Assembly: GCA_020852715.1 (NCBI GenBank)
Contig: JADZAE010000060.1
Coordinates: forward strand, 8,786-72,785
Direction: 5' to 3'
Length of the DNA stretch: 64,000 bases
Origin: Deltaproteobacteria bacterium
GTDB taxonomy: Bacteria; Bdellovibrionota_C; UBA2361; SZUA-149; JADZAE01
Part shown: piece by piece, positions 1 through 64,000 of the stretch
Layout of the letters: every line of letters starts with the position of its first letter
Position numbering within the stretch: position 1 is the first letter of the stretch
Position numbers and translations under genes: made by a program
Notes under the pieces: model-generated
Told to the model about the DNA's origin: nothing
Database searches by the model: none
Seen by the model: only the letters and a program-made list of their open reading frames with translations

Positions 1-2264
1 GCTATCAGCCACAAGTGATAGTTGGGGTTAAGGGTAAAAGCATTAATATACTGATAGGTACTGTCACTTAATAGTAAGGCTCCTAGGAGGGCCAAAACAG
101 CTAGGCTAAAAGCAAGTCCAAGCCATTTGCGCTTAGGGCTTGCTTCGGTTGGGGAGTTGATGGGGGCTGATAAGTATAAGACGCAGAGCGATAATACTTT
201 CAGTGAGCAAAAAACATATGCACAGGCCTTAAATCCGATTAGCGGCAAGAGCAGAGCGGAAATGCTAAAAGCACCCAGTGCGGCTGCTAAAAAATCAAGC
301 GCAAAAATAAAGCTCGCAGCTTCGCGAAGGTCAGTGCTGAGAGTTTGGGAGATAGCGCGCAGTTGCCAGGCTTGTATGGCGCCTAAAGAAAAGTTAAGTG
401 CGGCTACGATGAGCAAAATATAGTAAGAAGATAATTGGTAACTTCTGCTCAGTGCGAAAATAATAGTCGGTAGCAGCAGGCTTAGTAAAAGAACAAGGGC
501 ATCTGCACCTAAGATCTGCTTGCGCTTGGTAACAGTTGCATTGATCTGAAAGTATGAGCCGCAGAACGATCCGCTCAAATAAGCCCCGAACAATAGGCCA
601 AGATCGGCAAAAGAATGACCGCTCAAAATCTGATAGCTAAAGAGCAAAAGTAAACTTAGTCCCAGGCAAGCAAAGCTAGTGGTCGAGCATGAAAAGGCCA
701 GCACGGTGCTTTTTGTGTGTAGCTTAGCCAAAGCCAGCAGCGCACCGCCAAGTAGAGCACAAAACAGGTACCACCAGGCTGACTGCGAAAACTGACTTAA
801 CCAAATTCGGGCATAATGCCAGTAAGCGACGGGGGAGAAGTTACTATTAACCGGAGCGTTTTGAAGTAACGCAGATTGCAAATCAGCGAGGCGCTCAAGT
901 GTAATAATTGAGCGCAAATAATCCGGAGTTAGGAAAAAAGGTTTCAGCGCAGAAATAGCGGGTAGTGCAGCGATATCAGGATTTAGCCTGCCCTGGCTTG
1001 CTAACAGGTAAACATGAGATCCGGGCAATAAGAGATTGTTTTTAAAGTTTTCGGCCAGCGCCTTATAAATAGAACTGATCAGAGCAGAAACCTCAGGAGT
1101 CAGATAGTTGATATTGGCGCTTAAGCGTAGCGCGACAATCCCATCGGCGCTGAGATGCGGGTAAAGCATGCTAAAGAATTCTGTTGTGTAGAGGCGATTG
1201 ATATAAAATGATGATGGCGTGGGTAGTGCCAGCATGATTATGTCATATTGCTCTGTAGCATGGCTTAGGAACTTATAAGGATCTTCAGCATAAAAAGTGA
1301 GGCGCGACTTGTATTTATCGGAGATGGTGGCTTGGATAATAGCTGCTAAATCCGGGTCAGATTCGAGATAATCGATTTTAAGCAGAGGATATTTAAGTAA
1401 CTCAGTAAATAGCGAGTTGCTACCGCCGGAAACTAGCAGCATTCTTTTTACTTGCTCTCTTTGAGCTAAAATATAATGGGCTTGCTCCTCTGTCTCTAAG
1501 CTTACAGAGTCAGTTGATAGCAGTTGGGAATTTACAAATACAGAGCTTGTAGACTGCTGCTTTGTTTGGACAATGTAGCCATGCTGGGAAAAGGTTACGT
1601 TTTGCAAATCTTGCTGTGGATAACTAAGTCCTGTTGTGAATAACTCAATATTTCGTGACCAAGCGAAGATGATAATAAAAATAAACAAGGTAAAGTAGCT
1701 TAAGGCTTTAGGAGTGTAGGCCGCTGATTTTGAAAAAGAGGCTCCGGATAACAATAAAATGATAATGGAACCGAGAGAAAGAATTTGCAGTGGTGAAAAC
1801 CAATCTGCAAGAAGTAGCGAATAGCAGATACAAGCTCCGACTGAGCCTAATGAGTCCCAAGCATAAATGGAAGAAAAGGAACTATTGGGAAATTGCTTAC
1901 CTGCGTTTACCAGCTGCGGCAGCGAATAGCCGACAGCAAAGCAAAAAGGCAGAAGCGTAATAAGAGATAGCAGTAAAGAGGTTAGCGGATCTATTGTTAA
2001 AACGGCAAAGAAGCCGGCATGAAGAAAACGCAATGCAATTAAAGATGACAGGGGATAAAAAATGAGGATGAAAGCCAAGGCGAGGGGATTGATACGCAGT
2101 TTATTGCAAGTGCTGGCAATGCCGGTAAGCAGAAGCCAGCAAGCCATGATAGAGCCGATGATTAATTCATTAGAAGCATAAAAAGAGGCAAACTCGCGCA
2201 CAATGACGAGTTGATAAGTAAGGCTAATAAAGCCGAGCAAAAAAGCAAATAATTGTGCCTGCAT
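1..2264 (-). CDS. Fused polytopic membrane (MFS-like) / spermidine synthase-like protein. Partial: the 3' end runs off the window start. Not in the ORF track because no stop lies within the window.
   Basis: Manual translation of the minus strand gives a continuous frame of many hydrophobic TM segments, then a spermidine-synthase-like middle (…YTTEFFSMLYPHLSADGIVALRL…) and more TM helices. The first ATG after an in-frame stop is at 2264. Confidence 0.55.
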   Translation of the reverse strand, partial: MQAQLFAFLLGFISLTYQLVIVREFASFYASNELIIGSIMACWLLLTGIASTCNKLRINPLALAFILIFYPLSSLIALRFLHAGFFAVLTIDPLTSLLLSLITLLPFCFAVGYSLPQLVNAGKQFPNSSFSSIYAWDSLGSVGACICYSLLLADWFSPLQILSLGSIIILLLSGASFSKSAAYTPKALSYFTLFIFIIIFAWSRNIELFTTGLSYPQQDLQNVTFSQHGYIVQTKQQSTSSVFVNSQLLSTDSVSLETEEQAHYILAQREQVKRMLLVSGGSNSLFTELLKYPLLKIDYLESDPDLAAIIQATISDKYKSRLTFYAEDPYKFLSHATEQYDIIMLALPTPSSFYINRLYTTEFFSMLYPHLSADGIVALRLSANINYLTPEVSALISSIYKALAENFKNNLLLPGSHVYLLASQGRLNPDIAALPAISALKPFFLTPDYLRSIITLERLADLQSALLQNAPVNSNFSPVAYWHYARIWLSQFSQSAWWYLFCALLGGALLALAKLHTKSTVLAFSCSTTSFACLGLSLLLLFSYQILSGHSFADLGLLFGAYLSGSFCGSYFQINATVTKRKQILGADALVLLLSLLLPTIIFALSRSYQLSSYYILLIVAALNFSLGAIQAWQLRAISQTLSTDLREAASFIFALDFLAAALGAFSISALLLPLIGFKACAYVFCSLKVLSLCVLYLSAPINSPTEASPKRKWLGLAFSLAVLALLGALLLSDSTYQYINAFTLNPNYHLWLI

Positions 2265-2359
2265 AGAAGCTGTAAGCCATAAATCCTGAAATAATATCGT
2301 TTATACCCTGTAGAGGGTTCATATTGAAAGGAATATTTTACGAGTGGTTTATTGATCAC

Positions 2360-2530
2360 AAAATGCCGCGGGCGACTTGGCGCGCGTGGCATGATCTGGA
2401 GGCTGCAGGCCCGAAGATCTGACGCGCCGGCGACACAGTTGTTCGCTGACGCGCACAACATGTATCCGCGCTTCACAAGCGTTTGTAAAATTATTTACCA
2501 TCGTGGCGGCGTGGCCGAGGGTGTTAGCGT
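2360..2530. repeat. GC-rich intergenic repeat, copy A. Carries the conserved core and the 3' module 'cttcacaagcgtttgtaaaattattt…cgtggcggcg' shared with copy B.
   Basis: A local GC spike in an AT-rich genome. Both 'ggcccgaagatctg' and 'cacaagcgtttgtaaaattattt' are shared almost exactly with 14745-14932. Core 'cagttgttcgctgacgcgcacaacatg' is shared with copies C, D and E. Confidence 0.7.
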
Positions 2531-4077
2531 TACTTTTCGTCGGGGTTGATAGCTAAATCAAAGGTCAATGTCTTATTCGGGGTAATTAATGTTTTCTTGC
2601 TTCCTTCGATTAAGGCCATGCTCCGATAGCCTTGCGAAACAATGGTTGAGGATTCGCTGGGGGTGAGATCGTCATTTAAGCCCTGCCCGCGCATTAGGGT
2701 TGGTAATAACTTGGTTAGGCTTTGATATTCATCGTTTCTACTTCTATTCAGGGTAGCGATCGTATCTGTGCATTTGGAATTTTCCGGTCCCAAGCAGATA
2801 AAAGCCAGCGGCACATTTATTAATTCCTGAAATAGTGGGCTATCGTGCGCGTGTAGCAGATACCCATGTTCGCCCAATGCTTCTCCGTGATCTGAGGTGA
2901 TGGCAAGTAGTATGCTTTGATTATTGCTTTGAGCGTGAGCTTCTATTTCTTTGATTAGGGCAAACACATTTTGGTCATTAAGTCGGACAGCTTGCTGATA
3001 CTGGTCAGTGATGTCATTTTTAAGCTTGGCTTTTATTGCCTCTGTGCCTTTCATGAACTGGCCGACAGTATTTAGGTAATTGGCCTGTATGCGGTTCTTT
3101 ACTCCCATAAATGGGAAATGCGTTCCGTAAAAATGCACTGTCAGAAAATACGGGGCAGTGATGGCGGCGTTTTCTAAGTCATATTTGATTGTTCGCACAA
3201 TGGCTTGATCGTCAAAGCCATGTTCCAGTTCGTAGAGGTTGATACCTTTTAATCTTTTCGCTAACAACTTCTCCTGAACTAAGCGTTTTCTGATTAGCGG
3301 CGGAGTTTGCAATTTTAGCTGGGGCTCGCAGATAAAAAGCGCTTCTAAGTTAAGCCAGTGATAGATTTGTGCCGAATATAAATAATTATGCACACCACTT
3401 GCCGCCAGCTCACGAAAATATGAATCATTGCAAGAAAAGGTTTGATTACCGATTTCGCTACGAGAGTGAAAGATGCGCGGCACAGAGATACTGGTTTCGC
3501 CGCCGGGGCTGATAAAATTCGAGTTTAGGTAATGTGGCCGGCTATGCAGATAACTAAGCACCTGAGGATAGTAGTCGCTAGTAAAATGCTTACTGTTTAC
3601 CGACTCCATTAAGAGTAGGACAACATTTAAGTCTACGCTCACATTTTGTTTGGGCAATGGAGCGATGTCGGTATCGAGCATTGTAACTTTTCGCTCATTA
3701 ATAAAGTTTCCTGAACTTGGTAGCTGTAGAGAAGGAGCGCTAAAGTGATATTTTTGCCAGCTATAGGCCATGATAATTAAAAAAACTATCATGATTATGC
3801 GTAGATTAACGCCCTTAACTTTAAAGTTACGACTGTAGTAGAGAGCGTAAAAAGTAATCACCACGAGCGCGAAACTATCCACCCAAAAAAGAAATATCTC
3901 GATAGGGCTAAAACTATAAAGGCCGGTATCAATGACTTCTTTGAAGGCAGGGGCATTTAGTGAATAGGTGAAGGATATTGTATAGCCGAAAACATCGTAA
4001 ATTTTATTGTTAAGATAAACAAAGCCCATTACAAACGCTGTGCCTAAAGCGATAAAAAAATCGATAAATTTTTTCAT
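2530..4077 (-). CDS. Sulfatase / alkaline-phosphatase-superfamily membrane protein (phosphoethanolamine-transferase- or LTA-synthase-like).
   Basis: About 5 N-terminal TM helices followed by a sulfatase-type periplasmic domain (…LAITSDHGEALGEHGYLLHAHD…, HFYGTHFPF). Confidence 0.65.
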   Translation of the reverse strand: MKKFIDFFIALGTAFVMGFVYLNNKIYDVFGYTISFTYSLNAPAFKEVIDTGLYSFSPIEIFLFWVDSFALVVITFYALYYSRNFKVKGVNLRIIMIVFLIIMAYSWQKYHFSAPSLQLPSSGNFINERKVTMLDTDIAPLPKQNVSVDLNVVLLLMESVNSKHFTSDYYPQVLSYLHSRPHYLNSNFISPGGETSISVPRIFHSRSEIGNQTFSCNDSYFRELAASGVHNYLYSAQIYHWLNLEALFICEPQLKLQTPPLIRKRLVQEKLLAKRLKGINLYELEHGFDDQAIVRTIKYDLENAAITAPYFLTVHFYGTHFPFMGVKNRIQANYLNTVGQFMKGTEAIKAKLKNDITDQYQQAVRLNDQNVFALIKEIEAHAQSNNQSILLAITSDHGEALGEHGYLLHAHDSPLFQELINVPLAFICLGPENSKCTDTIATLNRSRNDEYQSLTKLLPTLMRGQGLNDDLTPSESSTIVSQGYRSMALIEGSKKTLITPNKTLTFDLAINPDEK

Positions 4078-4328
4078 TATAGATGTAGTAAAAATATACC
4101 AAATACTTATTTGACCTTAAGTCTGCAAGATAATTAAACTTATTTTACTGATTGATCAACAGCAAAAGTCGCGTTTTTAGCTACTTTTAGTCGATATCTA
4201 TCATCTAACCATCTGAGAAGTAAGCTGTTTAGCCATTAACTGTATAATGGCCTGTGGTCGAATATCATTAGGTCTGAAGTGTATAGTTGGCTCAATGGCA
4301 AAGTGGTTTTCTTTTGCGGAGGCATTTC

Positions 4329-5486
4329 ATGGCGATTAGTAAATTAGAAGGTTCCCTAACCACAATTTCCGAAGGACAAAGCGACAATCGTATAGATCTT
4401 TCGTCTAGTTCTCGAGAGTATTACAAGCTTAAAGGTTTACTGGAAAAAGAGCGCGGTAATTCTCATTTGATTATTCTTCAAGGCACACCTGATCCTGATG
4501 CTATCTCTTCAGCTATGGCTTTAGGATTTCTGGGGATGCCTTACGGTATTGAGGCAACAGTGCTTTGTTTTATGGCTGTTAGTCATCAGGAGAATAGAGC
4601 TTTAGTAAAAAAGCTAGGTATTAAGCTGACAGTTTACGAGCAAGGTTTTGATTTTGCTAATTATGACATTTACAGCATAGTTGATTCACAAAAGCCTTCT
4701 ACGCCCGTTGATAAGCAGCTGCGCGAGGAGGGTGTTCGTTTTTTTGCTTTCATTGATCATCACCGTCCTGATCCGGCCGGTGTTCCTTATGCGAGCTTTG
4801 TTGATATTCGGGATGATGCAGCGAGCACTGCCGGTATTATGACGAGTTATATTGAGCAAGCTTATCCTGCGGGGCTGGATTTAGGAGACCCGGAGCAGGT
4901 GATTATGGCTACGGCATTAATGCATGGCATCAGAAGCGATACGCATAAATTTATTCGGGCTTCTCTGCTAGATCATCAAGCGGCAAGTTATTTATTTCCT
5001 AGTGTCGCCCATCAAACAATAGAACTGATTGAAAGAAAAATTTTAACCGCCGCGATGCTGGAAATGCTTGAGCAAGCACTGGTTAATAGAAAAGCGATAG
5101 ATAATATTATCTACTCTGATGTCGGGTTTGTAAGAGCCATTGATCGCGACGGGATTCCTCAGGCCGCCGAACTGCTTGTTACTCGCGAAGGTATAGATAC
5201 GGCGCTGGTTTGGGGCATAGTCGATGAAAAGTTTATAGACGGCTCATTTCGCACACGCAGCGAAATGATTAATCCTGATGAATTTCTAAAAGGCTGTCTA
5301 GGAATCTCACCGCAAAATGGCGAATATTACGGCGGCGGCAATTCGCGTGACAAAGGTGGTTTTCAAATTCCGCTTGGCTTTCTTTCTCAGTTCGACGATA
5401 AAGAACAAGTCTATGCTATGGCCAAAACGATTATTGAGCGATCTTTGCTTGATTATATAGGGAAAGCTTCTGAAACTGACAGATAA
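4329..5486 (+). CDS. DHH-family phosphoesterase (NrnA-like oligoribonuclease / pAp phosphatase).
   Basis: DHH motif (FIDHHRPD) and a DHHA1-like GGGNSRDKGG motif. GGAGG lies 7 nt upstream of the ATG at 4329; the longer ORF starting at 4287 lacks an SD. Confidence 0.7.
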   Translation: MAISKLEGSLTTISEGQSDNRIDLSSSSREYYKLKGLLEKERGNSHLIILQGTPDPDAISSAMALGFLGMPYGIEATVLCFMAVSHQENRALVKKLGIKLTVYEQGFDFANYDIYSIVDSQKPSTPVDKQLREEGVRFFAFIDHHRPDPAGVPYASFVDIRDDAASTAGIMTSYIEQAYPAGLDLGDPEQVIMATALMHGIRSDTHKFIRASLLDHQAASYLFPSVAHQTIELIERKILTAAMLEMLEQALVNRKAIDNIIYSDVGFVRAIDRDGIPQAAELLVTREGIDTALVWGIVDEKFIDGSFRTRSEMINPDEFLKGCLGISPQNGEYYGGGNSRDKGGFQIPLGFLSQFDDKEQVYAMAKTIIERSLLDYIGKASETDR

Positions 5487-5534
5487 ACGTACAGTCGGAT
5501 CCGCACGCAGTTAAATTAGCAACAAAGTAGAGTA

Positions 5535-5729
5535 TTACTGCTTAGGCTGAATTTTCTTACCGTAGGAAATTTCGCCTTTATCTATGCGTAAGGAAAAGCC
5601 GCAATCGGGGTTTGTGCAGGCCCATGCCTTATAGGTGACAGCAGCGCCATCCTGACCATAATCAGACAAGGGGATCAAAACTCCGTTATTGCACTTTAAG
5701 CAGCTAGGATATGATTTATTTTCCTCCAT
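5535..5729 (-). CDS. Small zinc-ribbon protein (YgiT-type-like, CxxC…CxxxxC).
   Basis: 64 aa with C-x2-C…C-x4-C. A truncated paralogous mini-ORF sits at ~51742. Confidence 0.45.
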   Translation of the reverse strand: MEENKSYPSCLKCNNGVLIPLSDYGQDGAAVTYKAWACTNPDCGFSLRIDKGEISYGKKIQPKQ

Positions 5730-6392
5730 CTCACCACCACTTCAAAAGGAATGACTATTAATTAATAAATCCACAAATAAGGCATATATTTAAAAAGCAC
5801 CTCATGGGATGAAGCAATTTCGGCTCTCATATATCTGTCTGTGGAAAAAGGCAATATGTGCCTATATACTATTAAATTATATGGCTGTGGGAGAAGAACC
5901 AAAGCATTGGCTTTGGTATGATGTAAAATTCTTAGTATAACGTTGTAGTATCCCATTACCAAAAACTAAATTAACTTTTGAGCCGAAAAGCATAAATGCT
6001 TTCTATCTTTGTCCTAAGGTAATGGTATATTTTTGTTTGGCTCTTAATTCAGCCATCTATGGCTTAATTAAGAGCATTTTTGGGGGTGAATCGGGGTTTC
6101 GCCCCCGAGGAAACCATCCTTGGTTTCCTTTATACCGTACACAAAGATAGTATTACCTAGTAAAGCGCCGTTCAAATTGTTTTTTGCGTACGGTATAATT
6201 GAGCGAGGAGCTAGTATTTTTGAAGTTTACGACGAAAAAGTAGCTAACTGTCTCTCTCCTGAATAACTACTAAAAGGTTAGCAAATTCTTGACATTATTG
6301 GGTCAATTATGTAGTAGCCCCTCGCTAAATGTTGGGCCTTATTGATTTTTGTTAGTGAGGTAGAAATAAGTTAGCCGGGAAATTTATTTTGT

Positions 6393-6467
6393 TGGGTGGT
6401 CGCCAAGTGGTAAGGCACCTGGTTTTGGTCCAGGCATTCGGGGGTTCGAATCCTCCCCGCCCAGCCA
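6393..6467 (+). tRNA. tRNA-Gln (anticodon UUG).
   Basis: Cloverleaf by eye: acceptor stem TGGGTGG/CCGCCCA, anticodon stem CCTGG/CCAGG with loop TTTTGGT, T-arm GGTTCGAATCC, and 3' CCA encoded. Closely resembles E. coli tRNA-Gln. Confidence 0.9.
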
Positions 6468-6491
6468 TTAATTTTATTTAGGTGCTGAATT

Positions 6492-7451
6492 ATGAGCGAA
6501 CATGGGAGACTAACAGTTCTTTCCGGTCGATCAAATCTTCCGTTGGCGCAGTCTATTAGCTCATATGCCGGGGTTTCACTGGGGACATGTAATATTCAGC
6601 TTTTCTGTGATGGAGAACTGAATGTTGAGATTACTGATAATGTTCGTGGTAATGATGTATTTGTTATTCAGAGCACCTCTTACCCGGTCAATGATCACTT
6701 GATGGAGCTGGCGATAATGATCGATGCTTTGAAGCGATCAAGTGCCAGAAGAATTACGGCGGTGCTTCCTTATTTTGGTTATGCTCGGCAGGATAGAAAA
6801 GTAAAGCCGCGTGTGCCTATTACGGCCAAATTGGTCGCTGATATTTTAGGAGCGGCAGGGGCATCTAGAGTATTAACGGTGGATTTGCATTCCGGGCAAA
6901 TCATGGGCTTTTTTGATGTGCCGGTTGATAACCTGTATTCGCGGCCGATACTACTGCGCTATTTGAAAGAGCAGTTTGGTGAGAGTGAAAAAGTATGCGT
7001 CATCAGCCCGGATTCAGGTGGAGTGCCCAGAGCGAGAGCCTTTGCTGCTCGCTTGGATACTACGCTGGCGATTATTGATAAGCGTCGCTTGGCGCCGAAC
7101 GAGGTAGCCGAAATGAACGTTGTCGGTGAGGTTAGAGATCGTGTCTGTTTGATTGTTGACGACATGATTGATACCGGACAAACCTTAGTTAAAACCGCTG
7201 ATGCAGTGCTTAATAAGGGGGCAAAGAAAGTGGTGGCAGTGGCTACTCATGGTGTCTTATCCGGGGGTGCCTGGGAGAGACTGATGGAGAGTAGCATTGA
7301 TAAAGTGGTGATTACGGATACTATTGATCACCCGAATATAAAAAAGTTTGAACAGAAATTTGTGCGATTATCGATTGCCAATCTGATTGGCGAAGCGATC
7401 AGAAGAATTCACGAAGAAGGTTCGATAAGCTCACTGTTTGAAGAAACGTGA
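6492..7451 (+). CDS. prs: Ribose-phosphate pyrophosphokinase (PRPP synthetase).
   Basis: Characteristic N-terminus and the PRPP-binding loop DLHSGQIMGFFD…VDDMIDTGQTL. Confidence 0.95.
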   Translation: MSEHGRLTVLSGRSNLPLAQSISSYAGVSLGTCNIQLFCDGELNVEITDNVRGNDVFVIQSTSYPVNDHLMELAIMIDALKRSSARRITAVLPYFGYARQDRKVKPRVPITAKLVADILGAAGASRVLTVDLHSGQIMGFFDVPVDNLYSRPILLRYLKEQFGESEKVCVISPDSGGVPRARAFAARLDTTLAIIDKRRLAPNEVAEMNVVGEVRDRVCLIVDDMIDTGQTLVKTADAVLNKGAKKVVAVATHGVLSGGAWERLMESSIDKVVITDTIDHPNIKKFEQKFVRLSIANLIGEAIRRIHEEGSISSLFEET

Positions 7452-7527
7452 TTTTGAATAAAAACGGCTTGCCTAGCGTAAACTAAAGGCGAATTAGGTT
7501 GAGCGATAACTGAAGAAGAGGTGCAAA

Positions 7528-8205
7528 GTGGAACTAATAGAATTAAACGTAGAGAAGCGTAACGAGCAGGGTTCAACAGCTATTCGTCAATTGCGTAAGG
7601 CCGGTTCGATTCCCGGAGTATTATATTCTGAGGGCAAAGAGTCTGTTGCTTTAACCGTTGATGGCATGCATTTTCATAAAAAAACAGATGGCGTACCCCG
7701 CACGCACTTAATTCAGCTGACTAGTGCTAGTGCTGATCTCAACGGTCGTAAGGCCCTGATTAAAGATATGCAGATTGAACCGATTAAACAGGTGGTTATG
7801 CACTTTGATCTGTATGAGGTCCATGCCGGTCGACGTATTGTGATCACTATTCCGGTTGAGTTAGTTGGCGAATCACCGGCCGTTAAGCAAAAACAAGGTA
7901 TTCTTGAGCAGAGTCTGTATGAAGTGGAAGTTGAGTGCGATCCGACTCAGATTCCGGAGAAGTTGGAGTTGGATATCAGCAAGCTAGAGCTGAATCATTC
8001 TATTTTTGCCGGCGATATTGTTGTGCCTGAGGGCACTAAACTGAAAACCGATAAGCAGCTAAACGTGGTTAGTATTGTTGTTCCGCAAGAAGAAGTCCAG
8101 GCGGCCACTACGGCTACTACTACGGCTACTACTACTCCTGAGGCTACAGCAGCTGCTCCCAGTGCCGGCGGAGCTGCGAAGGAAGGAAAGAAGGGTAAAG
8201 AGTAA
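7528..8205 (+). CDS. rplY: 50S ribosomal protein L25 / general stress protein Ctc, with a C-terminal Ala/Thr-rich tail.
   Basis: L25/Ctc N-terminal domain (MELIELNVEKRNEQGSTAIRQLRKAG…). The tail ATTATTTATTT is encoded by a 12-bp tandem (actacggctact x2). Confidence 0.85.
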   Translation: MELIELNVEKRNEQGSTAIRQLRKAGSIPGVLYSEGKESVALTVDGMHFHKKTDGVPRTHLIQLTSASADLNGRKALIKDMQIEPIKQVVMHFDLYEVHAGRRIVITIPVELVGESPAVKQKQGILEQSLYEVEVECDPTQIPEKLELDISKLELNHSIFAGDIVVPEGTKLKTDKQLNVVSIVVPQEEVQAATTATTTATTTPEATAAAPSAGGAAKEGKKGKE

Positions 8206-8211
8206 TCAACA

Positions 8212-8814
8212 GTGTATGCTGTAATCGGATTAGGGAACCCGGGTAAACGTTATGAGCTTACCCGGCATAATGTCGGATTCTGGGTAGTTGACTATATATA
8301 TTCCCAGAGCGGCAAGGAACAAGCGGGGCTCAGCTGGAAGCGTTTTGAGGAAGTTGATACTTGTCTCGTTGCGCGTAGCCCCGAGCCGATGATGTTGCTT
8401 AAACCACTAAAGTATATGAACTTAAGTGGGGAAGCGGTGCAGCCGGTATTGCATTTTTATAAAATCAATCCGAAACAGGTGATTGTTATCCATGATGATA
8501 TTGATTTGCCTTGCGGACAGTTAAGGATCAGAGAGGGGCGTAAATCCGGTGGTCACCGTGGTGTGCAAAATATGATTGATATGCTCGGTGGAAGTGATTT
8601 TGCTCGAATCCGAATAGGGGTGGGCAGACCGGGTCAAGTAGCTGAAAATACAGATGCTATTGATCCTGGAGACTGGGTGATAGGTAAGCCTAGCTTTATC
8701 GAGGAAGGTTTGCTAAGAGAGGCCGTTCAAAAAGCGGCTGAAGCGCTGAATGTATTGATAAATGACGGGCTTATCAAAGCGCAGAACAGATTTAATACAA
8801 AAGTGGAAAATTAA
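8212..8814 (+). CDS. pth: Peptidyl-tRNA hydrolase.
   Basis: GTG start. VIGLGNPGKRYELTRHNVGF and the …HDDIDLPCGQLRIR… motifs. Confidence 0.9.
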   Translation: MYAVIGLGNPGKRYELTRHNVGFWVVDYIYSQSGKEQAGLSWKRFEEVDTCLVARSPEPMMLLKPLKYMNLSGEAVQPVLHFYKINPKQVIVIHDDIDLPCGQLRIREGRKSGGHRGVQNMIDMLGGSDFARIRIGVGRPGQVAENTDAIDPGDWVIGKPSFIEEGLLREAVQKAAEALNVLINDGLIKAQNRFNTKVEN

Positions 8815-8843
8815 AAATTGATAGACTTGAGAGTGAACGAGAA

Positions 8844-9260
8844 ATGAACAGAGATTACGAGACAATTATAATTTTTGATAGCAATTTGGATAATAATGCT
8901 GTTGGTCAGGAGGTTGATAAGATTGCGGCATTGGTTGGCAATCATCAGGGAGCAGTTAAGACTAGGCATGTTGTTGGTCGCAAGCGCTTGGCCTATAAAG
9001 TTAAACACAAAGAATATGGTGTTTATGTGCAGTTAGTTCTTGATGGCGACAATAAACTGGTAGCTGATTTAGATAGACAGTTGTCGATCAATGAGAGTGT
9101 CTTACGCCATAGTATCGTTAAGAAGGATAAACATTCTCCGGATGGTGAATTGGTATTCTTAGATGACGTGTCAGAGGTTGATGATATTTTAGCAAATGTA
9201 ACGATTGCCGCCGATGACGAGGAAACAGCGGAAATCGCGGACGCAGAATTGAACGCATGA
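8844..9260 (+). CDS. rpsF: 30S ribosomal protein S6 with an acidic C-terminal tail.
   Basis: S6 fold signature (YETIIIFDSNLD…) and a C-terminal D/E-rich tail. Confidence 0.8.
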   Translation: MNRDYETIIIFDSNLDNNAVGQEVDKIAALVGNHQGAVKTRHVVGRKRLAYKVKHKEYGVYVQLVLDGDNKLVADLDRQLSINESVLRHSIVKKDKHSPDGELVFLDDVSEVDDILANVTIAADDEETAEIADAELNA

Positions 9261-9279
9261 GAAGGAAGAGGGGAGAATC

Positions 9280-9897
9280 ATGGAAGTAATTTTAACAGAT
9301 GATATAGTCGGGGTTGGAGACGTTGGCGAAAAAGTTAACGTGAAGCCGGGTTACGCCCGTAATTTCTTGTTCCCGCGGGGATTGGCGTTTGAAACATCAA
9401 CACGTCGTGCTACGGAAGTTGTGCATCGCATGAAGCAAGTAGAAGCCAAGAAAAAACAGCTTAAAGTGGCCGCTCAGAAAGTCGCCGAGGATTTACGCAG
9501 CGTAGTTATCGAGTTAGGTTTACGTGTAGGCGCCGGCGGACGTGTTTTTGGATCAATCAGCTCACGTGATATAGCAGAAAAGCTGCAGGCCGGAGGTTAT
9601 GAAATTGACCGTCGCCGTGTTATTTTAGCTGAGCACATCAAAAAAGTGGGTATTCACTATGTGAAAGTAAAGCTACATGCTGAAGTTGATGTGCAAATAA
9701 AGATTAATATTGCTCAATTAGCTGCGACCAAGGAAGAAGAAGAGAAGGCAGCGTTAGAGCTTAAAGAGCGCATGGAAGCTCGTAAGGCTGAAGAACAGAG
9801 CGAAGAAATTGCCGGAGCCAAGGAAGGTGCTGGAGCTGAAACTGAGGTAAAAGAAGATAAGGCTCCGAAGAAAGCTAAGGGCAAAAAGAAAGAATAG
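9280..9897 (+). CDS. rplI: 50S ribosomal protein L9 with a ~55-aa K/E-rich C-terminal extension.
   Basis: MEVILTDDIVGVGDVGEKVNVKPGYARNFLFPRGLA. Starts 19 nt after rpsF, with no rpsR or priB in between. Confidence 0.85.
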   Translation: MEVILTDDIVGVGDVGEKVNVKPGYARNFLFPRGLAFETSTRRATEVVHRMKQVEAKKKQLKVAAQKVAEDLRSVVIELGLRVGAGGRVFGSISSRDIAEKLQAGGYEIDRRRVILAEHIKKVGIHYVKVKLHAEVDVQIKINIAQLAATKEEEEKAALELKERMEARKAEEQSEEIAGAKEGAGAETEVKEDKAPKKAKGKKKE

Positions 9898-9953
9898 AAA
9901 TAAATCATTTAGGGTCGAAAGAGAGTAACAATAAAAGCTTAGGCTGAAACTTT

Positions 9954-10733
9954 GTGAAAAACTCTTCCCTGCTAACCGTCTTAATATTTAGCCTGATAGT
10001 AATATCGGGCTATTTTTTTGTGCGCCATAACTCGCTACTTAATCGCTCCGCGAATGGTCCGCTAAAGGATAATCAAAACACGAAACGGTCAGTGGTCGAG
10101 TTGACCGATTTTCCGGAAGCTTCGACCGGTAAGCAATCGATAGTTGAAAATCATAGTCAGCAGTTGGATTTAGCGGAAGAGGAGTTTTATCTGGTGACCT
10201 TAGAGTTTATGCTTGGTAATAAGCTAAACAGTGGGCAGCGCGTGAATTTGTTACAAAAATTCAATATGCAAACCTGGCCTTATGCCGGCTGGGCGATCGG
10301 TATAAAACAATATGATAAATGGATGCGTCCACAAATTTACTGGCGTGACGAGAACGAGGTCGGTGGTTGGTATGCGTTTGCTGAGTTTGATATTAAAGAA
10401 GGCGTTGTTTATCAGCTCAATGTGGTAATTGCGCCCCGACAGTATGCGACGATGTTTATTAAACCTCTCGTTCCGGCTCAGCCTAGTGAGGCGGTAGTGT
10501 TTTTAGGCGGGCAGGATATAGCTTCGATCAGTATTCCCAATACTTCACAAGCATTACAGGCTGGGATGGGCAAAGGTAAAGATGGTGAGGCCAATATTGT
10601 AGTGAACAAGCTAAGCATGTTTAAGTCTACTCAGCTTGCTGTTAGCAAAGATAAGCTAATGAGGTTATTTTCTTCCGAGGATTTTTTGAAGGACCTAAAG
10701 AACAATGGTGCTATATCACTAGTAGAGCGCTAG
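9954..10733 (+). CDS. Hypothetical signal-anchored protein.
   Basis: GTG start, N-terminal TM helix, no recognisable motif. Confidence 0.4.
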   Translation: MKNSSLLTVLIFSLIVISGYFFVRHNSLLNRSANGPLKDNQNTKRSVVELTDFPEASTGKQSIVENHSQQLDLAEEEFYLVTLEFMLGNKLNSGQRVNLLQKFNMQTWPYAGWAIGIKQYDKWMRPQIYWRDENEVGGWYAFAEFDIKEGVVYQLNVVIAPRQYATMFIKPLVPAQPSEAVVFLGGQDIASISIPNTSQALQAGMGKGKDGEANIVVNKLSMFKSTQLAVSKDKLMRLFSSEDFLKDLKNNGAISLVER

Positions 10734-10773
10734 TTGTGAAGTCGTTGCAGTGTATAGCTAAACGCAAAGTCGA

Positions 10774-13260
10774 ATGAATTCAAAGTCAATTGAAATTCTT
10801 GCTCCAGTTGCCAGCTGGGAAATGCTTAGAGCTGCCGTGCATAGCGGTGCCGGCGCTGTCTATTTTGGTATGCCGCAGTTTAATGCTCGGGGAAGAACGC
10901 CGGATGAGAGCTATGATGTAATTAAAGAATATATCGAATATGCCCATCTCTATGGAGTTAGGGCCTATGTTGCGTTTAATATCTTGATTTTTGAAACTGA
11001 GTTAAGCGCGGTAAAAGATGCGCTATACCGATTATTACAACATAGTCCCGATGCCGTGATTGTTCAAGATATTGGCTTGGCCTATTTGATTAAACAAATT
11101 GCTCCGCAGCAAGTTCTACATGCTTCCACACAAATGACAATTTCCTCGGCAGAAGCAATTAAAGCGACTGAGAGTCTGAATATTTCGCGTTATATACTGG
11201 CCCGTGAGCTTTCAGTAGAGCAAATAAAGCAGATTCGTCACGCCACGACCAAGGAGCTGGAAGTGTTTGTTCATGGAGCGTTGTGTATCGCTTATTCCGG
11301 ACAGTGTCTGACTTCGGAAAGCTTTGGTGGACGCTCCGGAAATCGTGGACAGTGCGCACAGTCTTGTCGTTTTGATTATGACTTAATCGTCGATGATCAG
11401 CAGATGAAATTAGGAACAAAGCGTTATCTTGTTTCGCCAAAGGATTTATCTGCGCTGAATGTGTTGCCGCAGTTAGTTGCTGCCGGTATCAATAATTTTA
11501 AGATTGAAGGACGTTATAAATCAGCGGAGTATGTGGTGCTGACCTGCCAAACATACGCGCAACTGGCTAACGGTCGGAAATTGGCCGATAACGCGGTTGA
11601 GGAATTATCTGTGCTATATTCGCGCGGATTTTCCAGCGGATGGCTGGAAGGGATCAATCATCAGCAAATGGTTGACGGTCGTTATGATAATCATCATGGC
11701 TTAGAAGCAGGTAAAGTTCTAAAAGTGAACGAAAGGTCGGTTACAGTTAGCTCGTGCCGTAGCTTAGAAAGGGGCGATGGAGTTTTATTCGTCGATTTTG
11801 AAAAGCAAATCGAAATAGGAAGTTTTGTCTATAAAAGCATTAAGATTAAAAGTGGTATTTGGAAACTTGAGCTGGCTAATGATTTCAAGTGGGGTAAAGT
11901 TAAGCCGGGGCAAAGTTTGTTTATCAATTCATCTAGTGTCTTGGAACAGGGTATTAAAGCCGCTTATCGTGACAAACATGGCCAGAAAAAAATCGCTTTG
12001 ACAGCAGATGTAAGCGGCGCCATAGCCGGCCCTTTGCGTGTTATTTATACAGATGCCGACGGTTTTGCAGTCAGTAAGGAATCAACGGATCTATTGGAGG
12101 AAGCACGGACAGCGCCGCTATCCCGCAGTTACTTAGAAGAAGAATTAGGAGCCCTTAGAGCCAGTGCTTTTGAATTAACCGATATCTCTTTTGATTTGCC
12201 GGAAAACTTTTATCTTCATCGGCGTAGCGTTAAAGTTATCAGACAGGAGGCGATCAAAGAATTAGAGGAAAAGCGCAAGAAGCCTTCCCCGTCGGTGTTG
12301 ACGGCGCTTGATGAAGTGAACGGTATTATTTATCGCGAAATGGCTGCATTTAAAATACTGACAGTGGATGGTGAGGCGCAGTTGAATGTGTTAGTGCGAA
12401 ATTCCTCGCAGCTTCAAGCATTGGCTGGATTAAAGCTAAATACTGTCTTTTTAGATTACGAATATGAGACTAAATATTCCGAGTCTATCGCTACGATTCG
12501 CGCACTTGGTTATAAAGTCGGTTTAGCGACGGCGCGCATCTATAAGCCCGGAGAAGAGAGTTATATAAAGCAAATAAAGCGCCTTGATCCAGATGTTGTC
12601 CTAGTGAGAAATCTTGGTGCCCTACATCTCTTAAGTGATAGTGAATTTTCGTTAAGCGGGGATTTTAGCTTAAACATTGCTAATAGTATCAGCGCTGCTT
12701 GGTTTCTCCGTCAGGGACTAAAAAGCTTATGTCCGTCCTATGATTTAAATTATCAACAACTATTTGATTTATTTGCCGCTATTGGCGGACAACATTTTGA
12801 GGTGACAGTGCATCAATATATGCCGGCATTCCATATGGATTATTGTTTGTTTGCTAATTATTTGTCGAAAGGCACAACTTTTCTTGATTGCGGTAAGCCA
12901 TGTGCTCGGCATCGGCTGGCGCTGCGAGATAGAACGGGGGCAATTCATCTCTTGAAGGCAGATAGTGAATGTCGAAATACTATGTTTAACGGGGTGGCCC
13001 AGTCGGCGGCGCAGGCTATTCCACAAATGCTTAAGCTTGGGGTAAAAAAGTTTCGCGTTGAGGCTTTAGACGAGAAAGCGAATATTTTACGAGATAAGAT
13101 AATAGCCTATCAGGGCATGTTATTTGATAATCAATCTTATGAGCAAGCATTTTTTCAATTAAAAATCCTCGAATGCTATGGTATAAGTGCCGGGCAGCTG
13201 GCAAATGATAAGGTCTATAAGTCGCGAAAGAAAAGTAGAAAGGAAGCAAATAATGGATAA
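10774..13260 (+). CDS. Peptidase U32 family protein (collagenase-like; long form with C-terminal extension).
   Basis: U32 N-terminal signature ILAPVASWEMLRAAVHSGAGAVYFGMPQFNARGR. 828 aa. Confidence 0.8.
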   Translation: MNSKSIEILAPVASWEMLRAAVHSGAGAVYFGMPQFNARGRTPDESYDVIKEYIEYAHLYGVRAYVAFNILIFETELSAVKDALYRLLQHSPDAVIVQDIGLAYLIKQIAPQQVLHASTQMTISSAEAIKATESLNISRYILARELSVEQIKQIRHATTKELEVFVHGALCIAYSGQCLTSESFGGRSGNRGQCAQSCRFDYDLIVDDQQMKLGTKRYLVSPKDLSALNVLPQLVAAGINNFKIEGRYKSAEYVVLTCQTYAQLANGRKLADNAVEELSVLYSRGFSSGWLEGINHQQMVDGRYDNHHGLEAGKVLKVNERSVTVSSCRSLERGDGVLFVDFEKQIEIGSFVYKSIKIKSGIWKLELANDFKWGKVKPGQSLFINSSSVLEQGIKAAYRDKHGQKKIALTADVSGAIAGPLRVIYTDADGFAVSKESTDLLEEARTAPLSRSYLEEELGALRASAFELTDISFDLPENFYLHRRSVKVIRQEAIKELEEKRKKPSPSVLTALDEVNGIIYREMAAFKILTVDGEAQLNVLVRNSSQLQALAGLKLNTVFLDYEYETKYSESIATIRALGYKVGLATARIYKPGEESYIKQIKRLDPDVVLVRNLGALHLLSDSEFSLSGDFSLNIANSISAAWFLRQGLKSLCPSYDLNYQQLFDLFAAIGGQHFEVTVHQYMPAFHMDYCLFANYLSKGTTFLDCGKPCARHRLALRDRTGAIHLLKADSECRNTMFNGVAQSAAQAIPQMLKLGVKKFRVEALDEKANILRDKIIAYQGMLFDNQSYEQAFFQLKILECYGISAGQLANDKVYKSRKKSRKEANNG

Positions 13261-13897
13261 AAGAGTGAGCATAGTTTGGGATTGGAACGGTACTATTATT
13301 GACGATTTGGAGTATTGCGTTTCAGTGCTTAATTATTTTTTATCGGCGCGTGCGATGAAGACAATAGATGTTGAATTCTATCGCAATAATTTTACTTTTC
13401 CGGTTATCGACTTTTATAAGTCCATGGGCTTCGATCTCCAGAACGAAGATATGATTGCTATTTCTAAGGATTGGAATGATCTCTATTACTCCAATGTCAA
13501 TTGTTGTCAATTGCGCTCGGGGGTGCGGGAAATAATTTATTATTTCAAGGAAAAAGACTTTTCTCAGTATATCGTCTCGGCGTCCGAGCATAATATGCTA
13601 AATCGCATTGTCGATTCTTTTAATCTTCGCCCATATTTTCAGAATGTCATGGGAATTGACAATCATCAAGCAAGAGGAAAGTTGCACCTGGCGGAGAAAA
13701 TTAAAGAAGAACTACGCCCGACAGAGATGTATGTTATCGGCGACTCTATTCATGATTATGAATTAAGCTGTTATTTGGGTGCGCAGTCTATTTTAGTGAA
13801 CAATGGCCACCAGTCCGAAGAAAAGCTGCGCACATGCAGCAAGGCAATAATAGTAAACGACTTTGCTGAAATTAAGGCACTGTTTAATTCCAATTGA
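13253..13897 (+). CDS. HAD-superfamily hydrolase.
   Basis: HAD motif I variant (VWDWNGTIIDD) and a later …YVIGDSIHD… motif. AGGAAG lies 7 nt upstream. The start overlaps the stop of the upstream gene (ATGGATAA). Confidence 0.65.
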   Translation: MDKRVSIVWDWNGTIIDDLEYCVSVLNYFLSARAMKTIDVEFYRNNFTFPVIDFYKSMGFDLQNEDMIAISKDWNDLYYSNVNCCQLRSGVREIIYYFKEKDFSQYIVSASEHNMLNRIVDSFNLRPYFQNVMGIDNHQARGKLHLAEKIKEELRPTEMYVIGDSIHDYELSCYLGAQSILVNNGHQSEEKLRTCSKAIIVNDFAEIKALFNSN

Positions 13898-14112
13898 CCA
13901 ATAGTATAAGATCTTTTTATCACTCAAGATATGGTTTGTGAAATTGTCCTAGCTACTGAAGGACAATGCTTTGTCCTCCCGCAAAATTAGATTTCGTCTT
14001 ATAAATTATTTACACGATGCGTGTATATGTATGATACTAATATTTGCCGATAAAGTTTTAATGGAGGAAGGAGCATGGCTGGAAATGGCGTTACCTCTCC
14101 AGCCATGTAAAA

Positions 14113-14580
14113 TTATTTATCACTATCGAGTGTGCAGAAGTTAAATATGAATGTGGTGGCTAAATTTTTAATTTTGTTTGCTTGTTGCGCGTAAAGTTTA
14201 TCGAACTCAGCGGAGCTCACTGTGTTAGTAATTAATTTAGGGTAATAAAAGGAGATTGGTTGAAATCTAATTTTTTTACCTTCATCCATATCATAAGTAT
14301 TAAGTGTATAAGAGCAGAGGATCTTTCCTGTGCTGCTTTGTTTTAAAGTCGGGGCATTTGGAATAGAGGCGCATGTATCATCCCCATTAGATGGATTAAT
14401 TTGTGAGACAGTAAGATAATATGCACCAGACTTTAGTGAGGCAGCAGTGCTTAATTCATTGCTATTACTTACGAATACTGGGCAAGGACATTTGCAATAG
14501 TATGGTGTATCGATAGCTTGAGCATTATTAACGAGTGCACTTGAAAGTAGCGCTAATGATAAATAAAAATTTTTATTCAT
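14113..14580 (-). CDS. Secreted Cys-rich hypothetical protein.
   Basis: Signal peptide MNKNFYLSLALLSSALVNNAQA. The CKCPCP motif. Confidence 0.45.
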   Translation of the reverse strand: MNKNFYLSLALLSSALVNNAQAIDTPYYCKCPCPVFVSNSNELSTAASLKSGAYYLTVSQINPSNGDDTCASIPNAPTLKQSSTGKILCSYTLNTYDMDEGKKIRFQPISFYYPKLITNTVSSAEFDKLYAQQANKIKNLATTFIFNFCTLDSDK

Positions 14581-14744
14581 AAAACCTCGCAAAAGATGTT
14601 TAACCAAAAAGCCAAACTCACATACCAAACCCATGGGGAGTTACAGATGAACCTTACAAATACTAAATCAGCTCAACGAGCATAGCTTCAAAAATTCTAT
14701 AAAAAAGTTCTCAGAGGAAGTGTTTAATGCGTGATATTAGTAGG

Positions 14745-14932
14745 GGGTTTGGCATCTATGGCCCGAAGATCTGGCGCGCTAACGTTGATAATGTCAGCTA
14801 CCGTGTGCGGCTATGCCGCCAACTGCCGAGGATACGTGCGGCGCAGGCGAACCAGCTGTTTACAGCATGTCTCGCGTTCCACAAGCGTTTGTAAAATTAT
14901 TTGCTTCCGTGGCGGCGAAGGCGAGGAGGAAT
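14745..14932. repeat. GC-rich intergenic repeat, copy B.
   Basis: Shares its 5' and 3' modules with copy A. The core carries an internal deletion relative to A, C and D. Confidence 0.7.
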
Positions 14933-14998
14933 TTTAAGTTGACTATGTTGTTACTCTTCATTGCGCTCGGGGGAGGTGGTGATTAAGTAGTTAATGGG

Positions 14999-15466
14999 TT
15001 AACTGGTTATGCCTAATTGGCGACGAGCTTCGTAGAGGACTATGCTCACGGAGTTGGCAAGGTTTAACGAGCGCACATTGGGGTTGTCCATGGGTATGCG
15101 CATACGCTGCGCCGGATAGGCGTCGCGAATTTCTTCCGGTAGGCCAACCGTTTCAGCTCCGAATACGAGAAAGTCGCCGTCTTTGAATTCGGCGTGGTAA
15201 AAGGATGAGTTAGCTTTTTTTGTTAATAGCCAAAGCTGTTCCGGCGTGGCATTTGTAACAGCTAAAAAATCTTGCCATGATTTATGACTGGTTAGGTGTA
15301 TTTCGGGCCAGTAATCTAATCCTGCTCTTTTTACGCGTGCGCTGGTTATCTCGAACCCCAGCGGTTCAATTAAGTGCAGGTGAGAATTTGTCGCGGCCGC
15401 AAGGCGCCCTATGTTACCAGTATTTTGTGGGATAACCGGATGGACTAGGACTATGTTTAAGGACAT
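14999..15466 (-). CDS. trmL: tRNA (cytidine/uridine-2'-O)-methyltransferase TrmL (SpoU family).
   Basis: MSLNIVLVHPVIPQNTGNIGRLAAATNSHLHLIEPLGF. Confidence 0.85.
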   Translation of the reverse strand: MSLNIVLVHPVIPQNTGNIGRLAAATNSHLHLIEPLGFEITSARVKRAGLDYWPEIHLTSHKSWQDFLAVTNATPEQLWLLTKKANSSFYHAEFKDGDFLVFGAETVGLPEEIRDAYPAQRMRIPMDNPNVRSLNLANSVSIVLYEARRQLGITS

Positions 15467-15633
15467 AATTTTGACAATAAAGCTTAGTATCTCTGTATGC
15501 TAGATTCTGGCTTTTGCCCCAATTAAGACTTAAAATCAACCCCATTTGTTTTGTATAAAGACGGCTTGCCTAAATAAGACTTATAGGCAAAATTACTAAA
15601 GCGCATAGAAGCTTATTTGCTAGGGAGATCAAT

Positions 15634-16839
15634 ATGAGCAATTTTCAAAATCAACGAGGGAGTGTGCGGTCAATGCTACTTTCTATAATAATCCTGCTAA
15701 TTGTCCTCTGGGGTGGGGCCTATTTTGTTTTTGGGACAGTAGTTCCGCCAAATTATATCGGTATCAGGCAGAATTATTTTGGCACCTTTATGTGGGGGGA
15801 GAAGGGCTTTTTAGAGAAAGGTTTAGAACCAGGGTTACATATTAAAGTTCCTTTTATCACAACCATTCATTTAATTCCTCGCGATTTTCAGTTTATTCAT
15901 TTTTTAACAGATGAATTGGATAATATGCAAAAGGTGAATCGGCGCGCGCTGACTAGCGATTTTTTGCCGCAGTGGATGTGGAATGAAATTAAAGTTGAGG
16001 AACCTTTGGATATCCCAACTGCAGATGGATCTAAAGTGCGCACTGAGGTGACGCTAATATTGCGTTATTTCGATGCGAGTTTTAAAAATGCTGCTAATGA
16101 GGTAGCAGAAAATCCAACGATGAAAACCGAGACCACAGAAGCTATCCCCATGCCGCATTTTGTGGAACGAACCCACGGTGGACCGGGTGATTTGGTAAAT
16201 ACTTATACGATAGATAGAAAACTTCAGCTTTCGCGTATTGCTCAGATTGCTGAGAATGAAGTTAAGAAGTCTTTGAGTTTTTTATCAACACTTAACTATT
16301 ATGATCCGGTTGCTCGCGAGACTCGTGTGTTGAGAGCACAGGACAACATTAGTAATGCCGTTAATACTGCAGGGGTTGAAATATGGGGCACGCTAATACG
16401 GCGTTACTTATATCAGGATCAGGCTATTGACGATCAGATATACGAGAAGAATCTACAAGAACAGCAAGAGGCGCTCAATCGCTCATTTCGCGATTTGTCG
16501 GAACAAAAGGCAATTACGGAGCAGCAATTAGCCGAATGGGACGCCAAAATTAATGTGCTGAATGTAACCGGCGAAACTCAGGCTAAAGTTATACGATCTC
16601 AGGGAAATCTGCATCAGGCACAGAAGGCTGCGGAAGGTGATTTAAAAATCGCTGAAGCCAAAGCGAGAGTTGATTCCGAGCGCGCCCATGTTCTCTCGGC
16701 AGTGAGTGGTGCCGATGTATATGTAGCCAGGGAAATGCTGCCATTTATTGGCAGCTTAAGTGGTGGCATTGTTGGCGGATTTGATCCATTTGATATCAAC
16801 AAATGGCTTAATCGTTTAGTTAGTAGCAAGTCTGAGTAA
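15634..16839 (+). CDS. SPFH/band-7 domain membrane protein (HflK/HflC-like).
   Basis: N-terminal TM helix followed by an SPFH-like core and a coiled-coil C-terminus. Confidence 0.55.
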   Translation: MSNFQNQRGSVRSMLLSIIILLIVLWGGAYFVFGTVVPPNYIGIRQNYFGTFMWGEKGFLEKGLEPGLHIKVPFITTIHLIPRDFQFIHFLTDELDNMQKVNRRALTSDFLPQWMWNEIKVEEPLDIPTADGSKVRTEVTLILRYFDASFKNAANEVAENPTMKTETTEAIPMPHFVERTHGGPGDLVNTYTIDRKLQLSRIAQIAENEVKKSLSFLSTLNYYDPVARETRVLRAQDNISNAVNTAGVEIWGTLIRRYLYQDQAIDDQIYEKNLQEQQEALNRSFRDLSEQKAITEQQLAEWDAKINVLNVTGETQAKVIRSQGNLHQAQKAAEGDLKIAEAKARVDSERAHVLSAVSGADVYVAREMLPFIGSLSGGIVGGFDPFDINKWLNRLVSSKSE

Positions 16840-16852
16840 GGAGAAATCTAAG

Positions 16853-17935
16853 ATGAAAAACATAATGTTAATTTTCGCTATGGCCTTGCTTCTAACAGGC
16901 TGTAATTCGGGGTTTCAGAAAATGGAAGCCGGAGAGTATGGCGTGCGATTTCGAGCCCTGCCTGCAATGTTGGGTGGCGGTATTTCAAAAAATGTCATTG
17001 CCCCGGGAGAAATGGAATTTATTTATCCTTGGGAAACAATTTATCGTGTGGATACCACAGTGCAATCTATCGGCTGGGGAGGAATGAATCAGGGAGAGAA
17101 CAAAAGTCAGGCAGATTATATTCATACTCGAGCAAAAGATGGTAACGAAGTTGGTCTAGCTATTAATACCCAATTCCATATAGATCCCAAAATGGTTAGT
17201 CATGTTGTGCAGTATGTGGGCATAGATAAAGTTAAGCCACTTGTGGCTGCGGTAGCCCGAGCTGATGTGAGAACACACATGAACGCTTTGTACACTTCCG
17301 GGTTTATTAATCCAAATGAGCGAAGTGAAGTATTAAAAGCGGTAAAACATGCTATTAACCACCGTTTGTCCCGAGAGGGAATTATAATTGATGAGGTTAT
17401 TTACGTCGACCATCGCTTTGAAAGAAAATTGGCCGATGGGCAAATTGTGGATAAATACCAGCAAATAATCGATAATACGCAAGCTAAGCGCCAAGAAGTT
17501 CTCAGAGAACCCAAGCAGCGTGAAGCACAAATCAAAGATAAAGAAAAAGCATTCTTTGATGCACAGGCCAATGTTAATAAACTTTTAGAAGAGGCCAAAG
17601 GCTATGAAGCCCAAGCCTCGATGCGTGGTGAGAATTATCTAAAAGAAAAGCAAAATGTGGCTGATCAGATATTGGCTACCGGGCTAGCTGAGGTGGAGGG
17701 ACTAAAGAAACAGGTGGCTGCTCTAAGCGGAGAGGGAGGAAAGGCCTTATTACGTCTAAGTATCGCTCGTGAGCTAGCGCAGAATGATGCTAAGTTCGTT
17801 ATGCTTAATACCGGTGACAAGGGAAATGCCTTTGATGTCAATCGTGTGGATAGCAACGAGTTAATTAGACAAATGGGATTGGCTACAATGGCGCAAGAAG
17901 CTGTGAAAACTGAGAAAGAAAATGAAAAGAAATAA
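16853..17935 (+). CDS. SPFH-domain lipoprotein; partner of the upstream SPFH protein.
   Basis: Lipobox LLLTGC, an SPFH-like region and a coiled-coil C-terminus. The 3' end overlaps mdh by 14 nt. Confidence 0.5.
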   Translation: MKNIMLIFAMALLLTGCNSGFQKMEAGEYGVRFRALPAMLGGGISKNVIAPGEMEFIYPWETIYRVDTTVQSIGWGGMNQGENKSQADYIHTRAKDGNEVGLAINTQFHIDPKMVSHVVQYVGIDKVKPLVAAVARADVRTHMNALYTSGFINPNERSEVLKAVKHAINHRLSREGIIIDEVIYVDHRFERKLADGQIVDKYQQIIDNTQAKRQEVLREPKQREAQIKDKEKAFFDAQANVNKLLEEAKGYEAQASMRGENYLKEKQNVADQILATGLAEVEGLKKQVAALSGEGGKALLRLSIARELAQNDAKFVMLNTGDKGNAFDVNRVDSNELIRQMGLATMAQEAVKTEKENEKK

Positions 17936-18851
17936 AATAGCTTTAATCGGCGGCGGTAATATCGGCGGCAATCTTGCTTATTTGTCCTGCATTAAAGAGT
18001 TAGGCGATATTGTGCTTTTTGATGTTGTCGAAGGCATGCCGCAAGGTAAAGCGCAGGATATTATGCATGGCGGGGCTATTTTTAATTCCAGCGTAAATGT
18101 TACCGGCACAAATAACTTTGCTGACATTGCCGGTGCGGATGTGGTGATAGTTACGGCGGGCATTCCGCGCAAGCCAGGCATGAGCCGCGATGATTTAATT
18201 GCTACCAATGCCGGAATCATGAAGGCAGTAGCCAAGAACATTAAAATCTATGCGGCCAATGCTTTTGTCATAGTTGTCTCAAACCCGCTTGATGCTATGG
18301 TTACGCTTTGTCAAAAAGAAAGTGGCTTAGCACCGAACATGGTTGTGGGTATGGCCGGCGTGTTAGACTCGGGCAGATACCGCACATGGTTAGCCGAGGC
18401 TCTTAATACTTCACCGGCTTCTATTCATGCCTTGGTTTTAGGTGGGCATGGCGATGATATGGTGCCGATTCGCTCTAAAACAACTGTAAATGGAATTCCC
18501 GTGGAGAGTTTATTAAGCACAGATAAACTAGATGCTATCGAAAAGCGCGTTTGTGGCGCCGGTGGGGAAATAGTGGCGTTATTAAAAATAGGCTCGGCGT
18601 TTTATTCTCCCGCCGCAGCAGCTATTGAAATGGCTGAGAGTTATTTAAAAGATCAAAAGAAAGTTCTTCCCTGCGCGGCTTATCTTACCGGGCAATATGG
18701 AGAAGAAGGAATTTATCTTGGCGTGCCGGTGAAAATCGGTGCCGGGGGGGTAGAGAAAATCATCGAAATAGATCTAACTGCTAAAGAGAAAGAAGCTCTG
18801 TCCACCAGTGCCTCGCGCGTTCGAGAGTTGGTCGCTCTGTTGCCAAATTGA
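17922..18851 (+). CDS. mdh: Malate dehydrogenase (LDH-like family).
   Basis: KIALIGGGNIGGNLAYL Rossmann fold, GIPRKPGMSRDDL and NPLDAMV. Confidence 0.9.
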   Translation: MKRNKIALIGGGNIGGNLAYLSCIKELGDIVLFDVVEGMPQGKAQDIMHGGAIFNSSVNVTGTNNFADIAGADVVIVTAGIPRKPGMSRDDLIATNAGIMKAVAKNIKIYAANAFVIVVSNPLDAMVTLCQKESGLAPNMVVGMAGVLDSGRYRTWLAEALNTSPASIHALVLGGHGDDMVPIRSKTTVNGIPVESLLSTDKLDAIEKRVCGAGGEIVALLKIGSAFYSPAAAAIEMAESYLKDQKKVLPCAAYLTGQYGEEGIYLGVPVKIGAGGVEKIIEIDLTAKEKEALSTSASRVRELVALLPN

Positions 18852-18868
18852 AGTTTCGTATAGCAATT

Positions 18869-19269
18869 TTAGGGTATGCGGCGCGAGAGTCTTATACACA
18901 AGTTGCTCACTAAGAATGTCGTTTTTAATTTTGCTACAAAATGACTATACGCAACAAAAGAGATGTCCTCTGTGGAGCGCGAGCCATGTTGCGAAGCGAC
19001 TGGGTCGCTTGAGGATCGCGGAAAAACTGTATTTCTCGGCATTAGTCGCCACATTTAAGGTCATTGGGAAACCGACACGGAGGCGACCCTGTTGTTCGCT
19101 CGCGCTCACATCATGGGTCGCGTTCCACAATACGTCATGCAAATTTAGGAGTTCGTGGAGCTCACGCTAGAGCCTCTTGAAGGCGCTCTTTCACGACTTG
19201 TGTATATGAATCAGCGTTCTGCGTGCCCTAAGCCTACTTGATGAATAGGTGTTATTTTGCTATACGCAA
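18869..19269. repeat. MITE-like GC-rich element, copy C. It fills the whole mdh-ndk intergenic region.
   Basis: Imperfect terminal inverted repeats: ttagggtatgcg…tatacacaagt (18869-18903) and acttgtgtata…gcgtgccctaa (19196-19231). A direct repeat attttgcta[+9]tatacgcaa (18928-18954) matches attttgctatacgcaa (19254-19269). Conserved core at ~19087-19125. Confidence 0.6.
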
Positions 19270-19303
19270 GCCTCTAATTTTTAAGGAAAATAAGGAGTGT
19301 ATT

Positions 19304-19711
19304 ATGGCTATTGAAAGAACTTTATCTATTGTTAAACCTGATGCGGTTAGAAGAAATTTGATTGGCAAAATTATCGATCGCTTTGAGAGTAATGGTTTAA
19401 AAATCGCAGCTATGCGTATGCATCATTTGTCGAAAGCCGAGGCAGAAGGCTTTTATGCTGTGCATAAAGAAAGGCCTTTTTATGCAAGCCTTTGTGAGTT
19501 CATGACTTCCGGTCCAGTGGTTATTTCTGTGCTGGAAGGTGAGGGAGCTGTGCAAAAGAACCGTGATATTATGGGCGCTACAGATCCTAAAAAAGCTGCA
19601 TCTAATACAATCAGAGCAGACTTTGCTGAAAGCGTAGAGGCAAACTCTGTGCATGGTTCTGATTCTGTGGAAAACGCTAAGATCGAGATATCCTTCTTCT
19701 TCCCACAGTGA
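19304..19711 (+). CDS. ndk: Nucleoside diphosphate kinase.
   Basis: [15 protein letters not shown]…, [17 protein letters not shown] upstream of 19304; the ORF-track start at 19238 lies inside the repeat. Confidence 0.9.
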
Positions 19712-19729
19712 TAATTGTCTAGGGGTCGT

Positions 19730-20794
19730 ATGACCCCTTTTCTTTTCATGTCTAAGCAAAAACTAGAAATTTTAGATTATCCGCGCAAAGCATTGGCTGC
19801 GCTTTTAACCGAACAGTTCGAGGTTGAGCCTTTTCGCGCTAATCAACTTTTCCCGTGGATATACCGCTCGCGGCATTTAGACTTCTCACAGATGACAGAC
19901 ATTTCTAAGTCTGTGCGTGAGGTGTTTAGTGAAAATTTTAATATCTATCGGCCAAAGCGCGCACAAATGCTTGCTTCCAAAGACGGTAGTTATAAATTTC
20001 TCTGGGAGCTCGACGACAGTAGTAATATTGAATCGGTTTTGATAAAACAGTCCAAGCGTGTAACCTTATGCCTATCTTCGCAAGTGGGCTGTGCTATGCG
20101 TTGTGCCTTTTGCGTAACAGGAACTTTGGGACTCAAGCGTGATTTGCAAGTTCATGAGATTATCGGACAGGTAATTGCGGTGCGCGATGCTATTGCCGAG
20201 CATGAGCTGGAAGATTTTGGCAATATCGTTTTTATGGGCATGGGTGAGCCGCTGCATAATATCGATAATGTTATCGCCGCGACAGAAATTTTAAACGACG
20301 AATATGGTTTTAACTTCTCCGGGCGTAAGATTACCATCTCCACATCGGGCTTAGTTAATGGCATTAGGCAGCTGGGGCAGAGTAAGGCTAAAGCTAATTT
20401 AGCTATTTCATTAAATGCCACGACAGACGAGGTGCGCAAATCACTTATGCCTGTTAATAAACGCTATCCTCTGGAAGTGCTCATGGCTGAGCTCAGGAGG
20501 TACCCGCTTAAAGCGCACCGACGTATTACGTTCGAGTATGTCTTAATTAAGGGGGTTAATGACAGCAGAGATGACCAAAAACGCTTAATTAAACTCTTGC
20601 GTGGCATACCTAGTAAGGTGAATATAATACCCTATAACCCTGGTGTAGACTTGGGTTATGAGACGCCGAGTAGGGAGGTTATTGTGCAGTGGCAAGAAAA
20701 TCTGCTCGGTGGAGGGCTAAACGCCACAATTAGGTGGTCAAAAGCCGATGATATTAATGGCGCCTGTGGTCAGCTTGCAGCAAAGCATAAATGA
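19730..20794 (+). CDS. rlmN: 23S rRNA / tRNA m2A methyltransferase RlmN (radical SAM).
   Basis: GCAMRCAFCVTG (Cx3Cx2C). The start is ambiguous: TTG at 19715 or ATG at 19730 or 19748. An AGGGG SD precedes 19730. Confidence 0.85.
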   Translation: MTPFLFMSKQKLEILDYPRKALAALLTEQFEVEPFRANQLFPWIYRSRHLDFSQMTDISKSVREVFSENFNIYRPKRAQMLASKDGSYKFLWELDDSSNIESVLIKQSKRVTLCLSSQVGCAMRCAFCVTGTLGLKRDLQVHEIIGQVIAVRDAIAEHELEDFGNIVFMGMGEPLHNIDNVIAATEILNDEYGFNFSGRKITISTSGLVNGIRQLGQSKAKANLAISLNATTDEVRKSLMPVNKRYPLEVLMAELRRYPLKAHRRITFEYVLIKGVNDSRDDQKRLIKLLRGIPSKVNIIPYNPGVDLGYETPSREVIVQWQENLLGGGLNATIRWSKADDINGACGQLAAKHK

Positions 20795-22227
20795 TGAAGT
20801 ACCTAACACAAAAGATTTCTCGTTTTAGTCACATTGTCGGCCATGTTTTTGTGGTCTTGTGGCAATCGGCGATTCGTTTTTGGTGGGATGATGGTTTTAG
20901 CCGCGCCGCTGCCCTTGCCTATACCACGCTATTTGCATTGGTGCCGATTACGGCATTAAGTTTACTGATGTATTCTTCTTTTGGGGTGGATAGGGAACAG
21001 GTTGGCAAAACAGTGGAACATGTTCTTAACCAGGTCTTGCCGCCTACCACCGCAGTTGAATTTGTGCCCAGCGCCAAAAAGACACCAAATGTCGCCCCTG
21101 ACGAAAGCAAGACAGTAGCCAAAATAGCTAACTATAATGTGCAAACGGTTCGCAACGAGCAGTTGTCGCGCTTGCGCGATGAAATCACCCAATACCTATT
21201 ACTGCTTGCTGATCATGCGCGGACTTTGGGGATTTTAACTATCGCCGTTTTATTTTTTATCGGTATCAGCTTACTCAATACTATTGAGAGTGCGCTAAAT
21301 ACTGTCTGGCGAACGAGTTCCAGTTTATCGATTGCTGCTAAAATTCTAAGTTTTTGGGCAGTGATCACGCTTGGCCCATTACTGATTGCGCTATCTATTT
21401 ATATTTCCACTAAGGCTAACAGTTTCGGGCTGATTAAATTTTCTGATAGTATTGAATATAGTTTCGCCTACTCTTTTATTCTCCCGATGCTGATTAGCAC
21501 GATGGCTGTTACTTTATTATTTTATAAGTTACCGGCTGCTACTGTGCGCATACGTGACGCGATGTTTGGTGGCATTGTTGCAGCGCTACTATTTGAGTTT
21601 GTTAAAATCGGCTTCTCGTATTACTTAACAAAGTCCTCGGGCTACAGTGCTTTATATGGGGTAATAGCGACTATTCCGCTATTTTTATTCTGGCTGTATT
21701 TATCCTGGGTGGTTGTTATCTATGGGGCTGAAGCTTCTTATCTGGCTGGTTCCATGTATGTACTGAGCGGACTTAAGCGCTATGTCTCGCAGCTTGGAGA
21801 GATGGGCGTGATTATGGGGCTAAGGGCGCTGTGTTATATCGCCCAACGATTTCTTAACGGAGAGCCGGCGCCCACGGAAAGTGAAATAGCTATGCAAACC
21901 GGTGCTGATCCTGTGCTGCTACGTTCGTGTCTTAATACTTTGTCCGAATCGGAAATCCTCTCCAAGGGAGACGAGAGGACAAATGCACGCACCTTGTTGA
22001 AGACTCCGGAAAAGCTACGTATCTCAGACGTCGTCCGAGCTTTTCGCACAAAAAAATATCGTCATTTATTAAAAGGCATTGATGACCCAATTGGCGAGTC
22101 GGCACAAATAGGAGCTGATGTGTATTTATTGGATCTTATTCGTCTGCGCTCGATAAAGAAACAAGATCAGCGACCGGTAAGTGATTGGACAATTCAGGAT
22201 TTATTGGCGGGGGAACAGAATAATTAA
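20791..22227 (+). CDS. yihY: YihY/BrkB-family membrane protein with a long C-terminal cytoplasmic extension.
   Basis: Polytopic core typical of the YihY family. ATGA overlap with the rlmN stop. Confidence 0.65.
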   Translation: MMKYLTQKISRFSHIVGHVFVVLWQSAIRFWWDDGFSRAAALAYTTLFALVPITALSLLMYSSFGVDREQVGKTVEHVLNQVLPPTTAVEFVPSAKKTPNVAPDESKTVAKIANYNVQTVRNEQLSRLRDEITQYLLLLADHARTLGILTIAVLFFIGISLLNTIESALNTVWRTSSSLSIAAKILSFWAVITLGPLLIALSIYISTKANSFGLIKFSDSIEYSFAYSFILPMLISTMAVTLLFYKLPAATVRIRDAMFGGIVAALLFEFVKIGFSYYLTKSSGYSALYGVIATIPLFLFWLYLSWVVVIYGAEASYLAGSMYVLSGLKRYVSQLGEMGVIMGLRALCYIAQRFLNGEPAPTESEIAMQTGADPVLLRSCLNTLSESEILSKGDERTNARTLLKTPEKLRISDVVRAFRTKKYRHLLKGIDDPIGESAQIGADVYLLDLIRLRSIKKQDQRPVSDWTIQDLLAGEQNN

Positions 22228-22236
22228 TATAGCGTA

Positions 22237-23064
22237 ATGGCATTAAGCGAAATTTTATTAGTTTTACTGTTGGGTGTGGTCGAAGGGGTAACTGAGTTTT
22301 TGCCGGTTTCGTCTACAGGGCACTTGATACTCACTGAGCATTTCCTTGAATATTCAGTTGATAGCACGCATTTTTTTGATATCTTTATTCAGCTCGGTGC
22401 GATTCTGGCAGTGATTTGCCTATACTGGCGGCGATTTATTAATCTCATTCCGTCGAGTGATGAGGTTTTTAAGGACATTGTCAGAAAAGGCGAGGGGATA
22501 AATGGCTTTGTCGGGCTAATTAAAATCGCGTTAGCTTGTAGTAGCGCTTTTGTGCTCGGTTTTATCTTGCACGATATCATAAAAGAAAAGTTATTCGCTC
22601 CAGTGCCCGTAGCCGCAGCATTGGTTGCTGGCGGTCTGGTGATGTGGCTGGTGGAAAGGAGTCATGCCGAGAGATGCGGCGACGAAATTGAGGGCGTGTC
22701 ATATAGACAGGCTTTTTTGATAGGCCTTGTTCAGTGTTTGGCATTGTGGCCGGGCGTGTCGCGTGCCGGGGCGACGATTATTGGTGGGATGTTGTTTGGT
22801 TTATCGCGCAAGGCTGCGGCTGAGTTTTCTTTTTTAGTGGCCGTTCCTGTCATGTTGGCGGCGACTTGCTATGATTTTCTCAAAAGCTACTCGGGCCTGA
22901 CTATGATCAGTGCGCAGAGTTATGTTTTAGGCTTTATTTGTTCATTTATTACTGCAATTATTGCCATTAAATTTATGATGGCCATAATTAGCCGCTTTTC
23001 TTTTATTCCTTTTGCTATCTATCGCATCTTATTAGGTATTCTGGTGCTTTGTCTGCTATTTTAA
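22237..23064 (+). CDS. uppP: Undecaprenyl-diphosphate phosphatase.
   Basis: VEGVTEFLPVSSTGHLIL and …PGVSRAGATI… motifs. Confidence 0.9.
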   Translation: MALSEILLVLLLGVVEGVTEFLPVSSTGHLILTEHFLEYSVDSTHFFDIFIQLGAILAVICLYWRRFINLIPSSDEVFKDIVRKGEGINGFVGLIKIALACSSAFVLGFILHDIIKEKLFAPVPVAAALVAGGLVMWLVERSHAERCGDEIEGVSYRQAFLIGLVQCLALWPGVSRAGATIIGGMLFGLSRKAAAEFSFLVAVPVMLAATCYDFLKSYSGLTMISAQSYVLGFICSFITAIIAIKFMMAIISRFSFIPFAIYRILLGILVLCLLF

Positions 23065-23185
23065 GCGCTAATTTTTAATAAAATTCTCTAACCACCAAAG
23101 AAAGTATTTAGTTTTTCTCTGACTTGTCCGAAAGAGGCCTTAGCTGGTCGCTAAGACCGAATATTTATATTGAAGTAATTGGTTT

Positions 23186-23587
23186 ATGAAAAAGAAGCTA
23201 CTTAAAAGCAAAAAGACTGCTCCTCGCAATCAAAAGATATTGCTGGTTGATGATAATCCGGATCATTTGGCATTATTTCGCTTACTCTTGGAGCAAAATG
23301 ACTTTCAGGTTGTTTGCGCTGATGGGGCAAAAGATGCCTTTCATGTTCTTGATGATAATGAAGTAAATGTGATTGTTTGTGACGTAATGATGCCGGAAAT
23401 AAACGGCCAGAATTTTATCGAAGAACTTCGTTTGCATAAACATTATGCCAATATTCCTATTATCATGATTACATCCGGTGCCGATGTTGGGGAAGTTGAT
23501 CTGTTAATGAGCGGTGCCGATTTGTTTTGTCCCAAAACCCAAGCCAAGAAAATGCTTGTTTCGCAGGTGAAGCTGTTACTGTCGTAA
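23186..23587 (+). CDS. Orphan single-domain response regulator (CheY-like receiver).
   Basis: KILLVDDNPD…VIVCDVMMPEINGQ… with the conserved Asp residues. No adjacent histidine kinase. Confidence 0.75.
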   Translation: MKKKLLKSKKTAPRNQKILLVDDNPDHLALFRLLLEQNDFQVVCADGAKDAFHVLDDNEVNVIVCDVMMPEINGQNFIEELRLHKHYANIPIIMITSGADVGEVDLLMSGADLFCPKTQAKKMLVSQVKLLLS

Positions 23588-23589
23588 CG

Positions 23590-23770
23590 GGCGTAATCGT
23601 TCACGCTTTTGGCCGACTACTTTGTCAGACATCGTGGGTCGAGAGCCGCTTTTGGGCTCTTGAATTGCTCCGCGAGTAGTTCGCTACACTACCGAATGGC
23701 TTCGGTTCTTGCTGAGAAGATAGCGAGTTCTTAGCTTTAAGAACCTTCGACGAGGGTCGCATAAGGATCC
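23590..23770. repeat. GC-rich repeat-like segment immediately after the response-regulator stop.
   Basis: GC-rich block with partial similarity to the left module of copy C (catcgtgggtcg vs catcatgggtcg). Confidence 0.35.
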
Positions 23771-24089
23771 TCAATTGGTGCTCGCCACTCGTCTTTAAAT
23801 AAGGAATATGCAGTTGCTCCTTTATTATTGTTAGCTGCTAGATGTGCTTCTAATGTCGCACCGCGCCTCGTATTCGGCTCAAAATCGCGACGGTTACAGG
23901 TTATTTAAAAATATAAATTTTTATCTCTTGATATGTTGTAAGTAGCTGCTTCCTCACATATTAATAAGTCGTCAACGAATACTAACGGGCAGTCATAAGC
24001 AAAATTCACGAATCCATCAAATACGTTACTTGAGAATATTCCGCGTAAGCGCCGGGTGCGGTAGAGCCGAAATAAGGAGATGCTACATA

Positions 24090-24235
24090 TTTTTGACAAG
24101 TCAGCGTTCCGCTTTGCTTCACTACTATCATGCGCACCCAGTAGCTGCCGCGGGCATGTGACGCGTAGGTGAGTCCGTTGTTGTCTAACGCTTACAACAT
24201 GGGTAGCTAATACTAGAATTCATTAAATACGTGCT
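24090..24235. repeat. GC-rich repeat, copy E.
   Basis: The segment ctatcatgcgcacccagtagctgccgcggg matches 33185-33215. Core ccgttgttgtctaacgcttacaacatgggtag at 24176-24210. Confidence 0.55.
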
Positions 24236-25003
24236 TCGGAAACATGTGTGTGAGGCTTAACCACTGTCTGTCAGCCGTGGCCGCAAAACTCTAAAAAAAA
24301 TCGATATAATCAGATGCTCACATACCTAACCTTATAAATCGGAAAAAATCTTTTATAAATGATACGCAAAATTTATGTTTAGCCATAAAGGTGCGGTAAA
24401 TACGGTGCGTTAAATACTTTGAGTGTTTGTTGCTGCGTTGGCAATGAACGGTTTTATATCTAATTTAACTAGAGGTTATATGAAGAAAAAATTAATATTT
24501 ATGTTAGCATTGTTGGGAGTAGTTAGTGCAAATATCAATTAGGCGTATGCTCATCCGGGTAATTATCGTTGCTATCCTGTGGCACCCCAGATTAAACTCG
24601 TGCCTAAAGTAATGTCTAGTCCAGATCCATTCCTGTTTTATCTTCCGACAACGGCAGGCTAATGTAACATAGAGTATCTAAATGCATCACAATTGAATAG
24701 TGGCTACCTAAATGGCAGGGAGTTTAAAAAAGGTTTATTATCAATACTCAGGGAAACTTACTAAAAATACATCTTATGGACCAAAAAGTGTAATTTTTTA
24801 AGATTTTAAAAATTCGAATGGTGGCTTAGTTGCCTGGTAGCCAAAGGATATATCTGCGGATTCCGAAGAGGAGGGAGCGAAACTTTGTGAAGCATATAAT
24901 ATAGACGAGGCTGAACAATTTGCAAAAAAATTTAGACGCACAATAATAAATAAGTGCAGTGCCTTGAAATAGTTATCTAAAAACAAAAATAGATGCTCCG
25001 ATG

Positions 25004-25045
25004 GCGCGGTAATGTTTTTAAAATATTACCGCGCTTTGTTGTTTT
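25004..25045. terminator. Bidirectional rho-independent terminator.
   Basis: Perfect 10-bp stem gcgcggtaat/attaccgcgc with a T-run on the plus side. Lies immediately 3' of the minus-strand gene ending at 25044. Confidence 0.6.
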
Positions 25046-26069
25046 ACGAAATCTGCTCTTGTGCGGGTTTGGCGCTTTCCATAATTTTGCCTTTTAGCTT
25101 GGTGAATTTATCGCTAACTTTGGTTAGCACTTGGTCCAGGTCGAGGTTGATTGGCTGATTCTGAGCATTTTTATGAAAGGTTAGCGCCACCATTACTAGG
25201 AATATTGGGTGCAGTATTGCGGCGCGGACACCGGCGGTAATGGGGATAGCGATGACCCAAGCAAAACTTGATAAATCCCCGGGTAACATCCACGAGATGA
25301 TGTAAGCGGGGATAAGGGCAATAAGAAAGACAATGCCGGTAATCACATATTCGATAACTAAGGCGGTGACGGCTGTTTTGAGGATAGGTTTAACATTTGC
25401 CGCATAGTAAACAAGACCGTCAGCTGAAGAGCGCCAAACATTTTCGTCACCACGGGCGAGGGTATAGCTCATAATTGTCTCATCAATGAAAGTTGTGGCG
25501 TTATCAACTATTTTGTGAACAACATTCATGATGCTATCCATGCCGGGGATAGGAAGAATATTGCTAATCCAGTCCAACGTTCCGTTGAAAGCGCGAGCAA
25601 CTCCCGTGACAATAGAATCTAGGGCAAACATGACATTGGTTTGCGCAAATCTTTCAGTGACAATTTTTTTGCCGTATTCGACTTGATTAATCCCGGCTGG
25701 TAGCTCACCGACAGTGATTAGCTTTGTCAGCACGGCGACATGACCGGCTTTAAGCATGTAAAGAACATATTGCTTTAGCCAGTAAAAAATTCCGGCCGGT
25801 GCGCCAATAGCAATGATGAAGAAAATAACACCGCCACCGCCTTTGTCGTCTTTTCCGGAAAACAGATAAGCTATGCCAAAACAGAGTGCCGCCCAGATAA
25901 CAGCAGCTATGGTAAAAGCCAGATAAGCCCCGATTCGCATGAGCATGTATGGCAGGGTCTTCATACAGAGATTAAATGCTGCCATGAAGCCTTCCTCTTT
26001 GAAGATTACTGGGTAGCTATGTCTTACTGCTAGATCGGGATGAGAATAGGATTGTGTCTGCTCGTTCAT
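25044..26069 (-). CDS. Hypothetical polytopic membrane protein.
   Basis: Multiple TM helices. The start is uncertain. Confidence 0.45.
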   Translation of the reverse strand: MNEQTQSYSHPDLAVRHSYPVIFKEEGFMAAFNLCMKTLPYMLMRIGAYLAFTIAAVIWAALCFGIAYLFSGKDDKGGGGVIFFIIAIGAPAGIFYWLKQYVLYMLKAGHVAVLTKLITVGELPAGINQVEYGKKIVTERFAQTNVMFALDSIVTGVARAFNGTLDWISNILPIPGMDSIMNVVHKIVDNATTFIDETIMSYTLARGDENVWRSSADGLVYYAANVKPILKTAVTALVIEYVITGIVFLIALIPAYIISWMLPGDLSSFAWVIAIPITAGVRAAILHPIFLVMVALTFHKNAQNQPINLDLDQVLTKVSDKFTKLKGKIMESAKPAQEQIS

Positions 26070-26086
26070 GCTACCCTCCTTAAGGG

Positions 26087-27304
26087 TTATTGCTGTCGAT
26101 AATCAGTTAAAAATCTTTCAAATCGCTCGATTACTTTTTGTAAATAATCAACTGGCGGTAAGAATACTAGGCGAAAATGATCGCAGCTAGACCAGTTGAA
26201 ACCACTGCCGCCGACAATGAGGACATGCTCTTGTCTGAGAAAATCGAGCACAAACTGTTGGTCATTAGAGATGTTAAAACGCGCCGTGTCGATTTTGGGG
26301 AACATATACATGGCACCGCGGGGCTTAACGCAGCTGATACCGGGGATGCTTACAATTCTTTCGTATAAATAATTGCGTTGTTCGTATAATCTGCCCCCGG
26401 GGATAATTAAATCGTTGATGCTCTGATAGCCGCCGAGGGAGGTTTGAATGGCATATTGTGCTGGTACATTTGAGCATAAGCGCATTGAGGCCAGAAGCGC
26501 CACGCCTTCGATGAAGTCCGTGGCTATGCTTTTTTTGCCATTAAACATCATCCAGCCACTACGATAACCGGCAGCACGATAAGCTTTGGAGAGGCCATTA
26601 AAAGTTACAATCAGAGCTTCGTCGGTAAGGGCGGCCATATTTACATGCCGGGCGTCATCGTAAATTATTTTCTCGTAAATCTCATCAGCAAAAATTATTA
26701 ACTCTTTTTCGACAGCTAGTTTTACAATTTGCTCGAGAATTTCTTTGCAGTAAACGGCGCCCGTGGGGTTATTGGGGTTAATAACAACAATGCCCTTGGT
26801 TTTGTCCGTGATCTTCGAGCGAATATCATTTATGTCGGGCTGCCAGTCGGAAGCTTCATCGCACATATAGTGAACCGGTTTTCCGCCGGATAGAGTTACG
26901 GCAGCTGTCCAGAGCGGATAATCAGGGGAGGGAATAAGCATTTCGTCGCCGCTGTTTAAGAGCGCTTGCATGGCTATGCAGATTAGCTCACTAACGCCGT
27001 TGCCGAGAAAAATATCTTCTATCTCCACGTCCATGATGCCCTTGGACTGGTAGTATTGCATGATTGCTTTGCGGGCGGGAAATATTCCTTTGGAGTCGCT
27101 ATAGCCTTGGGCATTGGGCAGGTTAAGTATCATATCGTGAATGACTTCTTCCGGCGCTTCAAAGCCGAAAGGTGCGGGGTTGCCGATATTCATTTTAAGA
27201 ATCTTATAACCTTCCTGCTCTAGTTTTTGTGCTTCCTTCAGGATAGGCCCACGTATGTCATATACCACATTTTCGAGTTTTTGCGATTTTAGAATTTGTT
27301 TCAT
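26087..27304 (-). CDS. Class I/II aminotransferase (AlaA-like glutamate-pyruvate aminotransferase).
   Basis: …LNIGNPAPFGFEAPEEV… is close to E. coli AlaA. A PLP-lysine context SKAYRAAGYRSGW. Start set at MKQIL (27304) because the longer ORF would run through the terminator at 27322-27357. Confidence 0.8.
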   Translation of the reverse strand: MKQILKSQKLENVVYDIRGPILKEAQKLEQEGYKILKMNIGNPAPFGFEAPEEVIHDMILNLPNAQGYSDSKGIFPARKAIMQYYQSKGIMDVEIEDIFLGNGVSELICIAMQALLNSGDEMLIPSPDYPLWTAAVTLSGGKPVHYMCDEASDWQPDINDIRSKITDKTKGIVVINPNNPTGAVYCKEILEQIVKLAVEKELIIFADEIYEKIIYDDARHVNMAALTDEALIVTFNGLSKAYRAAGYRSGWMMFNGKKSIATDFIEGVALLASMRLCSNVPAQYAIQTSLGGYQSINDLIIPGGRLYEQRNYLYERIVSIPGISCVKPRGAMYMFPKIDTARFNISNDQQFVLDFLRQEHVLIVGGSGFNWSSCDHFRLVFLPPVDYLQKVIERFERFLTDYRQQ

Positions 27305-27321
27305 AGTTTCTTGTTTAAAGT

Positions 27322-27357
27322 CCAAAAAAAACGGCGGGGTCACCGCCGTTTTTATTT
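27322..27357. terminator. Bidirectional rho-independent terminator downstream of the dsbA-like gene.
   Basis: Stem aacggcgg/ccgccgtt with loop ggtca, flanked by an A-run and a T-run. Confidence 0.7.
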
Positions 27358-27372
27358 AAGAAATGTTAGCAA

Positions 27373-28140
27373 TTATTTCTTAGCTGACTTAGCTAGCCAT
27401 TTATCAATGATGCTCTTAAAGTAGGGTAGCGGACGAGCGCCACGAACCTGAACGCCATTAACAAAATAGCCGGGGGTTCCTTGAACGCCAAGCTTGGTTG
27501 CTATTTCTGCTTCATCTTTAACTTGTTTTGCTAACTTTTCGCTCTTCAGGTCAGCCTTAAACTTAGCAACATCAAGTTTTAACTGCTCGGCGAGCTTGAT
27601 GTAGGTTTCATCACCCAAAGTTTGTTGGTTGGCAAAAAGCTGATCATGCATTTCCCAGAACTTGCCCTGCTGATGAGCAGCTAACGCGGCGATAGCTGCA
27701 CCCTCGGCTTTGTCATGGAAAGGTAGAGGGTAATTCATGAAAGCAACTTTAACATCGTTCGGGTATGCTTTCAGAATTTCTTCCATTACGCCTGCTCCAC
27801 GACGGCAATAAGGGCATTGAAAATCGGAAAATTCCACAACGGTAATAGCGGCGTCGGCTTTGCCTTTAATCGGAGCAGAACCGATTTCAACTTTTACCGG
27901 ATTTTCAAACTGCGCATCCATCTCTGCTTCTTCAGATTTGGCTTGAGCCTCTTGCTGTTGCTGTTGTTTTTTCATGAAATAACGCTCCAAAGCATTGCCG
28001 ATCTTTTCGACATTTGCTTCGTTGGCCAGATAAGTATCCATTTGCTTAGCAAAGTCGGCATCAGCGGCTTGAGCCGGTCCTGCATAGTTGAAAGCCAGCA
28101 GGCCAAGAAGAAGAGAATTTAATCCAAGATTTTTTAACAT
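27373..28140 (-). CDS. DsbA-family thiol:disulfide oxidoreductase (Com1/DsbA2-like) with signal peptide.
   Basis: Signal peptide, FSDFQCPYCRR thioredoxin active site, and an N-terminal Q-rich coiled segment. Confidence 0.8.
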   Translation of the reverse strand: MLKNLGLNSLLLGLLAFNYAGPAQAADADFAKQMDTYLANEANVEKIGNALERYFMKKQQQQQEAQAKSEEAEMDAQFENPVKVEIGSAPIKGKADAAITVVEFSDFQCPYCRRGAGVMEEILKAYPNDVKVAFMNYPLPFHDKAEGAAIAALAAHQQGKFWEMHDQLFANQQTLGDETYIKLAEQLKLDVAKFKADLKSEKLAKQVKDEAEIATKLGVQGTPGYFVNGVQVRGARPLPYFKSIIDKWLAKSAKK

Positions 28141-28342
28141 AGAGTTTTCCTTTATTGATATCTGAATTGTCTAAAACGTTTACGTAACACTCAAACTAGC
28201 GTATAGACGCCGCCGATGAGCATTGATTCTTTGAAATGTTTACAGAATTGCAATAGTTTTCACAAACCAAAACACCGCAATGCTCGGCTGAGAATAAACT
28301 CGGTTTTGATATTAGAATACGAGGAATTAATCGGAATTATTC

Positions 28343-29509
28343 ATGAGTAAACTGAGAATAGCTTTATGTGGAACAAGGGGAATTCCCGCCTGTTATGGTG
28401 GGTTTGAAACATTTGCGGAACAGGTATCGGAGAGACTAGTTAAACGCGGCCATGAGGTGACAGTCTACGGTAGAAAGCACGTTATTAAATACGATCAATC
28501 GACTTATAAGGGCGCTAAAATTCGCCTGATTCCAGCGCCTAAATCGAAATATTTAGAAACTCCAATTCATACTTTGCTAAGCCTTATTGACGTTGTGCTT
28601 CGTAGGCAAACCGATGTTGTGCTTGTTTGTAATGCGGCCAATAGTGCTTTTTTATGGCTGCCGCGACTTTTTGGCATTCCTGTGGCGGTAAACGTTGATG
28701 GGATTGAAAGACTACGTGCAAAATGGAATAGCCTGGGTAAGCTTTGGTATCGGATAGGTGAGCAATGCTCAGTATGGTTTGCTTCAGCTGTTATTTCGGA
28801 TGCACAGGTAATAGCTGACTATTATCAAGAGAATTATAACAGTTCCTCGACTGTTATCCCGTATGGTTGTGATCGAAGTTGCGATAAATTTGTTGATGAT
28901 AAACTAAATGATTTGTATTCGGGGATCAGCGAAAATGCTGCCTTTAGTGTTTACGAGAAGCTGGGGATTAAGCCTAACGAGTATTTGCTTTATTTAAGTC
29001 GCTTAGAGCCGGAGAACAATGCACATGTAGTAATTGAAGCCTATAATAGGCTGCCGGAAAGGATGAAAAATTATCCTTTAATAATTGTTGGCGATGCGCC
29101 TTATGCCGATCAATACAAGGCAAAAATAAGACAAATGGCGGGCTCCGGAGTGTCATTTGTCGGGGCGCACTTCGGAGCTGCCTATAGTGCCTTACAAATA
29201 GGAGCCAGAGTTTACTTACAGGCTACAGAAGTGGGTGGCACACATCCGGCTTTAGTTGAAAGCATGGGTTATGGGAATTGCATTGTAGCTAACGGCACGC
29301 CTGAGCATTATGAAGTCTTGGCCGATACCGGCGTGTTTTACAATAAGAATGATGCAGGTCATTTGTGTGAGCAACTTCGATATTTGCTGGAAAAATCAGA
29401 GGAAATTAAGAAGTTCAGGAAACTGGCGGCTGCGCGTGCCCGAAGTGTTTATGACTGGGACGTCGTGACTACTGCTTACGAAGGGCTATTGCAAAGTATA
29501 TGCCGCTGA
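28343..29509 (+). CDS. Glycosyltransferase family 4 (DUF1972-type N-terminus).
   Basis: MSKLRIALCGTRGIP…GGFETF… N-terminus and a GT4 C-terminal domain. Confidence 0.7.
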   Translation: MSKLRIALCGTRGIPACYGGFETFAEQVSERLVKRGHEVTVYGRKHVIKYDQSTYKGAKIRLIPAPKSKYLETPIHTLLSLIDVVLRRQTDVVLVCNAANSAFLWLPRLFGIPVAVNVDGIERLRAKWNSLGKLWYRIGEQCSVWFASAVISDAQVIADYYQENYNSSSTVIPYGCDRSCDKFVDDKLNDLYSGISENAAFSVYEKLGIKPNEYLLYLSRLEPENNAHVVIEAYNRLPERMKNYPLIIVGDAPYADQYKAKIRQMAGSGVSFVGAHFGAAYSALQIGARVYLQATEVGGTHPALVESMGYGNCIVANGTPEHYEVLADTGVFYNKNDAGHLCEQLRYLLEKSEEIKKFRKLAAARARSVYDWDVVTTAYEGLLQSICR

Positions 29510-29810
29510 TTTTGGGCTGACCAATATTTTTACAGCCATTTACAGTCCAGTGCTATTTTGTCGGCAAAAAGGATTGTTTAGAAAAAACTTTTTGCTCACG
29601 AAAAAGATTCTTTACAGATTAAGAAAAACAAACTAGAACAGCGACGATTGCGTTTTGAGGTCTGAAAAATGGGTACGAAACGTAGATCTTTCACGGTGAG
29701 GTCATAGGGAGAACAGTTTTTGATCTGCTGCTGATCAAGAAGCCTGTGGAAAACAAAAACTAAAAATGTTTTTGGTCGAAAGTGGAAGCGTAGGCGGGGA
29801 GGTGGATTGC

Positions 29811-29819
29811 TGATACAAT
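29811..29819 (+). promoter_or_regulatory. Putative extended -10 element (TGaTACAAT) upstream of the HU-like gene.
   Basis: TGnTACAAT lies ~83 nt upstream of the GTG start. The -35 element is weak. Confidence 0.25.
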
Positions 29820-29901
29820 CTGAGTTCCGGCGACGCTTTGTTTGGTAAACTGTGAGTGCAGCATAAAGAATGCGGCTCACTTAATATAATGAGGTGATTC
29901 C

Positions 29902-30366
29902 GTGGCTATTAAGAAAGCAAAAAAAGCCGCTAAAAAAGCGCAAACAAAGAAAGCTACTAAGAAAGCTCCAGCAAAAAAAAAAGTAGTTGCAAAAAAGACT
30001 GTTGTTGTAAAAGCCGCTCCTAAGAAACCGGTACCAATGCCACCTAGTCGGCCAGTTATTGTTACTCCTAAGAATGGCGCTACAAAGCAGTTCACTCAGA
30101 GTGAGTTGTTTCAGTGCTTACAGGGATCATGTGGTTTTCACACTAAGGCTGAAGCCAAGGCATATTACGAAGGCTTCACCAGCATGATTCAGACCGCTTT
30201 GAAAAAGGGTTATAAACTGATGCTTCCGGGATTAGGGAAAATTCAAGTTCGTACCAGCAAAGCTCGTATGGGCCGTAACCCGATGACTGGCGAGGAGATA
30301 AGGATTCCGGCACGTCGTAAAGTGCGCTTTACTCCGCTAAAGGCATTGAAGGATGCAGTACTTTAA
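29902..30366 (+). CDS. HU/IHF-family DNA-binding protein with a histone H1-like Lys/Ala-rich N-terminal tail.
   Basis: N-terminal ~60 aa AIKKAKKAAKKAQTKKATKKAPAKKK… followed by an HU fold (…GFGKF… equivalent, RNPMTGEEIRIPARRKVRF). GTG start with a GAGGTGA SD. Confidence 0.8.
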   Translation: MAIKKAKKAAKKAQTKKATKKAPAKKKVVAKKTVVVKAAPKKPVPMPPSRPVIVTPKNGATKQFTQSELFQCLQGSCGFHTKAEAKAYYEGFTSMIQTALKKGYKLMLPGLGKIQVRTSKARMGRNPMTGEEIRIPARRKVRFTPLKALKDAVL

Positions 30367-30393
30367 TTAATCTTTAAAGTAACTGTTGCTATT

Positions 30394-30430
30394 GGGGGCT
30401 GTATCAAAAGTTGCAGCCCCCATTTTATTT
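30394..30430 (+). terminator. Rho-independent terminator after the HU-like gene.
   Basis: Stem gggggctg/cagccccc followed by attttattt. Confidence 0.7.
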
Positions 30431-30699
30431 GATCCATCCCCAGACTAACACCCGGTATTTTCTCCTCTGTGCCTTAACTACCTGAATTAATTTATATAAC
30501 ACGTTCTCTGAGAGCCTTGGTTGTGCTTGAATAGCACCCGGTACCTTTTTCGATAAGGTAGGATTGGGCATGTGTAAATGGGCGGAAAGTTGACAAAAAG
30601 AGTGCGATAATATATGTAGCCACCTACTAGAATTTAGCTGGTGACTTCGTATAAGATACTTCCTTTCCGAGTTGTTTTAGCAGTAACCATTTTTAAGCA

Positions 30700-32031
30700 G
30701 TGAGAAGTTTTTTTAAAATAATGCGGGCACTGATGCATAAGGCTTTGGTTGGCATAGGGGTTTTTTGGCTAGGGTTTGCCCTCTCTATTCCCGTTTATTT
30801 TTTAACAAATCAAAACTCATCGTTGCGAGCGGTGAAAGTAAATCTTGCTGATGCCAAGGAGTTTACTAAATCGGCTTCTACGGCGGTTTCGTTAACTACC
30901 CCCGAAGAGAGGTTGGCACTATACCATGAGGCGCTCAAAGCCGGCTCGGCGGAAAGTTTACAAATCTTAAATATCGAGACGGTCAGCAAGGATAAGGTGT
31001 ATCAGGATAATATTGCTGTTCTCAAACAACTCGCACTCGATACGATGGTCAAAAAATTCACGGCTAATGATTGGAATTCCTGGGCGAGCTCGTTAGCGAT
31101 AGGTGGCGGTAATATGTCTGAGGCTGCGCGTTATGTCGAGAATATACGCACAGTTAACCAGCCACTCGGAATATTTTTAGATACGGCCGCTTTTTTGTTA
31201 AGCGGAGCGAAGACAACAATTTCTCAAGGAAAAGACTTTGATGCCGGGCGCTACTTAGCAACAATAGTGAGCCAGTTTGAATTGTCCCATCATCTTTACC
31301 CGGAGCTGTCTTTGGCTGAAGTTTACAACCTGGGCATTCTTAATGATTATGTATTTTTAAAAATCTTAGAGCAGGAGAAGTGTCGGCTTACTGAAGAATT
31401 TATCCAAAACGTCCCGAGCAAGCCAAAAAGTGCTCTAAAATTGGTACGTTCCCTTTCCCCGCAATATTGTGGTCCTTATTTACCGAAAAAAGTTTTAGAA
31501 ATGATCGTGCGCGTGGCTAAGGAGGCATCTCCCAGCCTACGCTTAAAAATTGCCAGCGATCACGCACTAATGGATAATTTTGAAATGATGGCCGCTACCA
31601 ATACCGAGCTGCGCAAAGCTATGGCTCAGTTTTATGTAATTGTCGGTATTGATGCTTTAAATGCGACGGACACAGTTCATGCCCGCCTGTATCACCAAGC
31701 ATCAGTGCGCTTAGCCGAGAATATTTCCGGTCAGGGTATGTTAATGATGGCTATTGAGAGACTGGAAAAGCAGTTGGATGTTACGAGCCCCGAAGATCAA
31801 CTGTTATCATTGGGCACTCTTGGCTTCATGTTATTAATCGGCTTATCTCTTGGCGGGTTAATAGTATATCTAGTTTTTTATCGTTTCGGAGACGACGATG
31901 AAGTACTCGACCGCTACTTTAGAGAGCATTCTAAAAAACGAAAAGTAGCCAATTTAGGGCTACTTCCCGATGCCGTCAACGATGGCGCCCGCGACGAGAT
32001 TGAGCCTAAGATATCAAATTTCCATAACTAA
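30700..32031 (+). CDS. Hypothetical protein with N- and C-terminal TM helices.
   Basis: GTG start (ATG alternative at 30721). Hydrophobic segments at both ends. No recognisable motif. Confidence 0.4.
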   Translation: MRSFFKIMRALMHKALVGIGVFWLGFALSIPVYFLTNQNSSLRAVKVNLADAKEFTKSASTAVSLTTPEERLALYHEALKAGSAESLQILNIETVSKDKVYQDNIAVLKQLALDTMVKKFTANDWNSWASSLAIGGGNMSEAARYVENIRTVNQPLGIFLDTAAFLLSGAKTTISQGKDFDAGRYLATIVSQFELSHHLYPELSLAEVYNLGILNDYVFLKILEQEKCRLTEEFIQNVPSKPKSALKLVRSLSPQYCGPYLPKKVLEMIVRVAKEASPSLRLKIASDHALMDNFEMMAATNTELRKAMAQFYVIVGIDALNATDTVHARLYHQASVRLAENISGQGMLMMAIERLEKQLDVTSPEDQLLSLGTLGFMLLIGLSLGGLIVYLVFYRFGDDDEVLDRYFREHSKKRKVANLGLLPDAVNDGARDEIEPKISNFHN

Positions 32032-32174
32032 ACTTCCCTTAAATAAGCCTAAAGTAATTGCCGTAAGTTGCCGATATTACAGAGTAGACAGGGAAGTGTT
32101 TTGCTAAAGCCAACTGATTTCTTAATAAAAACTACCAGGCTTTCATAGCTAGCGCGAACGTAAAAGGATTTACG

Positions 32175-33050
32175 ATGTCGTTAATACACCAAATTAATAC
32201 TGCTTGGATAAAATCTATGCTTGAGGCCTATCCGGCATCGGGTAAAGGTGGTTCCTCGATCAGTGGTGTTGGCGCCGGTGCTAGTTTTGATAGCGATCAG
32301 CTTGGTGTAAGTAACGCGATGAACTACGCGGCTGATACATTTACAAGTTCTTATAAACGCATGGCCGCAGGTTACGCAGCCATTAGCTCCACTCAATATC
32401 AACTACAGGAAGCTCAAGCTTATTTAGAAGAGCTGTCAACTCTCGCCTCGCAGGCTTCAGATTCGCAACTATCAGATAATGAGCGCGTGGCAATAGAATC
32501 ATCATTTCGTAATTTGATAAGAGTATATCAGCGCACAATGGAAAAAGATGTGAGTGAGGATTCGGAGCTAGATCCGAAAGATCTTACCGATTTGCAAGAG
32601 ATATTGAGCGATTCGGGAATAGATTTTGGCACATCTTCGGCAGTGACTGAGGCGATGGGGTGCATCGGAGGATCCGATCAATATCTAGGAGAAGAAAGAA
32701 TTACTACTCAGGACGGAACAAGTCTCGATATTTCCAGCCTGCATGTCAGTACCAAAGATAATGCTGAGCGTGCGCTGGAATATATTACGGCTTTAAAGAA
32801 AGAAATAAGTGCGGACAGCTATGGTCTGGATACGATTATGGGGGAGCTTGGCGGGGCTAGCAGATTTGCAGTTGCCGGGGAAAATGCTTTTAGAAAGGCT
32901 GCCGAGGGGTTACTTGCTAATGGTAGTATAGATTTGTTAGCTGACGCTCTGGCTGCAGACATTCGCAGCAATGCTGCCGATAAAGCTTTAGCAGCTCATA
33001 GTGATCTGGATTCGATACTTGCCAAAACGCTTCTTGCGGTTAATCAATAA
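32175..33050 (+). CDS. Flagellin-like protein (D0/D1 helical-domain pattern; orphan).
   Basis: N-terminal IHQINT, and the helical pattern …SSTQYQLQEAQAYLEELSTLASQASDSQLSDNERVAIESSFRNLIRVYQR…, resemble flagellin (INTN… / [31 protein letters not shown]…DLDSIQAEITQRLNEIDR). The C-terminal …AERALEYITALKKEISADSYGLDTIMGEL… resembles the flagellin C-terminal D1 helix. Confidence 0.4.
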   Translation: MSLIHQINTAWIKSMLEAYPASGKGGSSISGVGAGASFDSDQLGVSNAMNYAADTFTSSYKRMAAGYAAISSTQYQLQEAQAYLEELSTLASQASDSQLSDNERVAIESSFRNLIRVYQRTMEKDVSEDSELDPKDLTDLQEILSDSGIDFGTSSAVTEAMGCIGGSDQYLGEERITTQDGTSLDISSLHVSTKDNAERALEYITALKKEISADSYGLDTIMGELGGASRFAVAGENAFRKAAEGLLANGSIDLLADALAADIRSNAADKALAAHSDLDSILAKTLLAVNQ

Positions 33051-33129
33051 ACCTAAAAAAATCAGTCGGGGCTATAGAAAACCTCAAAAAATAAAAAATC
33101 GCATATATATCTTAGAATTTGAAAATCAC

Positions 33130-33330
33130 CAACGGGTGGGCGCGATAGCGCCGGTCGCCCCTACGAATTGCGAAGCATCGCCAAGGCAATACTGCTGTCA
33201 TGCGCACCCAGTGCGGCAGCAATATTTTGTAGGCCGATCGCGCTGACGCGTGCTGCCCTAAAGTAACGCATTTGATGGATTTGTGTTCAGGCACCGCGTG
33301 TGCCCAAAAATTGCCGCGGGCGCCATTTCC
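33130..33330. repeat. GC-rich repeat, copy F.
   Basis: ctgtcatgcgcacccagtgcggcagc matches copy E. Contains GC-rich palindromic segments. Confidence 0.5.
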
Positions 33331-33409
33331 CATCCGGTAGCAAAATTATTGGCAAGCTGTGAGCTTTGAGGCATAGTTAAGCCAACAATGAGATTGGGAA
33401 AAACTTGAT

Positions 33410-34720
33410 ATGAAAAAAATGGCTTGGTTTTCTCCGCTGGGCTCTGTGCCTTGCTTAGTGAGCACAGAGTTTAGTCGCCGTTTTATTAGGGAAATGGCCG
33501 AGAGGTGCGAGATAACCTTATTTATAAATGATGATGATTGGCGCCACTGTGATGATCTGCGCTATGAGTATGATTTGCCAATCTATCATTACTTGCGCGC
33601 TGCTGAGATAAATGCCCGGCAGCACTTTGATTTGTTTTGTTATCAGTTAGAAGATGATCAGCAATGCGATTTTTGCTTGCGATCAGCAAACATTTTCCCC
33701 GGATTTGTGTTTTGTCATGACATTTCTGTATCCAGGATTATTGAAAGCAGATTCTCTCATATTACTACGGGCGTTGAGCTCAACGATGAGCTTGCAGCAT
33801 TGCATGGCGCTCATGCGCCCTTAGTTGGTGACTATTTAGTGCGTAGGGCACCGCTGACGGCGTTACATACGGCCTTCCCGATGCTGATCACTAGTCAATT
33901 GGCGCAGGGGGTTCTTGTATATTGTTCGGACATATTTTTACCCTCCGAGCAAAAAACTTCATTAATGCAGACCAAGCTATCCTTTCCTCATCCTATAGAT
34001 AAGATAACAGATGATTCCATCAAAGGGCTTTTGGATCATCTGTCTCTTGATTCCACTTTGCCTGTTGTAGGTTTTCACTACAGCGAGCAGCAACGCAGCC
34101 GTTATCCGATTATGCTGTCAGCGTGCAAAATGCTTATTGAAAGCACTGAGAGTAAGCGCTTTAATTTGCTTTTGATCTGTAATGAGGAAAATGCAGAGCA
34201 AGCGAGAAGGGGTCTTACGGAACTGGCTTTAAGCATAGAGCAAAACGATATTTATTTAGTTACATATAATGACGCCCGAGCATTAGCGCAGTTAGTTTAT
34301 ATCTGTGATTTGTTTGTGGCCAATGAGTTTAATCCATACCATGGACTTAGTTTGGCCGCCCGGTTATCTTTGGAAAATGGCATAAGCACAATTGTTTCAT
34401 CGCCGGAAATTAATTTGGAGATCTTTGGCCCAATGGTGCTTAGGATAGCTGCTGGTCATGGCGAGGACGTGGCATTAGCTAGCGCCATTAGTCAGCAGTT
34501 AGATTGTGGCAAAAAAGATAGGTTAGCAGTTAGGCCGGGTATGAGCGGCAGGGCATTTAAAGAGAGTTTTTTGGCAATCAGTAACCAGTTGGCTGGTGGA
34601 CTTGCCAAGCAATATAAAGCTAAGGTAGAAGCGCTTGCTCAAGTAGAGAATCAATATAAGGATTTATTTGAGCCTGATAGGAAAGACCCTATCAACGCAA
34701 TGCTTAAATCTGTAAGCTAG
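33410..34720 (+). CDS. Hypothetical protein, possibly glycosyltransferase-like.
   Basis: The C-terminal half has a Rossmann-like GT-B pattern (…LLLICNEENAEQARRG…VTYNDARALAQLVYICDLFV…). Weak. Confidence 0.35.
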   Translation: MKKMAWFSPLGSVPCLVSTEFSRRFIREMAERCEITLFINDDDWRHCDDLRYEYDLPIYHYLRAAEINARQHFDLFCYQLEDDQQCDFCLRSANIFPGFVFCHDISVSRIIESRFSHITTGVELNDELAALHGAHAPLVGDYLVRRAPLTALHTAFPMLITSQLAQGVLVYCSDIFLPSEQKTSLMQTKLSFPHPIDKITDDSIKGLLDHLSLDSTLPVVGFHYSEQQRSRYPIMLSACKMLIESTESKRFNLLLICNEENAEQARRGLTELALSIEQNDIYLVTYNDARALAQLVYICDLFVANEFNPYHGLSLAARLSLENGISTIVSSPEINLEIFGPMVLRIAAGHGEDVALASAISQQLDCGKKDRLAVRPGMSGRAFKESFLAISNQLAGGLAKQYKAKVEALAQVENQYKDLFEPDRKDPINAMLKSVS

Positions 34721-34725
34721 CTTTC

Positions 34726-38024
<3,299 letters not shown>

Positions 38025-38211
38025 TAGCGATATTTAAGCGTTATAGGTTGGAATTTTAAGAGGAGTAGGTTGAGAAGATTAAGACGAGCGACATAAATCG
38101 CCCATTCTATAGTTTTAATTAATTTCCTAGCTTATAACCACCAAATTAGTCATTGTCAGGTTGGCAGCTAAGTTTCGTAGGCTTTAGAATCAATCTCTCT
38201 ATTTTAATACA

Positions 38212-38826
38212 TCAAAGTGAGTAGTTGATGCTAGCTCGTAATAAGATGCCATCTCTCTCGAGCCTGATGATAAAGTCCTTATTTTGATCAATAGTTGCTG
38301 GATTACAGGATTTATTTGAACTAGTTAATGACCAAGGCATGCCATTAGCATTTCCAGTACAGCCGTAAGTCCTTGCGGAACTGGATGTGTTGGTTGCCAT
38401 TTGTGATAGTAGCTTTGGTGTATGAAAAGCAACAGTCATATCTTGAGAATCTAGGAGCGAGTTTTTGTTTACATCATATATCGATACAGGACAAATTACC
38501 TTACTCACATCACCACTATTTTCTGTTAAAATATAGCTTGCCTTTGGTCATCCATAAGAATTGTAATTCTTTGGATTCGAAGGATCTTTAATGGCAGGTA
38601 TTAAACAATTATATTTATATAAATCTCTGTTCCCTGCTATGGCACCGGCGACGGCCATAAATCCGTAATTAGTTGCAGCACTCATGTAAGAAAGCATTTC
38701 TGCAAAATCAATTTGCCAATCAAGGCTCAGATCGGCCGGGTGATGCCTACACGACGATGAAATGGTATGCCCCCCTTTTATTATCTGCTTGATAGGACAA
38801 GGTATCAAACCTATTAGCGGATGCAT
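38212..38826 (-). pseudogene. Fragments of an unidentified gene, interrupted by a stop, abutting the IS remnant.
   Basis: Two consecutive minus-strand ORFs (38212-38508 and 38548-38826) in different frames, ending where the transposase remnant begins. Confidence 0.3.
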
Positions 38827-39346
38827 TGAAAAATGTTGCGGGATATGAGGTGCGAGCCGCTGAAGTTAAAGCTCTTAAGCCTCACAGATACGAAGAACTA
38901 AAATCTTCCCGCTGGTGCCTGCTAAAGAAACCTGAGAATTTGACGAACAAGCAAGGCGCAAAACTTAAGGAACTTCTTAAGTTAAGGTTAACCTCAGATC
39001 TGTTAGAGCATATCTACTCAAAGAAGAATTTAGATATTTCTGGGAATACTCATCGCCCGTTTGGGCTGACAAGTTCCTAAATGCCTGGACCACTAAAGTT
39101 ATGCGTTCAAGGATTGAACCTATGAAACGCATGGCTCGACAGATGAGACTACATCAGCCACTAATTCTTAATTGGTTCAGAGCTAAAAAGCTATTCTCTT
39201 CCGGAATCGTTGAAGGTTTTAACAACAAAGCTAAAGTAACTCTAAAAAAAGCCTATGGATTTCGCACATTCAACGCCATGCAAATCGCCTTATTTCACCA
39301 ACTTGGCGCTTTACCCGAACCTCAGGTCACCCACTCTTTCTGGTGA
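38796..39346 (+). mobile_element. ISL3-family transposase remnant: the C-terminal ~170 aa only, with a frameshift.
   Basis: …ELKSSRWCLLKKPENLTNKQGAKLKELL… then, after a frame change at ~39080, …ILNWF…GIVEGFNNKAKVTLKKAYGFRTFNAMQIAL…. These are the conserved ISL3 transposase C-terminal motifs. No N-terminal portion or full-length ORF is present. Confidence 0.7.
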
Positions 39347-39400
39347 CGAACCGTAAATTTTTGCGATGCTTCCGTCGCTGAAATCGAAACATGTGAGATA

Positions 39401-39664
39401 GTGCCATTAGAACCTTCAGGTAAGGTTGAGTTTACCATGCATGCGGTGAGCCCCGCTTTTATTCTGCATTTATGCCAAGAGATTGATGGTCACACACCCA
39501 AAGCATATTTGTTGCATATCAAGGGTTACAGCTTTGAAATGAAAGAAGGGTTAAGTGAAATGGCTCAAGCTAATCTGGAGGAAGCTTTTGCCAAGATTGC
39601 TCCTTTTTTGGAGCAACGAATCGCTTTTGTGGCTGGCGAATTGCCCCGAAAAGCTACTCAGTGA
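39401..39664 (+). pseudogene. C-terminal fragment of a hydrogenase maturation endopeptidase (HybD/HyaD/HoxW-like).
   Basis: …TMHAVSPAFILHLCQEIDGHTPKAYLLHIKGYSFEMKEGLSEMAQANLEEAFAKIA… aligns in pattern with the HybD C-terminus (SPHQLGLADVL…PKKLTLVGV…LTPTVEAMIEPALEQVL). The N-terminal half is missing. Confidence 0.4.
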
Positions 39665-39845
39665 TGGAAATTTTGGACGTATAACGGCACTGTCAGCTGA
39701 TTTTAAGATCAGTATAATTTACACACTAGACAAAGGTTTCGTTTGTATAATATTAACAAACAGTTTAGACTCTGACATTATTGAGACAACTTTTGCGGCG
39801 ACTATTCCTCTTATCTTCGCATACTCTCCTTAAAAAGGAAATTAT

Positions 39846-40883
39846 ATGGCTAAAATGAGTTACAAAATAGCCGGCGTGAATATTGACGCGGGTAATCGTC
39901 TTGTAAAAAATATTTCTCCGGCGGTTAAGGCTTCATTTTCTAAACAGATATTAAATCCGCTGGGCGGTTTTGCCAGCTTGATGCGTATAGATCTTAAGAA
40001 ATTTAAAAAGCCGGTTATTGTTACATCCACAGATGGGGTGGGCTCTAAACTAAAAATCGCTCAGATGCTCGGAAAACATGATACGATTGGGCAAGATCTT
40101 GTTGCTATGAGCGTAAACGATATAGCCGTGTATGGTGCAACACCACTAGCTTTTCTTGATTACTTTGCTTGCGGAAAATTAGATACAAAAGTCGCTAGCT
40201 CAGTGATTAACGGCATTGCTAAGGCCTGTAAAAAACACGGCTTATCACTGGTCGGTGGCGAGACTGCTGAGATGCCCGGATTCTATGAAAAGGGAGAATA
40301 TGATTTGGGTGGTTTTGTTGTTGGGTGTGTCGATGAAAAGTCTATTATTAGTGGGCAGCAGGTTAAAGTTGGTATGCAGCTAGTGGGCATTGAGTCCAGC
40401 GGCCTACATAGCAATGGGTTTTCTTTGGTGCGTAAAATCTTAATAGAGAACTTTAATCTTGATTTAAAACTAAAACACTTTGGGCTTAAAAGAACTCTCG
40501 GTGAGGAGCTGCTAACTCCAACAATTATATATAGTGATATAGTAGGCGAGCTAATTAAGCGATTTAAAATATTCGGTATGGCGCATATTACAGGCGGGGG
40601 ACTAAAGGAAAATATCGTGCGTATTCTTCCTAAGGGAAAGGGCTTAATAATAAATTCCCACGCTTGGAAAATTCCCCCCATCTTTGCTATTTTGGCTGAA
40701 CTTGGCGATCTGGCCGCCGAGGAGCTATTTCGAGTATTTAATATGGGTATTGGTTATGTTGTCATCGTAAACAACGTAGATACTCAAAAAATAATAGCTC
40801 ATCTTAAAACTAGAGGCTTTAAAGCTTATTGTATAGGGGAAGTGATTTCCTCTAAAAATCAAACGGTGAAAATTTTGCATTAA
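39846..40883 (+). CDS. purM: Phosphoribosylformylglycinamidine cyclo-ligase (AIR synthetase).
   Basis: YKIAGVNIDAGNRLV…, DGVGSK, and …HITGGGL…. Confidence 0.9.
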   Translation: MAKMSYKIAGVNIDAGNRLVKNISPAVKASFSKQILNPLGGFASLMRIDLKKFKKPVIVTSTDGVGSKLKIAQMLGKHDTIGQDLVAMSVNDIAVYGATPLAFLDYFACGKLDTKVASSVINGIAKACKKHGLSLVGGETAEMPGFYEKGEYDLGGFVVGCVDEKSIISGQQVKVGMQLVGIESSGLHSNGFSLVRKILIENFNLDLKLKHFGLKRTLGEELLTPTIIYSDIVGELIKRFKIFGMAHITGGGLKENIVRILPKGKGLIINSHAWKIPPIFAILAELGDLAAEELFRVFNMGIGYVVIVNNVDTQKIIAHLKTRGFKAYCIGEVISSKNQTVKILH

Positions 40884-40925
40884 TTAGCGTTTTTTTAAGC
40901 AGTTAGGAATCCCCGGGTAGTTACC

Positions 40926-42221
40926 TTAGTTTGCCTTATTAGATAAGTCCATGCTCCAGCCTGAAGGGCTAATGGGGATTTGGATTTGACCTGTAGTATT
41001 ATTACTTAAAAGCGCATTAACTTGATCACTGTAATATCGCCACTGCGGGTCGGAAGAGTAGGCTTTTATGTTAAAGCGGTCTGTAGCTCTATACGAAGCG
41101 ATAATCATAAGTATAAATATGCTGACCATATAAAGCTTGCGGTTTTTCCCCAATATGAGGCGAGCAATCGTAGCTAAAATCAATGGACTTATTGCCGGAA
41201 GAATAAAAGCATAACGAAAATCTTCCCATTGCGGCCAGGGAAGGTGATACATGAAAAGATATCCGGCCTTGTTTCTGGCCATTGTTATAAATAGTGGCCA
41301 GAAAGATGCGCAGAGCGCGAGCATTGTAAAAAGTTTGCTTTCTGCGGTGGCGCAAATTGCGGCACTTCGCACGACAAGTAACCAGCAGGCGAGGGTGATA
41401 AATAGAACAGCTAAGGATGAAATTTGGTAAATAATATCCTTAATCCAGGTTTCGAAGAAAAGCCCCGAGGTGGAAGCTTTTAACCAGATTAAGCTTAAAT
41501 AACCTAATTCGGTATTAAGGTTGGTTTCGGGGATGCGATGAAGATAATTTAGTAAAGAGCTTGCGCTGATACTAAGAATGATTAGGGCGAGTTTTGTGCA
41601 TTCTGTTTTTGCCTGAGGGGTTTGAACCGTTAAATAAAAGCGGTAGATAAAAACAGGCAAAAGTAATATGGTGGCACCTTCGGTTAGAACACAAACAAGA
41701 ATTAAAAATAACTTTGCATAGCTGGTGGAGGCATCAATGTTGCGCACAGAAATCAAAGCTAAATAGACCCAACAGATCCAATGAAGGCCGGTAATATTAC
41801 AAGCAATCTCTCCTAACCCCGGCGTAAGCGTTAGCAGGATACATAAACAAAAGCGCGTGAAAAAATCTGGTGCAATTTGATTGTAATCTTTATGTAGTAA
41901 TAAAGAGAATACGTAGCCGGCGAAGATAAAAGCCAGAAAAGGGATTAAATAGACAGCTAATGTAAAAGGCAAATAGCTTGCGCCAAAAGCAATTAGACGT
42001 GGAAGAAGATGATAATATCCGCCGTACGAAGAAAATAAGGACTGCCAACCCTTTTCTATGGCTTGTTGAAAAAATACAGTACCATCTTCAGCCCAGAAAT
42101 CGGCAACGATTAAACGATCCCGGCAACGGAGAAACCAAATTATGTTTATAGTGATTAAGGCGAGAAGCTGATATGAATTTGCTTTTAAGAAATTGTCAGC
42201 TTGGAAAGGTTTTTGTCGCAT
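40926..42221 (-). CDS. Hypothetical polytopic membrane protein (possible lipid-linked glycosyltransferase/polymerase type).
   Basis: About 10 predicted TM helices, with a Trp/Tyr-rich N-terminal region. Confidence 0.45.
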   Translation of the reverse strand: MRQKPFQADNFLKANSYQLLALITINIIWFLRCRDRLIVADFWAEDGTVFFQQAIEKGWQSLFSSYGGYYHLLPRLIAFGASYLPFTLAVYLIPFLAFIFAGYVFSLLLHKDYNQIAPDFFTRFCLCILLTLTPGLGEIACNITGLHWICWVYLALISVRNIDASTSYAKLFLILVCVLTEGATILLLPVFIYRFYLTVQTPQAKTECTKLALIILSISASSLLNYLHRIPETNLNTELGYLSLIWLKASTSGLFFETWIKDIIYQISSLAVLFITLACWLLVVRSAAICATAESKLFTMLALCASFWPLFITMARNKAGYLFMYHLPWPQWEDFRYAFILPAISPLILATIARLILGKNRKLYMVSIFILMIIASYRATDRFNIKAYSSDPQWRYYSDQVNALLSNNTTGQIQIPISPSGWSMDLSNKAN

Positions 42222-42548
42222 ATCGGTCTTTTAAAAGCGTCGGCTAATTATAACGCGGTAATGATTTTTGTATTTCGATTTATATAATTTCGTTAATGGA
42301 TATGGCTACTGCATTTTTCCATTCAGCAAACTTCCTAGGAATGCCCTGTGCATAAATGCAGTAAATAGGGATCAATTCCCCCTAAAAGCCCGGGGGCAAA
42401 GATATTACATTGATTTGGAATCCTTTAGCCGAGTTGTCGCATTACTATTGTCGATAATTTTGTCTATTGGGATTGGACTATGTCGTTGCTTAAGGGGTAG
42501 CGCCTGTTTTATTCTACGCTTACTTAACACGATTTGGAAATTTGAATT

Positions 42549-44429
42549 ATGCGCGAAATTAAAGATTTAACGTTTATCAAAAGTTTACCTGAGGATATTC
42601 AATCAGTTCTTACTTCAGGGAAATCTGTTTCATTGGTTGACTCGGTGGAAGAGTTACTAAAGCTGGCTTTGCGTGATGAGCAAAGCGGCTGGCACAAGGT
42701 AAGCTATAATGTGCCCGGACAGGGAGAGGTAGTTGAGGCGGAAGTTTGCCAAGTCAAAAATGGTATTGCCGTTAACTATATCGAACCTTATATGCGGCGA
42801 CGTGATCCGGAGTGTATGCTTATTGGTGATGATCTTCCCACTGATCAAGAAAGATATGCTGTGCGCTATGGTAAACCCTTTAACGCTTTGCGTGAAGAAA
42901 CCTTTGCTTGGTTAAAAGAGCAGGATTTATTGGTTTTTGGTTTTGTTGCCGGCACTGAGCCTAAAGCTGTTCCGGCCATTGCTATTTGCCCGAGTAATGC
43001 GGCATTCTTTGCTTTGGCTTTAGCTATGCTGCAGGGAATTTTACCTTTAGATAAAGTGAGCAAAGGCTTTTCGCCATCGGCATTTGTTTATGTGGCGCCG
43101 ACATTTCGCCATTCGCATTTTAGCGGAAAACAAATTGTCGTACATAACCGCCAGCAAGATATTCATGAACTTTTTAGTTATAATTTATATCCTGGCCCAA
43201 GTGCGAAGAAAGGCGTTTATGGTATGTTGCTTCATCAAGGTGAGGCTGAGGGCTGGATCACAGCGCATTGCTCTACGGTAAGAGTGATCACACCGTATGA
43301 TAACGATACTATTATCATGCATGAAGGGGCCAGCGGCGGAGGGAAAAGTGAGATGCTGCAGTATCCGCATCGTCAAAGCGATGGTCGATTGCTGTTAGGG
43401 ACTAACTTAAGTAGCGGTGAGCAGCGCTTTTTAACCTTGCCTCGTGGTTGCGAATTGCAGCCGGTGGCCGATGATATGGCATTGTGTCTAAAGTCACAGC
43501 GTGGTGGCGAAAAAAAACTGCGCTTGTTGGATGCTGAGAACTCTTGGTTTGTCCGTGTTGATCATATTAATAAGTACGGGACTGATCCCATGCTGGAAGG
43601 GTTGACCATAGATCCACCGGCACCCTTGTTATTTCTTAATATCGATGCTGTGCCTAGTTCTCGTGCTTTAATTTGGGAGCATGTAGAAGACAAAGATGGA
43701 AAACTATGTCCTAATCCGCGGGTTATTTTGCCCCGCAGTGTTGTGCCCAATATCGTTGACGGTGATGTGGCCGTGGATGTGAGAAGCTTTGGCGTGAGAA
43801 CTCCACCTTGTACTAAAGAAAACCCTAGTTATGGAATTTTAGGGATGTTGCATATTTTGCCACCAGCGCTGGCCTGGCTATGGCGATTAGCCTCTCCGCG
43901 CGGCTACGACAATCCAAGTATAGTTGGCGATAAAGAGTCTTTACAAAGCGAAGGAGTAGGGAGCTTCTGGCCTTTTGCTACAGGTGTACGCGTGCGTTAT
44001 GCTAACCTTATGTTGGAGCAAATAATGGCGGCATCAGATACACGCTACATTTTAATTCCTAATCAGCACATCGGCGCGTGGAAAGTAGATTTTATGCCCC
44101 AATGGGTCTGCCGTGAATACTTAGCACGTCGCGGGACAAGCCGTTTTAAACCCGGGCAGATTAATCCTTGCCGCTGTCCGCTGCTCGGCTATGCTTTAGA
44201 TACGCTGAACATTGAAGGAAACATTATCGGTAAATGGTTTTTGCAGGTAGAGTCGCAGCCGGAGATTGGCATTGAAGCCTATGATAAAGGGGCCGAGATT
44301 CTAACCTCCTTTTTTGCTGAGCAACTTAATTTATTTGCTAACTCTGATTTATCTCCATTAGGAATGAAGATTGTAGAGTGCTTTAGATCCAATGGTAACG
44401 TTAAAGAATATGAGGCGCTGAGTAAGTAA
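42549..44429 (+). CDS. Hypothetical P-loop-containing protein.
   Basis: 626 aa with a Walker-A-like HEGASGGGKSEM motif at ~residue 250. No other motif recognised. Confidence 0.5.
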   Translation: MREIKDLTFIKSLPEDIQSVLTSGKSVSLVDSVEELLKLALRDEQSGWHKVSYNVPGQGEVVEAEVCQVKNGIAVNYIEPYMRRRDPECMLIGDDLPTDQERYAVRYGKPFNALREETFAWLKEQDLLVFGFVAGTEPKAVPAIAICPSNAAFFALALAMLQGILPLDKVSKGFSPSAFVYVAPTFRHSHFSGKQIVVHNRQQDIHELFSYNLYPGPSAKKGVYGMLLHQGEAEGWITAHCSTVRVITPYDNDTIIMHEGASGGGKSEMLQYPHRQSDGRLLLGTNLSSGEQRFLTLPRGCELQPVADDMALCLKSQRGGEKKLRLLDAENSWFVRVDHINKYGTDPMLEGLTIDPPAPLLFLNIDAVPSSRALIWEHVEDKDGKLCPNPRVILPRSVVPNIVDGDVAVDVRSFGVRTPPCTKENPSYGILGMLHILPPALAWLWRLASPRGYDNPSIVGDKESLQSEGVGSFWPFATGVRVRYANLMLEQIMAASDTRYILIPNQHIGAWKVDFMPQWVCREYLARRGTSRFKPGQINPCRCPLLGYALDTLNIEGNIIGKWFLQVESQPEIGIEAYDKGAEILTSFFAEQLNLFANSDLSPLGMKIVECFRSNGNVKEYEALSK

Positions 44430-44477
44430 ATTCTTTTATCTGCGCTGATAATATCCTCAATCACGCTTTTTATAAAT

Positions 44478-47400
44478 TCAGTATGCGTAGGGACGGCCTT
44501 TGGCCGTACTGTCAAAACTGACTTGACCTGAGGCTCCCAATGGTAATGGTATTACCGCGTCGGGCATTTGGTCTTGTAAGAAACTGCCATCAGCATTTTT
44601 CTTTAACGGGTCTTTATAAAAGAATAGTTGTTTATATGGCCTTTCTTGAAGGTTACTTGATGAATAACCATCATTACCAACAATCATTTGATTCAGGCTA
44701 TCGAAGGCCAATGACACAGGAGAATTTGGATTATTTACTCTGTCACTGCATTTACTCATAGCAGATTGAGTTAGGGATGCTTTATTAAACACTTTCTTGG
44801 CACCTATATTTGGAAACATTGTTGTCACTGTTTCCATTTTCTTTAAATCCTCTGCCATAAAAACAGTGATGCGATTATTGCCATGGCATTCATAGTGATT
44901 TTCGATGACGTAGAGATTCCCTTTACGGTCAAAGCGCGCAACATTAGGGTTGCAAAGCGAGCTTGCGTCAGTTGGCGAGTATGCTATCCAAGAATCTTCT
45001 TGGCGCTTGTTACATAGGTGACCGGATTTGGAAATCTGTCCCACCACTTTGTCAACTAAAACTTTGCCATTGATTAGATCGATAGTTTTGGCGCTTAATA
45101 GGCGGTTATTATACCAATCAGCAAACCAATATTTGTTGTTAATCTTGTCGAAATCGACGCTAACAATGCCAGTGTTTGTAATTGATGATGCCGAATTGTC
45201 TGCCCAGACTAAGTGAGCAGTTGTTAAGGGCAGGGCATTAGCTTGTATAGATAGCTGAAAACCGATTAACAAAAAATTTTCTCCCATTAACCAGAGGCGT
45301 TTGTTATTGTCTATTGCCCGGTGCGACAAGCCTTCTAAGAAATTATTACCAATTTTTTGTTGGCACTATACTCATTATTTAAGCCAACTATAATATCAGC
45401 AGGATTGCCTAAACCTTTATTTAGATAATCATTCCAAACCATCAGGCGCTTATTGGCATAACCGATTAACTGTGTTCCGGTAGCGAAGGCACCAACTGCA
45501 CCGTCATAGATGACGTTATTTTTAGTTTTTGGATAATGAGAATTTAATCTCCCCATAATACCCCCGATTGGATCAGGTAGGCAGTTATAGCTAGTGCCAT
45601 TAATGGTCTTCCTGCCAATCAAATAGGGCATTTTAAAAATATCAATGCGATGCCGCATTTCTCATATACTTCATAGTCAGCACCGATGGTCGTATTATTA
45701 AGTGCATCGATGGTTTTTAAAATATTTCCGTTATCATCGATTAAAATTATCCGTTGCATGACCCCATCAGTAATCCATATCCCGGCCGGAAAATTGCTAT
45801 CAATGTAGCCTGATGTGGGCGTGTTAAAAGCTAGATCATGAGTTGAAGTGTAGTAAGCCACGCAATCAGTAGAATTATAATAGCGGCAAACAGTTTATTG
45901 CTGCTTAACCGTGATTACTCTTGCTGCGGGCATGCCATTATAGAGGCCCTTGGGAGCCGCGGGGCTAAATACTAATAGCCGTTGGCGAAATGCTTCGGGA
46001 TATTCGTCTACGACATAGATGTTACCAGTAGTTTGGTGAACCTTTACAATATCTGGGGTACAAAAGCGATTAGTCGGAGCATTAATTATCGTTGGGGACA
46101 AATTAAATCCCAATCCACAATTATTGGTGACAGAATCAATTGTGGTATTGAAAGATGTTTATCCTAAAACAAGATTGGCCGTTTTGGAATTAGGCGGGAA
46201 TCTTAATACTCGGCTATTGTATGTATCAGCTACCCACATATTACCGTCTTTATCTACAGACATTCCGCGATCGGAAACATGATCAAAAGGGAAATCGTAG
46301 TTTCGGACGTCCCCACAAATAACGAAATTGGGCAGCTAGAAAAGTCGCTTCGTCCTTGATTGGGGTTATTTTGGGAGAAATCGCTTTGACCCCAGACAAA
46401 ATCAGCAACAGTATCTCCCTCGCCAATGGCCGTTTTTGTTCCGTAAGGTTTGTTGTATTTCAGCACGCGGTTATTGTGAGCATCTATCGCATAAAGATTC
46501 CCAACGCTATCCACGTCTAAGTGCATGCGCGTCCAATATTCTGCTAAGTTTGTCCTCCGTGGTAATTCTAAGTAGCAAAGCGTATTATTGGCTGCTTGCT
46601 TGCTAATGCCCTGCATATTATCCCGATTACAGCCACCGGAGGTGAAATTGGCCTGGCCAAAAACTCTATCTGCCGCCTTATCTCTGTTGGTATTACAGGC
46701 CACCAAGTTAGGGCAAATTTTTATTGGTGCAGGCAATGGTCGAGTTATTAGAGCTGGTGCCGAGGCTGGAAAATCCTAAAATGCGATTATTGCCCGAGTC
46801 GATTACATAAAGGATGTCAGACTGGGAGGGACGCTTATCTATGGCGATACCCGCCGCATGAAATGCGGTTATTGGTAACAGCTCCTATCTGAACCTCAGA
46901 CATAGAAGGCTGACCAAAATTTTTAACATCGGCAGGTTGTGGAATAAAAGTGTAGCTGCTTGAGCTTTGGGAGGACGATTGCAGGGAAGAACTGCGAGAT
47001 GAGGATATTGAGCTATAAGCGACAGAGGAAGAGGATACTTTACTACTGACTATCGAAGAGATGGCGGAGCTTTAGCTAGCTAAGCTTTGTGAGCTAAACT
47101 GGGTTTCGGAGGAAAGAGTAGAGGACTGAGAAGATACTTCGTTTCCAGCTTCGGTAACATCACCGACCAAATATCCACTAGCGGATGTTAGGGCGTAGTT
47201 TTAGCCTTTAATATTGACTTTAAAAGATTCCCTAACTTAATATTTAACCCGGCACGCAAATCATAGGGAGAATGATAGAGATAGGCATTCATTTGTCTTG
47301 TTTCATTGCCAGTGATGATATTGATTTTAAAACGTGCCGGGGCCACTAAAAATTCACTTCGGAAAAATGACTCAAAAACCTCGAATTTGCCGCTAAATGA

Positions 47401-48069
47401 AACGCTATTTAAATCTGGTATAATGAACCCGCTGAAACTTAACGGCGCATTGTTTTTATCGACTATAACTCCTGTTTTGGCACTGTTTAACTTGAATTGA
47501 GGAAATTTGCTCAATGGATATATTTTGGCTTGGAAGGAATTAATTTGTGGCAGATTTGTTTTGTAATTTAAGCTGATGGCGACAGCTGATTTATTGGCGA
47601 CGCCTAAAAACCTGTTGCCTTGGTATAAGGCGAGATGAAGTGGGCCAGCGGTACGTATAAAAATTTCACCACTATCGTTATATGATACCGACGAAGCACT
47701 CTCGATAGTCGATAGAACGCCGCGAGCGCGGATGGCGCTACCATTTGCTGCGTTTCCTTTAAATGTTAAAACAAGAACGCTGTTTAAGCCCTTGCCCTGA
47801 GCAAGAAATGTTCGTTTGGAGATGCCCGTAGCACCATTTTTAACTTTTTTAACGATGAAAGCTTTTGGGTTACTGCTCTCGGTGTTAAATCTAATAGCGG
47901 TGTTATTGTTTTTAAAATCGCTACGGCTGGCTTCGTAACTCCAGAGCTTAGGTTTTTTTGCGGTGTTGAAGGTTTGTGCATGAGCTGTTAGGCAAAGTGA
48001 AAATAACAAAAAAGCAATAACTGTAATTTTGCTCGCAGAAGAGATACTTGAATATATTTTCATAACCAT
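44478..48069 (-). pseudogene. Secreted NHL-repeat (beta-propeller) protein gene, fragmented into at least 7 frames.
   Basis: An N-terminal signal-peptide ORF (47188-48069), then a Ser-rich linker, then successive shifted frames each carrying NHL-like repeats (…AIDKRPSQSDILYVIDSGNNRILGF…, …GNLYAIDAHNNRVLKY…, …GNLYVIENHYECHGNNRITVF…). Confidence 0.55.
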
Positions 48070-48420
48070 ATTTAGCCTAAGAGGAGTTAAACTTAATGCT
48101 AACTATGCCGAATTATTTCAGTTAAAATAAGACAAATATAATGATGCTTAATGCCATAGAGCGCGAAGGGAAGAGATTTCTGCTAAGCTCTAACCAGTAA
48201 CAATTCTTCCTAACTACGGTTTGTTGTCCCTGAGAAAATGTTGTTCATCGTTAGGCTATTTTTATTAAACGACTTAGAAATCAAGCGATATTTTCAAAGC
48301 CGATGGTCACGTCCAAAGGGATCAGTTCTTTCTTGTTTAAGGCTCGGAACATAAATCCAAGGTCATCCATTTTTTAAATAAAATGGATGACTAGATGGGA
48401 TTATTTCATCAGCGAAATAA

Positions 48421-49773
48421 CTAGTTCCAATTAAAAACGGCGCCCTCTATCTTGGTAAACTGTTCGCTTAATTTTTTACTCTGCTTTTCGAGCTCAACCA
48501 ATTCCGCCTTGGCCTCTATTACCAATGTGTCTATTTGGCGTGCTATTTCCAGGAAGTCTTCCACCAGACCGGATTTGTCATAATCATTTTGCTTAACTTT
48601 TTGAGCTACCGTTCTATAGGCCAGACGATAAGGCATACCCGACTGGGCTAGGCGATTAGCTTCGTATGTAGCATAGAGCTCAGGATACATAGCGGCAGCA
48701 ACTCGCTCTTTATTAACTTCAAAACGCGACACAAGAAGAACTCCCATACTAAGCATCTCGCTTAGCTCATGCTCAGCACGAATTACCGGTTCTTTAGTAT
48801 ACTGAAAATCTCGATTGTAGCTTGATGTCAGCTTAGCTGTAATCCACGCCAGCTCATTTTCTGCCGCGCGAATTTTCCCCGCGCGTGCCCGCAATAGCTC
48901 TGCTAAATCAGAATTGCGCTTTTGGGGCATTATGCTCGATCCCGTTGTTAATTCCACAGGCAAAGAGAAGAATTTATACTCCTGCGTCGTATAAAGCATC
49001 ATATCGCAAGCAAACTTCTCCAACATGCCGGCGACCTCCACCCCAAAGGAAAGAACTTTATGCTCAAATCGACCGCGACTATTATTACAGTCAATTGGGC
49101 TGCGCTGCGTGCGGGCAAACCCCAAAAGGCGTGTCGTCATATTTCGATCCAACGGAATATTCGAACCAAAACCTGCAGATGCGCCAAGTGGATTGACATT
49201 AATAATCTCCAGCAACATTAAACCCTCTTTGAGCAGCTCTAAAGACGCCTCAATGAAAGAATGTAGCCACATTCCGACACTAGAAGGCATGGCCGGCTGC
49301 ATATGAGTATAGCCGGGCATCTGAATATCTTTAAGCTCATCGTATCTCTCCACGCAGCTATGAGCGAAATCAGCTATTTTAAGCAATAACTGCATAAGCA
49401 TATGGCGAAGGTGCAAACGCGTGGTAACTAAAATCTGATCATTTCTTGCCCGCCCCGCATGGATTCTTAAACCAGCATCTCCTACTTTATCAACCAACAT
49501 ATTCTCAATAACGTTGTGCACGTCCTCAAGTTCTATCGGGATTTCAATTTGTTTATTCTGGCCTAAGACAAAAATATTTTTCAATTCGCGTAGTAAGGCC
49601 GTAACGTCTTCTTTGGAGAGAATGCCGATGAAATGCAACATGCGTGCATGAGCCGCAGATCCGATACAGTCCCAAACCACCATCTCTCGATCAATCAAAT
49701 AATCGTTCCCCACAGTGAGTTTTTGCATTAATTTATCAATCGAATCTCCTTTTGCCCAAAGCAATGTAGACAT
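48421..49773 (-). CDS. argH: Argininosuccinate lyase.
   Basis: Fumarate-lyase signatures RNDQ, MPGYTHMQPA and GSSIMPQKRN. Start set at MSTLLWAKG. Confidence 0.85.
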   Translation of the reverse strand: MSTLLWAKGDSIDKLMQKLTVGNDYLIDREMVVWDCIGSAAHARMLHFIGILSKEDVTALLRELKNIFVLGQNKQIEIPIELEDVHNVIENMLVDKVGDAGLRIHAGRARNDQILVTTRLHLRHMLMQLLLKIADFAHSCVERYDELKDIQMPGYTHMQPAMPSSVGMWLHSFIEASLELLKEGLMLLEIINVNPLGASAGFGSNIPLDRNMTTRLLGFARTQRSPIDCNNSRGRFEHKVLSFGVEVAGMLEKFACDMMLYTTQEYKFFSLPVELTTGSSIMPQKRNSDLAELLRARAGKIRAAENELAWITAKLTSSYNRDFQYTKEPVIRAEHELSEMLSMGVLLVSRFEVNKERVAAAMYPELYATYEANRLAQSGMPYRLAYRTVAQKVKQNDYDKSGLVEDFLEIARQIDTLVIEAKAELVELEKQSKKLSEQFTKIEGAVFNWN

Positions 49774-49859
49774 AGTTTTCTCCATCTTTTTGCTAAATAT
49801 GTAGCATTCCAATAGTTAGGTTATTAACACATTTTATTATCTGATCATAGCTGGCTAAA

Positions 49860-50940
49860 GCAATACTCCTCCGCCTTTCTGGCCTCAGACTTTGTCCAGA
49901 CATCGGCAATAAAAAAAACGCCTACTGCCGGGCGAATCAGCCAACGATTCAAACTCACAAAAGCCATTGGAGCGATCAGCTCCCGCCGATCCAAACCAGC
50001 CATTACAAATGCGAGCCTCTTTCTCTGAATCTTGAGCTATGCAGTAACGCCTATGCCCATTAGGATAAATGTCTTAAATATCAGGTTGCCTACCACTTCG
50101 ATGTGCAGTGGATTGCCTCTCTCGAGGAAAGCAAGATATAGCATTATTAAAACCAAACTCCGGCAGCAAACGTAAAAATGCCGATGATAGCATAACCAAC
50201 CGCGCAGTAGATGATTCAATTTGCGCCTCCGCCTGTCTAATTAATTCCGCCGCAATTTCCCCAAGCTGACTTTTATGCTCGCTCGTTAAACGCAACGGAA
50301 AATTCTTTGCTAATTCTTCCTCGATTCAAAATTGTGGCGATTTCCATGCATAAACCATCGGAGAACAACTAAAACGTATTTTTCTCTCTTTTGCTCATTC
50401 ATGTAAAGGCAACGTATCGTCGATATTGGATTTAGAAATTGTTTGATGAATACACACCGTATAACCACTCGCCGCCAACTGTTTAGCCACTCTTAAACCA
50501 TAATAAGTTTTTAAAGCCGAAGTCCCAAGCCAAAGAGTATGGCCCAGAATGTGCTCGTTCTTTGCTGGCGAGAAAAGTGCATGGCAATGCCGGAGATGCC
50601 GGCCACGAAAAGAATATTGAGTTTTGCATCGAAGGTAGCAATAAAGACTAAAAATGTTATGCCAAAGTTGAAACCGGCCATAATGGGGAAAACCTGCTCG
50701 GCGGCAATTAATCCGGCGACTGTCATACTAGCTAGAATGGCCAAAGCGGCAGTGGCGCTTTGCCTCAAGACGCCGGACAAGATACCAAAACCTAAAGAGC
50801 GAAAGCACGATCTATCCACAGTAGAAACCATTGCGCGAAATCTTTAACTGCTAGTTTTTGTAAATGTTCACTCAGTAGTCTAAGTCCAAAAAAGAACAAA
50901 GCCAGGGCAAACAGCAAATTTGCACTGATCAGTGTCATTG
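49860..50940 (-). pseudogene. Degraded Na/Pi-cotransporter (NptA-like, with PhoU-like C-terminal domain).
   Basis: An N-terminal frame …LALFFFGLRLLSEHLQKLA…, then a second frame …ATAALAILASMTVAGLIAAEQVFPIMAGFNFGITFLVF… (the QSSSATT/GANiGTT-like region), then a third frame with a PhoU-like helix (…AELIRQAEAQIESSTARLVMLS…). The gene is broken by frameshifts. Confidence 0.5.
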
Positions 50941-51160
50941 TGCGCCTTTTAAAAATATATACCTGATTACGCGCCTATAGCATTATCCTCCGTGATTAAA
51001 AAGGGAGTCGAGTTTTATAGATTATTTCTTGGTTCAATTAATTTCGGTCTGTCGGCTAATTTATCGCGGACTGTTTGAAGTAAAAAGCGCGAAGAGTTGT
51101 GTTTATAAAGGCAAGAACGGGGGAAGCCCATGCAATAACTTCCCCCGAACGCACTGGTTT

Positions 51161-51661
51161 TTACGGGCCGGAAATATTTTCGATCAGCCACTCTACCTCC
51201 GGTTTTTTCAGCTCAGCAATTTGTTTGGTGATAGCAGCAGCTAGGTCGGAATTGGTAAGCTCAGAGTTATTGAGCATTTCCAAAAATTTATTAGCTGCGT
51301 CCAAGCTGGGATCTACTTCTTTGACCTTCATCACCATCGATAAGGCCTCTGCCGGCTGCGATGCGGCAAGGCATTTTAGTCCCTGCGCCAAATAGTAACT
51401 CGATAAACCTTTCGATATCGGCGCTATTTGCTGCACCTTATCCAGCTGCCGCCAGTAACCGGCATAGTCTCCACTTCGCAAGCAGTCATTAGCTTTGCTT
51501 TGCAGATACTCTGCGCGCATGAAATCCTGTAACAACACCACTAGGCAAACAAGGAAGAGCAGCGGGGTAAGTAAATAGCGGCCGATATTGCGCGGACTGC
51601 TGCTTAGATCAATGTTTCGTTGTGGTTTATCCTCGGTAATTAGATTGTCAAAGAGACTCAT
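51161..51661 (-). CDS. Hypothetical single-TM protein (paralog of 51960..52448).
   Basis: AGGAGG SD 7 nt upstream. One TM helix. A C-terminal …IAELKKPEVEWLIEN… motif is shared with its neighbour. Confidence 0.55.
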   Translation of the reverse strand: MSLFDNLITEDKPQRNIDLSSSPRNIGRYLLTPLLFLVCLVVLLQDFMRAEYLQSKANDCLRSGDYAGYWRQLDKVQQIAPISKGLSSYYLAQGLKCLAASQPAEALSMVMKVKEVDPSLDAANKFLEMLNNSELTNSDLAAAITKQIAELKKPEVEWLIENISGP

Positions 51662-51959
51662 AATCTAACCTCCTAAAAAATGTCTTTTGCAAGCAAAAGT
51701 TAAAACCTTTACAACTCTTCACAGCTTTACTAAATAAAGCCATGAAAGGAATGTCTTACTACCCGTGTTTAAAATGTGGCGGTAAACTAATACAGATAAG
51801 TTAAAAAGAGAAGATAGCAGCTTTCTGCCTACAATATTGCCTAGTTGGAACAAATCCGAAGTCGGAAGTGGGGATGTGATTTGTATGAAATGGGTTAAAC
51901 CTTGTTTTAAGGGGGGGGACCTTATTAAAAGCAAAGACTCCCCCCGTAACCTTTTTGTC

Positions 51960-52448
51960 TTATGGCTGCTCTGCCAGTTGCTTCTGGTCTAACAGCCACT
52001 TGGCTTCTGGGCGGTTAAGCTCGTTGACTTCTTTGAGCATAGCAGCCACCAATTCCTCATCGGACAAGTTACGCGCCACAATGTCTGACGCTATCCTTGC
52101 GCCGGTGAAATTGGGGTCAAAACCGGACGCTTCACCGAGGAAGTGAAGGCCCAAATTTCTTTTCCCCTCCTGAAATCGCTGTACACCTTTGACGATGTAG
52201 TAAAATGCCATTTCAGGCTGCTTGACGCCGTCGAAATAACTGCGATCCAGCAATGCCCAGTAGAGACTGTAGTCGGAGTTCTTCAGCGCTAATGAAGATT
52301 TCGCTATCCGATCGCTTACCGACATATTCCAGTGCGCGCCAATCAGAATCAAAACCCCTAAGACGGCCATCACAACAGATGGCCCAAAATATACCTTCAT
52401 ACTCTCGAGACGCATTTTTGTTGTTTTGACCTTTGACAGGTTGCTCAT
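51960..52448 (-). CDS. Hypothetical single-TM protein (paralog of 51161..51661).
   Basis: GGAGG SD 6 nt upstream of the ATG at 52448. One TM helix. C-terminal …VNELNRPEAKWLLDQ…. Confidence 0.55.
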   Translation of the reverse strand: MSNLSKVKTTKMRLESMKVYFGPSVVMAVLGVLILIGAHWNMSVSDRIAKSSLALKNSDYSLYWALLDRSYFDGVKQPEMAFYYIVKGVQRFQEGKRNLGLHFLGEASGFDPNFTGARIASDIVARNLSDEELVAAMLKEVNELNRPEAKWLLDQKQLAEQP

Positions 52449-52905
52449 GATAAAACCTCCTTCTTTTGTCTCCCTGAAACTCAGGGGCATAACCTTTACT
52501 CCACTTCATACAGCTCTTTTAGAAGGGCTGCATGAATGTCATATATCTTCTGCTCTGATTTTAGTAATGATTTAGGGGCACCTTAATATTACCGTCCTTT
52601 CTTGTCAAGATCTAGGGCAATTAAGAACATAACTAATACAGCGCCGAAGATATCCTTGTTTTATAGGGCACTAGCTGGCCTTTCCCACATGCACATAAAA
52701 AGTGCATGAAGAGGGTTCAAAATCTAGCTATAAATTCCACGAGCGGGGAGGTTTAGTGCGCGAATTGATAGCTATTTTTCCGAAGCTGCTTTCATTGACG
52801 GACATAGTTTAAGTGGGTAAAACGCCCGCTATTGCTGCGAGCTTTAGGGCACATGCGGCATTAAAATTTTTAATTATATCTATTAACTGTAGAACGAGGT
52901 GTTTG

Positions 52906-55185
52906 ATGGAAAAGGCAAGCTTAACTGAGGCAGCTTTAGCGGCAAAGAATGTTAAAGCGGGGGAGACTTCCAGCGACGATTATTCGTTGCCGACTTTGCC
53001 TAGCGATGACATTCGCCAAATCATGTGGCGCTATTCTGATCGCTACGATTTTCAAATGATGGTGCAATCGGCGCGCTCAGTGGCGCGTGGGTTGGTTGCC
53101 AATCTAGTTGCGCAAGGTCAGCGCAATACTCATGAGTGGACTGAGGAGAAGAACACCTTGCTTAAGGCATTTGATGAATCCGGCATTACCTCGATGTATA
53201 TGAATATGGAGCATGGAGGATTTATTCCGGGGCCCAAAAACGTGGTGCTTGCTTTGGTGGCTTTTGAGCTGGCTTGGGTTGATGGCGGTGCGGCGACCTG
53301 CTGCTTAGCGACTAACTTGGGGCTTTCGCCAATTGCTGCTTGCGGAACCCAAGAGCAAAAAGATCATTATATGAGCTTAGCTGCGGCTAAGCCTGCTGGA
53401 GATACACGTCCGCATTGGCGCGCTGCTTTTAACTTAACTGAGCCGCTGCCTTATGTGGGCGTAGAAACGGGTATGCTCAACGGTAAGATTCGCATCGTTG
53501 AGTGGGAGAAGGGTAAAGAGCCGATTATTCAAGTGGAAAAGCGCGGTCGCTTTATCACCAATATGGACTTTGCCAAGTTTGTTACGGCGGCTGTTGATTC
53601 TGCTGATGAGAAAATCAAAGGAAGCTGCATGGTCATCATTCAAGAAGATGACCCGGGTGTATTTGACCGCGGTGCTGTCACTAAGAAAATGGTGCATCAG
53701 CTCTCTTCGACGCGCGACCCGATATTTAGTATGCGCGTTCCGGCTAGCCGCATCATCGGTGGCTACAAGGTCGTTGATGGCGTGATTATTCCTAATTGGA
53801 GCCACAGCGATATTTTGGAAAACGTTTTCCGCCGCACACGTGTGCCTGTGGGCATTATGACTTCAGCTAAATTGCTCTCTGCAGTTGAGCCGATTATCCG
53901 CTATCAGCGCACACGTTTTCGCGGTGCTGAGAGCATTAATCCGGGTTCACCGCGCTATGAGTTGGGCATTCAGCTAAAAGAAGACTCACAGCATCGTCTA
54001 ATTGACGTTTGGTCATTTGGTGAAGCCGGCGCTTCTTTAGGCTTCTGGACAGAGCGCGTACTTGATGATTTCGACGCCGTAGAAGAAGCCAAAAACGAGT
54101 ATTTTAAGTCACAGGGGATAGACACAGCGCGCGCACAGATGCGTGCTATGGCTGCTGTAGAGAAAGAAGCTAGCGAGCTAGTGAACCTTGAAGTCATGGG
54201 ACAAAAAGATAGCCCGCGCTACTCTGAGCTAAAAGAAAACATTTTAGTAAACTTCGTCGCTTATGATGCACTGTTAAATGTGCTTTGCCCCGCTGTTAAG
54301 CTCTGGAATACTTCCACGGGAGCGACAATGCTTAGAGAAGCTGTGTCTTTGATGGGCGGCTACGGCATCACTGAAGATTGCCCGGGATTCTTGATGCAGA
54401 AGTGGATCGATGCTCAGCTGGAAGCTACTTACGAAGGGCCGGAGTCAGTGCAGCGCCGTCACTTGGCTGCTACTATGACTAACGAAGTTTTCTTAGCCAC
54501 GGTAAAAACTTGGGTTAAAGAAATGCGCGTGATCGCTAATCAGCGCCCGGGCACAGGAGCTTGCGCGCTGGGAACAGCTATGCAGCTTTGGTTAGAAACT
54601 ATTAACTACGTGAAAACGGCAAAAGATGCTGATGGTTCGAAGATGTATAGCGGCACACGCCAAGGCGTTTCTTTTCCACTTGCTGATGCGCTTTGCTGGC
54701 TATTAGCGGCTCGCGCTTTAATACTAGATACTATTGAGCTTGAGGAAAAGGGCGGCGCTAATCCTAACATTGCTTCGGGCTTAGAAGGCTATACGCGTTT
54801 TTACACAGACATGTGCCATGTTCTCGCAGCGCGCGCTACCGGTGAGTCGGCGCGGCTATGTGCTGATATCGTTTACGGCTATCGCCGCCATCCGGCATGG
54901 GACAGCACGACTCCGGCCTGCTGCTATTCGATAGGGGATTTGGACGCTTTGGATTCTTTGATTCCGGGCATTGGCTCTACAGCCAGCGCTTGCACTGATG
55001 TTTCCGAAGACGGCAAGCATCCGATTAAAGCAGGTCCTTGTGCTAACTGCGAAGGCATTGAGAAAATTACTGTTCTTCGCGCTAAGCTTGATCGCTGCAC
55101 TACTGGTAGCCGTTTAGCTAAAGATCGTGCGGCTGTTGCGCTAACCAAGGTCATGATTCCTGAGGCGCTGGATTATCCGAAATGA
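52906..55185 (+). CDS. Long acyl-CoA dehydrogenase (FadE-like: ACAD core plus C-terminal extension).
   Basis: An ACAD C-terminal signature (…MGGYGITEDCPGFLMQKWIDAQLEATYEGPESVQRRHLA…) at ~residue 500 of ~760, then a ~250-aa C-terminal domain. A GAGGTG SD precedes 52906. Confidence 0.75.
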   Translation: MEKASLTEAALAAKNVKAGETSSDDYSLPTLPSDDIRQIMWRYSDRYDFQMMVQSARSVARGLVANLVAQGQRNTHEWTEEKNTLLKAFDESGITSMYMNMEHGGFIPGPKNVVLALVAFELAWVDGGAATCCLATNLGLSPIAACGTQEQKDHYMSLAAAKPAGDTRPHWRAAFNLTEPLPYVGVETGMLNGKIRIVEWEKGKEPIIQVEKRGRFITNMDFAKFVTAAVDSADEKIKGSCMVIIQEDDPGVFDRGAVTKKMVHQLSSTRDPIFSMRVPASRIIGGYKVVDGVIIPNWSHSDILENVFRRTRVPVGIMTSAKLLSAVEPIIRYQRTRFRGAESINPGSPRYELGIQLKEDSQHRLIDVWSFGEAGASLGFWTERVLDDFDAVEEAKNEYFKSQGIDTARAQMRAMAAVEKEASELVNLEVMGQKDSPRYSELKENILVNFVAYDALLNVLCPAVKLWNTSTGATMLREAVSLMGGYGITEDCPGFLMQKWIDAQLEATYEGPESVQRRHLAATMTNEVFLATVKTWVKEMRVIANQRPGTGACALGTAMQLWLETINYVKTAKDADGSKMYSGTRQGVSFPLADALCWLLAARALILDTIELEEKGGANPNIASGLEGYTRFYTDMCHVLAARATGESARLCADIVYGYRRHPAWDSTTPACCYSIGDLDALDSLIPGIGSTASACTDVSEDGKHPIKAGPCANCEGIEKITVLRAKLDRCTTGSRLAKDRAAVALTKVMIPEALDYPK

Positions 55186-55257
55186 AGCTACTTGGCTATT
55201 TGTTGTTGTGGCAAGTGGCAGAAAGATAGGTAAAATTAGAAGGTAAGAGGGTAGGGC

Positions 55258-57108
55258 ATGGCACAGGTAGAAAGGCAGAAATTGGAAGCGGATATTGTTT
55301 GCGTAGGCATGGGGCCGGCAACAGGCGGCTTTTTAACTACGCTAACTAAAGAAATCTCCGAGCATCAAGGCGAGAGCTACCTAGATAGCAAAGTCATGCC
55401 GGGTATGCCGCTACAGGTTCTCTGCTATGAACGCGCCGACGATATGGGTTTTGGTGTTTCCGGTGTGGTCTCCCGCGCACGCGGCATCAAGCAAAGCTTT
55501 CCTGATATTGACTGGAGCCAGATTCAAATGGCTGCTCCGGTTAAGGGCGAAAAGCTTGCTTATCTATTAGACCCCATTGGGGCAAGTTGTCGCTCTGGGC
55601 TCTTTAAGTTCAGTGATACGCTGATTCGTAGCCTCAAAGCTGTTCTTCCTTACAAAGACGAAGCTCTGGAAATGCCTTTCATTCCGCCGTTTATGGAAAA
55701 GCACGGAGGGGCAGTGTTTTCGATCGGCCAGTTTAACCAGTGGGTAGGCATGAACTTGATGAGTTCAGGGCAGGTGCAGATCTGGCCGGGCATGCCTGTA
55801 GAAAAGCCGCTGGTGGAGAATAAAAAAGTTAAAGGCGTGCGCTTGGTCAATCAAGGTGTGGAGAAAAGCGGCGCCGAGACTGAGATGTTTATGCCGGGCA
55901 TGGACATAGAAGCCGCGCTTACTGTGGTGGGCGATGGACCGGTAGGCGCTGTCGGGCAGTATTTGGACGAAGAGTTTGGTATGCCCCAGGGGCATCACAA
56001 GCATGAGTGGGCTGTGGGCATGAAGTTCGTCGTGCAGCTTCGCGATGATGTGGACTTGGAGCCGGGTACAGTGTTTCATACTTTCGGCTATCCTGAGCCG
56101 GAGGTTTTTGGCTTCATGTATATATATCCGGGTAAGGTGGCATCATTAGGGATTTTCATTCCTTCTTGGTTTGATAATCCGGTGCGCACAGCTTACCGTT
56201 ATTTGCAACATTGGATGATGCATCCTTATATTTGGAAGCATGTAAAAGGCGGCACACTAAAGTCTTGGGGTGCTAAGTCGCTGCAAGAGTCGGGCATCAC
56301 AGGGGAACCGCATCTTTGTGGCGATGGCTATGCGCGCATTGGCGAGGGGTCAGGCAGTACAAACGTGCTCACCGGCTCCGGCGTGGATGAAGCGTGGACT
56401 ACGGGAACTCAGTTAGCTGAAGGCGTGATTGAGTTACTAAAAGCCGGAAAGCCTTTTACCAAGGAGAATTTAGAAGCAACTTATGTGGCGAAGCGCCGCG
56501 CAAGCTGGGTGCAGGAAGAGGGTAAAGTTGCTGAGAAGTCGCGAAACGGTTTTAGCTACGGAGTTATTCCGGGGCTAATCGGTATGTCGCTAGCCGGGTT
56601 TTCTAAAGGGCTACTGAACATTCCGGCCAAACTCGTCGCGCCGCATAAACGCTACAAGAGCTTGGAGCAGTATTTTGCCGGCAAGCTTTCAGTGCAGAAG
56701 ATCGCCGAGATCAGAGAGATCTGCAAAAAAGCTAATAAGACCATACATGATGAAATTATGAATGCATGCGGGTGGCCGGAGATTCCCTATGACGGTACGC
56801 TACTGGTAACTCAGCAAGATGCTCTACTGATAGGCGGTAAGGTGCAGGCTCAAGGCGGCTTCGCTGATCATGTAGAGTTTATCGATACAGATATTTGCAA
56901 AGGCTGTGGTATGCAGGTGTGCGTAGAGATTTGCTCGGCGCAGGCTATTGCTCCGGGCGAAGAAGGGGTGCCAGTGTTTGATCGCGAGAAGTGCGTGCAT
57001 TGTGGCGCTTGCTTGTGGAACTGCTCGCAAGAGTTACCGCAGGGACACGGTGTCACCAACGTGAAGTTCGGCGCCGGCTGCGGCGGCCTGCATAGCGTGG
57101 AGAATTAA
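55258..57108 (+). CDS. Electron-transfer flavoprotein:ubiquinone oxidoreductase (ETF-QO; FixC-FixX-like fusion).
   Basis: FAD-binding N-terminus (DIVCVGMGPATGG) and a C-terminal 4Fe-4S ferredoxin-like cluster (CKGCGMQVCVEICSAQ…CVHCGACLWNCS). Confidence 0.85.
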   Translation: MAQVERQKLEADIVCVGMGPATGGFLTTLTKEISEHQGESYLDSKVMPGMPLQVLCYERADDMGFGVSGVVSRARGIKQSFPDIDWSQIQMAAPVKGEKLAYLLDPIGASCRSGLFKFSDTLIRSLKAVLPYKDEALEMPFIPPFMEKHGGAVFSIGQFNQWVGMNLMSSGQVQIWPGMPVEKPLVENKKVKGVRLVNQGVEKSGAETEMFMPGMDIEAALTVVGDGPVGAVGQYLDEEFGMPQGHHKHEWAVGMKFVVQLRDDVDLEPGTVFHTFGYPEPEVFGFMYIYPGKVASLGIFIPSWFDNPVRTAYRYLQHWMMHPYIWKHVKGGTLKSWGAKSLQESGITGEPHLCGDGYARIGEGSGSTNVLTGSGVDEAWTTGTQLAEGVIELLKAGKPFTKENLEATYVAKRRASWVQEEGKVAEKSRNGFSYGVIPGLIGMSLAGFSKGLLNIPAKLVAPHKRYKSLEQYFAGKLSVQKIAEIREICKKANKTIHDEIMNACGWPEIPYDGTLLVTQQDALLIGGKVQAQGGFADHVEFIDTDICKGCGMQVCVEICSAQAIAPGEEGVPVFDREKCVHCGACLWNCSQELPQGHGVTNVKFGAGCGGLHSVEN

Positions 57109-57109
57109 A

Positions 57110-57312
57110 TATTAGATTGGGAGCGCGACCCATCTTTAGTAGCGGAGCGGAGAAAGTGGGCGCCTGCGGTTTAAGTTAGTTCGGCGGGTGTCGGCGGAGG
57201 CCGCTATTGCTGTGCTGCGCAGTAGCGTTTTGGCAATGTTCTGCGTCGGTGACCCAGTTGTTTGCTAGCGCTCACAACATGGGTGAGCGTTCCATAAAAC
57301 GCGGCGGGTGGT
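57110..57312. repeat. GC-rich repeat, copy D, inserted between the ETF-QO stop codon and its terminator, flanked by a perfect 18-bp direct repeat.
   Basis: atagcgtggagaattaaa occurs at 57092-57109 (gene 3' end including the stop) and at 57313-57330. The core ccagttgtttgctagcgctcacaacatgggtgagcgttcca is at 57262-57300. Confidence 0.75.
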
Positions 57313-57334
57313 ATAGCGTGGAGAATTAAACGTA

Positions 57335-57368
57335 AGGGCACGCTGCGCGTGCCCTGAACAAATTTTTA
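57335..57368 (+). terminator. Rho-independent terminator, presumably of the ETF-QO gene, displaced by the repeat insertion.
   Basis: Perfect palindrome agggcacgc-tgc-gcgtgccct followed by gaacaaattttt. Confidence 0.6.
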
Positions 57369-57399
57369 GATGTTAGAAAATAAACCAAGGAGATAAATC

Positions 57400-58212
57400 G
57401 TGAGTAATGCTTATTCGATAATTGTCTGTGCAGGCTTGGCGCCTGATCCGTTACAAAGGCTTGAGCCCATGGATACACCTACTGGGCCGGCGCTTAAAAA
57501 CGAAATGATGCTTCCTGCTGTGCTTGACCCGTGGGCGGCTTGCGCATTGTATGAGGCTGATAATCTAGCCAAGAAACTGCCGGGCTCTAAAGTTTACTTG
57601 GTGAGCATGGCGCTTAAGACAAAGCTCCAGCAAGTGATGATGGTGCTTTCGCAAAAAGTGCCTTTTGAGCTTGTCGCTATCGATGGGCCAAGTAACGGTT
57701 TTACTGATGCTCGCGAGTGTGCCTCAGAGCTTGCCCAAGCTATAGAAGCTATTCCCGGACTGGATAAGGACAAAATGCTTTTGTTCGGCGGTTGGGAGTC
57801 GGCTACCCGCGCCGCGGGTGCGACCATGCAAATACTTGGTGAGAAGCTAGGCGTTGTCGATCAGTTCCAAGGCGTGGACAAAATTGAGATTGAACCAAGT
57901 GGAGCGATTAAACTCTGGGAGCGCGTAGAAGGCGGAAAACAGCAAGTGTCACTTTGTGAAAGCGCTCCGGTGATGGTTGGCTGGGCGACAGGCGAGCTGC
58001 CTGAGCCACCAAATAATCCGCAAGTTGGTATGGCGAACATGCGCACAGTGATGCCGGCGTTACAGAAGGCAAAATCTGCCGCCGCGAGCAGCTCAGCACT
58101 GAAGTTTAAGGGAGTAACTTTACCGGCGCAGGTGCGTGAAACGCGCATTGAAAAGGACATGCCGGTAGAGGCTATCGCTCAAGAGTTAGTAACATGGATC
58201 AGGGGGAACTAA
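57400..58212 (+). CDS. etfB: Electron transfer flavoprotein beta subunit.
   Basis: Typical ETF-beta (FixA) N-terminus and overall pattern. Tightly coupled to etfA. Confidence 0.8.
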   Translation: MSNAYSIIVCAGLAPDPLQRLEPMDTPTGPALKNEMMLPAVLDPWAACALYEADNLAKKLPGSKVYLVSMALKTKLQQVMMVLSQKVPFELVAIDGPSNGFTDARECASELAQAIEAIPGLDKDKMLLFGGWESATRAAGATMQILGEKLGVVDQFQGVDKIEIEPSGAIKLWERVEGGKQQVSLCESAPVMVGWATGELPEPPNNPQVGMANMRTVMPALQKAKSAAASSSALKFKGVTLPAQVRETRIEKDMPVEAIAQELVTWIRGN

Positions 58213-58214
58213 GC

Positions 58215-59243
58215 ATGGATAAGATTTTATTAATTGCCCATACAGAGGCTAATGGAAGTTTAAGCAAAGCCTCATTAGAAGCACTGACCTGTGCTAAAGA
58301 TTTAGCTGCCAGCCTAAGCACTACTTTTGCTGTAGGCGTGTTTGGCGAAAACACAGCTAAGGCGCTTGAGCAAATCGGTTCTTGCGGAGCAGAGAAGTAT
58401 CTAAGCGTGTCCGGTGCTGATTTCAAAGACGCGCGCTACGCAACTGACTCTTATGCCGTAGAAGGAATATATAGAAAGGCGCAAGCTTCTATTGTTATAG
58501 CAGCAGGCACTTCGCGTATGAACCGCGTGATACCGGGTGTTGCGCACCGCGTTGAAGGTGTAGCCGAGCTGCATGTTAGTAGCATTGCCGGAAGCGCTAC
58601 CGAGCTAACGGCAACTCGCTGGCTATACAGGCAACGCATAGAGGCCGTTATAACACGCGCCAGTCGTCCTTGGTTTTTGGGTGTTGATTCTGGGAACTAC
58701 ACTGCATGGACTGGTTCGACATCAGCCGTAACAGCTGAAAGCGTTGCGACTGAAGCTCCGGCGGCTTGTAAGCGCAGCAAAGTTGTGGGCCTAGAGTCAC
58801 CGGGAAGCGGCGAGCAAACTATTAAACCTGATGCTGAGCTTCTCATGGTTGCCGGCGCCGGTTGGACTAAGAAACAAGCTGACGGCACAGTACACGCGCA
58901 AGAAGCCCGTAAGACTATTTTGGGCTTCTTATCCAAGAGCGGAGCTTCCCTAGGTGGCTCTAAAGCTATGGTCGATTTGGATAGCGAAAACCGTGAAGCC
59001 TTCAACTTCATGACTCACCTAAACCAAATCGGTCAGACAGGCACCTCGCCGCGTCATCAAAAAGGGCTATCCACCTGCTGCCACGGCGAAGAGCCGCACG
59101 CAGTCGGCTGGCGTTTCATCAATGAGCGGCGCGCCGTAAACCTTGACGCCAACTGCGGCTGGGCCCGCGGCAAAGCTGACGTACTCTATGTCGCTGATGC
59201 TTTTGCTGTTATGGCTAAGGTAAATGAGCTATTATCTAAATAA
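58215..59243 (+). CDS. etfA: Electron transfer flavoprotein alpha subunit.
   Basis: ETF-alpha FAD-binding C-terminal region (…AGAGWTKKQADG…, …VLYVADAFAVMAKVNELL…). AGGGGG SD. The ORF-track start at 58194 overlaps etfB. Confidence 0.8.
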   Translation: MDKILLIAHTEANGSLSKASLEALTCAKDLAASLSTTFAVGVFGENTAKALEQIGSCGAEKYLSVSGADFKDARYATDSYAVEGIYRKAQASIVIAAGTSRMNRVIPGVAHRVEGVAELHVSSIAGSATELTATRWLYRQRIEAVITRASRPWFLGVDSGNYTAWTGSTSAVTAESVATEAPAACKRSKVVGLESPGSGEQTIKPDAELLMVAGAGWTKKQADGTVHAQEARKTILGFLSKSGASLGGSKAMVDLDSENREAFNFMTHLNQIGQTGTSPRHQKGLSTCCHGEEPHAVGWRFINERRAVNLDANCGWARGKADVLYVADAFAVMAKVNELLSK

Positions 59244-59308
59244 GTGGGGGATTTATGCTAGGTGGCGATTTAACTTCAGGGCAAATTTTTTATTGAGGTG
59301 CAGCCATT

Positions 59309-59797
59309 TTGGGCGGCCTATTTTTCATGGTTCGCGTGTTTATTATGTTTGCTGCGGGGTTAGATAGCGACGCTAAGTCAGGGCATGACATGGACTCCGA
59401 ACATGGGGACATGTCGGCATCTGACTTAGCCTTTAAAGCTTTGTCGCTTCAAGGTATCTCAGGTTTTGTCATGATGTTTGGTATTGTTGGGCTGGCGGCC
59501 GATCTTAGCTTAGCTAAGTTTGGGGCGGAGAGGGCAAGTATAGCCTCATTTATTGCAGCTATGGTAGCGGGTTGTATTACCGTTTGGCTAATCAAGATCA
59601 TTTTTAAATGGGCGGACAGGCTCCAATCCAGTGGCACTCTCAAGTATGAAAGTGGCATAGGGCAGACGGGAACTGTTTATTTAAGTGTGGCTAAAGAAAA
59701 ACCCGGAAAAATTCAGGTTAATGTTCAGGGCCGTTTAATTACGGCAGATGCTATTACGCGTAGTGAGGAGCGAATTGCAACTGGCGAACATATATAA
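59309..59797 (+). CDS. NfeD-family membrane protein (flotillin partner).
   Basis: N-terminal TM helices plus a C-terminal OB-like soluble domain. Sits upstream of the flotillin gene. Confidence 0.6.
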   Translation: MGGLFFMVRVFIMFAAGLDSDAKSGHDMDSEHGDMSASDLAFKALSLQGISGFVMMFGIVGLAADLSLAKFGAERASIASFIAAMVAGCITVWLIKIIFKWADRLQSSGTLKYESGIGQTGTVYLSVAKEKPGKIQVNVQGRLITADAITRSEERIATGEHI

Positions 59798-59899
59798 AGT
59801 CGTAGATATATCCGACGGTCGATACGTAATTGAGAAAGTGTAAGTAAAACTCAACCTTATAAGATTTTTTAATCCAACACAAAACAAAGGAGATAAATC

Positions 59900-61267
59900 A
59901 TGTTAGCTCTCTTAGCTGGTGATGCTTGGTTATTTGCAATCGTATGTTTTGTATTCTTAATTTTTAGCATTTTGTTTTTTTTAGCATCACGCTACAAAAG
60001 GTGCGCCTCGGATGAGATATTAGTAGTATACGGAAAGGTTAGGGAAAACCAGTCGGCGCGCTGTATTCATGGTGGTGGCGCTTTTGTTTGGCCGCTTATT
60101 CAAGAAAGCTCGTATATGAGCTTAACGCCGATGATTATTACTATCCCACTGGAGAATGCCCTGTCTTTACAGAATATTCGTATTAATGTGTCCAGCACAT
60201 TTACAGTCGGTATCAGCACTGAGCCGGGCATTATGAATAATGCCGCTGAGCGTTTATTACGCCTTGAGCCCAGACATATTGAAAATATGGCTCAGGAAAT
60301 CATCTTTGGTCAGCTGCGTTTAACAGTGGCCTCGCTAACCATTGAGCAAATTAACCAAGATCGCGAGAGTTTTTTGGAGTCTATTCGTAAGAATGTTGAG
60401 CCTGAACTTAATAAGATCGGCTTATTTTTAATTAACGTAAATATTACCGATATCACAGACGGTTCTAACTATATTGAGAGTATTGGTAAAAAGGCGGCAT
60501 CAGAGGCGGTGAATACCGCCAAAGTTGATGTAGCCGAACAGAATAAAATCGGTGCTATTGGTGAAGCTGTAGCCAATAAAGATCAGATCATTCGTGTTGC
60601 CGAGAATATGGCTGAAGCGGCCAAAGGACAAAAAAGAGCCGAAGCTGATAAGCGCGTTTATTTAGAGGAGCAAGAAGCAGAAGCTGTAAAAGGCGAAAAG
60701 GCGGCTGATGCGAGCAAGCGCGTATTTGTGCAGCAACAAGAAGCCGAAGCCATTAAGGGCGAAAAAGCGGCTATCGCTGACCAACGCATTTATGTTCAAC
60801 ACCAAGAAGCTTTGGCTATTGACGGAGAAAATAAAGCTGAAGCACAGATTGCTGAAGCCAACGCCATCCTGGCCATGCGCCAAGCCGAAGCTTTCCAAAA
60901 AGGTGAGGTGGCCAAACGCCAAGCTGAGGTGGAGATCAATAAGGCTCAATATTTAGCTGAAGAGCAGCGTTTGATTGCCGGTGAAGTTGTTAAGCAAGAA
61001 ATTGAAAAGCGTAAAGTGGAAATCGATGCTGAGGCTATGGCCGAGAAGATTAGGCGCGAGGCTAAAGGTCAAGCTGACGCTTTTTTGGCTAAGTATGAAG
61101 CTGAGGCCAAGGGTATTCGACAAGTGCTGGAGAGTAAGGCTGCTGGTTATGAGTCTTTAGTGCGTAGCTGTAACGGTGATGCGCAGTCAGCTTCTACGCT
61201 GTTGTTGATCGAAAAACTTGAAGGCATAATAGGCAAGCAAGTCAATGAAAGGAAAAGCGCCAATTGA
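59900..61267 (+). CDS. Flotillin / SPFH-family protein with tandem 22-aa EA-type repeats.
   Basis: N-terminal TM, SPFH core, then ~4 repeats (KRAEADKRVYLEEQEAEAVKGE / KAADASKRVFVQQQEAEAIKGE / KAAIADQRIYVQHQEALAIDGE …). Confidence 0.8.
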   Translation: MLALLAGDAWLFAIVCFVFLIFSILFFLASRYKRCASDEILVVYGKVRENQSARCIHGGGAFVWPLIQESSYMSLTPMIITIPLENALSLQNIRINVSSTFTVGISTEPGIMNNAAERLLRLEPRHIENMAQEIIFGQLRLTVASLTIEQINQDRESFLESIRKNVEPELNKIGLFLINVNITDITDGSNYIESIGKKAASEAVNTAKVDVAEQNKIGAIGEAVANKDQIIRVAENMAEAAKGQKRAEADKRVYLEEQEAEAVKGEKAADASKRVFVQQQEAEAIKGEKAAIADQRIYVQHQEALAIDGENKAEAQIAEANAILAMRQAEAFQKGEVAKRQAEVEINKAQYLAEEQRLIAGEVVKQEIEKRKVEIDAEAMAEKIRREAKGQADAFLAKYEAEAKGIRQVLESKAAGYESLVRSCNGDAQSASTLLLIEKLEGIIGKQVNERKSAN

Positions 61268-61408
61268 AATCATTGATGCTTTGAATAAAGTGAAGATAGG
61301 GGATTTGGTCACAATTGAGATTATTCGAGGCCAAAAACAAATCTCCAAGAAGTATAAAGCAGTTAAGGCGCAAGGGTAGGGCTATTAAATTAAAAATAAG
61401 TGATACTT

Positions 61409-61624
61409 ATGAAAAATGTGAAGTTTCTATTGGTGACAGTAATTTTATTAATATTCATGGCTTGCAACCAGCGTGGTGAGGATAAAACAGAAAGGGAAGT
61501 TAAAGCTTCCTCTGGCTCGCGGGTGCTGGCTGACTACGTTGAGCAATCGTTAAACAAAGCTAATGCCTTAAAAGACAAATCCGACCAGCGCACGCAGCGT
61601 ATCAACGACGAGTTGGACAAATAG
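61409..61624 (+). CDS. Small lipoprotein (hypothetical).
   Basis: Signal peptide with lipobox (LIFMAC) and a charged mature region. Confidence 0.4.
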   Translation: MKNVKFLLVTVILLIFMACNQRGEDKTEREVKASSGSRVLADYVEQSLNKANALKDKSDQRTQRINDELDK

Positions 61625-61639
61625 CGTTGTAGAGGCGCA

Positions 61640-61870
61640 CAAATTGGTAAGAAAGATTGAATGTGAAATTGCGGACGTTTGCAAACGCAAATACATCCTT
61701 ATGATCACGTATTCGCGGGGACAGCCTTTGGCCGTCCGCTACGATCGCGTGATCATGGCGGATGCACGCGTCAGCGCCACTGATCGTACGCGGCTTAGCC
61801 GTTATCCACCATGATGTTAGGGAGGTAGCGGATGCCCAAAGGTCATCCCTACAGGCCATCGTGTGAGCGT
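61640..61870. repeat. GC-rich repeat, copy G, with internal palindromes (a different subfamily).
   Basis: atgatcacg…cgtgatcat inverted repeat. The hairpin ggacagcctttggccgtcc recurs at 44486-44510 as ggacggcctttggccgtac. Confidence 0.5.
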
Positions 61871-61987
61871 ATTTACGACATCATGGTAAGGCGCGCTAAC
61901 TTTTATGTTTACTTTTGTTAAATTCAAAGTTTATAACTGATTCTTAATATGACTTCGTGTCTGTCAAAACGGGTTCCGGTGATAAAT

Positions 61988-62425
61988 ATGTTGAAAATAA
62001 TTGACCACATAAATATCGTTGTTAGCGACTTAGCTAAGGCGCAGAGCTTTTTTGAGCTTTTGGGCTTTTCGGTCGAAGATGGGGCTGAGCTGCAAGGGGT
62101 GTGGATAACGCAGATAGTTAGACTGCAAGGAGTGCATGCCTAGTTTGTCGCTCTTTTTCATCCCGGCTCTAACACGCGAATAGAATTGATTGAATATTTT
62201 AGCCCTAAATCGCAGACAAGCAAGCGCATTGGGGTCGCCAATGAGATGGGCTTTCGTCACGTGGCTTTTGCGATATGCGATATTGAAGCCGTGGTGGAGA
62301 AACTAAAGATAGCTGGCGTGCAGTTCGTGAGTGATATTCAATCATTTCCTAAAAACGGCAAGCGCCTGGTTTACCTCTATGGGCCGGATAATATTCTGAT
62401 GGAACTTGCTCAATATCGGGATTAA
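61988..62425 (+). pseudogene. VOC / glyoxalase-I-family protein interrupted by an in-frame TAG (62144-62146).
   Basis: ORFs 61949-62143 and 62186-62425 are in the same frame (both phase 2). The joined product has a glyoxalase/VOC pattern (MLKIIDHINIVVSDLAKAQSFF…GFRHVAFAICDIEAVVEKL…). Confidence 0.55.
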
Positions 62426-62773
62426 GCTTAAAAAATCAGTCGAGGCTACCCAAAGATAGAGTAAGTTTTTAGGATTCTATATAACCGCGGCTTTATGAAT
62501 ATTCTTGTTACCAATAATAGTTTGGCCGAAAGAGCCGGCACCGAGACTTTTATCATCGAGCTAGCCTCTTGCCTAAAGAGCTTAAGCCATCGGGTAGCTG
62601 CATATAGCCCTTGCTTTGAAGTGTAATGTTGTAATGTTATACTGTGCTTAATGCTTGGCTTCTTCGTCATTTCCTATAACTTAGGCATTTAGAAGGGGAT
62701 ATAATGGTTAAGAACTATAAAGCCTTAGAGGATTTTTCTTAACAAACTGTCTAAACAGTTAGACAGTAACGAT

Positions 62774-63181
62774 ATGCCAACAAAACTATCAAAACTATTC
62801 TCATCAGGTTCTAGGGTAGAAATTCTGGAGGCACTTTACTACGCTTCTAATGGTCTTGGATTAAGACAAATTGCTGAGCTTTGTAATCTACACGTTCACT
62901 CCGCTGAAGTGGCGCTAAAGCAGCTACACACTGAGAAATTAGTAAAAAGAGCAAAACAAAAACAAAGACTGTTTTATTCACTTAATACCCAAAACGATAA
63001 TTATGAACTACTTAAAAGCATATTTATAACTACAGAGACCAGAAAAATTAGTGCTCGCTCTGCCTTACATACTAACGAAGCAAAGCAGTTAATGAACTTT
63101 ATCGGCGCATCACAGAGCATGATAAAAAAAGCAAGGAACTCATATCATGGAAATAGCCGAGCTATTAAAAAAAACAATTGA
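62774..63181 (+). CDS. Winged-helix transcriptional regulator (possible AbiEi-like antitoxin).
   Basis: wHTH pattern …SRVEILEALYYASNGLGLRQIAELCNLHVHSAEVALKQLHTEKLVKR…. Overlaps the downstream nucleotidyltransferase ORF. Confidence 0.45.
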   Translation: MPTKLSKLFSSGSRVEILEALYYASNGLGLRQIAELCNLHVHSAEVALKQLHTEKLVKRAKQKQRLFYSLNTQNDNYELLKSIFITTETRKISARSALHTNEAKQLMNFIGASQSMIKKARNSYHGNSRAIKKNN

Positions 63182-63425
63182 GCTTACTAAGCCTTACGAA
63201 ATACCGTACGCAATAGCTGGAGGACTTGTCGCTTCTGTTTATAGAGAAGAATACCAAAACACTAACGACGTTGAAATAGTGATAAATCCTTCCAATAACG
63301 GTCTTCAGATCGCTACTGATATCCTGTTAGCACTTAAACTTGAAGTGGGAGTGGCTAGAAAAGCAGACCTTCAAGGTGGCCCTATGGTAGCAATAAACGT
63401 AAAACAACAAAGCCTTGCATGGTGA
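63147..63425 (+). CDS. Nucleotidyltransferase-domain protein, N-terminal part (AbiEii-like?).
   Basis: …YAIAGGLVASVYREEYQNTNDVEIVI… fits the GG-x-A…R-x-(S/T)-x-D-(I/V)-(D/E) NTase motif of AbiEii-type toxins. Confidence 0.4.
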   Translation: MEIAELLKKTIELTKPYEIPYAIAGGLVASVYREEYQNTNDVEIVINPSNNGLQIATDILLALKLEVGVARKADLQGGPMVAINVKQQSLAW

Positions 63426-63814
63426 TAGGCCGCTTTAAAGAGCAACCAAAAGGTCCAGGAGTTGATATACTTCTTTCTACGATTCCTTGGGTTCCTGAAG
63501 CCGTAAGAAGGGCTCAAAATAATTTGTTAGATTTTGGCTTTGGACCCATACCAGCTATCACGGTTGAAGATATAATAATGGCAAAATTTGTTTCCCTAGC
63601 AAACGCATCAGGTAGGGATAAAGACGTTGATGACTTAAAATCTATATTTAAAGCAACAAAAGACATCGACTTAAAATATTTAATTGGCCAGATGACAAAA
63701 CTTGAAGTTGGTGTGCCACCGGCAGTAAATAAAACCGCCCCAGAAATTTTACTTAAAGTGTCTAGAGACATTAAAAAGCAAGAAAAGAAAAGCAAAAAAG
63801 GAATCGAACGCTGA
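63419..63814 (+). CDS. Continuation (different frame) or second subunit of the nucleotidyltransferase: either a frameshifted single gene or two overlapping genes.
   Basis: 7-nt overlap (ATGGTGA) with the preceding ORF. No independent motif recognised. Confidence 0.3.
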   Translation: MVIGRFKEQPKGPGVDILLSTIPWVPEAVRRAQNNLLDFGFGPIPAITVEDIIMAKFVSLANASGRDKDVDDLKSIFKATKDIDLKYLIGQMTKLEVGVPPAVNKTAPEILLKVSRDIKKQEKKSKKGIER

Positions 63815-64000
63815 TTTTCGGTAAATACTTTATCAGATTAGCATCTGCTCTCTGCGAGCAGGAATACTACACTTGTGTTACGCTCGTGCGAAATCGGACT
63901 TTTTGAAGTCAGAGATAAGGGGTACTTTAGCAGCCTGATTAATAAGTTTTCTATGCTGTCTAGCCAAGCATAGATTATATCGTCTAGTAGCTAGAATTTC

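Follow-up and report, generated by a model that had tools for sequence, protein, structure and literature searches.

Repetitive extragenic palindromes (REPs) are 21–65 nt long, carry a 5′ GT[AG]G or GTGG at, or no more than 2 nt from, the foot of a hairpin, occur alone or pair up in inverted orientation (BIME/REPIN), and have been tied to a single gene for a REP-associated transposase, RAYT (PMC6006769). Spacers of known REPINs measure ~71 and ~110 bp and are variable, yet still hairpin-forming, and REP singlets are seen as decaying remnants (PMC3337134). The 64-kb stretch of DNA analysed here (the window) contains GC-rich blocks which, with a probability of roughly 60%, represent lineage-specific repetitive extragenic palindromes, built from a GC-rich unit of ~55–65 nt and arranged as singlets or as REPIN/BIME-like inverted doublets. 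Their sequence is new, but the kind of selfish DNA is an ordinary one, like the REP, BIME and REPIN elements common in other bacteria.

The main family as known comprises five loci (copies A to E, 7–8 arms), all within the window (Table 1). The original prediction of five blocks with a common core was borne out by pattern search and by nhmmer and covariance-model scans. With three or fewer mismatches allowed, the core pattern matched at positions 2436, 19089 and 57255, each time on the + strand (0 expected from 100 shuffles), and a relaxed search of the window additionally returned 24175; nhmmer and the covariance model detected all five loci with E values between 1e-11 and 1e-18. Mutual BLAST among seven GC-rich blocks produced 14 matches, compared with 0.13 for shuffled blocks. 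The predicted ~40-bp core is indeed conserved, but the true unit is ~55–65 nt long and starts ~20 nt upstream of it. GC content of the blocks was 52–59% versus 43.8% for the window; the statement that every longer intergenic gap carries such a block was too sweeping, as this is the case in ~7 of ~17 gaps exceeding 300 nt. Copies of the main family are only ~73–83% identical to each other, so recent activity is not indicated. No core-family copies were found in ~1.4 Mb of related loci, nor in GTDB genomes, JGI metagenomes or IMG/VR.

Table 1. Positions of repeat units, direct repeats and accessory modules in the 64-kb window
Feature	Position	Strand	Score or remark
Copy A, main unit (core palindrome)	2417..2481	+	71.7 bits
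Copy A, inverted arm, weak, overlapping the + arm	2372..2440	-	19 bits, E 0.007
Copy B, main unit	14834..14887	+	57 bits
Copy C, left arm, reverse-complement unit	18967..19021	-	48.9 bits; 0/500 shuffles
Copy C, right arm (core of the original prediction)	19070..19133	+	74.7 bits
Copy D, main unit	24156..24219	+	55.8 bits
Copy E, left arm, reverse-complement unit	57113..57176	-	57.1 bits; 0/500 shuffles
Copy E, right arm (core of the original prediction)	57236..57300	+	69.4 bits
30-nt direct repeat at E, left copy	57080..57109	+	true 3′ end of ETF-QO-like gene, encodes GGLHSVEN*
30-nt direct repeat at E, right copy	57301..57330	+	decayed duplicate of gene end, encodes GGWYSVEN*
5′ module of A and B (GGCCCGAAGATCTGNCGCGC)	B 14760..14779; A 2408..2427	+	95% over 20 nt
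3′ module (CACAAGCGTTTGTAAAATTATTT...CGTGGCGGCG), part in A	2474..2520	+	common to A and B
3′ module, part in B	14880..14926	+	common to B and A
Module m1, upstream of D	24007..24052	+	8/1000 shuffles
Module m2 (TCATGCGCACCCAGT)	24121..24142	+	common with block F, 33191..33212
Block F, GC-rich mosaic without core unit	33130..33330		m2 (+), m1 (-)
G1: GTAG-C-GGACGGCC-AAA-GGCTGTCC (read on - strand)	61716..61745	-	
G2: GTAG-C-GGATGCCC-AAA-GGTCATCC-CTAC	61826..61852	+	
G3: GTAG-GGACGGCC-TTT-GGCCGTAC	44487..44512	+	

The main unit is an imperfect palindrome with 19 modelled pairs, for which 76% of cells across seven arms were paired, compared with 28–53% when partners were slid. In four pairs both partners had changed in a compensatory manner (20/500 shuffles); covariation scored 0.163 (7/500 shuffles). 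The internal deletion that had been noticed in copy B removes the 10-nt hairpin tip, and the stem is retained despite the missing loop by means of a compensatory T-A to C-G change (GCTGT/ACAGC). Outer stem pairs of the unit are weak, and single units mostly folded no better than shuffles. At C and E a second, reversed copy lies 67–76 nt upstream of the first, forming inverted doublets; the whole doublet at C folds into a ~165-nt hairpin (z = -4.7, 0/200 shuffles) and that at E likewise into a long hairpin (z = -2.5, 1/200 shuffles). Copy A may be a doublet with collapsed spacer, its inverted arm not being significant against shuffles in Smith-Waterman alignment. B and D occur as singlets. A search for an inverted arm at D, judged against shuffles, found none, and the tail of this copy carries an interruption of ~25 nt. 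On the strand opposite to the predicted core the unit reads TGTGGA(A/G)CGCGACCCATGTTGT...ACAACTGGGTCGC and begins with a GTGG-like head ~3 nt from the firm stem; GTGG itself is present in three of seven arms and one-base variants of it in three more. The REP-style head of copy A, GTGA, lies at the right end of the unit as read on the - strand, and that of the left arm of C (TGTGGAGCGCGA) lies at 18971.

The hairpin around which a second subfamily had been proposed is present at 61719–61737 and 44491–44509, but it belongs to a distinct family. In all three G units, GTAG precedes by 0–1 nt a stem of 8 bp closed by a 3-nt loop, and G1 and G2 form an inverted doublet (fold z of -3.6 and -4.8). The G blocks are a separate, canonical GTAG-type REP family, represented by the G1/G2 doublet and the singlet G3.

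All five main-family loci fall outside confirmed genes, between ORFs with homologues. The description of the repeats as strictly intergenic therefore holds for the main family but not for G3, which is situated between two convergent genes and runs into the final codons of an unannotated ORF (44478–45329, - strand).

Several blocks also have accessory modules in common. The near-identity of A and B on both sides of the unit was confirmed, the 3′ similarity extending over 66 nt (82%), and in copy A a distance of 10 nt separates the end of the 3′ module from the stop of a - strand gene (2530–4077); with such common flanks, A and B may have arisen by segmental duplication instead of independent insertion. 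The module tcatgcgcacccagt, previously reported from two blocks, was recovered in both places with 91% identity (m2 in Table 1). By its sequence, m2 is similar to the 5′ half of the main unit. Module m1 recurs inverted in block F (33240–33285), and its first 17 nt are repeated at 24216–24232. Block F additionally has an 18-nt match to 2357–2374, and its fold was not significant against shuffles. Its hairpin is similar by eye to 57335–57358.

Comparison with relatives revealed that copy E is an insertion, since the gap of 291 nt which holds it measures only 23–29 nt between the same two genes in two relatives (79% and 69% protein identity). The 191-nt insert lies between the two copies of a 30-nt direct repeat (0/1000 shuffles), whose last 18 nt are identical. 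Copy D is bracketed by a direct repeat of 17–24 nt (17 nt: 8/1000 shuffles) at a similar spacing, 206 nt versus 221 nt at E. No significant flanking direct repeats were found at A, B or C, and inspection of the sequence at the doublet ends of C and E did not reveal any short target-site duplication. As products of RAYT/IS200-type single-strand transposition, the 30-nt repeat at E and the 17-nt repeat at D would be unexpected.

These flanking repeats and the insertion at E, together with inverted terminal copies of 40–55 nt around a ~70-nt spacer at C and E and a decayed ISL3-family transposase within the window, could be read as traces of MITEs, that is, the doublets would be deletion derivatives of a DDE-type IS with the units as terminal inverted repeats, moved by a transposase acting in trans with target-site duplication. 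We consider this unlikely. Duplications of 2–10 bp were not seen at the ends of C and E, and the repeats of 17–30 nt that are present are well above any known product of a DDE transposon. Furthermore, each 'terminal repeat' is itself palindromic, which is typical of REPs and unlike IS ends, the singlets B and D are as conserved as the doublet arms, and the ISL3 remnant, the only IS remnant in the window, has no similarity to the repeats. The features of a classical MITE, one of the classes originally suggested, are absent: short target-site duplications and DDE-type terminal repeats are lacking, and the remnant has no sequence in common with the blocks.

The same direct repeats, notably the one at E with its conserved and decayed gene ends, also fit relics of larger integrated elements or repair-mediated insertions that duplicated a target of 17–30 nt, in which case the palindrome would be a recombination site or cargo. 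Such an origin is given little credence here. The repeat is clearly host-derived at E only, that at D being a module also present in block F; A, B and C lack a counterpart, no integrase gene is located nearby, and five relics would be an unusual number for 64 kb. There is similarly a slim chance that the ~190-nt GC-rich elements are not RAYT-type REPINs but a miniature element inserting with a long target duplication of 17–30 nt. If so, insertion at E would have regenerated the 3′ end of the gene hit, keeping GGLHSVEN* and leaving GGWYSVEN*, by a mechanism unlike both Y1 single-strand transposition (no duplication) and DDE transposition (2–14 bp), for example a cut with a very wide stagger or a recombinase-like event guided by homology. 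The gene-end duplication at E, one clear case, is the sole feature possibly pointing to a new mechanism.

Structured non-coding RNAs or cis-acting mRNA elements (stabilisers, processing sites or attenuators) were weighed as well, with spread by duplication and conservation due to RNA function. GC-rich blocks in an AT-richer genome, a hairpin kept with compensatory changes, five cores on one DNA strand and the location of C and E between co-directional genes, with which they would be co-transcribed, are all compatible with this idea, which nevertheless appears very doubtful. Scanning the window against Rfam, one of the checks initially proposed, gave tRNA-Gln as the sole match at gathering threshold and none over the blocks, even at E ≤ 5. 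Promoter-like and terminator-like sites near the blocks did not exceed chance, inverted doublets place one unit on both strands, and the element is absent from the orthologous gaps of relatives. In addition, the position relative to transcription is inconsistent: with respect to their flanking genes, C and E are sense and A and B antisense, and D has convergent neighbours.

Fragments of one decayed protein-coding gene, which a consistent reading frame across copies was to reveal and for which QLFA.AHNMG in one + strand frame of four copies and the continuation of the E frame into GGWYSVEN* could be quoted, are hardly credible in view of stops 2–10 codons upstream in C and D, third codon positions of this frame that are the least variable (variable columns 7, 8 and 4, out of 15 for each position), no coding pattern in any frame, no intact parent gene in the window, inverted units at C and E, and 0 matches to any frame among 5.8 billion proteins.

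The REP/REPIN-like reading, which had already been suggested alongside RPE and MITE families, is the one that the compensatory palindrome, two significant inverted doublets plus a weak one, the insertion relative to relatives and the mosaic modules point to. Under it, C and E, and weakly A, would correspond to a REPIN or basic BIME unit, their two opposed units, some 70 nt apart, folding back into a single long hairpin, and B and D would be decaying singlets. The elements are probably non-autonomous, and a Y1/HUH RAYT encoded elsewhere may copy them in the form of single-stranded hairpin DNA; the ORFs of the 64-kb window include neither a RAYT nor any other Y1 transposase gene. After insertion they would be mostly neutral passengers; where the neighbouring genes are co-transcribed, as at E, the mRNA would gain a stable stem-loop.

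Most of what is described on REP/REPIN-type repeats comes from Proteobacteria, for example Escherichia and Pseudomonas, and their known range would be widened by two families of this type in an uncultured Bdellovibrionota-like lineage. The finding accounts for the GC-rich intergenic islands and warns that ORFs running through the blocks, e.g. 2162–2476 (-) and 18808–19170 (+), are spurious. As markers, the repeats would also help to type strains and to check assemblies of Bdellovibrionota-like MAGs.

Among known systems, Rickettsia palindromic elements (RPEs) are likewise palindromic and 100–150 nt long, and are dispersed, as the five loci are across the window. RPEs are typically in-frame insertions in coding genes and become translated, whereas the copies described here are intergenic and have no coding signature; no RPE-like in-frame insertion was seen. 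Bacterial MITEs with long inverted repeats, namely Correia/NEMIS elements of Neisseria and ERIC/IRU of Enterobacteria, resemble the present ones in being 100–200 nt long and largely one long imperfect palindrome, situated between genes, often co-transcribed and present or absent among relatives. Correia elements, however, have 26-bp terminal repeats, a TA duplication and promoter and IHF sites, while the arms here are themselves palindromes, with neither a short duplication nor associated promoter-like sites. The subterminal hairpins of IS200/IS605 and of their miniature derivatives (PATEs) share a hairpin with a 5′ guide-like tetranucleotide and an expected single-strand mechanism, and a replication-related orientation bias may be a further parallel, since all five cores lie on the strand whose GC skew is positive. 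In contrast to IS200/IS605, no tnpA or tnpB is located nearby, both ends are copies of one unit and not distinct LE and RE, and no conserved target tetranucleotide adjoins the left ends.

Compared with the REP/BIME of Enterobacteria and the REPINs of Pseudomonas, mobilised by RAYT (TnpA-REP), the main unit falls near the upper size limit, its head is degenerate and just beyond the 0–2 nt rule (PMC6006769), its sequence has no match among described families and its copies are old; a 30-nt target duplication, as at the one insertion, is not a REPIN feature. Such families number tens to hundreds of copies across a genome and include a single-copy RAYT gene bordered by their own units, compared with five loci in the 64-kb window. 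Those elements are likewise extragenic, GC-rich imperfect palindromes (21–65 nt) that lack a short target-site duplication, none having been seen at the ends of C and E; their GT[AG]G/GTGG-type head, placed 5′ to the hairpin, recurs in the G units and, in degenerate form, in the main unit. They similarly have more than one family per genome and, in the case of BIMEs, mosaic accessory modules, and they too exist either singly or as inverted doublets whose units are spaced ~70 nt apart and form a long hairpin.

The GC-rich intergenic blocks contain a genuine repeat family of the REP/BIME/REPIN kind, unmatched to any described family and not found outside the window. Searching with a 30-nt core (≤3 mismatches) produced matches at 2436, 19089 and 57255, all on the + strand, with 0 expected in 100 shuffles; a looser search returned an extra match at 24175 along with the modules named in the original prediction. 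All five main-family loci (copies A-E) were recovered by profile and covariance-model searches with E values of 1e-11 to 1e-18, and 14 mutual matches were counted among seven GC-rich blocks (GC content 52-59%) compared to 0.13 in shuffled blocks. The core is conserved as predicted, but over ~55-65 nt rather than 40, and the internal deletion in copy B proved to be a missing 10-nt hairpin tip. GC-rich blocks were present in ~7 of ~17 gaps longer than 300 nt, and not in every such gap as had been claimed. Identity among main-family copies was 73-83%, suggesting an old or inactive family. All copy-number statements apply to the 64-kb window.

The strict core pattern had zero matches in GTDB genomes and JGI metagenomes (neither of which includes the source genome), and the loose pattern had zero matches in IMG/VR. 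Five metagenome matches to the loose pattern had unrelated flanks in every case and were therefore rejected as chance matches. Nhmmer, fuzzy matching and the covariance model found no copies in ~1.4 Mb of related loci, and no block matched Rfam at the gathering threshold or at a permissive E ≤ 5.

The repeated unit is imperfectly palindromic, ...GCG.AGG(C/T)GACCCAGTTGTT.GCT..CGCTCACAACATGGGTCGCGTTCCAC, and begins with TGTGGA(A/G)CGCGA on the strand opposite the core; of seven arms, three carry a GTGG head and three more a head that differs from it by one base. When the seven arms were aligned to a 19-pair hairpin, 76% of cells were paired, compared to 28-53% with the partners slid. Double-sided changes occurred in four hairpin pairs (20/500 shuffles), the covariation score was matched in 7/500 shuffles, and the stem of copy B was kept through a T-A to C-G change despite its missing loop. 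At loci C and E the unit forms an inverted doublet, an arrangement not recognised in the original prediction, with a reverse-complement unit lying 67-76 nt upstream of the core. The whole of C folded into a single long hairpin (z = -4.7, 0/200 shuffles), and the fold of E had a z of -2.5 (1/200 shuffles). Copy A is overlapped at 2372-2440 by a weak inverted arm (19 bits, E = 0.007, covariance model with filters off) and may be a doublet with a collapsed spacer, while B and D are singlets (lone units). A third inverted arm downstream, suggested by a CGTGG motif 39-43 nt past the core, was not significant.

Location and character of repeat units and blocks in the window
Feature	Coordinates	Arrangement	Details
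Copy A	~2417-2481	
Copy B	14834-14887	
Copy C	19070-19133	
Copy C upstream arm	18967-19021	reverse complement	0/500 shuffles; nhmmer; covariance model 49-57 bits (C and E)
Copy D	24156-24219	
Copy E	57236-57300	
Copy E upstream arm	57113-57176	reverse complement	0/500 shuffles; nhmmer; covariance model 49-57 bits (C and E)
Block F	33130-33330		GC-rich mosaic without core unit
Block G (G1, G2)	61690-61890	two inverted units	each GTAG, 0-1 nt, 8-bp imperfect stem, 3-nt loop
Third G-family unit (G3)	44487-44512	GTAG-type REP	between convergent genes

Comparison with relatives pointed to insertion. In two of them (79% and 69% protein identity), the orthologue of 55258-57108 is followed by the ETF gene after 23 or 29 nt; the corresponding gap in the window is 291 nt long and contains doublet E. 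At C, relatives (L001-L004, L007 and L008) display the order mdh-sucC-sucD-ndk-rlmN, while the window at 18852-19305 is without sucCD at that position and has a 454-nt mdh-ndk gap containing C. The possibility that copy C is itself a remnant of sucCD was rejected, no residual similarity being detectable at C.

A direct repeat of 30 nt (57080-57109 and 57301-57330; 26/30 identical, 0/1000 shuffles) lies on either side of doublet E. The ETF-QO-like gene has its true 3' end in the left copy, which encodes GGLHSVEN*, in line with a GGLHS.xN* C-terminal motif conserved across the homologues examined; the right copy, encoding GGWYSVEN*, is a decayed duplicate. At D, a weaker direct repeat of 17-24 nt with spacing similar to that at E was observed (8/1000 shuffles), its sequence being a module also present in F. 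No significant flanking direct repeat was detected by the shuffle test at A, B or C. A classical MITE, one of the mobile elements named in the original prediction, is unlikely: short target duplications were not seen, and the arms are palindromic themselves. To our knowledge, flanking direct repeats as long as those at E and D are not predicted by RAYT-type single-strand transposition, nor are they by DDE transposition; the one at E is the basis of an unlikely, novel reading of how the element inserted.

A second alternative, that the blocks are fragments of one decayed gene, was tested by frame analysis, codon-position variability and a parent-gene search, all of which were negative. A single frame does read QLFA.AHNMG in four copies. 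In C and D, however, stop codons occur a short way upstream; the first, second and third codon positions have 7, 8 and 4 variable columns out of 15, so that the third varies least; and the main unit also occurs inverted. No parent gene for the core frame was found in the window, and a pseudo-protein assembled from six-frame translations of the repeats had zero matches at E ≤ 10 among 5.8 billion proteins. Independent small RNA genes or regulators were also considered; promoter and terminator scans of four loci gave nothing above chance, and the copies keep no constant orientation to the genes around them (antisense for A and B, sense for C and E, with D between convergent genes). The only transposase gene in the window, a decayed ISL3-family pseudogene at 38796-39343 (+) within the gap 38025-39845, with PF01610 matches in two frameshifted pieces (E = 4e-8 and 2e-27), has no sequence in common with the GC-rich repeats, and no link to them was found.

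The window is bacterial chromosome with 43.8% GC and housekeeping genes including prs, U32 peptidase, trmL, mdh, ndk, rlmN, ligA, purM and an acyl-CoA dehydrogenase/ETF operon; the nearest MDH loci in GTDB genomes belong to uncultured Bdellovibrionales/Bdellovibrionota MAGs (68-73% identity). An open frame of 766 codons at 3-2300 (-), containing a spermine/spermidine synthase-like domain, runs off the left end, which places copy A between two - strand genes and not in an empty 2.5-kb region. ORFs of 65-120 aa crossing the GC-rich repeats at 2162-2476 (-), 2352-2549 (+) and 18808-19170 (+) are almost certainly spurious, and such frames are liable to be annotated as hypothetical proteins. The 3-kb region 49813-52812 holds short ORFs only, including a 106-aa Na/Pi cotransporter fragment at 50511-50831 (-), which suggests pseudogenes or gene decay. 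The adjoining acyl-CoA dehydrogenase/ETF-QO-like/ETF operon (52813-59243) has ~51% GC, compared to 43.8% for the window, and may have been acquired horizontally. Further short intergenic pairs, unrelated to the main family, were located at 7452-7475/15549-15572 (24 nt, 92%) and 33053-33074/62427-62448 (22 nt, 91%).

Modules are shared between blocks, and the earlier description of them as modular and mosaic is therefore fair. Copies A and B match over 20 nt of a 5' module (95%) and over 66 nt on the 3' side (82%), as predicted; two modules are common to D and F, one being inverted between these blocks, and an 18-nt string is common to A and F. By eye, the hairpin at 57335-57358, following E, is similar to sequence in F and, partly, to that after C. 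Block G had been regarded as a subfamily of the main core, which was not borne out. It is made up of GTAG units, and its fold has a z of -3.6 for one strand, compared to -4.8 for the opposite strand. G and F have a 14-nt string in common, the GACGCG motif of which was seen again, by eye, 5' of main units. The third G-family unit overlaps the last ~10 codons of an unannotated 283-aa ORF (44478-45329, -) and may double as a bidirectional terminator.

All five cores lie on the positive-GC-skew strand (p ~1/16, or ~1/8 if A and B represent one event). This bias is not significant, because there are only five loci, of which A and B are possibly related by duplication; one-strand placement would fit replication-coupled single-strand transposition. 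The main family combines a palindromic unit, inverted doublets forming long hairpins, insertion versus relatives and extragenic placement; its heads of GT[AG]G type are degenerate, those of family G strict. By analogy with REP/BIME/REPIN systems (PMC3337134, PMC6006769), a RAYT (REP-associated Y1/HUH transposase) encoded elsewhere would mobilise its units in the form of single-stranded hairpin DNA, and singlets would be decaying remnants. A canonical GTAG-type REP family adjoins the main family in the window, its block G units agreeing with what PMC6006769 gives as the canonical form of a REP.

Follow-up and report, generated by a model that had tools for sequence, protein, structure and literature searches.

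The spacer between the mdh and ndk genes carries a long inverted repeat, here called copy C, and raises the question of where this element begins and ends and what kind of element it is. The original prediction read it as a MITE-like unit bounded by imperfect terminal inverted repeats of about 35 bp and accompanied by a 15-bp direct repeat. We analysed the locus within the 64-kb stretch of DNA that contains it, referred to below as the window (Table 1). The mdh product matches P0001 ('MAG: malate dehydrogenase [Deltaproteobacteria bacterium]') at 100% identity; the next-best Mdh shares 74% identity, and the relatives that carry names belong to Bdellovibrionota/Oligoflexia. When the Ndk proteins of relatives were aligned to the window by tblastn, the alignment started at 19304. 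The mdh–ndk spacer is 452 nt long, and the open reading frames within it show no coding signal and no Pfam match. Scans of the spacer for sigma-70 promoters and intrinsic terminators detected nothing.

The inverted and direct repeats first described at copy C are present in the sequence as quoted and where they were placed. The 35-nt inverted repeat is real, with 28 matches in 37 columns (TTAGGGTATGCGG--CGCGAGAGTCTTATACACAAGT against TTAGGGCACGCAGAACGC-TGATTCATATACACAAGT), including 6/6 at TTAGGG and 11/11 at TATACACAAGT, a string that occurs nowhere else in the 64-kb window. Its local alignment score of 26 compares with 15.1 +/- 2.1 for shuffled sequence and was reached by 2/2000 shuffles; a repeat finder reports just a 17-nt part of it, at 88%. 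The direct repeat also stands in part. It consists of two exact blocks, ATTTTGCTA (18928-18936 and 19254-19262) and CTATACGCAA (18945-18954 and 19260-19269), and exceeds chance expectation, but the insert in the left copy is 11 nt rather than 9 and the right copy is 16 nt long. It cannot be a target-site duplication of the unit bounded by the 35-nt arms, because its left copy lies inboard of the left arm and its right copy, which pairs with 18853-18866, lies outboard of the right one. Four occurrences of the motif TTGCTATACGCAA or of near-palindromic relatives of it alternate in orientation, and this arrangement explains the direct repeat as well as the inverted pairs I1 and I3.

Copy C has a true inverted-repeat architecture, and this architecture does not stop at the 35-nt arms. 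Pairing runs outward from them to 18853 and 19271, and inward to 18972-19000 and 19091-19128, so the arms are not boundaries. The complete palindrome extends from 2 nt past the mdh stop codon to 33 nt short of the ndk start. Folded as + strand RNA it has a predicted minimum free energy of -159.1 kcal/mol, where shuffles give -122.7 +/- 5.2 (z = -7.05), and folded as - strand RNA one of -134.5 kcal/mol (z = -4.24). The predicted structure comprises nine helices with 97 long-range pairs, the outermost of which also corresponds to inverted repeat I3 (13 nt, 92% complementary). Global alignment of the left half with the reverse complement of the right half gave 125 identical columns out of 178 (70%) and a score of 55, compared with 15.4 +/- 5.3 for shuffles. 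Copy C is alone in being strongly folded; the fold of copy D is of marginal strength (z = -2.0), and those of A, B and E do not exceed the shuffled controls.

Table 1. Features of the window that bear on the repeat family, in window coordinates. Paired strands are given for the helices of copy C.
Feature	Position	Strand	Description
Copy A	2405-2488	+	solo core with 3' extension common to A and B; antisense to adjoining sulfatase gene
Copy B	14822-14894	+	solo core, 10-nt deletion in hairpin loop; antisense to adjoining SpoU methylase gene
mdh	17922-18851	+	malate dehydrogenase, upstream neighbour of copy C; 309-aa ORF; Pfam Ldh_1_N and Ldh_1_C
Copy C, complete	18853-19271	+	imperfect palindrome of ~420 nt filling the mdh–ndk spacer; from fold and arm alignment
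Helix 1	18853-18866 with 19257-19271		14 pairs; outermost; 5' strand begins 2 nt after mdh stop
Helix 2	18869-18881 with 19219-19231		13 pairs
Helix 3	18882-18884 with 19214-19216		3 pairs
Helix 4	18887-18905 with 19194-19212		17 pairs
Helix 5	18912-18920 with 19182-19190		8 pairs
Helix 6	18922-18934 with 19139-19151		12 pairs
Helix 7	18941-18945 with 19134-19138		5 pairs
Helix 8	18972-18988 with 19112-19128		16 pairs
Helix 9	18991-19000 with 19091-19099		9 pairs
35-nt left arm (TTAGGGTATGC...TATACACAAGT)	18869-18903	+	5' side of helices 2-4
35-nt right arm (ACTTGTGTATA...GCGTGCCCTAA)	19196-19231	+	3' side of helices 2-4
Direct repeat, left copy (ATTTTGCTA, 11-nt insert, TATACGCAA)	18928-18954	+	within left arm of palindrome, opposite 19134-19151
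Direct repeat, right copy	19254-19269	+	16 nt; 3' strand of outermost helix
Copy C inner left arm	18969-19010	-	diverged inverted core, tip TGTGGAGCGCG; nhmmer 18971-19010, E = 4.7e-4
Copy C core (inner right arm)	19058-19140	+	ends ...GCGTTCCACA at 19133; nhmmer E = 4.3e-21; pattern match 19091-19115
ndk	19304-19711	+	nucleoside diphosphate kinase, downstream neighbour of copy C; Pfam NDK, E = 2.1e-57
Copy E	24144-24219	+	core truncated at 3' end; core profile match
Fragment F	33191-33305	.	no core; E-shared modules 33191-33220 and 33240-33285 (inverted); D-type hairpin 33290-33305
ETF-QO gene	55258-57108		Pfam ETFQO_UQ-bd and 4Fe-4S domains
Copy D direct repeat, left (ATAGCGTGGAGAATTAAA)	57092-57109	+	18 bp; native 3' end of ETF-QO gene (HSVEN codons and stop)
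Copy D insertion	57110-57312	+	203 bp; terminal inverted repeats of ~55 nt; inverted core 57116-57168, core 57243-57301
Copy D core	57224-57307	+	core profile match
Copy D direct repeat, right	57313-57330	+	18 bp, non-coding; perfect match to left copy
Hairpin beside copy D (AGGGCACGC-TGC-GCGTGCCCT)	57335-57355	+	'terminator' of the original prediction

Comparison of the window with itself, together with a profile search, shows that what copy C shares with other sites is a core of approximately 50-80 nt, present in five copies (A to E), all on the + strand. The core profile matches these copies with E values from 1e-16 to 1e-21 (nhmmer), and a degenerate core pattern gives four matches (A, C, D and E) where none is expected by chance. 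In copy C the core segment is the sole part common to A, B, D and E. The core lies 60-150 nt inside the 35-nt arms, its end at 19133 being 63 nt inside the right one. The termini of the family cannot be defined by consensus, since there are only 5-6 copies, whose cores are 73-87% identical in pairwise comparison (blastn) and which barely align beyond the core. An imperfect hairpin is conserved within the core; two of its 14 pairs show compensatory changes, and the covariation term of +0.7 is not supportive. A likeness of the core to an integron attC site, a dif site or a tRNA-like sequence was rejected on sequence grounds.

Copies C and D each carry a weaker, inverted version of the core upstream of the first; A, B and E are single-armed. 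It follows that the real inverted-repeat unit of the family is an inner one, spanning approximately 18969-19133 in C and 57110-57312 in D and carrying arms of about 50 nt. In copy C the inner left arm is 70% identical to the reverse complement of the right arm over 47 nt, with a local alignment score of 29 that one shuffle in 2000 equalled, and the ends of copy D match at 37/44 positions (z = 3.8). The arms are also related between the two loci: D-left and the reverse complement of C-right share 72.7% identity across 55 nt (E = 4e-6), and C-left and D-left are 80% identical over 25 nt. The right arm is consistently the better conserved. Read from the tip, the arm consensus of the family is TGTGGAACGCGACCCATGTTGTGAGCGC.AGCGAACAAC.GGGTCGCC. 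The tips themselves are TGTGGAGCGCG in C-left, TGTGGAACGCG in both C-right and B, TGTGAAGCGCG in A, TATGGAACGC in D-right and ATTGGGAGCGCG in D-left. The internal inverted repeats of copy C thus carry a TGTGG…CCACA tip, and TGTG tips are found in A, B and C, while those of D are ATT and TAT rather than TGT.

A convincing flanking duplication was seen at only one of the copies in the window, copy D. At the inner arms of C the best flanking repeat was equalled by 1995/2000 shuffles, and no flanking direct repeats were found at A and B. Copy E is flanked by imperfect direct repeats (24010-24026 and 24216-24232, 15/17) that 6/1000 shuffles reach; they are not a clean target duplication, because the motif also belongs to a module common to E and fragment F. 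A 'left arm' tentatively identified in fragment F was not significant and was dropped, as was a map of shared 9-mers between the loci, which was swamped by chance matches.

These alignments bear directly on the model in which copy C is a MITE bounded by the 35-bp inverted repeats, with a target-site duplication of 15-16 bp and ends that mimic or have captured terminators. In its favour, the inverted repeat is significant and the direct repeat is made of exact blocks. Moreover, strings resembling TTAGGGCACGC are also found at the hairpin beside D and in fragment F, and the right end of C and the left end of E share AGCAAAAT..CAC..AT.CATCAA (reached by 29/1000 shuffles). An 'end module' linking the outer arms of C to E and F was suggested by eye, but the E/F profile finds C weakly, matching its right end only at E = 6.1 window-wide and at E = 0.12 in a restricted search, and the module was not retained. 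When the copies in the window were aligned, the inverted segments of copy C did not recur at the ends of the others. The 35-nt arms are missing from A, B and D, pairing continues both beyond and within them, and the two copies of the direct repeat are wrongly placed for a target-site duplication. We consider this model very unlikely. The broader MITE-like interpretation fares better, as the family does look insertional and does have inverted arms, but the proposed boundaries and target-site duplication are not those of the element.

The insertional character of the family is clearest at copy D, an insertion that duplicated 18 bp across the stop codon of the ETF-QO gene. The two repeats match at 18/18 positions (E = 2e-6), a score reached by 0/2000 shuffles, and the similarity extends to 30 nt at 87%. 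They do not abut the recognisable arms, from which they are offset by 6 nt and by 11-15 nt. Since the duplication spans the stop codon, the ETF-QO reading frame survives, and its product retains the C-terminus GGLHS[AV]EN that is present in all homologues listed. Here 291 nt separate the ETF-QO gene from etfB, compared with 23 nt in the closest relative (P0122, locus L019), a presence/absence comparison that is coarse, as this relative is only 79% identical at the amino-acid level. No comparable duplication of the mdh 3' end or of the ndk leader was found within the mdh–ndk spacer.

It had also been proposed that the hairpin next to copy D is a host terminator with which the ends of copy C share the motif TTAGGGYAYGC, through capture or mimicry. 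A similar string is indeed present in the hairpin, but the likeness to the arms of C covers 9-11 nt and is not significant (115 and 358/1000 shuffles). A terminator scan reports no site at the hairpin, which has a stem but no T-run until about 9 nt further downstream. The hairpin is also absent from the 23-nt spacer of the relative. The pattern of the D-type hairpin has three matches in the window against 0.17 expected, and the only other such hairpin lies in fragment F beside the modules shared with E; the similarity between D-right and fragment F is reached by 2/1000 shuffles. As it fails the terminator scan, is missing from the relative and has its other copy adjoining a fragment of the repeat family, the hairpin looks like a module of a repeat mosaic, and the capture or mimicry of terminators by the element ends is not supported.

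Comparison of the mdh–ndk region with relatives revealed that sucC and sucD are found there in place of copy C. In 6/6 related Mdh lineages with readable downstream DNA mdh is directly followed by sucC, and the order mdh-sucC-sucD-ndk(-rlmN), with two Band_7 genes upstream, is seen in the four lineages with enough sequence. The order in the window is Band_7, Band_7, mdh, palindrome, ndk, rlmN. No sucCD genes were found anywhere in the 64 kb, nor was any sucC or sucD remnant detected in the spacer by tblastn. Copy C therefore occupies the place of approximately 2.1 kb of lost genes in an ancestral operon. The absence of sucCD may alternatively reflect a repeat-induced assembly skip in this MAG.

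This coincidence raises the possibility that the palindrome is not an inserted element but the scar of the sucCD deletion, formed by a local fold-back (inverted duplication). Such an origin would account for the precise replacement of sucCD by a palindrome that fills the spacer, and is consistent with the lack of a flanking duplication around it. However, both arms of copy C hold the dispersed core that is found at four other loci, and copy D is likewise built of two arms, which are homologous to those of C. The shared build indicates that the structure belongs to the family as such and predates its presence at mdh–ndk. We therefore regard a fold-back origin as highly improbable.

The orientation of the copies was examined relative to replication and to transcription. 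GC skew is positive across the window, regardless of gene orientation, in all but one bin (48-52 kb, -0.08), which indicates that the + strand is the leading strand. All five cores thus lie on the leading strand, an arrangement with a two-sided chance of 1 in 16 if orientations are independent. With respect to transcription, C and D are sense to their neighbours and A and B antisense, and this mixture argues against a cis-acting mRNA element as the family-wide function. A purely parasitic palindromic MITE predicts neither the one-strand orientation nor the bias towards conservation of the right arm.

The core might instead be a functional structured RNA, a small RNA gene family or a strand-specific DNA signal, in which case the copies would be paralogous genes rather than insertions. 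The better folding of the + strand of copy C (-159.1 vs -134.5 kcal/mol), the uniform placement of cores on the leading strand, the better conservation of the right arm, which is the only arm kept by solo copies, and the core hairpin with its two compensatory changes would all fit such a function. On the other hand, there is no Rfam match and the covariation term is only +0.7, and the opposite sense of A and B relative to C and D is difficult to reconcile with a shared RNA role. Only copy C is strongly structured, B and E behave like shuffles, there is no promoter-like site beside C or D, and D bears the signature of insertion. Mismatches between the arms of copy C comprise 13 G.T and 9 A.C, which gives no clear RNA-specific signal. 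An excess of G.U over A.C as a sign of selection at the RNA level was accordingly dropped, the count being in any case confounded by the strand mutation bias that the GC skew implies. On balance we find a conserved RNA or signal unlikely.

The modular character of the family raises a further possibility, a REP/BIME-like mosaic spread by a RAYT-type (HUH) single-strand transposase. The core does contain an imperfect palindromic unit of about 40 nt, modules recur in varied combinations and orientations, and the sites are intergenic and just 3' of genes. Uniform orientation relative to replication would also fit single-strand transposition on the lagging-strand template, which is established for IS608-type elements. 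Against this, HUH transposition would not be expected to leave the 18-bp duplication seen at copy D, the divergence among the copies far exceeds that of typical REP families, and no RAYT gene was seen in the window. A core hairpin is present in these divergent copies, but no conserved position for a GTAG-type 5' tetranucleotide could be defined. Spread by a RAYT-type enzyme is thus decidedly unlikely.

Taken together, the evidence leads us to lean towards the view that copy C belongs to a dispersed, MITE/ERIC-like family of small non-coding mosaic repeats, in which it is a decayed and nested member that is palindromic over its whole length. The family is new, but the kind of element is familiar and no new mechanism is involved. 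Copies C (~420 nt) and D (203 nt) have the size of MITEs (roughly 50-500 bp) and are non-coding, the inner arms of C and the ends of D form terminal inverted repeats, and the site orthologous to that of copy D is empty in the coarse comparison available. We propose that a transposase provided in trans, whose staggered cuts are long (18 bp at D), inserted the units, and that later insertions, indels and recombination would have generated the mosaic. The element at mdh–ndk may have arrived with or after the loss of sucCD. As copy C lies inside an ancestral operon and no promoter or terminator was detected in the spacer, it is probably co-transcribed with mdh and ndk.

If correct, this interpretation adds a repeat family from a barely sampled Bdellovibrionota/Oligoflexia-like lineage. 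It opens no long-standing question, and its main practical value lies in the corrected boundary model and in flagging the loss of sucCD. Three features are of modest interest: the regeneration of the stop-codon end of a conserved gene by the 18-bp duplication at copy D, a 420-nt hairpin internal to an operon at the point where the succinyl-CoA synthetase genes were lost, and the uniform position of the conserved arm on the leading strand.

Additional copies were sought beyond the window. Rfam 15 gave no match over the whole window at the gathering threshold, and none at E <= 10 on C or D. No further copies were found in genome, metagenome, viral and plasmid collections, which do not include the source genome; the spacer itself had no match in the plasmid collection (blastn), and the core was not detected at the loci of 11 relatives. 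The exact core pattern GTTGTTNNCTNNCGCNYACAWCATG returned three genome, five metagenome and no viral contig matches, but these agree at the pattern positions only and were attributed to chance.

No transposase was found among the 38 ORFs of the window that were scanned. A lead to the type of enzyme comes from the ISTde1 subgroup of the IS1202 family, which has target repeats of 15-17 bp, ends starting with TGT and members in Deltaproteobacteria; the report describing it makes no mention of MITE derivatives of the family (bioRxiv 10.1101/2022.12.17.520857). The 18-bp repeat at D and the TGTG arm tips of A, B and C resemble these features. To our knowledge, the subgroup is among the few IS groups that make target repeats of 15-17 bp. 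Unlike in ISTde1, however, the tips of D are ATT and TAT, the repeats of D do not abut the arms, and such a transposase is not encoded in the window. Given the tips and the displaced repeats of D, an IS1202/ISTde1-type transposase is a possible source, but only a lead. A bolder version would have a non-autonomous element that is mobilised by an IS1202-like transposase through unusually long staggered cuts of 18 bp (possibly up to 30 bp), so that it could insert into the final codons of essential genes and leave them untruncated. One arm would be kept on the leading strand for an acquired host function, and at mdh–ndk a 200-bp RNA hairpin built from the element would have taken the place of sucCD and would now determine how strongly the two genes are expressed relative to each other. 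We consider this combination speculative and quite improbable.

Several families of small repeats offer points of comparison. REP, BIME and REPIN sequences, as outlined in PMC2817692, combine palindromic units, some of them in inverted pairs, with other short motifs and form mosaic arrays at gene 3' ends, and the mosaic of palindromic units seen here resembles them to that extent. REP units are nevertheless shorter, much more uniform and more numerous than the repeats of this family, and do not generate target duplications. In Streptococcus pneumoniae the SPRITE family is described as resembling rho-independent terminators, which recalls the terminator idea of the original prediction, and BOX elements are modular mosaics, as is the family here (PMC10969869; PMC3049150). 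SPRITE, BOX and RUP are unrelated to it in sequence, and the hairpin beside D differs in having no adjacent T-run.

In behaviour, ERIC and Correia elements are the nearest analogues, and REP/BIME mosaics also come close. ERIC, like copy C, is a whole-length imperfect palindrome, non-coding and intergenic, within operons or 3' of genes (PMC10969869). ERIC sequences are co-transcribed as RNA hairpins, vary in size through internal insertions, and affect mRNA decay (PMC10969869). Their sequence is unrelated, and their length is about 127 nt against about 420 nt for copy C. The present family is also far more divergent and mosaic than ERIC, has an 18-bp flanking duplication at one copy and carries its cores in one orientation. 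Correia elements are 100-155 bp long and highly uniform, with 26-bp inverted repeats and a TA duplication; the family described here has arms of about 50 nt, an 18-bp duplication and no conserved termini. In Neisseria, these small intergenic elements with terminal inverted repeats (Correia/NEMIS) are transcribed into hairpins that RNase III cuts at the inverted repeats, and there is precedent for MITE hairpins that are transcribed and cut by RNase III or RNase E (PMC10969869). Correia/NEMIS may thus be a plausible functional analogue for copy C within an mdh–ndk transcript. Transcribed copy C would be expected to form an imperfect RNA hairpin of approximately 200 bp, and by analogy with Correia and ERIC this hairpin could act as a barrier to processing or stability between mdh and ndk.

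The mdh and ndk genes are separated by sucC and sucD in all of the related lineages examined (loci L009, L010, L011, L016 and L012-L017). Neither gene is present in the mdh-ndk interval of the window (18852-19303), where copy C of the dispersed repeat family fills the spacer, and no remnant of them was found in the spacer or in the rest of the 64 kb. Either sucCD has genuinely been lost or relocated, or the assembly has skipped these genes because of the repeat.

The leaders that follow copies C and D, those of ndk and etfB respectively, have a sequence in common that lies 5' of the ribosome-binding site (see table). The similarity between them gave a score of 22, a value that 52 of 2000 shuffles also attained; it exceeds the scores obtained against 28 other gene leaders. 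The common sequence could be a piece of the repeat, or could merely reflect the A+T-rich composition of leaders.

Copies A and B resemble each other beyond the repeat core on both sides, in an upstream block and in a 3' extension, and between these two segments B is longer than A by about 60 nt. The additional sequence they have in common marks A and B as a subfamily or a segmental duplicate.

Features identified in the window, with their positions
Feature	Location	Positions
Leader segment with AATTTTTA...GAAAATAA	ndk, just 3' of C	19262-19306
Leader segment with AATTTTTA...GAAAATAA	etfB, just 3' of D	57350-57402
20-nt block GGCCCGAAGATCTG[AG]CGCGC, upstream of core	A	2408-2427
20-nt block GGCCCGAAGATCTG[AG]CGCGC, upstream of core	B	14760-14779
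40-nt 3' extension CAAGCGTTTGTAAAATTATTT...CGTGGCGGCG	A	within 2455-2520
40-nt 3' extension CAAGCGTTTGTAAAATTATTT...CGTGGCGGCG	B	within 14862-14926
15-nt inverted repeats	intergenic	52543-52557/52639-52653
15-nt inverted repeats	intergenic	62183-62197/62334-62348
36-nt palindrome	~320 nt upstream of tRNA-Gln (6393-6467)	6040-6075
31-nt palindrome GCGCGGTAATGTTTT/AAAATATTACCGCGC	just past 3' end of minus-strand gene 25044-26069	25004-25034

When the left half of each spacer was aligned to the reverse complement of its right half and compared with shuffles, two more intergenic regions, those with the 15-nt inverted repeats at 52543-52557/52639-52653 and 62183-62197/62334-62348, scored as palindromic (z = 4.4 and 4.8); their sequence is unrelated to the family of copies A-E. 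The 36-nt palindrome is near-perfect, with 17-nt arms that are 94% complementary and a 2-nt loop. The 31-nt palindrome is followed by a T-rich run and is probably a terminator.

Unusually long runs without an ORF of at least 80 aa occur at 424-2161, 5487-6391 and 23588-25043, as do several such gaps of 300-700 nt between 45.9 and 52.8 kb. Many of the adjoining ORFs had no Pfam match, and no additional copies of the repeat family were detected in these ORF-free stretches. The G+C content is 0.49-0.50 at 52001-60000, compared with 0.41-0.44 in the rest of the window; this segment spans the acyl-CoA dehydrogenase/ETF-QO/ETF-beta/ETF-alpha cluster, which holds copy D.

Follow-up and report, generated by a model that had tools for sequence, protein, structure and literature searches.

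BIMEs are mosaic combinations of palindromic units and short motifs between genes; the units, each about 35-40 nt long, alternate in orientation, and BIMEs are not known to be associated with target duplications. Classical MITEs carry inverted repeats at their very ends and are flanked by short duplications of 2-10 bp. The IS200/IS605-type single-strand mechanism proposed for REPINs is not known to produce target duplications. REPINs themselves are doublets of repetitive extragenic palindromic sequences that are mobilised by RAYT transposases (PMC3116915, PMC3337134). Bacterial examples of MITEs include ERIC, the Correia/NEMIS elements and the Coxiella MITEs (PMC5896051; reviewed in PMC10969869). 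Insertion sequences of the IS1202 group, about 1.5 kb long, encode a TnsB-like transposase, carry 24-26-bp terminal inverted repeats (5'-TGT...ACA-3') that adjoin the duplication and make target duplications of 16-28 bp (PMC10132070).

Here we describe a family of intergenic repeats, one copy of which lies just behind an ETF-QO gene, between two perfect copies of an 18-bp sequence (Table 1). Five family copies, A to E, occur in the window, by which we mean the whole 64-kb stretch of DNA that was analysed, or about one per 13 kb. All five are on the plus strand (covariance model R1, E 4e-15 to 2e-19), all lie between open reading frames, and their six-frame translations have no open frame in common. 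Every copy has a conserved hairpin module as its core, along with a variable spacer and, towards the 5' side, a weaker inverted version of the core; a 3' module is present in copies A, E and B and mostly missing from D. Two compensatory pairs support the core hairpin consensus across the five copies, and the core of copy E combines a shortened hairpin loop with a compensatory T-A to C-G pair. Applied to the inverted 5' modules, R1 gave E values of 6e-5 for B (18971-19008, minus strand) and 0.023 for A, and a weak match for D (57110-57183, minus strand, E 3.6). Copy B has inverted ends of 17 nt (18971-18987 and 19112-19128, 15/17) and folds with a 17-bp closing stem; its z-score of -3.0 lies at one end of a modest range that extends to -1.2. 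The cores are 65-71% identical between copies, from which it follows that the family is probably old and vertically inherited, and also that there is no young sister copy to define the ends of the element.

Table 1. Coordinates of the features discussed, numbered from the first base of the window
Feature	Position	Strand	Remarks
Repeat copy A	2350..2525	+	core 2410-2485, 3' module 2467-2520; boundaries tentative
Repeat copy E	14735..14927	+	core 14827-14891; boundaries tentative
Repeat copy B, between mdh and ndk	18955..19253	+	core 19063-19137, plus 3' module
Core of repeat copy C	24149..24225	+	covariance model R1
ETF-QO gene, 616 aa, intact	55258..57108	+	ORF; native C-terminus ...GGLHSVEN*
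Left copy of the 18-bp direct repeat	57092..57109	+	14 final ETF-QO coding bases, TAA and 1 more base
Repeat copy D, non-coding insert, 203 bp, 57% GC	57110..57312	+	homologous to copy B; absent from orthologous loci
Left (5') module of copy D	57119..57164	-	core hairpin module in inverted, degenerate form; read from sequence
Core module of copy D	57229..57304	+	covariance model R1, 80.4 bits, E 5e-19
Right copy of the 18-bp direct repeat	57313..57330	+	non-coding duplicate of the ETF-QO gene end
Intercistronic hairpin AGGGCACGC-TGC-GCGTGCCCT	57335..57355	+	9-bp stem, 3-nt loop
ETF beta subunit gene	57400..58212	+	RBS aaggag at 57387-57392
ETF alpha gene	58194-59243		downstream of ETF beta

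In several respects the family resembles REPINs: it is extragenic, multi-copy and non-coding, it places two inverted hairpin-forming modules around a spacer, it shows compensatory changes and, like REPINs, it is probably old and vertically inherited. It differs from them in length (160-300 bp, with modules of about 45 nt, compared to about 100 bp for REPINs), in the extra asymmetric 3' module of some copies, in the lack of a RAYT gene among the 46 window proteins scanned and in the perfect 18-bp duplication at copy D, which contrasts with the duplication-free insertion of IS200/IS605-type systems. A small, non-autonomous, dispersed and intergenic repeat with an inverted-repeat architecture, frequently located near gene ends and terminators and with a direct duplication flanking an insertion, also recalls MITEs. 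Unlike in classical MITEs, however, the inverted modules lie inward of the tentative ends, which are asymmetric, and the duplication measures 18 bp. That length falls within the 16-28-bp range of the IS1202 group, whereas copy D starts with TATTAG and ends with GGTGGT rather than with TGT...ACA, and the window encodes no transposase of that kind. Finally, the sharing of some modules and not others between copies is reminiscent of BIMEs: A shares with E (their 3' modules are 83% identical), B with D, and C with an element at 33141-33330. The 18-bp repeat at copy D, which resembles a target duplication, sets the family apart from BIMEs.

The homology of copy D to B covers 57117-57301 (nhmmer E 8e-8 to 9e-7, 69% identity, about 165-185 nt aligned), and the 203 bp of D contain nothing outside family sequence. 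The suggestion in the earlier note that the segment between the two 18-bp copies is a GC-rich repeat element therefore holds, with a GC content of 57% against 43.8% for the window and clear family membership. The conserved core hairpin, ACCCAGTTGT..ACAACATGGGT, spans approximately 57252-57284, and GGGAGCGCGACCCAT in the left module is imperfectly complementary to ATGGGTGAGCGTTCC at 57279-57293. The inverted modules stop short of the duplication, by 8-9 nt at the left and by 17-18 nt at the right, and there is no complementarity between the outermost bases, TATTAGAT... and ...GGGTGGT. Read from the sequence, GGTGKT ends both D and B immediately 5' of the right repeat, and TATTAG begins both D and E; we infer that the element runs from 5' TATTAG... 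to ...GGTGGT 3'.

The 18-bp sequence ATAGCGTGGAGAATTAAA matches at 18 of 18 positions, as had been claimed, and is present at only two sites in the entire window. It forms the sole perfect direct repeat of at least 14 nt at a spacing of 60-450 nt within the 64 kb. By the same criteria, shuffled sequence yields 0.2 such 14-mers and zero 18-mers, and none of 3,000-5,000 control positions of the same geometry attained the score of the pair (p <= 0.0003). Since the ETF-QO stop codon TAA occupies 57106-57108, the left copy comprises 14 coding bases, the stop and a single further base. The 18-mer is absent from every other repeat copy and so does not belong to the repeat family; it is instead the native ETF-QO end, because orthologue C-termini (3-4 aligned) all have the form GGLHS(V/A)EN*, matching the end held in the left copy. 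The ETF-QO protein, which is 100% identical to NCBI MCC6933189.1, carries the ubiquinone-binding domain PF21162 and a C-terminal 4Fe-4S domain (Fer4 families). If the register is kept, the match reaches 30 nt (57080-57109 versus 57301-57330, 26/30), the additional part consisting of 7 perfect bases and a 5-nt patch with 1 match. This upstream extension has a p of about 0.01 when estimated by hand and is non-significant when scored as a free local alignment. We rejected a longer duplication of the ETF-QO end, as nothing upstream of the 18-mer is significant except the in-register GCGGCGG.

Comparison with related genomes is consistent with a site that was once empty. In the retrievable relatives the spacer between the ETF-QO and ETF-beta genes is 23 nt (L001), 29 nt (L002) or 67 nt (L036/L037), and the element is absent. 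The 67-nt spacer consists of the stop, a hairpin, a T-run and an RBS, followed by ETF-beta. After deletion of 57110-57330 in silico, the two genes are about 70 nt apart and the spacer is laid out in the same way; the reconstructed junction would read ...CATAGCGTGGAGAATTAAAcgtaAGGGCACGC. The earlier prediction that an empty site should show the gene end and terminator without a duplication is thus borne out by the layout in L036/L037, relatives that are distant. Indeed, ETF-beta identity to the relatives is 77-84%, which makes a base-by-base alignment of the spacers impossible.

We consider it probable, with moderate confidence, that a non-autonomous MITE- or REPIN-like element was inserted with an 18-bp target duplication, using an enzyme encoded outside the window. 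Four points are shown directly: a perfect duplication, an insert that belongs to the repeat family, orthologous loci that lack the element, and a reconstructed empty site whose layout recurs in a relative. The mechanism would be that of a staggered cut: a lineage-specific, hairpin-rich intergenic repeat would have entered the extreme 3' end of ETF-QO, a few bases upstream of a pre-existing intercistronic hairpin, with the target cut at an 18-bp stagger and gap repair copying those 18 bp. The left copy would then preserve the last five codons and stop of ETF-QO, and the non-coding right copy would have stayed beside the hairpin. The responsible enzyme would have acted in trans. We also infer that the insertion is fairly recent. 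Insertion into the last codons of a gene can spare the protein, given that the duplication regenerates the gene end, and for the host the main consequence would be that a longer and more structured spacer separates the ETF-QO gene from the ETF genes. Insertion with target duplication or a copy-paste event, the two readings offered previously, gain support from the native end in the left copy and from relatives that lack the element; a transposase-type stagger and copy-paste both fit the present data. The single notable aspect is the great length of the duplication, which is unusual among bacterial mobile elements. This had been remarked upon before, and fairly, yet there is precedent in the 16-28 bp of the IS1202 group (PMC10132070).

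The hairpin behind the right copy probably is a terminator or attenuator that predates the insertion. It begins 4 nt 3' of the right copy and has a predicted energy of -17.9 kcal/mol (z -3.7); among the perfect GC-rich hairpins of the window, none is stronger. A TTTTT run at 57363-57367 starts 7 nt past the stem, and for that reason a terminator scan of the window did not call the hairpin; a canonical intrinsic terminator is found elsewhere, at 19721-19738. In other words, a GC-rich stem-loop is present and a U-tract immediately after the stem is absent, and the structure is terminator-like and non-canonical. The description of a strong terminator directly after the repeat is right as to the terminator-like GC-rich hairpin and overstated as to its strength, given the offset T-run and the negative scan. 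The hairpin was also considered as a repeat and rejected, as it occurs once in the window and a 9-mer that it has in common with copy B is at chance level.

Flanking repeats at copies other than D are decayed or doubtful. At copy B the candidate flanks are ATTTTGCTA[+11 nt]TACGCAA (18928-18954) and ATTTTGCTATACGCAA (19254-19269), a 16-nt repeat that is interrupted by 11 nt, with p 0.014-0.075 (0.014 being the value from genomic controls). It adjoins the same tentative element ends, with the inverted modules of B at distances of 16 and 125 nt from it, and is at chance level under a whole-window scan. The direct repeat around copy C matches at 15 of 17 positions (24010-24026 and 24216-24232, p 0.015), and its left member lies inside a separate repeated module that is also found, uninterrupted, at 33240-33285 (minus strand). 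We rejected the C flanks as clean support because the left copy continues into the natural sequence of that other module, which is a misfit with target duplication. No convincing flanking repeat was seen at E (p 0.11-0.32) or A (p 0.15-0.26). Fisher's combined p is 0.016 for A, B and E and 0.012 for A, B, C and E. Among the other copies of the window there are thus candidates at B and C and no standout repeats at A and E, so that a long flanking duplication is at most a possible trait of the family as a whole.

Several points weigh against insertion with target duplication. The inverted modules stand off from the duplication in both D and B, and the tentative ends do not form an inverted pair as the ends of classical DDE elements do. 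The poor flanking repeats of the other copies, the lack of a mobilising enzyme among the 46 window proteins scanned, the low identity between copies and the distance of the relatives count on the same side. Alternatively, the structure could have arisen by template switching or microhomology-mediated repair, in which replication or repair synthesis switched away from the ETF-QO end to a repeat copy elsewhere in the genome, copied some 200 nt there and re-entered 18 nt upstream of its exit point, with no transposase involved. This would account for the difference between the segment bounded by the duplication and that bounded by the inverted modules, for the mosaic boundaries of the family and for a window that encodes no transposase. 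Further, GCGGCGGGTGGT, the 12 nt before the right copy, matches GCGGCGGCCTGC, the 12 nt before the left copy, at 8 of 12 positions, 7 of them consecutive, a similarity that could have supplied the homeology for the return switch. Copies A and E carry the motif CGYGGCGG(C)GTGG natively in their 3' module. Counter to this, the upstream similarity is non-significant as a free alignment and lies in a GC-rich context, and the 16-17-nt candidate repeats at B and C, together with the end motifs that D and B share next to the repeats, would become coincidences. We regard this origin as unlikely. A donor locus already flanked by ...GAGAATTAAA or ATAGCGTGG... would indicate recombination and not target duplication.

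An improbable variant of the insertion scenario is that the family represents an asymmetric-ended bacterial non-autonomous element with a conserved subterminal 3' hairpin, one orientation relative to replication and slightly variable duplications of about 16-18 bp, mobilised by a mechanism undescribed for such small repeats. Target-primed reverse transcription of a SINE-like RNA would fit, as would trans-mobilisation by an integrase or transposase with an 18-bp cleavage stagger, for example an IS1202-like or a Cas1/casposase-like enzyme.

The conservation of the core hairpin, with its two compensatory pairs in five copies, also raises the possibility of a functional structured RNA family, in which case the duplicated gene end might have been kept for a joint role with the hairpin, such as attenuation of the operon or processing of the 3' end. 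The shared strand of the five copies and the position of the element within an operon-like spacer are in line with such a role. We nevertheless find it quite improbable. Rfam yields no match for copy D, none at the gathering threshold across the whole window and none at E <= 10 for copies D and B. The genomic contexts of the copies differ, from beside convergent gene ends to upstream and downstream of unrelated genes (a convergent sulfatase gene stops 4 nt from the 3' end of copy A), and the folding z-scores are modest. Elements that are recognised as folded DNA would equally conserve a hairpin, and the origin of the duplication is left unexplained.

Integrase-mediated insertion typically restores the 3' end of a gene through identical direct repeats, and the 18/18 identity is compatible with an attL/attR core around either a very small mobilisable element or what is left of a larger island. 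Such site-specific integration is very improbable and is largely refuted by the other copies, which lie in unrelated flanks without the 18-mer and thus have no common attachment site. Moreover, there is no integrase in or near the insert, 203 bp is too short to encode a recombinase, and the segment holds family sequence only. A chance match or an artefact of assembly is scarcely credible as the origin of the arrangement. The contig that holds the window was assembled from a metagenome, and repeats can produce misjoins in such contigs, but the 18 perfect bases exceed all shuffles and genomic controls, an 18-nt repeat is below usual assembler word lengths and would not be expected to cause a misjoin, and the neighbours, ETF-QO and ETF-beta, are those expected from relatives.

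If the 18 bp are a true target duplication that is typical of the family, then this would be a small repeat with an unusually wide cleavage stagger and non-inverted ends, and its presence would suggest that an uncultured lineage of which little is known has a trans-acting enzyme that is still uncharacterised. If, on the other hand, the family is merely another lineage-specific MITE- or REPIN-like repeat, its interest is local, for annotation and assembly.

A Pfam scan of 46 window proteins detected no transposase, integrase, reverse transcriptase or HUH (REP-associated, RAYT-type) transposase, and no parent insertion sequence sharing the ends of the element was found within the window. Searches for the core pattern GTTGTTNNCTNNCGCNNACANCATG gave single matches, 10 in species-representative genomes, 23 in JGI metagenome contigs and 0 in viral contigs, none with extended similarity to the element; plasmid DNA searched with D and B gave no match. 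Covariance model R1 returned nothing significant in the closest relatives, L001 and L002. In another relative, P0123 (80% ETF-beta identity), the 1,571-bp contig from sample ERZ22666135 begins 236 nt upstream of ETF-beta and no gene is called in that stretch, which could be a second occupied site.

A lineage-specific MITE/REPIN-like repeat is inserted at the end of the ETF-QO gene; the finding is real. The window contains the sequence ATAGCGTGGAGAATTAAA in two places only, 57092-57109 and 57313-57330. Because the TAA of the ETF-QO ORF (55258-57108, 616 aa) lies at 57106-57108, the left copy comprises the final 14 coding bases, the stop and one more base. The 18-mer is the sole perfect direct repeat of at least 14 nt at 60-450 nt spacing in a scan of the 64-kb window; shuffled sequence yields 0.2 perfect 14-mers and zero 18-mers at this spacing. 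None of 3,000-5,000 genomic control positions of the same geometry matched its score (p <= 0.0003). Both copies of the perfect duplication described in the earlier note are confirmed. Read on in register, the repeat extends to 26 of 30 matching nt, the additional 12 nt comprising seven matching, GC-rich positions and then five positions of which one matches (p ~0.01, a hand binomial estimate). Free alignment of the sequences upstream of the two 18-mers gives no significant similarity, so 18 bp is taken as the established repeat length. The perfect duplication preserves the ETF-QO gene. By eye, a 16-codon frame at 57279-57329 (ATG GGT GAG ... AGC GTG GAG AAT TAA; MGERSIKRGGWYSVEN*) runs from the core hairpin into the duplicated gene end and is probably meaningless.

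The closest obtainable relatives keep the gene order and have no element. From the ETF-QO stop to the ETF-beta start there are 23 nt in locus L001 (79% identity to the window in ETF-QO, 84% in ETF-beta), 29 nt in L002 (ETF-QO 69%) and 67 nt in L036/L037 (ETF-beta 77%). Since all four aligned proteins end in GGLHS(V/A)EN*, the left 18-bp copy is the native end of ETF-QO. The L036 spacer consists of the stop, 27 nt, the hairpin CCAGGG-ata-CCCTGG, TTTTATTTTTGTT, an RBS and GTG. Taking 57110-57330 (the element and one repeat copy) out of the window leaves the stop, 5 nt, a hairpin, a T-run, an RBS and GTG in ~70 nt, which is the L036 architecture; the relatives are too divergent for the spacers to be aligned base by base. 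At this resolution the layout expected of an empty site is found and, with the relatives element-free and the left copy native, the original interpretation (insertion with target duplication, or a copy-paste event) was essentially right. The ETF-beta of a further relative (P0123, 80% identical) lies on a 1,571-bp contig (ENA sample ERZ22666135) that starts 236 nt 5' of it. These 236 nt hold no called gene; in the other relatives, 23-67 nt separate the end of ETF-QO from ETF-beta. An insertion may have occurred in this spacer in a second lineage too and broken the assembly there.

Downstream of the duplication, AGGGCACGC-TGC-GCGTGCCCT (57335-57355) exceeds all other perfect GC-rich hairpins of the window in strength (-17.9 kcal/mol, z -3.7) and occurs there once. 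It had been read as a strong terminator; the strength of the hairpin holds, but the T-run begins 7 nt past the stem and a terminator scan did not call it, in contrast to the canonical terminator after ndk (19721-19738). "Terminator-like" or "attenuator" describes this intercistronic hairpin best. Given an analogous structure in L036, it is probably older than the insertion.

The 203 bp between the 18-mers (57110-57312) are 57% GC and hold copy D of a dispersed family, first detected as a 49-nt core at four sites, with a fifth, partly different copy (E) near 14830. We ran a covariance model of the core on the whole window with filters off. It scores the five copies at E 4e-15 to 2e-19, by construction, as it was built from these same five, and finds no copy beyond them.

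Cores of the five repeat copies in the window
Copy	Position	Strand	Source
A	2410-2485	+	covariance model
E	14827-14891	+	covariance model
B	19063-19137	+	covariance model
C	24149-24225	+	covariance model
D	57229-57304	+	covariance model

The core folds as a hairpin (ACCCAGTTGT...ACAACATGGGT in copy D). Compensatory changes affect two of its pairs across the set of five; one is T-A to C-G in copy E, where the loop is also shortened. Minus-strand matches to the model on the 5' side of copies B (18971-19008, E 6e-5), A (E 0.023) and, weakly, D (E 3.6) indicate a repeat unit made of the hairpin module and an inverted second copy, with a variable spacer. In the fold of copy B a 17-bp stem closes the structure (z -3.0); B is homologous to D over the full length (69% identity, nhmmer E 8e-8 to 9e-7). 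An extra 3' module (CACAAGCGTTTGTAAAATTATTT...CGTGGCGGCG) is common to A, E and B, and mere traces of it occur in D. Because the D core is only 65-71% identical to the other four, the family is old and mosaic. All five copies are intergenic, with neighbouring genes in either orientation. The strand carrying every core has positive GC skew across nearly all of the window, and the shared placement may reflect an orientation bias relative to replication (p only 0.06, n = 5). Rfam has no match to the family, plasmid DNA holds nothing similar, and searches for the core pattern in species-representative genomes, JGI metagenome contigs and viral contigs gave isolated chance matches only. Between a flagellin-like ORF and the gene after it lies another GC-rich intergenic element, in minus orientation (33141-33330), which is without the core hairpin. 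It shares a 46-nt module, CACrAATCCATCAAATrCGTTACTT...CGCGTmAGCGC (78%), with the sequence that flanks copy C on the left, and an inverted 15-mer, TCATGCGCACCCAGT, with copy C itself; the genome therefore contains several mosaic repeat types.

Copies A, B, C and E have no perfect long flanking repeat. At copy B, ATTTTGCTA[+11 nt]TACGCAA (18928-18954) pairs with ATTTTGCTATACGCAA (19254-19269), a chained match at chance level in a whole-window scan, with p = 0.014 against genomic controls (37 nt around each tentative end) and p = 0.075 in wider windows. Copy C has a 15/17 repeat (p 0.015) that is at odds with a target duplication: its left copy lies in the module found uninterrupted at 33240-33285, and what follows this left copy is the module's own natural continuation. 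For A and E, p is 0.15-0.26 and 0.11-0.32. Fisher's combined p of 0.012 (A, B, C, E) or 0.016 (A, B, E) suggests decayed duplications, short of proof. As the repeat at D is perfect whereas the copies diverge by 30-35%, we infer that D inserted well after the family diversified; none of the copies in the window is its source.

In D, 8-9 nt separate the inverted modules from the left 18-mer and 17-18 nt from the right one; in copy B the corresponding gaps to the flanking repeats are 16 and 125 nt. As read from the sequence, the 5' start is TATTAG in D (57110) and E (14735) and TATTGA in A (2350), and the 3' end is GGTGKT in D (57307-57312), B (19248-19253) and A (2520-2525). These motifs directly adjoin the flanking repeats in D and B. 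If these tentative assignments, made after the fact, are true, the element ends would be asymmetric.

The explanation we somewhat favour is that a non-autonomous repeat integrated by way of a staggered target cut. The target would have been cut with an 18-bp stagger at the ETF-QO end, the repeat integrated at the cut by an enzyme encoded elsewhere, and the 18 bp duplicated by fill-in repair. The main rival, copy-paste by template switching or microhomology-mediated repair, would account for inverted modules placed imprecisely relative to the duplication, the GCGGCGG homeology seen in register at the right junction and the mosaic family boundaries, but fits poorly with flanking repeats that recur at a similar length and with end motifs common to several copies; we regard it as improbable, if worth keeping in mind. 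It is unlikely that the element arrived by site-specific integration, that the copies are a functional RNA family or that the arrangement is an artefact.

In architecture the family most resembles REPINs, which consist of two inverted hairpin units and a spacer, are extragenic and are long-lived (PMC3116915, PMC3337134). Bacterial MITEs and BIMEs are also close. In a classical MITE the terminal inverted repeats adjoin the duplication, whereas none lie beside that of D, and the asymmetry of the tentative ends differs from DDE-type MITEs. Target duplication is not known for the single-strand mechanism proposed for REPINs; copy D, in contrast, has one. An 18-bp duplication is indeed unusually long, as the earlier note held. 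The IS1202 group makes target duplications of 16-28 bp (PMC10132070), but its TGT...ACA ends are unlike the tentative ends of this family.

The contig to which the window (43.8% GC) belongs is 72,785 bp long and comes from a metagenome-assembled genome that NCBI lists as 'Deltaproteobacteria bacterium' (protein MCC6933189.1). By Pfam, the locus encodes, in order, an acyl-CoA dehydrogenase of 790 aa, ETF-QO (4Fe-4S domain at the C-terminus), ETF beta, ETF alpha and SPFH/Band-7 proteins; the remaining scanned ORFs of the window are housekeeping genes or unmatched. The 46 window proteins scanned include no transposase, integrase, reverse transcriptase or HUH enzyme. Directly 5' of copy A, ~1.7 kb (424-2160) have a longest ORF of at most 56 aa on both strands, with purines in excess on the + strand (GC skew +0.18, AT skew +0.17) and nothing in Rfam that matches at a threshold as loose as E <= 1; the stretch may be what is left of a gene, or a large non-coding RNA. 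Copy C lies within 1.46 kb (23587-25044) without an ORF of at least 90 aa. Tandem repeats occur within an SPFH/Band-7 gene (59900-61267; 66-nt unit x2.1, 60671-60810) and in the N-terminal extension of an HU-like DNA-binding protein gene (29902-30366; 27-nt unit x2.3, 29918-29979).
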